Position numbers and translations under genes: made by a program. From Eledone cirrhosa (lineage: Eukaryota): a DNA stretch of 64,000 bases. Positions 1 through 64,000 of this stretch are shown here, piece by piece. The stretch lies in assembly GCA_964016885.1 (NCBI GenBank), contig OZ024764.1, forward strand, positions 5,332,001 through 5,396,000, read 5' to 3'. Each line of letters starts with the position of its first letter. Position 1 is the first letter of the stretch. The notes under the pieces are model-generated. The model did no database searches and was not told where the DNA came from. It saw only the letters and a program-made list of their open reading frames with translations.

Positions 1-730
1 TAGAGGTCGGTGTCCACTAGGGCTCTGTTCTTAGCCCACTCCTGTTCGTTAAAGTATTGCAAGCAATAATGGAGGTGATTATGACCGGATGCCCATGGGA
101 ACTCCTATATGCGGATCATCTCACACTTATAACCGAATCTATGGTGGAACTATACTTGCTCAGTATGTAGGAAAGGAGTAGGCTGGCTGCAAAAGGTTTT
201 CCCCTCAAAATGAAAAGCAGACTGTATGATGTGGGTATACGAATAGCAATGTTACATAGTAGTGAAACCTGGGCGCCGTCTGTGGAAGACTTGCATAGAT
301 TAGAAAGAAACGAAGCCTGCATGCTCCGATGGATGTGTAATAGTAATATACGCAAACGGCAAAGCATAAATGAATTGAGAGAGTGACTGAGCATAAGAGG
401 AATGAAATGCTGTGTGCAGGAGAGGATGTTGCATTGGACATGTGATGCGTATGAAGGATGACAGCTGTATAAAAAGGTGTAGAGCAGTAGAAGTCGATGG
501 AAGCCGTGGAGTGGGGAGACCCAAGAAGAGCTGGGATGAGGTGATAAAAGCCGGACTCACTGTAAATGAGGTTGGTGTTAGGAAGGGCATCCAGCTGTAG
601 GAATCAAGCCAGAATCAGTTCCTGTATGAGCAAGACAAGGTCAGCTGAACAGACACTGCCCACAACAGGACAACCCGTCTAACCCATGCTTGCGTGGAAG
701 AATGGACGTAAAACAGTGATGAAGATGATA
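1..730 (+). mobile_element. Decayed RTE-clade LINE fragment (RT C-terminal half, 3' UTR and tail)
   Basis: Encodes GVH*GSVLSPLLF, CPWELLYADH and HSSETW with stops and frameshifts. Ends in AACCCATGCTTGCGTGGAAGAATGGACGTAAAACAGTGATGAAGATGAT. Paralogous to 17380-18108, 34691-35420 and 61029-61930. Confidence 0.85.
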
Positions 731-732
731 TA

Positions 733-2090
733 TCATATATGCTAGTGTACTATTTGACATTTGGAGCCTAAAAATATCTCTCCAAAACCAGGGGTCGACT
801 TGTCTGCTGAATATAGTATGTTACCTTTACCACTGAGGGGTAAACAGTGAAACTGCCTGCCTAACACTTGTTGTACACCACTTACCATAACTCTAGCAAC
901 CCACCACATTTATTTCTACTGAATCTCATATTTGTTAAGTTTAACGTAGAGATTATAGTAATATCAATGTCTTGCTGTAGCTTATAGGGTAGGATACTGT
1001 AGCGTAGGTTACCATAGGGCAAGTTACTGTAGGGTAGGTTACTATAGGGTAGGTTACCATAGGGTAGGTTACTGTCTGGTAGGTTACTGTAGGGTAGGTT
1101 ACTGTCTGGTAGGTTACCATAGGGTAGGTTACTGTATGGTAGGTTACTGTAGGGTAGGTTACTGTATGGTAGGTTACCATAGGGTAGGTTACTGTAGGTT
1201 AGGTTACTATAGGGTAGGTTGCGATAGGGTATGTGACCATAGCGTAGGTTACTATAGGGTAGGTTACCATAGGGTAGGTTACTACAGAGTAGGTTATTAT
1301 AGGGTAGGTTACCATAAGGTAGGTTATTATAGGGTAGGTTACCATAGGGTAGATTACTATAGTGTAGGTTACCATAGGGTAGGTTACCATAGGGTAAGTT
1401 AACTCAGGGTAGGTTACTATAGGGTAGGTTACCATGGGGTAGGTTACCATAGGCTATATTATCATATGGTAGGTTACGGTAGGGTAGGTTACTATAACAT
1501 AGGTTACCATAGGGTAGATTACTATAGGGTAGGTTACCATAGGGTAGGTTACCATGGGGTAGGTTACCATAGGCTATATTATCATATGGTAGGTTACTAT
1601 ACGGTAGGTTACTGTAGGGTAGGTTACCATAAGGTAGGTTACTGTAGGGTAGGTTACCATAGGGTAGGTTAAGGTAGGGTAGGTTACTATAACATAGGTT
1701 ACCATAGTGTAGATTACCTTAAATTAGGCTACCATAGGGTAGGTTACTATAACATAGGTTACCATAGTGTAGGTTACCATAGGGTGGCTTACCATGGGTT
1801 AGGTTACTATAGGGTTGGTTGCCATAGAGTAGGTTACCATGGAATAGGTTGCCATAGGGTATGTTACCATACCATAGGGCTGGTTATCATAGGGTAGGTT
1901 ATTATAAGGTAGGTTACCATATGTTTGTTAAGGTTAGGCTAGGCTGGTCTACTCGGTGAGTTAAAACTCACTTGTGACTGTAGTGTTATAGAAGAAGTGT
2001 CTTAATCTTTAGTGCGCCACTAAATTTTTTAACTATTTCCCCTGAAACTGCCTTATTTTTTGGGTGTCGTCTTATGAATCGAATAGTGTC
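733..2090. mobile_element. pogo/Tigger-like non-autonomous DNA transposon, right end truncated
   Basis: Starts TA|TCATATATGCTAGTGTAC, the left TIR of the full copy at 18112-19943. Internal sequence matches that copy until it fuses to an RTE UTR at about 2090. Confidence 0.6.
984..1940. repeat. 15-bp tandem satellite (consensus ATAGGGTAGGTTACC / GTAGGGTAGGTTACT)
   Basis: Directly visible 15-bp periodicity made of TAGGG-TAGGT-TACYR pentamers. Confidence 0.97.
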
Positions 2091-2720
2091 GTATAGGACT
2101 ATCTGGCATGTTTTCTATGGCTGGATGCCCTTCCTAACACCAACCACGTTTACAGTGTGGGGACTGGGAGGTTTTTACCATGTTAACTACACGGCCAATT
2201 TACAGCGTGGACTGTGTGTTTTATTGTCATGACACCTACACAACCTCATTTATTTAGAACTGGATGTTGTGTCACCAACATAACTTTACAGAGATGGGGG
2301 TGGGAGTAGTGGGCTGGGGGCGTATATTTGGTTAAGAGGTGCCTACTGACTGTAGGTTTCGTTTTGTACTTAGGCAAGGCGGGTCTTCTGTATTACTGCG
2401 TAGCGCCAAAGAGCTCGGTCCAGTGACATTGTCTTAGAGAGGTGTAAGTGTGTAAGGTCGGAATTTATCAAATCGTTCCAGGATTTTCTGGGTCTACCTA
2501 CTCCGTAACTTCCGTCAATTTTGATCACCCTGCACTTTTTTATAAAGCTGTTGTTTTACATGCGCATCACGTGACCATACCAACGTAGTCTTCTCTCGAG
2601 TAAACAGCATCTGATCCCTCTTATTCCTAATTTCTCACTTAGTTCATTTATGCTTTGCCGTTCACGTATATTACTATTACACATCCAGCGGCGTATTCAT
2701 GCTTCGTTCCTCTCCAGTCT
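2090..2720 (-). mobile_element. RTE LINE 3' fragment
   Basis: Reverse complement gives LERRLRWYGHVMRM-like C-terminus and 3' UTR. Paralogues at 52325-52950 and 63220-63858. Confidence 0.8.
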
Positions 2721-2904
2721 GAAACAAACTTCAACAAATGAGACAACCACTTAATAACCTATAGATCAAGTGAGCCCACCAGCCAGATAGATTTCATTGT
2801 TACCAGAAGACAGAGTGACTGTTATAAACACAAAGTCCCTCCCTAGTGAAGAATGCACCTCCCAACATACCTTAGGAGACAACCTGGAAGAAAAGAGTAT
2901 AGAT

Positions 2905-3650
2905 CAAAATCAAAAGGTCTTAAAGTCAATTTGGTAAAGACTAAAGTTCTAGTAAGTAGAAAGGAAAGCTGGGCCCAGATCTCTTCAGGTAAACTGTCCT
3001 GCTCAGTGATATATGCAAATGGCAATATATGTAAATGGCAATATATGTAAATGGCAAAACATAAATGTACTGGGAGAGAAATTAGGCATAAGAGGGATTA
3101 GATGCAGTGTGCAGGAGAGGGATTGTTTTGGTACAGACATGTGATGTGTATGAAGGGTGACATCAATATAAAAAGGTGCATAACGCACAAAGTTGACAGA
3201 AGCCGTGGAGTGGGCAGGTCTAGGAAGACTTAGGATGAGGTAAGGAAAGCTGACTTTGTACAATTACACCTAGCTAAGGCAATACAGGATGGTGACCTCT
3301 GGCGCTATGCACAATTATAGAGGACCTGCCCTCATAAATCCACGAGCTGAGGCATATATCTAGTATGTAACACTTTCCCCACCATCATCCCTCCCAAACA
3401 TCTTAATTGATGTTATCATCCCACCCCTATAACTACATCAACAATCCACAAGACATTTTCCCCACCAACACCACACACAAGTTCCCAAACCTCACCATAA
3501 CGTGGTCCCACTGCAGCCATGACAAATGTGCCCAGTTCACTCTGTAAAGTGGTATTGTAGGTGTCCCTACAAAAAGCACCCAGCACACTGTGCAAATGTG
3601 GTTGGCATTAGAAAGGACATCCAACCATAAAAACCAAGCTAAAATCAGTT
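2905..3650 (+). mobile_element. RTE LINE fragment with internal deletion and 3' UTR
   Basis: KGLKVNLVKTKVLVS, then LGEKLGIRGIRCSVQER and a DLWRYA terminus. Paralogue at 53137-53870. Confidence 0.8.
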
Positions 3651-3714
3651 CCATGTGAGTGAAACATGGTCCTCTGACCTGATCTCCCACAATGGGACAA
3701 CCCAGCCAACACAT

Positions 3715-4085
3715 TGCCATTACTTAAGTGCCTTTCCAGAGATCAAGGCCACCTGGCACACACAAGTCAGTCAGAGAACACCTTCTTTATTTAAGGCTTT
3801 TAACATCTCGAGCCAGATTTCATCTTCCCCAGCAGTTTTACCACATTTGAGCACTTTAACTGCTCTTGTGACCTCAGCCTCTGAGAGATTAGTCACCACT
3901 CCCAGATACACCTCATCTACATCCAAAGATGCTGTTGTGATCGGGTTTAGGAGGTCAGCAGCATATTCTCCCACCTTGTGAGGATGCACCTTTCTGAAGA
4001 TAAGAGAACCCAGGTTTCATACTTGATAGCAGGTGTGGAGGAGGGCTTCATATTACGAAGTCGGTGGATGATCTGCCAAAACATT
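3715..4085 (-). mobile_element. Fragment of a second RTE family (Expander/Rex3-like), pre-RT region
   Basis: SEAEVTRAVKVLKCGKTAGEDEIWLEMLKAL resembles the KAPGxDxI..EMLKAL motif at the start of RTE RT domains. Paralogue at 53930-54300. Confidence 0.65.
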
Positions 4086-4119
4086 TTATGTGCATATGTA
4101 TGTATATATATACATATAT

Positions 4120-5960
4120 ATCATCATCATCGTTTAATGTCCATCTTCTACGCTAGCATGGGTTTGGACGGGAATTTTCCCACTTGAGGCAAGATTGGTT
4201 ATCTTGCACGTATAGGACTGTCTGGCAGGTTTTCTACGGCTGGATGCCCTTCCTAACACCAACCACGTTTACAGTGTGGACTGGGAGGTTTTTACCGTGT
4301 TACCTACACGGCCACATTACAGCGTGGACTGTGTTTTTTTTTGTCGTGACACCTACACGACCTCATTATTTCGGGCTGGATGTTGTGGTACCAACATAAC
4401 TTTACATCGAGAGGGGTGGTGTGGATGGGGTGGGGGTAGTTGGGCGGGGGTGTATTTTGGTAAGAGGTGCCTACTGAGTGTAGGTTTCGCTTTGCACTTA
4501 GGCAAGGCGGGTCTTCTGTATTACTGCATAGCGCCAAAGATCTCGGTCCAGTGACATTGTCTTGGAGAGGTGTAAGTGTGTGAGATCGGAATTTATCAAT
4601 TCGTCCCAGGGTTTTCTGGGTCTGCCTACTCCGAAACTACCATCTATTTTGATCGCCCTGCACTTTTTTATACAGCTGTCGTCTTTCATGCGCATCACGT
4701 GACCATACCAACGTAGTCTTCTCTCGAGTAAACAACATCTGATCCCTCTTATTCCTAATTTCTCACTTAGTTCATTTATGCTTTGCCGTTCACGTATATT
4801 ACTATTACACATCCAGCGGAGCATGCAAGCTTCGTTCCTCTCCAGTCTGCGTATATGCTCTGCACACAATGCCCAGGTCTCACTGCCATGTAACATTGCT
4901 GTTCGTATACAGGCATCATACAGCCTGCCTTTCATTTTTAGAGAGAACCCTTTAGCGGCCAATAGTGGTATAATCTCTCTGAACTTTTTCCATCCAGTTC
5001 TGACTCTAGCTACTGTACTTTCAGAGCACCCTCCACCACTGCTGATTTTGTCACCCAAGTAACGGAAGGTGTCCACTATATCTATAAAAGCATCTGTGCA
5101 ATGGAATGAGCTAGTATTCTGTGGGCACTTTCCCGCTACTTATTGCACCTGAGCACCGGCCACATATAAAATCTATATTCTTAGTTAGCTTACCTGTGAT
5201 CCCACTACATCTTTTATGCACCCACACTTTGCATTTGGGACATAAAAGGGAGTTTCTGCCTACTCCTTTCCTGAGCATGGCCATTTCCCAGATGGGATCA
5301 GTGCCCTATTTTCCCTCCTACATACTAGAACTTTAGTCTTAGGCAGGTTAATTTTAAGGCTTTTTGATTCTAGGCCATGCTTCCATGTTTCGAATTTCTT
5401 CTCTAGTTCAGCCATTGATTCAGCTATAAGCGTTAGATCATATGCGTATAGGAGTTCCCATGGGCAGCCACTCTTGAACTCCTCTGTTATAGCATGAAGG
5501 GCAATAATAAATAGTAGGGGGCTGAGGACGGAGCGCTGATGAACACCAACTTTTACGCTAAACTCTTCACTATATTCGTTGTTAATTCTAACCTTGCTGA
5601 CTGTTTCTTTATACATGGCTTGTATAGCTCTCACAAGCCATTCATCAACACCTAGTTTTCTGAGAGCCCACCAGATAATGGGGCGTTGGACTCTGTTAAA
5701 GGCGTTCCCCAAGTGAAAAAAAGCTAAGTAAAGGGGTTTACTTTTAGCTAGGTACTTCTCCCGTAGTTGTCATACAATGAAAAGAGCGTCTGTGATACTT
5801 TTACTTGACACAAACCCAAACTGCATTTCATCTAGATCAATTCTCCCTCTGATTAGTTGCGCTATTACTTTTTCTGTGACCCTCATGAACTGGTCTATTA
5901 ATTTAATGCCTCTATAGTTTCCCCTATCTAGGGCATCTCCTTTACCCTTGTAGCAGTTAA
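4120..5960 (-). mobile_element. RTE LINE, 5'-truncated RT pseudogene with tail
   Basis: ORFs 5260-5712 and 4498-5076 give AFNRV, GVHQRSVLSPLLF, LLYAYD, FRYLG and LHGSETW. (GAT)n tail at about 4120. Confidence 0.9.
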
Positions 5961-6103
5961 TGATGATGATATATATATAAAAGAATTAGGATTTCGCTTC
6001 AAGCATATCTTTATACAATATGTATAAATATTTTGTATCTCCAAAGAAATACGGTTTTAGGAAGCCTTAGCTCTGCAAACCCTGGGGGGGGGGGGGCTAA
6101 CGT

Positions 6104-6268
6104 CCTCTGCTGATGTCCAGCAGAAGCAAGGGGGACAACCGTCTATGCATTTCAGGCTTAACTGGCCATCGTCAGGACAGTCCCGCTCACTGCTTGCGAC
6201 TGCTGGCCAGTTAAGCATGAAATGCATAGACGGTTGTCCCCCTTGCTTCTGCTGGACACCACCAGAGG
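6104..6268. repeat. 165-bp fold-back with 65-bp arms; copies at 9041-9205, 22838-23002, 25716-25880, 40264-40428, 42926-43090, 56311-56475
   Basis: CCTCTGGTGATGTCCAGCAGAAGCAAGGGGGACAACCGTCTATGCATTTCAGGCTTAACTGGCCA is followed 35 nt later by its near-perfect reverse complement. Confidence 0.95.
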
Positions 6269-6385
6269 CCTTGAAACCTTAAGTCCCTTTTGCTCTGTGT
6301 ATGAACAGAAATAAATAATGTAATATATATATATGTGTGTGTGTGTATCTATTTATATATTTAACTATATTTTTTGTAATCACAG

Positions 6386-6427
6386 GAGACTTGATATGGA
6401 GAGAGATCTTTTATACTTCGATTATAG
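6386..6427 (+). CDS. Putative micro-exon 1 (42 nt, phase 2-2; RLDMERDLLYFDY)
   Basis: TTTAACTATATTTTTTGTAATCACAG | 42 nt | GTAAGT. Confidence 0.7.
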
Positions 6428-6544
6428 GTAAGTTTTAGTTTTACACACTATCTAACCTTTATACAATCTGCTCCTTCCCGTCTCTCTCTCTCTCTCTCTC
6501 TCTCTATTGCTCCAGTTTACTCAGCTGTAGAAATGAGATGATAG

Positions 6545-6577
6545 GATATGCTTCACTAATATAAAAAAGAAATTGAT
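6545..6577 (+). CDS. Putative micro-exon 2 (33 nt; ICFTNIKKKL), native acceptor replaced by SINE sequence
   Basis: GATGATAG | 33 nt | GTAAGT. Same exon as 40547-40579, which has a normal acceptor. Only phase 2 is open. Confidence 0.45.
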
Positions 6578-6966
6578 GTAAGTGTTACCTTAACATACTG
6601 TCTAACCATTGTTTAATCTGCTCCTTCCTCTACCTCTCCCTTTATACACACACACACATATATACCCCTATATATATATGTATACACACACACACACAAA
6701 TATATACACATATATACACACATATATATATAATCACATATATATATACATATATACAAGCGAGACACGGCCTGCTGACCAATCTCGCCTTAAGTGGGAC
6801 AAAACCGTCCAACCCATGCTAGCATGGAAGATGGACTTTAAATGATGATGATATATACACACTGACACATATATATACATATATATATACACATATATAT
6901 ACGCATATATTTATACATATATATATATACACATATATATCCGCATATATATATATATATATATAT

Positions 6967-7078
6967 GAGTTCAAGTCCGCCGAGGTTAACTTTGCCTTTC
7001 ATCTTTACGAGGTCGATAAAATAAAGTACCAGTGGTGTACTGGGGTAATCGCTGGCCTTGTGCCAAAAGTAGAAACTA
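6967..7078 (+). mobile_element. SINE fragment (B box plus Deu/Nin-like domain); copies near 9688, 23637, 26367, 40927, 43556, 56966
   Basis: GAGTTCAAGTCC B box, then TTTGCCTTTCATCTTTACGAGGTCGATAAAATAAAGTACCAG, recognised from memory as the Deu/Nin SINE core. Confidence 0.65.
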
Positions 7079-7191
7079 TAATTATATATATATAACCAAA
7101 GATTAATATAGTTCGTTGATTACTCAACGAATACAGTTGTACAATAGATTAGAAGAACTCAACAGTGAAAGTTTTCCTGGACTTTTTAATA

Positions 7192-7445
7192 TTAACAAAT
7201 GAAAAATATTCTCATAATCAAAATATATACTTTATTATATACATTTCAAAGGTATATGACATACCTCTACGGTCTTGATTCTTCAATTCCAGTATTGCAG
7301 TCACTGCCAATACTGGAATTGAAGAATCAAGACCGTAGCGCTATGTCATAATCATATATTTTGTCTGATGAGGACGTACTGAAAAAACAACAATATATAT
7401 AATAAAGTATATATTTTGATTATGCGAATACTTTTCATTTGTTAA
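7192..7445. repeat. About 254-bp fold-back containing decayed hammerhead halves; copies at 23864-24117, 41154-41407, 43787-44040, 57191-57444
   Basis: Outer arms TTAACAAATGAAAAATATT...ATTATATA and inner arms CTACGGTCTTGATTCTTCAATTCCAGTATTG are each matched by a reverse complement. Confidence 0.9.
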
Positions 7446-7456
7446 CATTTTGAATA

Positions 7457-7504
<48 letters not shown>

Positions 7505-7570
7505 AGGTAAAATGAATAATGAAAGAGTTGCAAGCCTTTAAAACATATCTTTATAAAGCTCTTACATATG

Positions 7571-7629
<59 letters not shown>

Positions 7630-7633
<4 letters not shown>

Positions 7634-7860
7634 CATTTTATGTCCGCTTTTCCCTGCTTGCAAGGGTTGGGCTCTCACCACCACTGGCCATGATTTTCGT
7701 GGTCTTCCTTTTACTGGGATTTTTTAGCACCTCTTTACCCAGCAGTCATCCTCGGTGCACATCACTTGTCCATACCATCTCAGTCTTCTCTCCTGCACAC
7801 CACAACTCATCCCCAGTTTCTCTCTCAACTCATCTATGGTCTTGTTGTTCACGCACATTG
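7630..7860 (-). mobile_element. Short RTE 3' fragment; copies near 10130, 24310, 26810, 41535, 44745, 45530, 57630
   Basis: IDELREKLG..C.VQERRLRWYGQVM plus a GCAAGCAGGGAAAAGCGGACATAAAATGAT tail. Confidence 0.75.
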
Positions 7861-7894
<34 letters not shown>

Positions 7895-9319
7895 TAATTC
7901 TATTGACTGATTAATAGCTCTTGTTAATTTTAAAACCATTCTGTTGAGAGCTTAATTCGTTCTGTGATATTTTGCAATTTTGCAATAACACACATACTGA
8001 ATTCATCCGCCAAAACTAAGGGCTGCCCCCCCCCCCCCCCCCCCTGTGAAGCCCCACGTGGGTTTTGATAACGGTCAGTCCTTGGCTTGGCACTGAACTA
8101 AAAGCCTGTTGAGAAAGTGACTTCCTTGTTCGATCATCATACCAAAAGCTTAACATTATTTGTCTAAGTAGACAGTACTTGATTTAGGAGTTGCAGAAAC
8201 CCAATACTGGATATTACCAACCTTCCAGGGGTCCGGGTATAATTTTCCATCATATTTTATTTGTTTTACTCGAATTACTTGGTCGTGTCTATGGCTGTGC
8301 GGATAATTGTTTAACCATCGTCTCAGTGTGTTTGGCCTTTTAACTTATGTTGTTGCTCTAGTTCACTAGCTTCTATGGAGCGCCTGCCACACATCTCGGA
8401 AGTTGTTTTTCGTTAATTTCCAATAGCAGAAATGCAATTCTCGCTAATTTATATATATATATATATATATATATACACGTATAAGGGATAACAAAATATC
8501 GTTATAGGTAATCCAGGTAGAAGTTGTGAATACTCTGTATTGTGGTTAGTCTTAGTCTACGGCGTTGTTTGACTCAACAAGAGGTTTCCGTAGGTGGCAA
8601 GTATTTGAGTTCTCTTGAATTTCTATGTAAGTTTATCTTGGAGTAATAATATTGAAAGCGTGAAGAATAACATGGTCAACAGTACAAAAGAAGGTTTTTA
8701 TTTACAGTATTAACAATTGTTTCACTGATTAAGTTGTCTAAAAATCGCTGAAAACTTAAAGCTGTGCCACTCAATCTACTATATATATTGGAAGTGGTCG
8801 GACGTTGTATATTTAAGTAAATAAGTAGGTGTAGTCGGATAAACGTCGAAACGGCTTGGTAGAATGCAGCGAAAATTTACACAGTTATGCAGAATTGTAG
8901 CAGTTAATGATGATATATATGTAAAAGAAATAGGATTTCGCTTCAAGCATATCTTTATACAATATGTATAAATATTTTGTATCTCCAAAGAAATACGGTT
9001 TTAGGAAGCCTTAGCTCTGCAAACCCTGGGGGGCTAACGTCCTCTGGTGATGTCCAGCAGAAGCAAGGGGGACAACCGTCTATGCATTTCAGGCTTAACT
9101 GACCATCGTCTGGACAGTCCCTCCCACTGCTTGCGACTGCTGGCCAGTTAAGCGTGAAATGCATAGACGGTTGTCCCCCTTGCTTCTGCTGGACATCACC
9201 AGAGGCCTTGAAACCCTAAGTCCCTTTTGCTCTGTGTATGAACAGAAATAAATAATGTAATATATATATATGTATGTGTGTATCTATTTATATATTTAAC
9301 TATTTTTTTCTCATTACAG

Positions 9320-9352
9320 CACCAATCATTCCTTCGCTTACAAGAAATTTAT
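9320..9352 (+). CDS. Putative micro-exon 3 (33 nt; TNHSFAYKKF)
   Basis: TTTAACTATTTTTTTCTCATTACAG | 33 nt | GTAAGT. Confidence 0.7.
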
Positions 9353-10397
9353 GTAAGTGTTACCTTAACAAACTGTCTAACCATTGTTTAATCTGCTCCT
9401 TCCTCTACCTCTCCCTTTATACACACACACACATATATACCCCTATATATATATGTATACACACACACACACAAATATATACACATATATACATATATAT
9501 ATACACACATATACATATATACAAGCGAGACACGGCCTGCTGACCAATCTCATCTTAAGTGGGACAAAACCGTCCAACCCATGCTAGCATGGAAGATGGA
9601 CTTTAAATGATGATGATATATATACACTGACACATATATATACATATATACAAATATATATACGCATATATCTATATATATATATATGAGTTCAAGTCCG
9701 CCGAGGTTAACTTTGCCTTTCATCTTTACGAGGTCGATAAAATAAAGTACCAGTGGTGCACTGGGGTAATCGCTGGCCTTGTGCCAAAAGTAGAAACTAT
9801 ATTTATATATATATAACCAAAGATTAATATGGTTCGTTGATTACTCAACGAATACAGTTTTACAATAGATTAGAAGCACTCAACAGTGAAATTTTCCTGG
9901 AGTTTTTAATATTATTCAAAATATTAACAAATGAAAAATATTCTCATAATCAAAATATATACTTTATTATATACATTTCAAAGGTATATGACATACCTCT
10001 ACGGTCTTGATTATTCAATTCCACTATTGGCAGTGACTATATATTTATAGGCAAAATGAATAATGAAAGAGTTGCAAGCCGTTAAAACATATCTTTATAA
10101 AGCTCTTACATATGTTATATATATATATATCATCATCATCATTATATGTCCGCTTTTCCCTGCTTGCAAGGGTAGGGCTCTCACCACCACCGGCCATGTT
10201 TTTTGTGGTCTTCCTCTACTGCGTCTTCCTTCTACTGGGATTTTTTAGCACCTCTTTACCCAGCGGTCATCCTCGATGCACATCACTTGTCCATACCATC
10301 TCAGTCTTCTCTCCTGCACATCACAACTTATCCCCAGTTTCTCTCTCAACTCATCTATGCTCTTGTCGTTCACGCACATTGACACACACACATACAC

Positions 10398-10428
<31 letters not shown>

Positions 10429-10654
10429 TATAAGGGATAACAAAATATCGTTATAGGTAATCCAGGTAGAGGTTGTGAATACTCTGTATTGTGGTTAGTC
10501 TTAGTCTACGGCGTTGTTTGACTCAACAAGAGGTTTCCGTAGGTGGCAAGTATTTGAGTTCTCTTGAATTCCTATGTAAGTTTATCTTGGAGTAATAATA
10601 TTGAAAGCGTGAAGAATAACATGGTCAACAGTACAAAAATAGGTTTTTATTTAC

Positions 10655-10760
10655 AGTATTAACAATTGTTTCACTGATTAAGTTGTCTAAAAATTGCTGA
10701 ACACTTGAAGCTGTGCCACTCAATTTTAAATATGTTGTTAGCTTAACCAGATCATCAGAA

Positions 10761-10764
<4 letters not shown>
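10655..10764 (-). ncRNA. Degenerate type I hammerhead ribozyme with extended stem II; copy at 27336-27445
   Basis: Minus strand: AATATT CTGATGA T CTGGTTAAG ... CTTAATCAG T GAAA CAATTG TT AATACT. The base pair closing stem II is lost. Confidence 0.5.
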
Positions 10765-10805
<41 letters not shown>

Positions 10806-11269
10806 TACAAATTATGTCCATAGAACCATTTGATAAGATATATACACCATTTCCTCTCCCAATTAGCATAATCAACCACACAAAAAATCAATTAGGCCAG
10901 GCTATAAGATTAAAAGGCACCTATGATAAAATAGTAGATAAATAAACGACAGCATTTCAATAGCATGTGGAAATCAATTAAATATATCGTCAACCATACA
11001 CAATTAGGTATAAAATTAAAGTTAGAAGAAAAAATGCATATACACATACCAGGATTACGTTTCTACGCTTTAGGGTTTCGTTTGCATTTGGAAATATACT
11101 ATCAAGGATAAATTCGATATAAATTCTATAAATTTATCAAGGATAAATTTATAGTATATTGCTCTGATTATTTAATTTATTAATTCATCATTGAGCCACA
11201 TCGTGAATGGTTGCCAAAAACATATATATCTATGACTTTGTCTAGTTTGTGTATATGTAAATCTTTATA

Positions 11270-11362
11270 TTGATTGTTCCTTATGTAGCACAGCCTTTCA
11301 GATTCCATCTTTGCGCACAAGTCTACAGCAAGCTGGTTGAAGAGTACTCTTGCACGGTGGAA
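11270..11362 (-). mobile_element. Helitron Rep/Hel N-terminal coding scrap; copy at 27971-28063
   Basis: RVLFNQLAVDLCAKMESERLCYIRNNQ resembles the Helitron motif LFQQ..VD.YAKIESERL.FIR.NQ (recalled, not searched). Confidence 0.65.
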
Positions 11363-11365
11363 CAG

Positions 11366-12826
11366 CAACGTAGTAAGTAAGGCAATCAAAGATATGAAGA
11401 TGGGGAAGGCAACCGGTCCATCGGGTATAGCTGCCGAGATGCTGAAGGCATCTGGGTCTGTAGGTCACACTATAACCACACGTATTGTTAACCAGGTAAT
11501 ACTAGAAGGTGTCATACCAAAAGATTGGTGCAGTAGCATCATTGTCAACTGCTACAAAAGTAAAGGTGATGCACTAGATAGAGGAAACTATAGAGGTATA
11601 AAGCTGATGGACCAGGTCATGAAAGTAACAGAAAGAGTTATAGCACAGTTGAAGAGGCACCACTGATGCCCTCTTCCTTGTCAGGCAGTTACAGGAAAAG
11701 TACCTAGCTAAAAGTAAGCCACTCTACCTGGCATTTGTCGACCTTGAGAAAGCCTTTGACAGAGTTCCACGTGCTGTAATCTGGTGGGCTCTTAGAAAAC
11801 TAGGAGTAGATGAATAGCTTGTGAAAGTGGTACAAGCCATGTATAGGGGAGCAGTCAGCAAAGTTAGGATTAGCAATGAGTATAGCGAGGAATTTAGCGT
11901 ACAGGTTGGGGTCCATCAGGGCTCTGTTCTTAGCCCCCTCCTGTTCATCATTGTCCTGCAGGCAATAACGGAGGACTTTAAGACCGGATGCCCATGGGAA
12001 CTCCTGTATGCTGATGACCTCGCACTTATAGCTGAATCTATGGTAGAACTAGAGAAGAAATTCCAAACTTGGAAGCAGGGACTAGAAAGAAAGGGTCTCA
12101 AAGTCAACATGACAAAGACTAAGGTCCTTGTAAGTAGACGAGAAAACAGAACCCAGATCCCCTCAGGGAAATGGCCTTGCTCAGTATGTAGGAACTCCAT
12201 TCTCTGCCCCAAATGCAAACAATGAGTACACAAGAGATGTAGCGGGATCTCAGGAAGCTTAATTAAGAATGTAGGCTTCACATGCAGCAGCTGTGCTGGG
12301 ACAGCAAGCAGCAAACAGCCACAGGAAACAAGTACCACCAATCTCTGGGAGGGCTCTGTAGAAACAGTAGACAGCTTCTGCTACCTAGGTGACCGAATTA
12401 GCAGCGGAGGTGGGTGTTCAGAAAGTACAATAACTAGGGTAAGAATGGAATGGAAGAAGTTTAGGGAACTACTATCACTGCTAGCTGCAAAAGGCTTCTC
12501 CCTCAAAATGAAAGGCAGACTGTATGATGCGTGTATCCGAACAGCGATGTTGCATGGTAGTGAGACCTGGGCTCTGAAGGTGGAAGACTTACGTAGATTA
12601 GAGAGAAACGAAGCCTGCATGCTCCGATGGATGTGTAACAGTAATATACGCGAACGACAAAGCATAAATGAATTGAGAGACTGAGCATAAGAGGAATCAA
12701 ATGCTGTGTGCAGGAGAGGCGGTTGCGCTGGTATGGACATGTGATGCGTATGAAGGATGACAGCTGCATAAAAAGGTGCAGAGCACTAGAAGTCGATGGA
12801 AACCGCGGAGTGGAGGGACCCAAGAT
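11366..12826 (+). mobile_element. RTE LINE RT pseudogene
   Basis: KATGPSGIAAEMLK, NYRGIKL, FVDLEKAFDRV, GVHQGSVLSPLLF, YADD, YLG and LHGSETW, with stops and deletions. Confidence 0.92.
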
Positions 12827-13204
12827 GAGGAGAGAAAGAGTGTGAGAGAGAGAGAGTGAGATAAAGAGAGGGAGTGAAAGAGAGAAATAGAGGGATTGAG
12901 AGAGATACATTAAAACAATAACAGAAGGTCTGACTGGAGAATTTACTTTAGAATTTTAAGAGAAAAGAGGAAGGTTTCAGACTTCTGGAATTCCTTCACG
13001 AAAATGTCCTATATATCTGGAACACAAACTTCAAAAAATGAGACAACCACTTAATAACCTATAGATCATGTGAGCCCACCAGCTAGATAGATTTCATTGT
13101 TACCAGAAGACAGAGTGACTGTTATAAACACAATGTCCCTCCCTAGTGAAGAATGCACCTCCCAAAATACCTTAGAAGACAACCTGGAAGAAAAGAGTAG
13201 AGAT

Positions 13205-14065
13205 CAAAATCAAAAGGTCTTAAAGTCAATTTGGTAAAGACTAAAGTTCTAGTAAGTAGAAAGGAAAACTGGGCCCAGATCTCTTCAGGTAAACTGTCCT
13301 GCTCAGTGTGCAGAAAAGGAGTAGGTAGAAATTCCCATCCTATGTCCCATATAGAAATGATGGGTACACAAAAGATGTTGTGGGATCTCAGGGAGGCTAA
13401 CAAAGAACGTAGCTTCTACATGTGGCCAATGAACAGGAGCAGTAAATAACAAGAACTCTCAGGTTACAATCTCCTTCAAATACCCAGAAGTATCTGTAGA
13501 GGTGGTAGATAGTTTCTGTTACCTAGGTGACTAAATCAGCAGTGGAGTAGGGTGGTCCAAAAATTCAGTAACCAGAGTGAGATTAGATTGGAGAAAGTGC
13601 AGGGATCTACTACTACTGCAAACTACAAAACATTTTTCCATCAAAATGAAGGGCAGACTGTATGACGCAGGTATACAAACAACAATGTTGCACAGCAGCG
13701 AGACCTGGGCACTGTGTGTAGAAGATCTGTAAAGATTGGAAAGAAATGAGCCTCCATGCTTCAATGGATGTGCCATAGTAATATATGCAAATGGCAAAAC
13801 ATAAATGTACTGTGAGAGGATTTAGGCATAAGAGGGATTAGATGCAGTGTGCAGGAGTGGGATTGTTTTGGTATAGACATGTGATGTGTATGAAGGGTGA
13901 CAGCTGTATAAAAAGGTGCCAAACGCACAAAGTTGACAGAGGCCGTGGAGTGGGCAGGTCTAGGAAGACTTGGGATGAGGTAAGGAAAGCTGATTTTGTA
14001 CAATTACACCTAGCTAAGGCAATGACACAGGATGGTGACCTCTGGCGCTATGCACAATTATAGAG
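13205..14065 (+). mobile_element. RTE LINE 3' coding fragment
   Basis: KGLKVNLVKTKVL through DLWRYAQL, with several frameshifts. Confidence 0.85.
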
Positions 14066-14267
14066 GACTACATCCACAATCCACCAGACATTTTCCCTAC
14101 CAACACCCCACACAAGTTCCCAAACCTCACCATAAAGTGGTCCCGCTGCAGCCATGACAAACGTGTCCAGTCCACACTGTACAGTGGTCTTGTAGGTGTC
14201 TTGCCAAAAATCAATATTGGGCCTTAAAACCTTGAGTCCCTTTTGTTCTGTGTATGAACATAAATAA

Positions 14268-14455
14268 TTGTTTCTACTTTTGGCACAAGGCCAGCAATTA
14301 TCCAGTGCATTACTGGTACTTTATTTTATCGACCCCGTAAGGATGAAAAGCAAAGTTAACCTCGGCGGGATTTGAACTCAGATCATACAAGGAGGTAACT
14401 ATGCGTCAAAGCATGGCGTCCGACTCTCTACCGATACTGCCAATCCACCGCCACT
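14268..14455 (-). mobile_element. tRNA-derived SINE with Deu/Nin-like domain
   Basis: Minus strand has an A-box-like TGGCAGTATCGG, B box GAGTTCAAATCC and CTTTTCATCCTTACGGGGTCGATAAAATAAAGTACCAG. It is flanked by ATAAATAAT repeats. Confidence 0.7.
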
Positions 14456-14534
14456 GAATAAATAATGTAGTATATATATATATATTTGTGTGTGTATCTA
14501 TTTATATATTTAAGTATATTTTTTGTAATCACAG

Positions 14535-14576
14535 GACTGATACAGAGGAGGGTACCGCTCCAGAAAATAATGACGA
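14535..14576 (+). CDS. Putative micro-exon 4 (42 nt; TDTEEGTAPENND)
   Basis: TTTTTTGTAATCACAG | 42 nt | GTAAGT. Confidence 0.7.
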
Positions 14577-14640
14577 GTAAGTTTTAGTTTTACATACTAT
14601 CTAACCATTATTCTATCTGTTCCTTCCCGTCTCTCTCTCT

Positions 14641-14677
<37 letters not shown>

Positions 14678-14802
14678 AGGTGTATTACTGGTTGTGTAAA
14701 ACGGTCCAATAAATTTTTGTTAGCAATATTAAGTCTCCACGCTTTTGTATATCTCCAATTCCATTCAAGGGAACAGCTAGATGATGTAAAACGGAGTATT
14801 TC

Positions 14803-14903
14803 TATCAAAATGAAAATCCGAAGGCAAGGTAAAATTTCCAATCATTTTAATCACATCGTGATTAAAATGATTGGAAATCTTACCTTCCTTTGGATTTTCA
14901 TTT

Positions 14904-14908
<5 letters not shown>
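14803..14908. repeat. 106-bp palindrome; copies at 31649-31754, 50013-50119, 59785-59890
   Basis: TATCAAAATGAAAATCC...TTTTAATCAC ATC GTGATTAAAA...GGATTTTCATTTTGATA. Confidence 0.92.
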
Positions 14909-14946
<38 letters not shown>

Positions 14947-15165
14947 TAAGTTAAAAATGTACATCTACATATGCATACTGAAATACTAGTGTGTATATGA
15001 ATACACACACGTATACATATGTAGGTGTAACAAGTCTTTCACTGGTTGCTTTACTGTGAGCAACCCAGCTATTCCGTATGTAAACACACAGACAAACCGG
15101 TTTTTAGAGTCATACTGGTTTTCGGGGGAACACCTTCCCTCTATTCTCCAGAAAGTCAGACAAGG

Positions 15166-15210
15166 AATATTGAACTAGTTTCGTTGTTGTTACAACTCAT
15201 CAGCAATATT
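15166..15210 (-). ncRNA. Minimal type I hammerhead ribozyme
   Basis: Reverse complement of the motif at 15896-15940. Confidence 0.8.
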
Positions 15211-15895
15211 TACCTATCTACCGGCCCCTCTGGAGAATTGTAAAAGCACATATCGTTATATGCTTTTTCTATGAAAATTAGTAGTGGGCAGACTAATTTG
15301 CATAGAGTGTGAGTACGCACCGGTTCAGCGGAGACGATAAAAACAAATAACAAAACGAAATTAAATTTCGTTTCGTTTGTAACTCACTTTTGTATGACTG
15401 ACGCTTAAACAATTAAGTTAAAAATGTACATCTACATATGCATACTGAAATACTAGTGTGTATATGAATACACACACGTATACATATGTAGGTGTAACAA
15501 GTCTTTCACTGGTTGCTTTACTGTGAGCAACCCAGCTATTTTGTATGTAAACACACAGACAAACCGGTAGCTGGGTTGCTCACAGTAAAGCAACCAGTGA
15601 AAGACTTGTTACACCTACATATGTATACGTGTGTGTATTCATATACACACTAGTATTTCAGTATGCATATGTAGATGTACATTTTTAACTTAATTGTTTA
15701 AGCGTCAGTCATACAAAAGTGAGTTACAAACGAAACGAAATTTAATTTCGTTTTGTTATTTGTTTTTATCGTCTCCGCTGAACCGGTGCGTACTCACACT
15801 CTATGCAAATTAGTCTGCCCACTACTAATTTTCATAGAAAAAGCATATAACGATATGTGCTTTTACAATTCTCCAGAGGGGCCGGTAGATAGGTA

Positions 15896-15940
15896 AATAT
15901 TGCTGATGAGTTGTAACAACAACGAAACTAGTTCAATATT
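15896..15940 (+). ncRNA. Minimal type I hammerhead ribozyme
   Basis: AATATTG-CTGATGA-GTTG TAACAA CAAC-GAAA-C TA G-TT-CAATATT: 7-bp stem I, intact core, 4-bp stem II, palindromic ACTAGT stem III and a GUU cleavage triplet at 15931-15933. Confidence 0.82.
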
Positions 15941-16277
15941 CCTTGTCTGGCTTTCTGGAGAATAGAGGGAAGGTGTTCCCCCGAAAACCAGTATGACTCT
16001 AAAAACCGGTTTGTCTGTGTGTTTACATACGGAATAGCTGGGTTGCTCACAGTAAAGCAACCAGTGAAAGACTTGTTACACCTACATATGTATACGTGTG
16101 TGTATTCATATACACACTAGTATTTCAGTATGCATATGTAGATGTACATTTTTAACTTAATTGTTTAAGCGTCAGTCATACAAAAGTGAGTTACAAACGA
16201 AACGAAATTTAATTTCGTTTTGTTATTTGTTTTTATATATATATATATATATATATGACTCTGTCTCTTATAAACCA

Positions 16278-16540
16278 CGTTGGCTATTATGACACTCTCT
16301 CCAACACAGAGAGCTATGTTGGCTAATATGACTATCTCTCTCTATGTTGGCTATTATGACTCTCTCTCTCTCTCTCTCTCTCCCTCCCTCTCTATGTTGG
16401 CTAATATGACTCTCTCTCTCCCTCTCTATGTTGGCTATTATGACTCTCTCTCTCTCTATGTTGGCTATAATGACTCTCTCTCTCTCTATGTTGGCTATAA
16501 TGACTCTCTCTCTCTCTATGTTGGCTATTATGTCTCTCTC
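16278..16540. repeat. Composite minisatellite ATGTTGGCTA(T/A)(T/A)ATGAC + (TC)n; also 33591-33852, 50170-50822, 59960-60187
   Basis: A 17-bp core separated by variable-length (TC)n. Confidence 0.95.
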
Positions 16541-16895
16541 TGTTCAAGGTTTATGAAGTTAGATGAACATCTTCAAAGTCCTCCCATATTCGCCTCGTCT
16601 AATATGCGTTCTTGTACCTGATTATTCCCCCCAAATCTCCTGGGATGTTATAAGCCATGATGGCTACCTATCTCACAATTTCTCTCCTGCCCACCCCCTC
16701 ATACCACCATAGTCTATTCGACCAATCAAACCTCAGAAACATGTCCCCACCCATTACCAACCCCAACAAACTGCCATTACTACTACTTCTACTTTTCTTC
16801 TAGCCCTTACCAGCCCCAACAAACCCTGACATTATTACTACTATTGTCCTTCTAGCCATGGGCTGAGGATAAATGGGGCTACCCCAAATTAATAA

Positions 16896-18108
16896 ATGAA
16901 TATGAATCCGCAAGTTACCAAGCACCCATGCAAAGCTTTAATTCAGAGACAGGAAGCATACACACCCCACTGCAAAAATTCACCCTTTCCCACGAATGGT
17001 GGCAAATGCCCAAAACTCCGAGTTGGAACCATCAATGTAAGCACAATGAAAGGAAGAGCAGGAGAAATTGTAGAGATGCTAGAGCGAAAGAAAATTGATG
17101 TATGCTGTGTGCAAGAGACTAGATGGAGAGCAGAGTTCGCTGGAGTCCTTGCAGGCAGAAGTCAGTGCTACCAATTTGTCTGGGTAGCAAATGACAACAG
17201 GATGGGAGGTGTAGCTATCCTATTAGCTGACAAATGGGTAGATAAGGTAATCTCAGTGAACAGGGTGAATGCAAGAATAATGAAACTTGGACTAGTCCTG
17301 AATAAAACAATTGCCACAATAATATCAGCTTACGCACCCCAATTGGGGTTGCCAGCTGACTATAGCGGGGAATTTAGTTTAGAGGTCGGTGTCCACCAGG
17401 GCTCTGTTCTTAGCCCACTCCTGTTCGTTAAAGTATTGCAAGCAATAATGGCGGTGATTATGACCGGATGCCCATGGGAACTCCTATATGCGGATCATCT
17501 CACACTTATAGCCGAATCTATGGTGGAACTATACTTGCTCAGTATGTAGGAAAGGAGTAGGCTGGCTGCAAAAGGTTTTCCCCTCAAAATGAAAAGCAGA
17601 CTGTATGATGTGGGTATACGAATAGCAATGTTACATAGTAGTGAAACCTGGGCGCCGTCTGTGGAAGACTTGCATAGATTAGAAAGAAACGAAGCCTGCA
17701 TGCTCCGATGGATGTGTAATAGTAATATACGCAAACGGCAAAGCATAAATGAATTGAGAGAGTGACTGAGCATAAGAGGAATGAAATGCTGTGTGCAGGA
17801 GAGGATGTTGCATTGGACATGTGATGCGTATGAAGGATGACAGCTGTATAAAAAGGTGTAGAGCAGTAGAAGTCGATGGAAGCCGTGGAGTGGGGAGACC
17901 CAAGAAGAGCTGGGATGAGGTGATAAAAGCCGGACTCACTGTAAATGAGGTTGGTGTTAGGAAGGGCATCCAGCTGTAGGAATCAAGCCAGAATCAGTTC
18001 CTGTATGAGCAAGACAAGGTCAGCTGAACAGACACTGCCCACAACAGGACAACCCGTCTAACCCATGCTTGCGTGGAAGAATGGACGTAAAACAGTGATG
18101 AAGATGAT
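16896..18108 (+). mobile_element. Internally deleted RTE LINE (APE endonuclease N-terminus fused to RT motifs, then tail)
   Basis: LRVGTINV, IDVCCVQETRW and ISAYAPQ are joined directly to GVHQGSVLSPLLF and LLYADH. Confidence 0.9.
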
Positions 18109-18111
18109 ATA

Positions 18112-19943
18112 TCATATATGCTAGTGTACTATTTGACATTTGGAGCCTAAAAATATCTCTCCAAAACCAGGGGTCGACTTGTCTGCTGAATATAGTATGT
18201 TACCTTTACCACTGAGGGGTAAACAGTGAAACTGCCTGCCTAACACTTGTTGTACACCAGTTACCATAACTCTAGCAACCCACCACATTTATTTCTACTG
18301 AATCTCATATTTGTTAAGTTTAACGTAGAGATTATAGTAATATCAATGTCTTGCTGTAGCTTATAGGGTAGGTTACCATAGGGCAGGTTACTGTAGGGTA
18401 GGATACTGTCTGGTAGGTTACCATAGGGTAGGTTACTGTAGGGTAGGTTACTGTAGTGTAGGTTACTGTAGGGTAGGTTACTATAGGGTAGGTTACTGTA
18501 GGGTAGATTACTCTAGGCTAGGTTACCATAGGGTAGGTTACTGTAGTGTAGGTTACCATAGGGTAGGTTACCACAGAGTAGGTGACCATAGGGTATGTTA
18601 TTATAGGGTAGGTAACTGTAGGTTAGGTTACTGTAGGGTAGGTTACCTTATGGTAAGTTACTATAGGGTAGGTTACCATAGTGTAGGTTACCTTATGGTA
18701 AGTTACTATAGGGTAGGTTACCATAGGGTAGGTTACCTTATGGTAGGTTACTTTATGGTAAGTTACTATAGGGTAGGTTACCATAGGGTAGGTTACCTTA
18801 TGGTAAGTTACTATAGGGTAGGTTACCATAGTGTAGGTTACCTTATGGTAAGTTACTATAGGGTAGGTTACCATAGGGTAGGTTACCTTAGTGTAGGTAA
18901 GAATAGGGTAGGTTACCATAGGTTAGGTTACTGTAGGGTAGGTTAGCATAAGGTAGGTTACCATAGGGTAGGTTACTGTAGGGTAGGTTACCATAGGGTA
19001 GGTTACTGTAGGTAGGTTACCGTAGGTTAGGTTACTGTAGGGTAGGTTAACATAGGGTTGGTTACCATAGGTTAAGTTCATATAGGTTGTTACCATATGG
19101 TAGGTTACTGTAGGGTAGGTTGCTATAGGGTAGGTTATCGTAGAGTAGGTTACCATAAGGTAGGTTACCGTAGGGTAGGTTACTATAGGGTAGGGTATCA
19201 TAGGATAGGTTACCATAAGGCAGGTTACCATAGAGTAGGTTACCTTAGGGTAGTTTACTATAAGATAGGTTACCATAGTGTAGCTTACCATAGGGTAGGT
19301 TGTTACCATAGGCAAGGTTACTATAGGGTGGGTTACCATAGGGTAGTTTATGATATGGTTGGTTACCATAGTGTAGGTTACTATAACATAGGTTACCATA
19401 GTGTAGGATACCTTAGATTAGGTTACCACAGGATAGGTTACTGTAGGTTAGGTTACCATAGGTTAGGTTAGCAATGGGTAGGTTACTATAGGTTGTTACC
19501 ATAAGGTAGGTTACTGTATGGTGGGTTACCATAGGGTAGGGTACCATAAAGTAGGTTATTATAGTGTAGGTTACCTTAGGATAGGTAACCATAGGGTAGG
19601 TTACTATGGGGTAAGTTACCATAGGGTAGGTTCCCATAGGGTAGGTTAACATAAGCTAGGTTACCTCAGGGTAGGTTACCATACCATAAAGTAGGTTACC
19701 ATAGGTTTGTTAAGGTTAGGCTAGGCTGGTTTACTCGGTGAGTTAAAACTCACTTGTGACTGTAGTGTTTTAGAAGTGTCTCAATCTTTCATGCACCACT
19801 AAATTTTTTAACTATTTCCCCTGAAACTGCCTTATTTTTGGGGGTCATCTTATCAATCGAATAGCGTCCTAAATCTAAATTATACTTCAGAATTTTAGGG
19901 GCCGACTTATGTACCGGATAGACTTGTACACCGGCATATATGG
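18112..19943. mobile_element. pogo/Tigger-like non-autonomous DNA transposon with internal 15-bp satellite
   Basis: Left end TA|TCATATATGCTAGTGTAC and right end GACTTGTACACCGGCATATATGG|TA are imperfect TIRs with TA on both sides and subterminal GGGG(T/C)CGACTT motifs. Confidence 0.7.
18362..19720. repeat. 15-bp tandem satellite
   Basis: Same unit as 984-1940. Confidence 0.97.
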
Positions 19944-19962
19944 TATATATATATATATGCAT

Positions 19963-20297
19963 GGAGGCACATGGCTTAGTGGTTAGAGCATTGGTCATGC
20001 AATCGAAAGGTTGTGAGTTCAATTCTCAGACCGGGTGATGTGTTGGTTCCTTGAGCAAGACACTTTATTTCACATTGCTCCAGTTTACTCAGCTGTAGAA
20101 ATGAGATGATAGGGACTGGGGTCCCTATCATTCCACTGCAAAGTGGTCGTGGAGGTGCCACGGCAAAAAAAGCACCCAGCACTCACTGTAAATGAGGTTG
20201 GTGACAGGAAGGGCATACAGCTGTAGAAATCAAGCCAGAATCAGTTCCCGTCCCGCCCTTGCAAGCAGGGAAAAGTGGACGTAAAATGAAATGATGA
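19963..20297 (+). mobile_element. tRNA-derived SINE with RTE-like tail; copy at 37274-37608
   Basis: A box TGGCTTAGTGG, B box GAGTTCAATTC, central CCTTGAGCAAGACACTT domain, and a tail shared with the RTE 3' UTR. Confidence 0.8.
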
Positions 20298-20596
20298 AAG
20301 AGAGATAGAGAGAAAGAGAGGGAGTGAGAGAGATACATTAAAACAATAACAGAAGGTCTGACTGGAGAATTTACTTTAGAATTCCTTCACGGAAATGTCT
20401 TATTTATCTGTAACACAAACTTCAAAAAACAAGACAACCACTTAATAATCGATAGATCAAGTGAGCCCTCCAGCTAGATAGATTTCCTTGTTACCAGAAG
20501 ACAGAGTGACTGTTATAAACACAAAGTCCTTCCCTAGTGAAGAATGCACCTCCCAACATACCTTAGAATACAACCTGGAAGAAAAGAGTATAGATC

Positions 20597-21190
20597 AAAA
20601 TCAAAAGGTCTTAAAGTCAATTTGGTAAAGACTAAAGTTCTAGTAAGTAGAAAGGAAAACAGGGCCCAGATCTCTTCAGGTAAACTGTCCTGCTCAGTGG
20701 GCAGAAAAGGAGTAGGTAGAAATTCCATCCTATGTCCCATATAGAAATGATGGGTACACAAAAGATGTTGTGGGATCTCAGGAAGGCTAACAAAGAACGT
20801 AGCTTCTACATGTGGCCAGTGAACAGGGGCAGGAAATATCAAGAGCTCTCGAGTTACAATCTCCTTCAAATGCCCAGAAGTCTCTGCAGAGGTGGTAGAT
20901 AGTTTCTGTTACCTAGGTGACTAAATCAGCAGTGGAGGAGGGTGGTCCAAAAACTCAGTAACAAGAGTGAGATTAGATTGGAGAAAGTGCAGGGATCTAC
21001 TACTACTGCTAACTACAAAACATTTTTCCATCAAAATGAAGGGCAGACTGTATGATGCAGGTATACAAACAACAATGTTGCACAGCAGCGAGACCTGGGC
21101 ACTGTGTGTAGAAGATCTGTAAAGATTGGAAAGAAATGAAGCCTCCATGCTTCAATGGATGTGCCATAGTAATATATGCAAATGGCAAAA
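20597..21190 (+). mobile_element. RTE LINE fragment; copy at 37908-38500
   Basis: KGLKVNLVKTKVL...LERNEASMLQWMC, fused to satellite. Confidence 0.85.
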
Positions 21191-21620
21191 CATAGGTTAC
21201 CATTGGGTAGGTTACTGTAGGGTAGGGTACCATAGGGTGGGTTACCATAGGGTAGGTTACTGTATGGTAGGTTACATTTCGTTAGGTTACTGTAGGGTAG
21301 GTTACCATAGGGTAGGTTACCATAGGGTAGGTTACTGTAGGGTAGGTTACCATAGGGTAGTTATGTAGGGTAGGTTACCATAGTGTAGGTTACTGTAGGG
21401 TAGGTTACCATAGAGTAGGATACTGTAGGGTAGGTTACCATAGGTTAGGTCACTGTAGGGTAGGTTACCATAGGGTAGGTTATTATAGGGTAGGTTACCA
21501 TAGGTTAGGTTACTATAGGGTTGGTTGCCATAGGGTATGTTACCATAGGGTAGGTTACTATAAGGTAGGTTACCATACCATAGGTTAGGTTACCATATGT
21601 TTGTTAAGGTTAGGCTAGGC
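21191..21620. repeat. 15-bp tandem satellite
   Basis: Same unit as 984-1940. Confidence 0.95.
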
Positions 21621-21769
21621 TGGTTTACTCGGTGAGTTAAAACTCACTTGCGACTGTAGTGTTTTAGAAGAAGTGTCTTAATCTTTAGTGCGCCACTAAA
21701 TTTTTTAACTATTTCCCCTGAAACTGCCTTATTTTTTGGGTGTCGTCTTATGAATCGAATAGTGTCGTA

Positions 21770-22705
21770 TAGGACTATCTGGCATGTTTTCTATGGCTGG
21801 ATGCCCTTCCTAACACCAACCACGTTTACAGTGTGGGGACTGGGAGGTTTTTACCATGTTAACTACACGGCCAATTTACAGCGTGGACTGTGTGTTTTAT
21901 TGTCATGACACCTACACAACCTCATTTATTTAGGACTGGATGTTGTGTGACCAACATAATTTTACAGAGATGGGGGTGGGAGTAGTGGGGTGGGGGCGTA
22001 TATTTGGTTAAGAGGTGCCTACTGACTGTAGGTTTCGCTTTGTACTTAGGCAAGGGTGGTCTTCTGTATTACTGCGTAGCGCCAAAGATCTCGGTTCAGT
22101 GACATTGTCTTGGAGAGGTGTAAGTGTGTGAGATCGGAATTTATCAATTCGTCCCAGGGTTTTCTGGGTCTGCCTACTCCGTGGCTACCATCTATTTTGA
22201 TCGCCCTGCACTTTTTTATACAGCTGTCGTCTTTCATGCGCATCATGTGACCATACCAACGTAGTCTTCTCTCGAGTAAACAACATCTGATCCCTCTTAT
22301 TCCTAATTTCTCACTTAGTTCATTTATGCTTTGCCGTTCACGTATATTACTATTACACATCCAGCGGAGCATGCAAACTTCATTCCTCTCCAGTCTGCGT
22401 ATATCCTCTGCACACAATGCCCAAGTCTCACTGCCATGTAACATTGTTGTTCGTATGCAGGCATCATACAGCCTGCCTTTCATTTTTAGAGAGAACCCTT
22501 TAGCGGCCAATCGTACAATGAAAAGAGCGTCTGTGATACTTTTACCTGACACAAACCCAAACTGCATTTCATCTAGATCAATTCTCTCTCTGATTAGTTG
22601 CGCTATTACTTTTTCTGTGACCCTCATGAACTGGTCAATTAATTTAATGCCTCTATAGTTTCCCCTATCTAGGGCATCTCCTTTACCCTTGTAGCAGTTA
22701 ATGAT
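21770..22705 (-). mobile_element. RTE LINE fragment with internal deletion; copy at 39195-40135
   Basis: ORF 22046-22759: NYRGIKL, QFGF, DALFIVR fused to LAAKGFSLKMKGRLY. Confidence 0.88.
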
Positions 22706-23119
22706 GATGATATATATATAAAAGAAATAGGATTTCGCTTCAAGCATATCTTTATACAATATGTATAAATATTTTGTATCTCCAAAGAAATACGGTTTTA
22801 GGAAGCCTTAGCTCTGCAAACCCTGGGGGGCTAACGTCCTCTGGTGATGTCCAGCAGAAGCAAAGGGGACAACCGTCTATGCATTTCAGGCTTAACTGGC
22901 CATCGTCAGGACAGTCCCTCCCACTGCTTGCGACTGCTGGCCAGTTAAGCGCGAAATGCATAGATGGTTGTCCCCCTTGCTTCTGCTGGACATCACCAGA
23001 GGCCTTGAAACCCTAAGTCCCTTTTGCTCTGTGTATGAACAGAAATAAATAATGTAATATATATATATGTGTGTGTGTGTATCTATTTATATATTTAACT
23101 ATATTTTTTGTAATCACAG

Positions 23120-23161
23120 GAGACGTGATATGGAGAGAGAACTTTTATGCTTTGATCATCC
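23120..23161 (+). CDS. Putative micro-exon 5 (42 nt; RRDMERELLCFDH)
   Basis: TTTTTTGTAATCACAG | 42 nt | GTAAGT. Phase 0 is closed by TGA. Confidence 0.7.
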
Positions 23162-37254: not shown

Positions 37255-38499
37255 TATATATATATATATGCATGGAGGCACATGGCTTAGTGGTTAGAGC
37301 ATTGGTCATGCAATCGAAAGGTTGTGAGTTCAATTCTCAGACCGGGTGATGTGTTGGTTCCTTGAGCAAGACACTTTATTTCACATTGCTCCAGTTTACT
37401 CAGCTGTAGAAATGAGATGATAGGGACTGGGGTCCCTATCATTCCACTGCAAAGTGGTCGTGGAGGTGCCACGGCAAAAAAAGCACCCAGCACTCACTGT
37501 AAATGAGGTTGGTGACAGGAAGGGAATACAGCTGTAGAAATCAAGCCAGAATCAGTTCCCGTCCCGCCCTTGCAAGCAGGGAAAAGTGGACGTAAAATGA
37601 AATGATGAAAGAGAGATAGAGAGAAAGAGAGGGAGTGAGAGAGATACATTAAAACAATAACAGAAGGTCTGACTGGAGAATTTACTTTAGAATTCCTTCA
37701 CGGAAATGTCTTATTTATCTGTAACACAAACTTCAAAAAACAAGACAACCACTTAATAATCGATAGATCAAGTGAGCCCTCCAGCTAGATAGATTTCCTT
37801 GTTACCAGAAGATAGAGTGACTGTTATAAACACAAAGTCCTTCCCTAGTGAAGAATGCACCTCCCAACATACCTTAGAATACAACCTGGAAGAAAAGAGT
37901 ATAGATCAAAATCAAAAGGTCTTAAAGTCAATTTGGTAAAGACTAAAGTTCTAGTAAGTAGAAAGGAAAACTGGGCCCAGATCTCTTCAGGTAAACTGTC
38001 CTGCTCAGTGGGCAGAAAAGGAGTAGGTAGAAATTCCATCCTATGTCCCATATAGAAATGATGGGTACACAAAAGATGTTGTGGGATCTCAGGAAGGCTA
38101 ACAAAGAACGTAGCTTCTACATGTGGCCAGTGAACAGGGGCAGGAAATATCAAGAGCTCTCGAGTTACAATCTCCTTCAAATGCCCAAATGTCTCTGCAG
38201 AGGTGGTAGATAGTTTCTGTTACCTAGGTGACTAAATCAGCAGTGGAGGAGGGTGGTCCAAAAACTCAGTAACAAGAGTGAGATTAGATTGGAGAAAGTG
38301 CAGGGATCTACTACTACTGCTAACTACAAAACATTTTTCCATCAAAATGAAGGGCAGACTGTATGATGCAGGTATACAAACAACAATGTTGCACAGCAGC
38401 GAGACCTGGGCACTGTGTGTAGATCTGTAAAGATTGGAAAGAAATGAAGCCTCCATGCTTCAATGGATGTGCCATAGTAATATATGCAAATGGCAAAAC

Positions 38500-39040
38500 A
38501 TAGGTTACCATTGGGTAGGTTACTGTAGGGTAGGGTACCATAGGGTGGGTTACCATAGCGTAGGTTACTGAATGGTAGGTTACATTTCGTTAGGTTACTG
38601 TAGGGTAGGTTACCATAGGGTAGGTTACCATAGGGTGGGTTACCATAGGGTAGGTTATTGTAGGGTAGGTTATTGTAGGGTAGGTTACCATAGGGTAGAT
38701 ATGTAGGGTAGGTTACCATAGTGTAGGTTACTGTAGGGTAGGTTACCATAGAGTAGGATACTGTAGGGTAGGTTACCATAGGGTAGTTATGTAGGGTAGG
38801 TTACCATAGTGTAGGTTACTGTAGGGTAGGTTACCATAGAGTAGGATACTGTAGGGTAGGTTACCATAGGTTATGTCACTGTAGGGTAGGTTACCATAGG
38901 GTAGGTTATTATAGGGTAGGTTACCATAGGTTAGGTTACTATAGGGTTGGTTGCCATAGGGTATGTTACCATAGGGTAGGTTACTATAAGGTAGGTTACC
39001 ATACCATAGGTTAGGTTACCATATGTTTGTTAAGGTTAGG
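38500..39040. repeat. 15-bp tandem satellite
   Basis: Same unit; longer than its paralogue at 21191. Confidence 0.95.
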
Positions 39041-40546
39041 CTAGGCTGGTTTACTCGGTGAGTTAAAACTCACTTGCGACTGTAGTGTTTTAGAAGAAGT
39101 GTCTTAATCTTTAGTGCGCCACTAAATTTTTTAACTATTTCCCCTGAAACTGCCTTATTTTTTGGGTGTCGTCTTATGAATCGAATAGTGTCGTATAGGA
39201 CTATCTGGCATGTTTTCTATGGCTGGATGCCCTTCCTAACACCAACCACGTTTACAGTGTGGGGACTGGGAGGTTTTTACCATGTTAACTACACGGCCAA
39301 TTTACAGCGTGGACTGTGTGTTTTATTGTCATGACACCTACACAACCTCATTTATTTAGGACTGGATGTTGTGTGACCAACATAATTTTACAGAGATGGG
39401 GGTGGGAGTAGTGGGGTGGGGGCGTATATTTGGTTAAGAGGTGCCTACTGACTGTAGGTTTCGCTTTGTACTTAGGCAAGGGTGGTCTTCTGTATTACTG
39501 CGTAGCGCCAAAGATCTCGGTTCAGTGACATTGTCTTGGAGAGGTGTAAGTGTGTGAGATCGGAATTTATCAATTCGTCCCAGGGTTTTCTGGGTCTGCC
39601 TACTCCGTGGCTACCATCTATTTTGATCGCCCTGCACTTTTTTATACAGCTGTCGTCTTTCATGCGCATCACGTGACCATACCAACGTAGTCTTCTCTCG
39701 AGTAAACAACATCTGATCCCTCTTATTCCTAATTTCTCACTTAGTTCATTTATGCTTTGCCGTTCACGTATATTACTATTACACATCCAGCGGAGCATGC
39801 AAACTTCATTCCTCTCCAGTCTGCGTATATCCTCTGCACACAATGCCCAAGTCTCACTGCCATGTAACATTGTTGTTCGTATGCAGGCATCATACAGCCT
39901 GCCTTTCATTTTTAGAGAGAACCCTTTAGCGGCCAATCGTACAATGAAAAGAGCGTCTGTGATACTTTTACCTGACACAAACCCAAACTGCATTTCATCT
40001 AGATCAATTCTCTCTCTGATTAGTTGCGCTATTACTTTTTCTGTGACCCTCATGAACTGGTCAATTAATTTAATGCCTCTATAGTTTCCCCTATCTAGGG
40101 CATCTCCTTTACCCTTGTAGCAGTTAATGATGATGATATATATATAAAAGAAATAGGATTTCGCTTCAAGCATATCTTTATACAATATGTATAAATATTT
40201 TGTATCTCCAAAGAAATACGGTTTTAGGAAGCCTTAGCTCTGCAAACCCTGGGGAGCTAATATCCTCTGGTGATGTCCAGCAGAAGCAAAGGGGACAACC
40301 GTCTATGCATTTCAGGCTTAACTGGCCATCGTCAGGACAGTCCCTCCCACTGCTTGCGACTGCTGGCCAGTTAAGCATGAAATGCATAGACGGTTGTCCC
40401 CCTTGCTTCTGCTGGACATCACCAGAGGCCTTGAAACCCTAAGTCCCTTTTGTTCTGTGTATGAACAGAAATAAATAATGTAATATATATATATATGTAT
40501 GTGTGTGTATCTATTTATATATTTAACTATATTTTTCTCATTACAG

Positions 40547-40579
40547 GATATGCTTCACTAATATAAAGAAGAAATTGAT
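40547..40579 (+). CDS. Putative micro-exon 9 (33 nt; ICFTNIKKKL)
   Basis: TTTTTCTCATTACAG | 33 nt | GTAAGT. Phases 0 and 1 contain TAA. Confidence 0.72.
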
Positions 40580-43206
40580 GTAAGTGTTACCTTAACATAC
40601 TGTCTAACCATTGTTTAATCTGCTCCTTCCTCTACCTCTCCCTTTATACACACACACACACACATATATACCCCTATATATATATGTATACACACACACA
40701 AATATATACACATATATACATATATATATACACACATATATATATAATCACATATATATATACATATATACAAGCCAGACACGGCCTGCTGACCAATCTC
40801 GCCTTAAGTGGGACAAAACCGTCCAACCCATGCTAGCATGGAAGATGGACTTTAAATGATGATGATATATACACACTGACACGTATATATACACATATAT
40901 ATACGCATAGATTTATATATATATATGAGTTCAAGTCCGCCGAGGTTAACTTTGCCTTTCATCTTTACGAGGTCGATAAAATAAAGTACCAGTGGTGCAC
41001 TGGGGTAATCGCTGGCCTTGTGCCAAAAGTAGAAACTATATATATATATATATATAACCAAAGATTAATATGGTTCGTTGATTACTCAACGAATACAGTT
41101 TTACAATAGATTAGAAGCACTCAACAGTGAAAGTTTTCGTGAACTTTTTAATATTAACAAATGAAAAATATTCTCATAATCAAAATATATACTTTATTAT
41201 ATACATTTCAAAGGTATATGACATACCTCTACGGTCTTGATTCTTCAATTCCAGTATTGCAGTCACTGCCAATACTGGAATTGAAGAATCAAGACCGTAG
41301 CGCTATGTCATAATCATATATTTTGTCTGATGAGGACGTACTGAAAAAACAACAATATATATAATATAGTATATATTTTGATTATGCGAATATTTTTCAT
41401 TTGTTAACATTTTGAATAATATACATACATATATATATATATATATATATGTATAGGTAAAATGAATAATGAAAGAGTTGCAAGCCGTTAAAACATATCT
41501 TTATAAAGCTCTTACATATGTTATATATATATATATCATCATTATCATTTTATGTCCGCTTTTCCCAGCTTGCAAGGGTTGGGCTCTCACCACCACTGGC
41601 CATGTTTTTTGTGGTCTTCCTTTTACTGGGATTTTTTAGCACCTCTTTACCCAGCGGTCATCCTCGATGCACATCACTTGTCCATACCATCTCAGTCTTC
41701 TCTCCTGCACACCACAACTCATCCCCAGTTTCTCTCTCAACTCATCTATGGTCTTGTTGTTCACGCACATTGACACACACACATATATATATTAATTCTA
41801 TTGACTGATTAATAGCTCTTGTTAATTTTAAAACCATTCTGTTGAGAGCTTAATTCGTTTTGTGATATTTTGCAATAACACACATACTGAATTCATCCGC
41901 CAAAACTAAGGGTTGCTCCCCCTCACCCCTTGTCAAGCCCCACGTGGGTTTTGATAACGGTCAGTCCTTGGCTTGGCACTGAACTAAAAGCCTGTTGAGA
42001 AAGTGACTTCCTTGTTCGATCATCATACCAAAAGCTTAACATTATTTGTCTAAGTAGACAGTACTTGATTTAGGAGTTGCAGAAACCCAATACTGGATAT
42101 TACCAACCTTCCAGGGGTCCAGGTATAATTTTCCATCATATTTTATTTGTTTGACCCGAATTACTTGGTCGTGTCTACGGCTGTGTGGATAATGGTTTAA
42201 CCATCATCTCAATGTGTTTCGCCTTTTAACTTATGTTGTTGCTCTAGTTCACTAGCTTCTATGGAGCGCTTGCCACACATCTCGGAAGTTGTTTTTCGCT
42301 AATTTCCAATAGCAGAAATGCGATTCTCGCTAATTTATATATATATATATATACACGTATAAGGGATAACAAAATATCGTTATAGGTAATCCAGGTAGAG
42401 GTTGTGAATACTCTGTATTGTGGTTAGTCTTAGTCTACGGCGTTGTTTGACTCAACAAGAGGTTTCCGTAGGTGGCAAGTATTTGAGTTCTCTTGAATTC
42501 CTATGTAAGTTTATCTTGGAGTAATAATATTGAAAGTGTGAAGAATAACATGGTCAACAGTACAAAAATAGGTTTTTTATTTACAGTATTAACAATTGTT
42601 TCACTGATTAAGTTGTCTAAAAATTGCTGAAAACTTAAAGCTGTGCCACTCAATCTACTATATATATTGGAAGTGGTCGGACGTTGTATATTTAAGTAAA
42701 TAAGTAGGTGTAGTCGGATAAACGTCGAAACGGCTTGGTGGAATGCAGCGAAAATTTACACAGTTATGCAGAATTGTAGCAGTTAATGATGATGATGATA
42801 TATATGTAAAAGAAATAGGATTTCGCTTCAAGCATATCTTTATACAATATGTATAAATATTTCGTATCTCCAAAGAAATACGGTTTTAGGAAGCCTTAGC
42901 TCTGCAAACCCTGGGGGGATAACGTCCTCTGGTGATGTCCAGCAGAAGCAAGGGGGACAACCGTCTATGCATTTCAGGCTTAACTGGCCATCGTCTGGAC
43001 AGTCCCTCCCACTGCTTGCGACTGCTGGCCAGTTAAGCGTGAAATGCATAGACGGTTGTCCCCCTTGCTTCTGCTGGACATCACCAGAGGCCTTGAAACC
43101 CTAAGTCCCTTTTGCTCTGTGTATGAACAGAAATAAATAATGTAATATATATATATGTATGTGTGTGTATCTATTTATATATTTAACTATATTTTTCTCT
43201 TCACAG

Positions 43207-43233
43207 CTGGTTTAATAGACTAAAGAAATTGAT
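43207..43233 (+). CDS. Putative micro-exon 10 (27 nt; WFNRLKKL)
   Basis: TTTTTCTCTTCACAG | 27 nt | GTGAGT. Phases 0 and 1 contain TAA; the length change is a multiple of 3. Confidence 0.72.
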
Positions 43234-44051
43234 GTGAGTGTTACCTTAACATACTGTTTACCATTGTTTAATCTGCTCATTCTACTACCTCTCCCTTTAT
43301 ACACACACACATATATATACACCTATATATGTATATATACACATATATACATATATATATAATCACATATATATATACATATATACAAGCGAGACATGGC
43401 CTGCTGACCAATATCGCCTTAAGTGGGACAAAACCGTCCAACCCATGCTAGCATGGAAGATGGACTTTAAATGATGATGATATATACACACTGACACATA
43501 TATATACATATATATATATACACATATATATACGCATATATTTATATATATATATGAGTTCAAGTCCGCCAAGGTTAACTTTGCCTTTCATCTTTACGAG
43601 GTCGATAAAATAAAGTACCAGTGGTGCACTGGGGTAATCGCTGGCCTTGTGCCAAAAGTAGAAACTATATTTATATATATATATATATAACCAAAGATTA
43701 ATATGGTTTGTTGATTACTTAATGAATACAGTTTTGCAATAGATTAGAAGCACTCAACAGTGAAAGTTTTCCTGGACTTTTTAATATTAACAAATGAAAA
43801 ATCTTCTCATAATCAAAATATATACTTTATTATATACATTTCAAAGGTATATGACATACCTCTACGGTCTTGATTATTCAATTCCAGTATTGCAGTCACT
43901 GCCAATACTGGAATTGAAGAATCAAGACCGTAGCGCTATGTCATAATCATATATTTTATCTGATGAGGACGTACTGAAAAAACAACAATATATATAATAA
44001 AGTATATATTTTGATGATGCGAATATTTTTCATTTGTTAACATTTTGAATA

Positions 44052-44092
<41 letters not shown>

Positions 44093-44130
44093 ATTAAATA
44101 AATGGAAAACTATATTTATAAAACCATATT

Positions 44131-44196
44131 TATTTCATTATATATATTTCGGGGATATCATATTAACAATATGCTATGCCTTCATCAGACAAAATA
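44131..44196 (-). ncRNA. Partly degenerate type I hammerhead ribozyme in a single-copy insert (about 44089-44590)
   Basis: Minus strand: TATTTTGT CTGATGA AGGCATAGCATATT GTT AATATGATATCCCC GAAA TATATA TA ATGAAATA. Confidence 0.6.
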
Positions 44197-44439
44197 CAAT
44201 ATAAACAGTTTTATAGATAAATATATTCGACATACCGTAATAAACATCGACATCATTTGAAGAGGTTTACGCTAGCAGTGAAAATTTTATACAGAGAGAA
44301 AGAAAGAGAAAAAGAAAGAAAGACAAAACGAAGAAAAGGAAGAAAAAGAAGAAAAAGAAAAAGAAGAAATGCAGAAATGCATGGAACAAAATAGAGAGAT
44401 GGAAAAATAGATAAAGCGAAGAGCTTCATGTAAAGAAAC

Positions 44440-44477
<38 letters not shown>

Positions 44478-44584
44478 GAAATGTTATTTAATATTGTAAA
44501 TATACTCCAAATATTTGTCGAGTGCTTTTATATCAGTTATAAATATTTACTAGTTGTAACCCAACAATTTTTTAAATATAACTT

Positions 44585-44645
<61 letters not shown>

Positions 44646-44707
44646 AAAATGAATAATGAAAGAGTTGCAAGCCGTTAAAACATATCTTTATAAAGCTCTT
44701 ACATATG

Positions 44708-44747
<40 letters not shown>

Positions 44748-45950
44748 TCATTATCATTTTATGTCCGCTTTTCCCTGCTTGCAGGGGTTGGGCTCTCACC
44801 ACCACCGGCCATGTTTTTCGTGGTCTTCCTTTTACTGGGATTTTTTAGCACCTCTTTACCCAGCGGTCATCCTCGATGCGCATCACTTGTCCATACCATC
44901 TGTCTTCTCTCCTGCACATCACAACTTATCCCCAGTTTCTCTCTCAACTCATCTATGGTCTTGTTGATCACGCACATTGACACACACACACACACACATA
45001 TATATATTAATTCTATTGACTGATTAATAGCTCTTGTTAATTTTAAAACCATTCTGTTGAGAGCTTAATTCGTTTTGTGATATTTTGCAATAACACACAT
45101 ACTGAATTCATCCGCCAAAACTAAGGGCTGCCCCCCCCCCCTCTATCAAGCCCCACGTGGGTTTTGATAGCGGTCAGTCCTTGGCTTGGCACTGAACTAA
45201 AAGCCTGTTGAGAAAGTGACTTCCTTGTTCGATCATCATACCAAAAGCTTAACATTATTTGTCTAAGTAGACAGTACTTGATTTAGGAGTTGCAGAAACC
45301 CAATACTGGATATTACCAACCTTCCAGGGGTCCGGGTATCATTTTCTAACATATTTTATTTGTTTGACCCGAATTACTTGGTCGTTTCTATGGCTGTGCG
45401 GATAATGGTTTAACCATCGTCTCAGTGTGTTTGGCCTTTTACTTATAGGTAAAATGAATAATGAAAGAGTTGCAAGCCGTTAAAACATATCTTTATAAAG
45501 CTCTTACATATGTTATATATATATATATCATCATCATCATCATTTTATGTCCGCTTTTCCCTGCTTGCAAGGGTAGGGCTCTCACCACCACCGGCCATGT
45601 TTTTCGTGGTCTTCCTCTACTGAGTTTTCCTTCTACTGGGATTTTTTAGCACCTCTTTACCCAGCGGTCATCCTCGATGCACATCACTTGTCCATACCAT
45701 CTCAGTCTTCTCTCCTGCACATCATAACTTATCCCCAGTTTCTCTCTCAACTCATCTATGGTCTTGGCGTTCATGCACATTGACACACACACACATATAA
45801 GGGATAACAAAATATCGTTATAGGTAATCCAGTTAGAGGTTGTGAATACTCTGTATTGTGGTTAGTCTTAGTCTACGGCGTTGTTTGACTCAACAAGAGG
45901 TTTCCGTAGGTGGCAAGTATTTGAGTTCTCTTGAATTCCTATGTAAGTTT

Positions 45951-48044
45951 TGTTGTACACCAGTTACCATAACTCTAGCAACCCACCACATTTATTTCTA
46001 CTGAATCTCATATTTGTTAAGTTTAACGTAGAGATTATAGTAATATCAATGTCTTGCTGTAGCTTATAGGGTAGGTTACCATAGGGTAGGTTACTGTAGG
46101 GTAGGTTACCATAGGGTAGATAGTGTCTGGTAGGTTACCATAGGGTAGGTTACGATAGGGTAGGATAGTGTCTGGTAGGTTACCATAGGGTAGGTTACTG
46201 TAGGGTAGGTTACCATAGGGTAGATAGTGTCTGGTAGGTTACCATAGGGTAGGTTACGATAGGGTAGGATACTGTAGGGTAAGTTACTGGAGGGTAGGTT
46301 ACCATAGGGTAGGTTACCATTGGGTAGGTTATTATAGGGTAAGTTACTGGAGGGTAGGTTACCATAGGGTAGGTTATTATAGGGTAGGTTACCATAGAAT
46401 AGGTTACTGTAGGGTATTTTACCATAGGGTAGGTTACCATAGGGTAGGTTACCATAGGTAGGTTACCTTAGGGTAGGTGACCATAGTGTAGGTTACCATA
46501 GATTAGGTTCTGTATGGTAGGTTAGGTTACTATAGGGTAGGTTACCATAGGGTAGGTTAAGATAGGGTTGGTTGCCATAGGGTAGGTTACCATAGCGTAG
46601 GTTACTATTGGGTAGGTTACCATAGGGTAGGTTACTGTAGGTTAGGTTACGTAGGGTAGGTTACCATAGGGTAGGTTGCCATAGAGTAGGTTATTATAAG
46701 GTAGGTTACCATAAGGTAGATTACCTCAGGGTAGGTTACTGTAGGGTAGGTTACCATGGGGTAGGTTACCATAGGGTAGGTTACTGTAGGGTAGGTTACC
46801 ATAGTGTAGGTTACCTTAAATTAGGTTACCACAGGATAAGTTACCATATGGTAGGTTACTGTAGGTTAGGTTACCATAGGTCAGGTTACCATAGGTTAGG
46901 TTACCATAGGGTAGGTTACTATAGGTTGCTACCATTGGGTAGGTTACTGTAGGGTAACATAGGTTACCATAGTGTAGGTTAATATAACATAGGTCACCAT
47001 AGTGTAGGTTACTTTAGATTAGGTTACCATAGGGTAGATTACCACAGGATAGGTTACCATAGGGTAGGTTACTATAGGTTGTTACCATAGGGTAGGTTAC
47101 GATATGGTTGGTTACCATAGTGTAGGTTACTATAACACTGGTTACCTTAATTTAGGTTACCGTATCGTAGGTTACTGTAGGTTAGGTTACCATAGGGTAG
47201 GTTACTATAGGGTAGGCTACCAATGATAGGTTACCCTAGGGTAGGTTACCACAGGATATGTTACCATAGGGTAGGTTACTGTAGGGTAGGTTACTATAAC
47301 ATAGGTCACCATAGTGTAGGTCACTTTAGATTAGGTTACCATAGGGTAGGTTACCACAGGATAAGTTACCATATGGTAGGTTACTGTAGGTTGTTACCAT
47401 AGGCTAGGTTACTATAACATAGGTTACCAAAGTGTAGGTTTCTATAGGTTGTTACCATAGGGTAGGTTACTGTAGGGTAGGTTACCATAGGGTAGGAGGA
47501 TACTGTAGGGTAGGATACTGTAGGGTAGGTTACTGTAGGGTAGGTTACCGTAGGGTAGGTTACTGTAGGGTAGGTTACCATAGGGTAGGATACTGTAGGG
47601 TAGGTTACTGTAGGGTAGGTTACCATAGGGTAGGTTATTATAGTATAGGTTACCGTAGGGTAGGTTTCCATGAAGTAGGTTACTATAAGTTAGGTTACCA
47701 TAGGGTAGGTTTCCATGAAGTAGGTTACCACAGGGTAGGTTAACATAAATTAGGTTACCTTAGGGTAGGTTACCATAAGTTAGGTTACCATACGGTAGGT
47801 TACCATAGGTTTGTTAAGGTTAGGCTGGTCTACTCGGTGAGTTAAAACTCACTTGTGACTGTAGTGTTTTAGAAGAAGTGTCTCAATCTTTCGTGCACCA
47901 CTAAATTTTTTAACTATTTCCCCTGAAACTGCCTTATTTTGGGGAGGTTATCTTATCAATCGAATAGCGTCCTAAATCTAAATTACACCTCAGAATTTTA
48001 GGGGCCACGCTATGTACCGGATAGACTTGTACACCGGCATATAT
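45951..48044. mobile_element. pogo/Tigger-like element, left end deleted, with 15-bp satellite (about 46065-47820)
   Basis: Right TIR GACTTGTACACCGGCATATA retained; longest satellite array in the window. Confidence 0.65.
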
Positions 48045-48387
48045 ATAATGCAAAGAGAGCGAGAGAAACAGCAGGAGTGAGAGAGATACATTAAAACAAT
48101 AACAGAGGTCTGACTGGAGAATTTACTTTAGAATTTTAAGAGAAAAGAGGAAGGTTTCAGACTTCTGGAATTCCTTCACGAAAATGTCCTATTTATCTGT
48201 AACACAAACTTCAAAAAAGGAGACATCCACTTAATAACCTATAGATCATGTGAGCCCACGAGCTAGATAGATTTCATTGTTACCAGAAGACAGAGTGACT
48301 GTTATAAACACAAAGTCCCTCCCTAGTGAAGAATGCACCTCCCAACATACCTTAGAAGACAACCTGGAAGAAAAGAGTATAGATCAA

Positions 48388-49270
48388 AATCAAAAGGTCT
48401 TAAAGTCAATTTGGTAAAGACTAAAGTTCTAGTAAGTAGAAAGGAAAACTGGGCCCAGATCTCTTCAGGTAAACTGTCCTGCTCAGTGTGCAGAAAAGGA
48501 GTAGGTAAAAATTCCATCCTATGTCCCATATAGAAATGATGGGTACACAAAAGATGTTGTGGGATCTCAGGGAGGCTAACAAAGAACGTAGCTTCTACAT
48601 GTGGCCAATGAACAGGAGATGGAAATATCAAGATCTCTCGGGTTACAATCTCCTTCAAATACCCAGAAGTCTCTGCAGAGGTGGTAGATAGTTTCTGTTA
48701 CCTAGGTGACTAAATCAGCAGTGGAGTAGGGTGGTCCCAAAACTCAGTAACAAGAGTGAGATTAGATTGGAGAAAGTGCAGGGATCTACTACTACTGCTA
48801 ACTACAAAAGGTTTTTCCCTCAAAATGAAGGGCAGACTGTATGATGCAGGTATACAAACAACAATGTTGCACAGCAGCGAGACCTGGGCACTGTGTGTAG
48901 AAGATCTGTAAAGATTGGAAAGAAATGAAGCCTCCATGCTTCAATGGATGTGCCATAGTAATATATGCAAATGGCAAAACATAATGGTACTGTGAGAGAA
49001 ATTAGGCATAAGAGGGATTAGATGCAGTGTGCAGGAGAGGGATTGTTTTGGTATAGAAATGTGATGTGTATGAAGGGTGACAGCTGTATAAAAAGGTGCC
49101 AAACGCACAAAGTTGACAGAGGCCGTGGAGTGGGCAGGTCTAGGAAGACTTGGGATGAGGTAAGGAAAGCTGACTTTGCACAATTACACCTAGCAAAGGC
49201 AATGACACAGAATGGTGACCTCTGGCGCTATGCACAATTATAGAGGACCTGCCCTCATGAATCCACGAGC
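48388..49270 (+). mobile_element. RTE LINE 3' fragment
   Basis: Paralogue of 13205-14065. Confidence 0.85.
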
Positions 49271-49767
49271 TGAGGCATATATCTAGTATGTAACACCTTC
49301 CCCACCATCATCCCTCCCAAACACCTTAATTGATGTTATCATCCCACCCCTATAACTACATCCACAATCCACCAGACATTTTCCCTACCAACACCCCACA
49401 CAAGTTCCCAAACCTCACCATAAAGTGGTCCCGCTGCAGCCATGACAAATGTGTCCAGTCCACACTGTACAGTGGTCTTGTAGGTGTCCTGCCAAAAATC
49501 AATATTGGGCCTTAAAACCTTGAGTCCCTTTTGTTCTGTGTATGAACATAAATAATTGTTTCTACTTTTGGCACAAGGCCAGCAATTATCCAGTGCATTA
49601 CTGGTACTTTATTTTATCGACCCCGTAAGGATGAAAGGCAAAGTTAACCTCGGCGGGATTTGAACTCAGATCGGAAAGGGACGTAACTAAATAAATAATG
49701 TAATATATATATATGTATTTGTGTGTGTATCTATTTATATATTTAACTATATTTTTTGTAATCACAG

Positions 49768-49809
49768 GACTGATACAAAGGAGAGTACCGCTCCAGAAAA
49801 GAATGACGA
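49768..49809 (+). CDS. Putative micro-exon 11 (42 nt; TDTKESTAPEKND)
   Basis: TTTTTTGTAATCACAG | 42 nt | GTAAGT. Confidence 0.72.
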
Positions 49810-50114
49810 GTAAGTTTTAGTTTTACATACTATCTAACCATTATTCTATCTGTTCCTTCCCGTCTCTCTCTCTCTTTATATATATATATATATATATATA
49901 TAGTAAGGTGTATTATTGGTTGTGTAAAACGGTCCAATAAATTTTTGTTAGCTTTTGTATATCTCCAATTCCATTCAAGGGAACAGCTAGATGATGTAAA
50001 ACGGAGTATTTGTATCAAAATGAAAATCCAAAGGCAAGGTAAAATTTCCAATCATTTTAATCTCGCCGTGATTAAAATGATTGCAAATCTTACCTTGCCT
50101 TTGGATTTTCATTT

Positions 50115-50152
<38 letters not shown>

Positions 50153-51185
50153 CTCTGTCTCTTATAAACCACGTTGGCTATTATGACACTCTCTCCAACA
50201 TAGATAGCTATGTTGGCTAATATGACTCTCTCTCTCTCCCTCTCTATGTTGGCCATTATGACTCTCTCTCTCTCCCACTCTATGTTGGCTATTATGACGC
50301 TCTCTCTCTCTCTATGTTGGCTATTATGACTCTCTCTCTCTCTATGTTGGCTATTATGTCTCTCTCTCTTTCTATGTTGGCTATAATGACTCTCCCACTC
50401 TATGTTGGCTATAATGACTCTCTCTCTCTATGTTGGCTATAATGACTCTCTCTCTCTCTATGTTGGCTATAATGACTCTCTCTCTCTCTCTCTCTATGTT
50501 GGCTATTATGACTCTCTCTCTCTCTATGTTGGCTATGATGACTCTCTCTCTCTCTCTATGTTGGCTATTATGACTCTCTCTCTCTCTATGTTGGCTATAA
50601 TGACTCTCTCTCTCTCTATGTTGGCTATAATGACTCTCTCTCTCTCTATGTTGGCTATAATGACTCTCTCTCTCTCTCTATGTTGGCTATTATGACTCTC
50701 TCTCTCTCTATGTTGGCTATTATGACTCTCTCTCTCTCTATGTTGGCTATTATGACTCTCTCTCTCTCTATGTTGGCTATAATGACTCTCTCTCTCTCTA
50801 TGTTGGCTATTATGTCTCTCTCTGTTCAAGCTTTATGAAGTTAGTTGAACATCTTCAAAGTCCTCCCATATTCGCCTTGTCTAATATGCGTTCTTGTACC
50901 TGATTATTTCCCCCAAATCTCCTGGGATGTTATAAACCATGATGGCTACCTATCTCACAATTTCTCTCCTGCCCACCCCCTCACACCACCATAGTCTATT
51001 CGACCAATCAAACCTCAGAAACATGTCCCCACCCATTACCAACCCCAACAAACTCTGCCATTACTACTACTTCTACTTTTCTTCTAGCCCTTACCAGCCC
51101 CAACAAACCCTGACATTATTACTACTATTGTCCTTCTAGCCATGGGCTGAGGATAAATGGGGCTACCCCAAATTAATAAATAAAT

Positions 51186-51380
51186 ATGAATCCGCAAGTT
51201 ACCAAGCACCCATGCAAAGCTTTAATTCAGAGACAGGAAGCATACACACCCCACTGCAAAAATTCACCCTTTCCCACGAGTGGTGGCAAATGCCCAAAAC
51301 TCCGAGTTGGAACCATCAATGTAAGCACAATGAAAGGAAGAGCAGGAGAAATTGTAGAGATGCTAGAGCGAAAGGAAATT
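51186..51380 (+). mobile_element. RTE endonuclease 5' stub fused to satellite
   Basis: LRVGTINVSTMKGRAGEIVEMLERK, then an abrupt switch to the 15-mer array. Confidence 0.85.
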
Positions 51381-52170
51381 GTAGGGTAGGGTACCATAGG
51401 GTAGGTTACTGGAGGGTAGGTTACAGTAGGTTAGGGTACCATAGGGTAGGTTACTGGAGGGTAGGTTACCATAGGGTAGGTTACCGTAGGGTAGGTTACT
51501 GTAGGGTAGGTTACCATAGGTTATGTTACCATAGGGTAGGTTATTATAGGGTAGGTTATTATAGGGTAGCTTACAATAGGCTAGGTTACCATAGGTTAGG
51601 TTACTATAGAATAGGTTACAATAGAGTAGGTTACCAGAGGGGAGGTTACGATAGGGTTGGTTACCGTAGGGTAGGTTACTGTAGGGTAGGTTACTATAGG
51701 GTGGGTTACCATAGGGTAGGTTACTGTAGGGTAGGTTACCATAGGGTAGGTTACCATAGCGTAGGTTACTATAGGGTAGGTTACTGTAGGGTAGGTTACC
51801 ATAGGGTAGGTTACTGTAGGGTAGGTTACTATAGGGTAGGTTACCACAGCGTAGGTTACTATAGGGTAAGTTACCATAGGTTATGTTACCATAGGGTAGT
51901 TTACCGTAGGGTAGGTTACCACAGCGTAGGTTACTATAGGGTAGGTTACTGTAGGGTAGGTTACCGTATGGTAGGTTATTATAATATAGGTCACCATAGG
52001 GTAGGTTACCGTAGGGTAGGTTACCATAGGTTAGGTTACTGTAGGGTAGGTTACGATATGGTAGGTTACCATAGAGTAGGTTACCATGGGATAGGTTGCC
52101 ATAGGGTATGTTACCATACCATAGGGCTGGTTACCATAGGGTAGGTTACCATATGTTTGTTAAGGTTAGG
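51381..52170. repeat. 15-bp tandem satellite
   Basis: Same unit as 984-1940. Confidence 0.97.
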
Positions 52171-54339
52171 CTACGCTGGTTTACTCGGTGAGTTAAAACT
52201 CACTTGTGACTGTAGTGTTTTAGAAGAAGTGTCTTAATCTTTAGTGCGCCACTAAATTTTTTAACTATTTCCCCTGAAACTGTTTTTTTTTTTGGGTGTC
52301 GTCTTATGAATCGAATAGTGTCGTATAGGACTATCTGGCATGTTTTCTATGGCTGGATGCCCTTCCTAACACCAACCACGTTTACAGTGTGGGGACTGGG
52401 AGGTTTTTACCATGTTAACTACACGGCCAATTTACAGCGTGGACTGTGTGTTTTATTGTCATGACACCTACACAACCTCATTTATTTAGGACTGGATGTT
52501 GTGTGACCAACATAATTTTACAGAGATGGGGGTGGGAGTAGTGGGGTGGGGGCGTATATTTGGTTAAGAGGTGCCTACTGACTGTAGGTTTCGCTTTGTA
52601 CTTAGGCAAGGGGGATCTTCTGTATTACTGCGTAGCGCCAAAGATCTCGGTCCAGTGACATTGTCTTAGAGAGGTGTAAGTGTGTAAGGTCGGAATTTAT
52701 CAAATCGTTCCAGGATTTTCTGGGTCTGCCTACTCCGTAACTTCCGTCAATTTTGATCACCCTGCACTTTTTTATAAAGCTGTTGTTTTACACACGCATA
52801 ACGTGACCATACCAACGTAGTCTTCTCTCGAGTAAACAGCATCTGATCCCTCTTATTCCTAATTTCTCACTTAGTTCATTTATGCTTTGCCGTTCACGTA
52901 TATTACTATTACACATCCAGCGGCGTATTCATGCTTCGTTCCTCTCCAGTCTGAAACAAACTTCAACAAATGAGACAACCACTTAATAACCTATAGATCA
53001 AGTGAGCCCACCAGCCAGATAGATTTCATTGTTACCAGAAGACAGAGTGACTGTTATAAACACAAAGTCCCTCCCTAGTGAAGAATGCACCTCCCAAAAT
53101 ACCTTAGGAGACAACCTGGAAGAAAAGAGTATAGATCAAAATCAAAAGGTCTTAAAGTCAATTTGGTAAAGACTAAAGTTCTAGTAAGTAGAAAGGAAAG
53201 CTGGGCCCAGATCTCTTCAGGTAAACTGTCCTGCTCAGTGATATATGCAAATGGCAATATATGTAAATGGCAAAACATAAATGTACTGGGAGAGAAATTA
53301 GGCATAAGAGGGATTAGATGCAGTGTGCAGGAGAGGGATTGTTTTGGTATGGACATGTGATATGTATGAAGGGTGACAGCAATATAAAAAGGTGCATAAC
53401 GCACAAAGTTTACAGAAGCCGTGTAGTGGGCAGGTCTAGGAAGACTTAGGGTGAGGTAAGGAAAGCTGACTTTGTACAATTACACCTAGCTAAGGCAATG
53501 ACACAGGATGGTGACCTCTGGCGCTATACACAATTATAGAGGACCTGCCCTCATAAATCCACGAGCTGAGGCATATATCTAGTATGTAACACCTTCCCCA
53601 CCATCATCCCTCCCAAACACCTTAATTGATGTTATCATCCCACCCCTATAACTACATCCACAATCCACCAGACATTTTCCCTACCAACACCCCACACAAG
53701 TTCTCAACCCTCACCATAAAGTGGTCCCACTGCAGCCATGACAAAGATGTCCAGTCCACACTGTACAGTGTTCATGTAGGTGTCCCTACAAAAAACACCC
53801 AGCTCACTGTGTAAATGTGGTTGGCATTAGAAAGGACTTGCAACCATAAAAACCAAGCTAAAGTCAGTTACATGTGAGTGAAACATGGTCCTCTGACCTG
53901 ATCTCCCACAATGGGACAACCCAGCCAACACATTGCCATTTCTTAAGTGCCTTTCCAGAGATCAAGGTAACTGGCACACACAAGTCAGTCAGAGAATACC
54001 TTCTTTATTTAAGGCTTTTAACATCTGAAGCCAGATTTCATCTTCCCCAGCAGTTTTACTACATTTGAGCACTTTAACTGTTCTCGTGACCTCAGCCTCT
54101 GAGAGATTAGTCACCACTCCCAGATACACCTCATCTACATCCAAAGATGCTGTTGTGATCGGGTTTAGGAGGTCAGCAGCATATTCTCCCACCTTGTGAG
54201 GATGCACCTCTCTGAACACAGGAGTACCCCAGATTCATACTTGATAGCAGGTGTGGAGGAGGGCTTCATATTACGAAGTCGGTGGATGATCTGCCAAAAC
54301 ATTTTATGTGCATATGTATGTATATATATATATATATAT

Positions 54340-56180
54340 CATCATCATCGTTTAATGTTCATCTTCTACGCTAGCATGGGTTTGGATGGGAATTTTCCCA
54401 CTTGAGGCAAGATTGGTTATCTTGCTCGTATAGGACTGTCTGGCAGGTTTTCTACGGCTGGATGCCCTTCCTAACACCAACCACATTTACAGTGTGGGTC
54501 TGGGAGGTTTTTACTGTGTTACCTACACGGCCACATTACAGCCTGGACCGTGTTTTTTTTTTGTCGTGACACCTACACGACCTCATTATTTCGGGCTGGA
54601 TGTTGTGGTACCAACATAACTTTACATCGAGAAGGGTGGTGTGGATGGGGTGGGGGTAGTTGGACGGGGGTGTATTTTGGTAAGAGGTGCCTACTGAGTG
54701 TAGGTTTCGCTTTGCACTTAGGCAAGGCAGGTCTTCTGTATTACTGCGTAGCGCCAAAGATCTCGGTCCAGTGACATTGTCTTGGAGAGGTGTAAGTGTG
54801 TGAGATCGGAATTTATCAATTCGTCCCAGGGTTTTCTGAGTCTGCCTACTCCGTGGCTACCATCTATTTTGATCGCCCTGCACTATTTATACAACTGTCG
54901 TCTTTCATGCGCATCACGTGACCATACCAACATAGTCTTCTCTCGAGTAAACAGCATCTGATCCCTCTTATTCCTAATTTCTCACTTAGTTCATTTATGC
55001 TTTGCCGTTCACGTATATTACACATCCAGCGGAGCATGCAAACTTTGTTCCTCTCCAGTCTGCGTAGATCCTCTGCACACAATGCCCAGGTCTCACTGCC
55101 ATGTAACATTGCTGTTCGTATGCAGGCATCATACAGCCTGCCTTTCATTTTTAGAGAGAACCCTTTAGCGGCCAATAGTGCTATAAGCTCTCTGAACTTT
55201 TTCATTCCAGTTCTGACTCTAGCTACTGTACTTTCAGAGCACCCTCCACCACTGCTGATTTTGTCACCCAGGTAACGGAACGTGTCCACTATTTCTATAG
55301 AACCATCTGTGCAATGGAATGAGCTAGTATTTTGTGGGCACTTGCTGCAACTTATTGCATCTGAGCACCGGCCACATATAAAATCTATATTCTGAGTTAG
55401 CTTACCTGTGATCCCACTACATGTTTTATGCACCCACACTTTGCATTTGGGACATAAAAGGGAGTTTCTGCCTACTCCTTTCCTGAGCATGGCCATTTCC
55501 CAGATGGGACCAGTGCCCTATTTTCCCTCCTACATACTAGAACTTTAGTCTTAGACAGGTTAATTTTAAGGCCTTTTGATACTAGGCCATGCTTCCATGT
55601 TTCAAATTTCTTCTCTAGTTCAGCCATTGATTCAGCTATAAGCGTTAGATCATATGCGTATAGGAGTTCCCATGGGCAGCCGGTCTTGAACTCCTCTGTT
55701 ATAGCCTGAAGGGCAATAATAAATAGGACGGGGCTAAGGACAAAGCGCTGATGAACACCAACTTTTACGCTAAACTCTTCACTATATTCGTTGTTAATTC
55801 TAACCTTGCTGACTGTTTCTTTATACATGGCTTGTATAGCTCTCACAAGCCATTCATCAACACCTAGTTTTCTGAGAGCCCACCAGATAATGGGGCGTGG
55901 GACTCTGTTAAAGGCATTCTCCAAGTCAAAAAAAGCTAAGTAAAGGGGTTTACTTTTAGCTAGGTACTTCTCCTGTAGTTGTCATACAATGAAAAGAGTG
56001 TCTGTGATACTTTTACCTGACACAAACCCAAACTGCATTTCATCTAGATCAATTCTCTCTCTGATTAGTTGCGCTATTACTTTTTCTGTGACGCTCATGA
56101 ACTGGTCAATTAATTTAATGCCTCTATAGTTTCCCCTATCTAGGGCATCTCCTTTACCCTTGTAGCAGTTAATGATGATG
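54340..56180 (-). mobile_element. RTE LINE RT pseudogene (paralogue of 4120-5960)
   Basis: ORFs 55472-55924 and 54864-55496. Confidence 0.9.
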
Positions 56181-56591
56181 ATATATATATATAAAAGAAA
56201 AAGGATTTCGCTTCAAGCATATCTTTATACAATATGTATAAATATTTCGTATCTCCAAAGAAATACGGTTTTAGGAAGCCTTAGCTCTGCAAACCCTGGG
56301 GGGCTAACGTCCTCTGGTGATGTCCAGCAGAAGCAAGGGGGACAACCGTCTATGCATTTCAGGCTTAACTGACCATCATCAGGACAGTCCCGCCCACTGC
56401 TTGCGACTGCTGGCCAGTTAAGTATGAAATGCATAGACGGTTGTCCCCCTTGCTTCTGCTGGACATCACCAGAGGCCTTGAAACCCTAAGTCCCTTTTGC
56501 TCTGTGTATGAACAGAAATAAATAATGTAATATATATATATGTATGTGTGTGTATCTATTTATATATTTAACTATATTTTTCTCATTACAG

Positions 56592-56624
56592 GATACACTT
56601 CACTAATAGACAAAAGAAATTGAT
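56592..56624 (+). CDS. Putative micro-exon 12 (33 nt; IHFTNRQKKL)
   Basis: TTTTTCTCATTACAG | 33 nt | GTAAGT. Phases 0 and 1 contain stops. Confidence 0.72.
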
Positions 56625-57455
56625 GTAAGTGTTACCTTAACATACTGTCTAACCATTGTTTAATCTGCTCCTCCCTCTACCTCTCCCTTTATACACACAC
56701 ACACACACACATATACCCCTATATATATATGTATACACACACAAATATATACACATATATACATATATATATACACACATATATATACATATATACAAGC
56801 GAGACACGGCCTGCTGACCAATCTCGCCTTAAGTGGGACAAAACCGTCCAACCCATGCTAGCATGGAAGATGGACTTTAAATGATGATGATATATACACA
56901 CTGACACATATATATATACATATATATATACACATATATATACGCATATATTTATATATATATATGAGTTCAAGTCCGCCGAGGTTAACTTTGCCTTTCA
57001 TCTTTACGAGGTCGATAAAATAAAGTACCAGTGGTGCACTGGGGTAATCGCTGGCCTTGTGCCAAAAGTAGAAACTATAATTATATATATATAACCAAAG
57101 ATTAATATGGTTCGTTGATTACTCAACGAATACAGTTTTACAATAGATTAGAAGCACTCAACAGTGAAAGTTTTCCTGAACTTTTTAATATTAACAAATG
57201 AAAAATATTCTCATAATCAAAATATATACTTTATTATATACATTTCAAAGGTATATGACATACCTCTACGGTCTTGATTCTTCAATTCCAGTATTGCAGT
57301 CACTGCCAATACTGGAATTGAAGAATCAAGACCGTAGCGCTATGTCATAATCATATATTTTGTCTGATGAGGACGTACTGAAAAAACAACAATATATATA
57401 ATAAAGTATATATTTTGATTATGCGAATATTTTTCATTTGTTAACATTTTGAATA

Positions 57456-57529
<74 letters not shown>

Positions 57530-57595
57530 AGGTAAAATGAATAATGAAAGAGTTGCAAGCCGTTAAAACATATCTTTATAAAGCTCTTACATATG

Positions 57596-57633
<38 letters not shown>

Positions 57634-57864
57634 TCATCATTTTATGTCCGCTTTTCCCTGCTTGCAGGGGTTGGGCTCTCACCACCACTGGCCATGTTTT
57701 TCGTGGTCTTCCTTTTACTGGGATTTTTTAGCACCTCTTTACCCAGCGGTCATCCTCGGTGCACATCACTTGTCCATACCATCTCAGTCTTCTCTCCTGC
57801 ACATCACAACTTATCCCCAGTTTCTCTCTCAACTCATCTATGCTCTTGTCGTTCATGCACATTG

Positions 57865-57909
<45 letters not shown>

Positions 57910-58067
57910 TATAAGGGATAACAAAATATCCTTATAGGTAATCCAGGTAGAGGTTGTGAATACTCTGTATTGTGGTTAGTCTTAGTCTACGGCGTTGTTT
58001 GACTCAACAAGAGGTTTCCGTAGGTGGCAAGTATTTGAGTTCTCTTGAATTCCTATGTAAGTTTATC

Positions 58068-58900
58068 TTGGTAAAGACTAAAGTTCTAGTAAGTAGAAAG
58101 GAAAACTGGGCCCAGATCTCTTCAGGTAAACTGTCCTGCTCAGTGTGCACAAAAGGAGTAGGTAGAAATTCCATCCTATGTCCCATATAGAAATGATGGG
58201 TACACAAAAGATGTGGGATCTCAGGGAGGCTAACAAAGAAGGTAGCTTCTACATGTGGCCAATGAACAGGAGCAGGAAATATCAACAACTCTCAGGTTAC
58301 AATCTCCTTCAAATACCCAGAAGTCTCTGTAGAGGTGGTAGATAGTTTCTGTTACCTAGGTGACTAAATCAGCAGTGGAGTAGGGTGGTCCAAAAACTCA
58401 GTAAGCAGAGTGAGATTAGATTGGAGAAAGTGCAGGGATCTACTACTACTGCAAACTATAAAACATTTTTCCATCAAAATGAAGGGCCGACTGTATGATG
58501 CAGGTATACAAACAACAATGTTGCACAGCAGCGAGACCTGGGCACTGTGTGTAGAAGATCTGTAAAGATTGGAAAGAAATGAAGCCTCCATGCTTCAATG
58601 GATGTGCCATAGTAATATATGCAAATGGCAAAACATAAATGTACTGTGAGAGAAATTAGGCATAAGAGGGATTAGATGCAGTGTGCAGGAGAGGGATTGT
58701 TTTGGTATAGACATGTGATGTGTATGAAGGGTGACAGCTGTATAAAAAGGTGCCGAACAAACAAAGTTGACAGAAACCGTGGAGTGGGCAGGTCTAGGAA
58801 GACTTGGGATGAGGTAAGGAAAGCTGACTTTGTACAATTACACCTAGCTAAGGCAATGACACAGGAGGGTGACCTCTGGCGCTATGCACAATTATAGAGG
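58068..58900 (+). mobile_element. RTE LINE 3' fragment
   Basis: Paralogue of 13231-14065. Confidence 0.85.
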
Positions 58901-59515
58901 ACTACATCCACAATCCACCAGACATTTTCCCTACCAACACCCCACACAAGTTCCCAAACCTCACCATAAAGTGGTCCCGCTGCAGCCATGACAAACGTGT
59001 CCAGTCCACACTGTACAGTGGTCTTGTAGGTGTCCTGCCAAAAATCAATATTGGGCCTTAAAACCTTGAGTCCCTTTTGTTCTGTGTATGAACATAAATA
59101 ATTGTTTCTACTTTTGGCACAAGGCCAGCAATTATCCAGTGCATTACTGGTACTTTATTTTATCGACCCCGTAAGGATGAAAGGCAAAGTTAACCTCGGC
59201 GGGATTTGAACTCAGATCATACAGGGAGGTAACTATGCTTCAAAGCATGGCGTCCGACCCTCTACCGATACTGCCAATCCACCGCCTGAACATAAATAAA
59301 TAATTGTTTCTACTTTAGGCACAAGGCCAGCAATTACCTAGTACATTACTGGTACTTTATTTTATCGACTCCGTAAGGATGAAAGGCAAAGTCAACCTCG
59401 GAGGGATTTGAACTCAGATCGGAAAGGGACGTAACTAAATAAATAATGTAATATATATATATGTATGTGTGTGTGTATCTATTTATATATTTAACTATAT
59501 TTTTTGTAATCACAG

Positions 59516-59557
59516 GACTGATACAAAGGAGAGTACCGCTCTAGAAAAGAATGAGGA
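59516..59557 (+). CDS. Putative micro-exon 13 (42 nt; TDTKESTALEKNE)
   Basis: TTTTTTGTAATCACAG | 42 nt | GTAAGT. Phase 0 has TGA and phase 1 has TAG. Confidence 0.72.
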
Positions 59558-59610
59558 GTAAGTTTTAGTTTTACATACTATCTAACCATTATTCTATCTG
59601 TTCCTTCCCG

Positions 59611-59658
<48 letters not shown>

Positions 59659-59885
59659 AGATGTATTATTGGTTGTGTAAAACGGTCCAATAAATTTTTG
59701 TTAGCAATATTAAGTCCTCCACGCTTTTGTATATCTCCAATTCCATTCAAGGGAACAGCTAGATGATGTAAAACGGAGTATTTGTATCAAAATGAAAATC
59801 CAAAGGCAAGGTAAAATTTCCAATCATTTTAATCACGTCGTGATTAAAATGATTGGAAATCTTACCTTCCTTCGGATTTTCATTT

Positions 59886-59943
<58 letters not shown>

Positions 59944-60544
59944 GACTCCTCTTATAAACCACGTTGGCTATTATGACTCTCTCTTTCCCTCTCTATGTTG
60001 GCTATTATGACTCTCTCTCTCTCCCTCCCTCCCTCTCTATGTTGGCTATTATGACTCTCTCTCTCTCTATGTTGGCTATAATGACTCTCTCTCTCTATCT
60101 ATGTTGGCTATAATGACTCTCTCTCTCTCTCTATGTTGGCTATTATGTCTCTCTCTCTCTATCTATGTTGGCTATTATGTCTCTCTCTGTTCAAGCTTTA
60201 TGAAGTTAGTTGAACATCTTCAAAGTCCTCCCATATTCGCCTTGTCTAATATGCGTTCTTGTACCTGATTATTTCCCCCAAATCTCCTGGGATGTTATAA
60301 ACCATGATGGCTACCTATCTCACAATTTCTCTCCTGCCCACCCCCTCACACCACCATAGTCTATTCGACCAATCAAACCTCAGAAACATGTCCCCACCCA
60401 TTACCAACCCCAACAAACTCTGCCATTACTACTACTTCTACTTTTCTTCTAGCCCTTACCAGCCCCAACAAACCCTGACATTATTACTACTATTGTCCTT
60501 CTAGCTATGGGCTGAGGATAAATGGGGCTACCCCAAATTAATAA

Positions 60545-61930
60545 ATGAATATGAATCCGCGAGTTACCAAGCACCCATGCAAAGCTTTAATTCAGAGACA
60601 GGAAGCATACACACCCCACTGCAAAAATTCACCCTTTCCCACGAGTGGTGGCAAATGCCCAAAACTCCGAGTTGGAACCATCAATGTAAGCACAATGAAA
60701 GGAAGAGCAGGAGAAATTGTAGAGATGCTAGAGCGAAAGAAAATTGATGTATGCTGTGTGCAAGAGACTAGATGGAGAGCAGGGTCCGCTGGAGTCCTTG
60801 CAGGCAGAAGTCAGTGCTACCAATTTGTCTGGGTAGCAAATGACAACAGGATGGGAGGTGTAGCTATCCTATTAGCTGACAAATGGGTAGATAAGGTAAT
60901 CTCAGTGAACAGGGTGAATGCAAGAATAATGAAACTTGGACTAGTCCTGAATAAAACAATTGCCACAATAATATCAGCTTACGCACCCCAATTGGGGTTG
61001 CCAGCTGACTATAGCGGGGAATTTAGTTTAGAGGTCGGTGTCCACCAGGGCTCTGTTCTTAGCCCACTCCTGTTCGTTAAAGTATTGCAAGCAATAATGG
61101 AGGTGATTATGACCGGATGCCCATGGGAACTCCTATATGTGGATGATCTCACACTTATAGCCGAATCTATGGTGGAACTATACTTGCTCAGTATGTAGGA
61201 AAGGAGTAGGCTGGCTGCAAAAGGCTTTACCCTCAAAATGAAAAGCAGACTGTATGATGTGGGTATACGAATAGCAATGTTACATAGTAGTGAAACCTTG
61301 GCGCCGTCTGTGGAAGACTTGCATAGATTAGAAAGAAATGAAGCCTGCATGCTCCGATGGATGTGTAATAGTAATATACGCGAACGGCAAAGCATAAATG
61401 AATTGAGAGAGTGACTGAGCATAAGAGGAATGAAATGCTGTGTGCAGGAGAGGAGGTTGAATTGGACATGTGATGCGTATGAAGGATGACAGCTGTATAA
61501 AAAGGTGTAGAGCAGTAGAAGTCGATGGAAGCCGTAGAGTGGGGAGACCCAAGAAGAGCTGGGATGAGGTGATAAAAGCCGACCTTACCCAGTTGCACCT
61601 CTCAAAGGCGATGACACAGGACCGTCACCTCTGGCATCAAGCAGTAATACAGAAGACCCGACTCCCCAGGGCTACAAGCGGAAGCTGAAGCGTATGCTCC
61701 CACCCTCTCCGACTGTAAAGTGGACGTATAGGCGCCACAGACAAAAAGCACCCAGGACTCACTGTAAATGAGGTTGGTGTTAGGAAGGGCATCCAGCTGT
61801 AGGAATCAAGCCAGAATCAGTTCCTGTATGAGCAAGACAAGGTCAGCTGAACAGACACTGCCCACAACAGGACAACCCGTCTAACCCATGCTAGCGTGGA
61901 AGAATGGACGTAAAACAGTGATGAAGATGA
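60545..61930 (+). mobile_element. Internally deleted RTE LINE (EN-RT fusion) retaining the native C-terminus
   Basis: Paralogue of 16896-18108, but keeps about 175 bp (61580-61755) deleted in the other copies. Confidence 0.9.
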
Positions 61931-61934
61931 TATA

Positions 61935-63220
61935 TCATATATGCCAGTGTACAAGTTGACATTTGGAGCCTAAAAATATCTCTCCAAAACCAGGGGTCGA
62001 CTTGTCTGCTGAATATAGTATGTTACCTTTACCACTGAGGGGTAAACAGTGAAACTGCCTGCCTAACACTTGTTGTACACCACTTACCATAACTCTAGCA
62101 ACCCACCACATTTATTTCTACTGAATCTCATATTTGTTAAGTTTAACGTAGAGATTATAGTAATATCAATGTCTTGCTGTAGCTTATAGGGTAGGATACT
62201 GTAGCGTAGGTTACCATAGGGCAGGTTACTGTAGGGTAGGTTACTATAGGGTAGGTTACCATAGGGTAGGTTACTGTAGGGTAGGTTACTGTAGGGTAGG
62301 TTACTGTAGGGTAGGTTACCATAGGGTAGGTTACTGTAGGGTAGGATACTGTCTGGTAGGTTACCATAGGGTAGGTTACTGTAGGGTAGGTTACTGTAGG
62401 GTAGGATACTGTAGGGTAGGTTACCATAGGGTAGGTTACTGTAGGTTAGGTTACTATAGGGTATGTTACCATAGCGTAGGTAAACTATAGGGTAGGTTAC
62501 CATAGGGTAGGTTACTATAGAGTAGGTTATTATAGGGTAGGTTACCATAAGGCAGGTTATTATAGGGTAGGTTACTATAACATAGGTTACCATAGTGTAG
62601 ATTACCTTAAATTAGGCTACCATAGGGTAGGTTACTATAGGTTGTTACCATATGGTTGGTTACCATAGGGTAGGTTACTGTAGATTAGGTCACCATAGGG
62701 TAGGTTACTATAGGTTGTTACCATAGGGTAGGTTACTATAGGGTGTTACCATAGGGTAGGTTACTGTAGGGTAGGTTACTGTAGGGTAAGTTACCATAGG
62801 GTAGGTTACCATAAAGTAGGTTACTGTAGGGTAGCTTACTATAACATAGGTTACCATCGGGTAGGTTACTATAACATAGGTTACCATAGGGTAGGTTACT
62901 ATAACATAGGTTACCATAGTGTAGGTTACCATAGGGTGGCTTACCATGGGTTAGGTTACTATAGGGTTGGTTGCCATAGAGTAGGTTACCATGGGATAGG
63001 TTGCCATAGGGTATGTTACCATACCATAGGGCTGGTTACCATAGGGTAGATTACTATAAGTAGGTTACCATAGGTTTGTTAAGGTTAGGCTACGCTGGTT
63101 TACTCGGTGAGTTAAAACCCACTTGTGACTGTAGTGTTTTAGAAGAAGTGTCTTAATCTTTAGTGCGCCACTAAATTTTTTTAACTATTTCCCCTGAAAC
63201 TGCCTTATTTTTTGGGTGTC
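61935..63220. mobile_element. pogo/Tigger-like element, right end truncated, with 15-bp satellite (about 62185-63090)
   Basis: Best-preserved left TIR: TA|TCATATATGCCAGTGTACAAGTT. Confidence 0.65.
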
Positions 63221-64000
63221 GTATAGGACTATCTGGCATGTTTTCTATGGCTGGATGCCCTTCCTAACACCAACCACGTTTACAGTGTGGGGACTGGGAG
63301 GTTTTTACCATGTTAACTACACGGCCAATTTACAGCGTGGACTGTGTGTTTTATTGTCATGACACCTACACAACCTCATTTATTTAGAACTGTATGTTGT
63401 GTCACCAACATAACTTTACAGAGATGGGGGTGGTGTGGATGGGGTGGGGGGATGGGGGCGTATATTTGGTTAAGAGGTGCCTACTGACTGTAGGTTTCGT
63501 TTTGTACTTAGGCAAGGCGGGTCTTCTGTATTACTGCGTAGCGCCAAAGAGCTCGGTCCAGTGACATTGTCTTAGAGAGGTGTAAGTGTGTAAGGTCGGA
63601 CTTTATCAAATCGTCCCAGGTTTTTCTGGGTCTGCCTACTCCGTAACTTCCGTCAATTTTGATCACCCTGCACTTTTTGATACAGCTGTCGTCTTACATG
63701 CGCATCGCGTGACCATACCAACGTAGTCTTCTCTCGAGTAAACAGCATCTGATCCCTCTTATTCCTAATTTCTCACTTAGTTCATTTATGCTTTGCCGTT
63801 CACGTATATTACTATTACACATCCAGCGGCGTATTCATGCTTCGTTCCTCTCCAGTCTGAAACAAACTTCAAAAAATGAGACAACCACTTAATAACCTAT
63901 AGATCAAGTGAGCCCACCAGCCAGATAGATTTCATTGTTACCAGAAGACAGAGTGACTGTTATAAACACAAAGTCCCTCCCTAGTGAAGAATGCACCTCC

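Follow-up and report, generated by a model that had tools for sequence, protein, structure and literature searches.

Micro-exon cassettes in the window

What kind of gene contains a series of coding segments of only 27, 33 or 42 nt, and does it combine them into different products? The window in which this question arose is a stretch of 64,000 nt of Eledone cirrhosa DNA (GCA_964016885.1, contig OZ024764.1, positions 5,332,001 to 5,396,000, forward strand). An initial annotation of its sequence had described 13 symmetric micro-exons, and all 13 are present on the + strand at the starts given there, each preceded by AG and followed by GT(A/G)AGT. Their lengths are 42, 33, 33, 42, 42, 33, 33, 42, 33, 27, 42, 33 and 42 nt in order, and phase 2 (frame offset 1) is the sole frame open across all of them. 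They are cassettes 94-106 out of the 107 in a gene that we call P1:

6386..6427, + strand: micro-exon 94 of 107, B-type flanks, 42 nt, RLDMERD type
6545..6577, + strand: micro-exon 95, A-type body and donor, 33 nt, weak acceptor
9320..9352, + strand: micro-exon 96, A-type, 33 nt, YxxF present
14535..14576, + strand: micro-exon 97, B-type acidic, 42 nt
23120..23161, + strand: micro-exon 98, B-type flanks, 42 nt, diverged copy of 94
23269..23301, + strand: micro-exon 99, copy of 95, weak acceptor
25995..26027, + strand: micro-exon 100, copy of 96
31383..31424, + strand: micro-exon 101, copy of 97
40547..40579, + strand: micro-exon 102, A-type basic, 33 nt
43207..43233, + strand: micro-exon 103, A-type basic, 27 nt, donor GTGAGT
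49768..49809, + strand: micro-exon 104, B-type acidic, 42 nt
56592..56624, + strand: micro-exon 105, A-type basic, 33 nt, exon sequence identical to 107
59516..59557, + strand: micro-exon 106, B-type acidic, 42 nt

The downstream flank is common to all 13 segments and the upstream flank to 11 of them. The two exceptions are the segments at 6545 and 23269, where the pyrimidine flank is lost. Five upstream AGs would give these two exons lengths of 62, 53, 47, 40 or 33 nt, of which only 33 is in frame; we regard both acceptors as weak because the pyrimidine flank is lost and only one of the five AGs keeps the frame. Nor do the 13 segments represent 13 separate designs, since they encode nine distinct peptides and four of them (23120-31383) lie within a ~17-kb tandem duplicate of 6386-14535.

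Extent and reading frame of the array

When the neighbouring DNA was scanned with the flanks, as the initial annotation had proposed, 107 cassettes were obtained instead of 13. They are spread across 528 kb with a median spacing of 6.1 kb, and the entire window (1..64000, + strand) lies inside this 5' cassette array of P1. Across the 3.0-Gb genome, the donor-flank pattern matched 104 times forward and 6 times in reverse (reversed control, 0) and the acceptor-flank pattern 109 plus 6 times (control, 0), which excludes chance. Cassette size ranges from 27 to 78 nt, or 9-26 codons, and 49 distinct peptides are encoded. A canonical donor is found in 103 cassettes and, rather than showing random lengths and frames, all 103 are a multiple of three in length and stop-free. 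Among 55 distinct exon sequences, stops occur in none at offset 1, compared with 41 and 22 in the other frames, and 19 of 19 independent clusters are stop-free in one frame only (P ~2e-7, shuffling). The earlier statement that no exon-pair junction creates a stop extends to the 103 cassettes. Only 10 of 88 flank gaps, from pairs that are not independent, have a length divisible by three.

The symmetric phase-2 micro-exon array at P1 is thus confirmed. All derive by duplication from two cassettes, A and B, and the proposal of coding micro-exons that arose by cassette duplication is supported, now for 103 of them. The symmetry of the cassettes means that any combination of them can be joined to the transmembrane exon described below, and combinatorial splicing, as first proposed, is plausible.

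The gene downstream of the array

The P1 gene spans ~765 kb (G000:C25 ~4,864,400-5,629,515). Micro-exon 107 is the last cassette ahead of a transmembrane exon at C25:5,413,283, which lies 17.3 kb past the end of the window and 13.75 kb after cassette 107 and begins in phase 2. Together with 20 further exons (21 exons) it gives an open reading of 646 aa with no stop. The Peptidase_M13 profile PF01431 scored 27.5 bits (cut-off 24.5) against the zinc-motif exon of the paralogue P2 including 31 intron-coded residues, and P1 is 97% identical to P2 in this region and 97-100% identical across the M13-matching exons. The last exon matched the M13 profile with 23.9 bits (E 3.7e-5), the M13_N match was weak (E 0.0099), three of seven exon queries matched M13, and the best PDB match was ECE-1 (E 0.004). 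Both gene models, P1 and P2, contain the M13 motifs VNAFYY and QENIAD. Scanning the genome with PF01431 and PF05649 did not pick up P1, and M13 exons turned up on C2, C3 and C24. Word-index searches with single exons or with exon plus in-frame intron gave no relatives, an Atlas search gave no match at 0.9, and an exhaustive search with a 59-aa exon returned two matches, both unrelated repeat proteins. As evidence these blanks are weak. The ectodomain is very divergent, with no relative found by single-exon queries.

The zinc motif reads HKIFH in P1 and HQIFH in P3, while P2 and P4 keep HEIFH, and P1 is without the catalytic Glu and one conserved Cys. With HKIFH as its zinc motif, the P1 peptidase is probably inactive and the ectodomain probably non-catalytic. 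In the 1,997-aa reading of all exons, a single hydropathy peak (maximum 3.04) stands at the anchor after the array, with basic residues ahead of it, and the maximum 19-residue hydropathy of the array part is 0.56. We consider the P1 product most likely to be a type II membrane protein, with a predicted cytosolic tail built from cassettes.

This gene structure differs from both readings offered by the initial annotation. A tandem gene family does not agree with the single first-exon block upstream of the array and the single transmembrane exon downstream, neither of which occurs inside it. A MEG-like secreted product finds no support in the order of the gene, in which the array precedes the transmembrane exon and M13 ectodomain and the one hydrophobic stretch is the anchor. 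A secreted or extracellular variable protein, MEG-like or mucin-like, could also come from a separate gene or from a product that terminates ahead of the M13 part or is cleaved off it. Such a protein would suit the symmetric micro-exons, the hypervariability typical of exposed proteins and an architecture like that of SmPoMuc; several peptides are Thr runs and NxS/T occurs in 12 of the 30 distinct A peptides, both of which look extracellular. However, neither a signal-peptide exon upstream of the array nor a separate terminal exon for the cassettes on either flank was found in unique sequence, the hydropathy of the array stays low, and in all four paralogues a phase-matched transmembrane exon comes after cassettes with flanks of this family. 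We therefore regard a secreted product as very unlikely. A neuropeptide precursor, considered for the KK pairs, was ruled out, as no signal peptide was found and a membrane anchor follows.

Paralogues, array growth and intronic hairpins

Cassette copy number is 107 in P1 and 4-6, 1 and 9 in its three paralogues. The last cassette before the transmembrane exon is basic in all four genes, and in P3 and P4 it is Cys-rich too. The possibility that P2 is a mis-placed haplotype of P1 (~1% difference) is disfavoured, since P2 lies in gap-free sequence and the homology ends internally on both sides. Growth of the array is illustrated by the tandem duplication in the window, in which 6917-14466 pairs with 23583-31171 and 15568-21566 with 32883-38871. 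A hairpin element also recurs in the introns of the window:

6917..38871, + strand: recent tandem duplication of ~17 kb, two paired blocks, 99.0% and 99.1%, respectively
6104..6268, no strand: intronic hairpin element (dispersed MITE-like repeat, carried by cassette)
9041..9205, no strand: intronic hairpin element
22838..23002, no strand: intronic hairpin element
25716..25880, no strand: intronic hairpin element
40264..40428, no strand: intronic hairpin element, arms 65 nt, 97% complementary
42926..43090, no strand: intronic hairpin element
56311..56475, no strand: intronic hairpin element

Over the whole array, the hairpin lies upstream of all 49 standard A cassettes and of 4 among the 54 of B type. 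Its 53 copies could cross-pair over exons; the 5' arm of 40264..40428, for example, also pairs with the 3' arm of the following copy, across exon 102. As a docking element of the Dscam kind it would not be specific to this locus, because the arm has 2,775 matches genome-wide and the element is a dispersed repeat.

These features bear on how the cassettes are used. When all 103 canonical cassettes are strung in order, the reading stays open for 1,350 aa, and 99 of the 107 cassettes keep strong, near-identical splice sites. Along with the varying copy number of the paralogues, this would fit constitutive inclusion, by which P1 would make one low-complexity cytosolic tail of up to ~1,350 aa, a multivalent motif scaffold, and variation would lie in copy number between alleles and paralogues, not in splicing. 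On the other hand, identical splice sites at such spacing over the length of the array compete mutually, and the self-complementary elements can pair across exons. Symmetry of exons in multiples of three matters most where exons are skipped, and its strictness here also speaks against constitutive inclusion, although duplication yields symmetry as well. We consider constitutive inclusion unlikely.

Gene start and peptide motifs

A start exon like that of P3 and P4 was not found in P1. Its first exon was read from one conserved block, with an in-frame TGA immediately before the donor of this putative exon, and it is possible that a coding exon further upstream was missed. Among the 103 exons, 43 end in AT and 80 begin with G, and P1 start codons may be made across junctions by splicing an AT-ending to a G-starting exon (AT/G). 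The sorting-type motif YxxPhi is present in 15 of 15 Tyr-bearing A peptides against a shuffle mean of 4.3, an enrichment that is not independent evidence because the exons share ancestry.

Exon change and intron sameness

In 60 random pairs of each type, A-type exon bodies are 72% alike (~28% different) and their flanks 98.9% and 98.4% alike over a median of 590 and 733 nt, and B-type exons are 66% alike compared with 97% for the downstream flank. Profiles of two A-type reference units show differences at 27% and 35% of exon sites, compared with 1.1-1.3% elsewhere over 3.5-4.1 kb. The exon peak of the B-type reference unit was unclear in the profile (6% vs 2.4%) because divergent exons broke the alignments. 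Exon divergence is thus 6 to 25 times as fast as that of the intron alongside. Among the exons themselves, pN (0.056) does not exceed pS (0.060; 36 tree edges), and four-fold sites are raised too (8/156 vs 0.93% in flanks), so that these values do not demonstrate positive selection at the protein level. Exon change templated by RNA editing was rejected, as A/G (21) and C/T (20) show no bias among 87 exon differences. Rapid change is odd for a cytosolic tail. The near-identity of the introns may be kept by conversion or recent copying, and selection would keep the exons different yet in frame.

The same values raise the question of whether P1 is a decaying or unconstrained duplicate, in which neutral unequal crossing-over enlarged the array and only the last few cassettes, or none, are used. 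In the ectodomain, pN and pS are 0.011 and 0.010 against P2, and 0.045 and 0.033 against P3 (few sites), giving no sign of purifying selection. The loss of the catalytic Glu and conserved Cys, the missing start exon, a satellite of ~159 kb in a P1 intron and the damaged state of P3 are also consistent with decay. However, neutral copying cannot give the observed exon divergence while all exons stay in frame and stop-free, and the 646-aa frame is intact, its indels relative to P2 being 6 and 3 nt. Decay is, in our view, improbable.

Read evidence

Among 24 listed read runs, four (X21-X24, one study), none of them listed as RNA, contained at least half the words of the last exon; the other 20, with word shares of 0.05-0.11, were set aside. 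Reads of X21, X22, X1 and X2 were compared with a stretch holding the transmembrane exon and two more exons, and no micro-exon. In this repeat-dominated comparison, none of the 15 joints (of 1,556) and 24 loose ends (of 5,079) listed falls at a predicted exon boundary, and no splice junction with a micro-exon was seen. Contigs of X21 cover the three exons with P2 letters, one of them ending at place 5148, 2 nt from a predicted exon end, and X21 is without cover at six intron places covered by X22. This pattern resembles spliced RNA, a hint that bears on the three ordinary exons, not on the micro-exons. A little residual depth at place 3459 may be P1-type; contig depth does not allow genes to be ranked. 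Neither X1 nor X2 covered the bin of the transmembrane exon.

A proposed history and use of the array

Based on these observations, we lean moderately towards P1 being one large M13 type II membrane-protein gene, whose predicted cytosolic tails are built from cassettes and varied by skipping. Judging from P3 and P4, this gene would go back to an ancestor in which a start exon was followed, in phase 2 throughout, by one B-type micro-exon, then an A-type juxtamembrane one and the transmembrane exon. Repeated unequal crossing-over then multiplied the A and B cassettes, introns included, to 107 in P1, as the nested duplications show. The result would be an isoform family with one ectodomain and many cytosolic N-tails bearing YxxPhi, acidic, basic and Cys motifs, which would set sorting or partner binding.

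More tentatively, P1 could be an expressed non-catalytic receptor or decoy, with a tail made by skipping among ~100 hypervariable micro-exons, AT/G starts and exon blocks looped out where the co-duplicated hairpins cross-pair. If this were true, P1 would be a diversity generator of Dscam scale inside the cell, and a process or selection confined to exons would raise change some 20-fold over the adjoining intron. The locus is a test bed for why exons can outpace neighbouring introns, as it offers ~100 copies, a signal sharply confined to exons and paralogues at four different stages, with 1, 4-6, 9 and 107 cassettes. Annotation based on open reading frames would miss the P1 micro-exon array.

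Comparison with known systems

The closest architecture is that of SmPoMuc of Schistosoma mansoni. In the part of the source available to us, a 27 bp micro-exon with its flanking introns is tandemly repeated inside the gene, at most 20 times in units of ~1 kb, with exon types r1, r1', r2 and r3; introns are homogenised (>93-94%), exon types are distinct and repeat numbers vary among paralogues (PMC2576457). As far as that account goes, both systems have tandem units of micro-exon and intron with introns more alike than exons, microsatellites beside the units and paralogues of varying repeat number. P1 differs in its 107 units, 6.1 kb apart at the median, and its 49 peptides; SmPoMuc is a secreted glycosylated mucin, whereas P1 continues into a membrane anchor and M13 ectodomain, and the two would not be expected to be related in sequence.

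Schistosome MEGs, in the sections of the reports at hand, have symmetric exons of 3-81 bp, 10-20 exons, a signal peptide and small secreted products, and are reported from flatworms only (PMC4350168; bioRxiv 10.1101/2023.06.21.545858). On that description, P1 resembles them in its very short symmetric exons, long introns, transposon-rich setting and fast exon change, and differs in its two duplicated cassettes, the signal peptide that was not found and the 646-aa part of ordinary exons that follows. As in MEGs, micro-exons would make up most of the P1 coding sequence (1,350 of 1,997 aa) with every canonical cassette counted in, but not if most are skipped.

The isoforms of ECE-1 differ in their cytosolic N-tail and in sorting. 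Four ECE-1 isoforms are given in the accessible part of PMC2259306, which describes for the M13 family the VNAFY and ENIAD motifs, the HExxH region, a type II anchor and lineage-specific expansions with members lacking catalytic residues. P1 shares the M13 motifs and a predicted type II anchor with neprilysin and ECE-1, and has HKIFH instead of HExxH. Our literature search turned up no M13 gene that carries an array of micro-exon cassettes.

Finally, Dscam1 arrays and the 5' cassettes of chelicerate sDscam are, in the portions of the literature covered, dozens of tandemly duplicated exons in a membrane-protein gene, as in P1. The cassettes of Dscam code for extracellular Ig parts, and their use is mutually exclusive or set by promoter choice; those of P1 comprise 9-26 codons, are freely combinable by phase and are predicted to be cytosolic. 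The known exon-array systems (Dscam, MEGs and SmPoMuc) vary the protein outside the cell, and the cassettes of P1 lie on the side predicted to be inside it.

The cassette array

The 13 segments of the initial annotation lie where it placed them, are 27, 33 or 42 nt long, end in AG and GT(A/G)AGT and share one open frame; its common acceptor flank holds for 11 of the 13, and is lost in two A bodies in the window and in two elsewhere (A and B denote two flank types). The micro-exon observation is real and extends beyond its first description. When the genome (2,996 Mb, 1,796 contigs) was searched for the flank patterns, the donor flank gave 104 forward and 6 reverse matches and the acceptor flank 109 and 6, with 0 for the controls, and the matches listed are all on contig C25 (OZ024764.1). 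Across C25:4,812,001-5,526,000, covered without gaps, the array, larger than first noted, holds 107 cassettes (symmetric phase-2 micro-exons with intron flanks) from 4,871,418 to 5,399,532, nos. 94-106 being inside the window.

Donors are canonical in 103 cassettes, GAAAGT in one and damaged in three, which run 57 nt up to the remaining GT. The canonical cassettes measure 42 (n=53), 33 (n=21), 30 (n=17), 78 (n=5), 36 (n=5) or 27 nt (n=2) and represent 55 distinct sequences and 49 peptides. Random lengths or frames in further cassettes, which the initial annotation took as a sign against its reading, were not found: all 103 are multiples of three and stop-free in one frame. Frame offset 1 is free of stops in every one of the 55 sequences, the other two frames being interrupted in 41 and 22 of them, and no end-start pairing of cassettes makes a stop. 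After collapse to 19 clusters, 19/19 were stop-free (P ~2e-7 by shuffling), compared with 7/19 and 12/19 in the other frames. Gaps in the flanks were multiples of three in only 10 of 88 cases, the pairs not being independent.

Flanks of type A (n=50) and B (n=53) follow each other in irregular order at a median spacing of 6.1 kb, and the array grew by segmental duplication, as in the 17-kb pair of the window. Between copies of this duplicate, window 14942-16167 matches 33012-31787 in inverted orientation at 98%, and a 467-bp tandem repeat (window 32416-33551) adjoins this match. LINE-like reverse-transcriptase fragments and 15-bp satellite blocks were co-duplicated with cassettes, and AT microsatellites are also present in the window; these repeats resemble those of an octopod genome. 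By eye, each 78- or 57-nt cassette resembles a pair of A exons brought together by a deletion, with a remnant of the acceptor flank between them.

Repeat blocks and long cassettes
Window 984-1921, 18363-19683, 35674-36994, 46066-47809, 51382-52153, 62185-63074: 15-bp satellite / LINE-like blocks
C25:4,952,553; 4,968,128; 4,985,029; 5,066,424; 5,306,123: 78-nt long cassettes
C25:4,902,087; 5,229,117; 5,252,286: 57-nt long cassettes

Exon divergence against intron flanks

The cassettes combine frame constraint with divergence limited to the exons. When 60 pairs with differing peptides were drawn at random, A exons were 72% alike and their flanks 98.9% upstream (median 590 nt) and 98.4% downstream (733 nt); B exons were 66% alike against 97.1% for the downstream flank, the upstream flank being alignable, over a short length, in 39 of 60 pairs. 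Relative to two A reference units, 27% and 35% of exon sites differed, compared with 1.3% and 1.1% in the remaining 3.5-4.1 kb; the B-unit profile (exon 6% vs 2.4% elsewhere) was uninformative. Along nearest-neighbour edges, using the most divergent flank pair, the exon difference was 5.9% vs 0.93% for flanks, and 8/156 four-fold sites had changed in exons. Since pN (0.056) and pS (0.060) of the cassette exons were alike, the fast exon change gives no simple dN/dS signal, and no A-to-G bias was found among exon differences.

The host gene and its paralogues

Unique sequence 3' of the array carries ordinary exons, and the array is linked in the genome, phase-matched, to a transmembrane and M13 (neprilysin-like) frame, in a gene named here P1.

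P1 exons and the paralogues P2, P3 and P4
C25:4,864,370-4,865,057: candidate P1 first exon, ending in a donor; block common to P2 and, at 75%, P4
C25:5,413,283: P1 transmembrane exon, phase-2 start, encoding the membrane anchor
C25:7.16-7.33 Mb, minus strand: P2, ~99% identical to P1; HEIFH; open 647-aa frame; 4 cassettes
C25:7.49-7.55 Mb: P3, one cassette found, 1.2 kb 5' of the anchor; HQIFH; two damaged exons
C25:25.03-25.35 Mb: P4, 7 B cassettes (36 nt) and 2 A cassettes (42 nt); HEIFH

The transmembrane exon and 20 further exons, to 5,629,515, form an open frame of 646 aa; with all exons joined, P1 would have 1,997 aa and a single hydrophobic peak, at the anchor. VNAFY and ENIAD, M13 family marks according to PMC2259306, were found in P1. 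Pfam Peptidase_M13 scored 27.5 bits (cut-off 24.5) with the zinc-motif region of P2, near-identical to P1, and the best solved relative was ECE-1 (E 0.004). The P1 zinc motif is HKIFH, with the catalytic Glu lost, and a Cys common to P2, P3 and P4 is replaced. By motifs and profile, P1 is an M13 member that lacks the active-site HExxH.

A 46-bp satellite (C25:5,458,400-5,617,368) is an amplified copy of the beginning of the next M13 exon, 46 nt long, together with its acceptor site. The satellite occupies all 68 kb read and resumes immediately 5' of that exon, and may therefore extend ~159 kb. Its 17-nt acceptor word has 726 exact copies in 66 kb, and thousands of decoy acceptors would sit 5' of the real exon. 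It is shorter in P2 (~6 kb) and P3 (~1.6 kb).

Genome-wide, the zinc-motif and transmembrane exons each occur four times, all on C25, and the four paralogues have the same layout. The P4 cassettes are all multiples of three and open; beyond cassettes and HEIFH, its description covers part of its exons. The P2 5' end (7,262,000-7,331,500) contains a tandem partial duplicate (first-exon block and 2 cassettes), with a ~30 kb tandem repeat between. The P1 transmembrane region is 70% identical to P3 and 66% to P4, and the next ectodomain exon regions of P3 are 92-99% identical to P1, so fast change is limited to N-terminal exons. The transmembrane exons (5,413,283 vs 7,498,8xx and 25,176,2xx) are strongly divergent with hydrophobicity kept, and their intron flanks are visibly similar. 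A fifth last-exon copy (C25:24,978,232-24,978,333, minus, 94%) has a conserved Cys changed and is probably a fragment, because no matching zinc-motif or transmembrane exon was found. Conventional M13 genes lie on contigs C24 (clustered, 7.50-7.83 Mb), C3 and C2.

The 5' end and start codons

The block at 4,864,370-4,865,057 is likely the P1 first exon, and has an in-frame TGA just 5' of its donor. A 57-bp tandem repeat within it (4,864,595-4,864,918) carries GTAAGT donors and upstream ATGs, and its copy number in P1 differs from the two P2 copies. P3 and P4 have a common phase-2 exon with an in-frame ATG, of dispersed-repeat origin (40 matches scored of 93 candidates); in P4 the first ATG is lost and another stands in the same frame. 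No such exon was seen in the P1 and P2 sequence covered. Between the putative first exon and cassette 1 there are three weak ATG-donor candidates, and 12 exons of the P1 array contain an internal in-frame ATG. Since 43/103 P1 cassettes end in AT, 80/103 start with G and 31/102 neighbouring pairs, cassettes 1 and 2 among them, form ATG, candidate starts built at junctions are available; that start codons are made in this way is conceivable, although somewhat doubtful.

Splicing, topology and proposed product

The cassettes are very probably spliced to the anchor. In reads placed on the transmembrane-exon region, where the reference is without a micro-exon, no micro-exon junction was seen. A type II anchor is expected to have basic residues at its cytosolic face; the last cassette is basic in all four paralogues, and also Cys-rich in P3 and P4. 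The cassette-encoded tail is probably cytosolic, and the subsets of cassettes included may well vary. Across the 714 kb covered, a hairpin (-142 kcal/mol, z -18) occurs only 5' of cassettes, 49/49 of the standard A type and 4 of the B type. Adjacent copies have arms that complement each other across an exon, and the hairpin possibly aids exon skipping. It is also a dispersed repeat (1,393 + 1,382 matches), and so may be a passenger.

In the proposed model of a membrane protein with a cassette-built tail, the tails would set sorting or partners. Two observations were counted against this model: 12 of the 30 A peptides contain NxS/T sequons, and the ectodomain lacks a purifying-selection signal. 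We consider the fullest reading, in which an expressed non-catalytic P1 would build its cytosolic tail by combinatorial skipping among ~100 micro-exons, with junction-made start codons and exon blocks looped out by hairpin pairing, rather unlikely.

Comparison with known systems

In the literature searched, with most subscription journals outside its coverage, no M13 gene with such a cassette array was found; inactive invertebrate M13 members are known (PMC2259306). Symmetric micro-exons are common to P1 and the schistosome micro-exon genes (MEGs), but no signal peptide, a feature of MEGs, was found in P1. According to PMC2576457, the Schistosoma mansoni polymorphic mucins (SmPoMuc) carry a 27-bp exon in 1-kb repeats, with introns homogenised and exon differences retained. 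The architecture of the P1 array matches this description, although P1 has 107 copies and SmPoMuc <=20.
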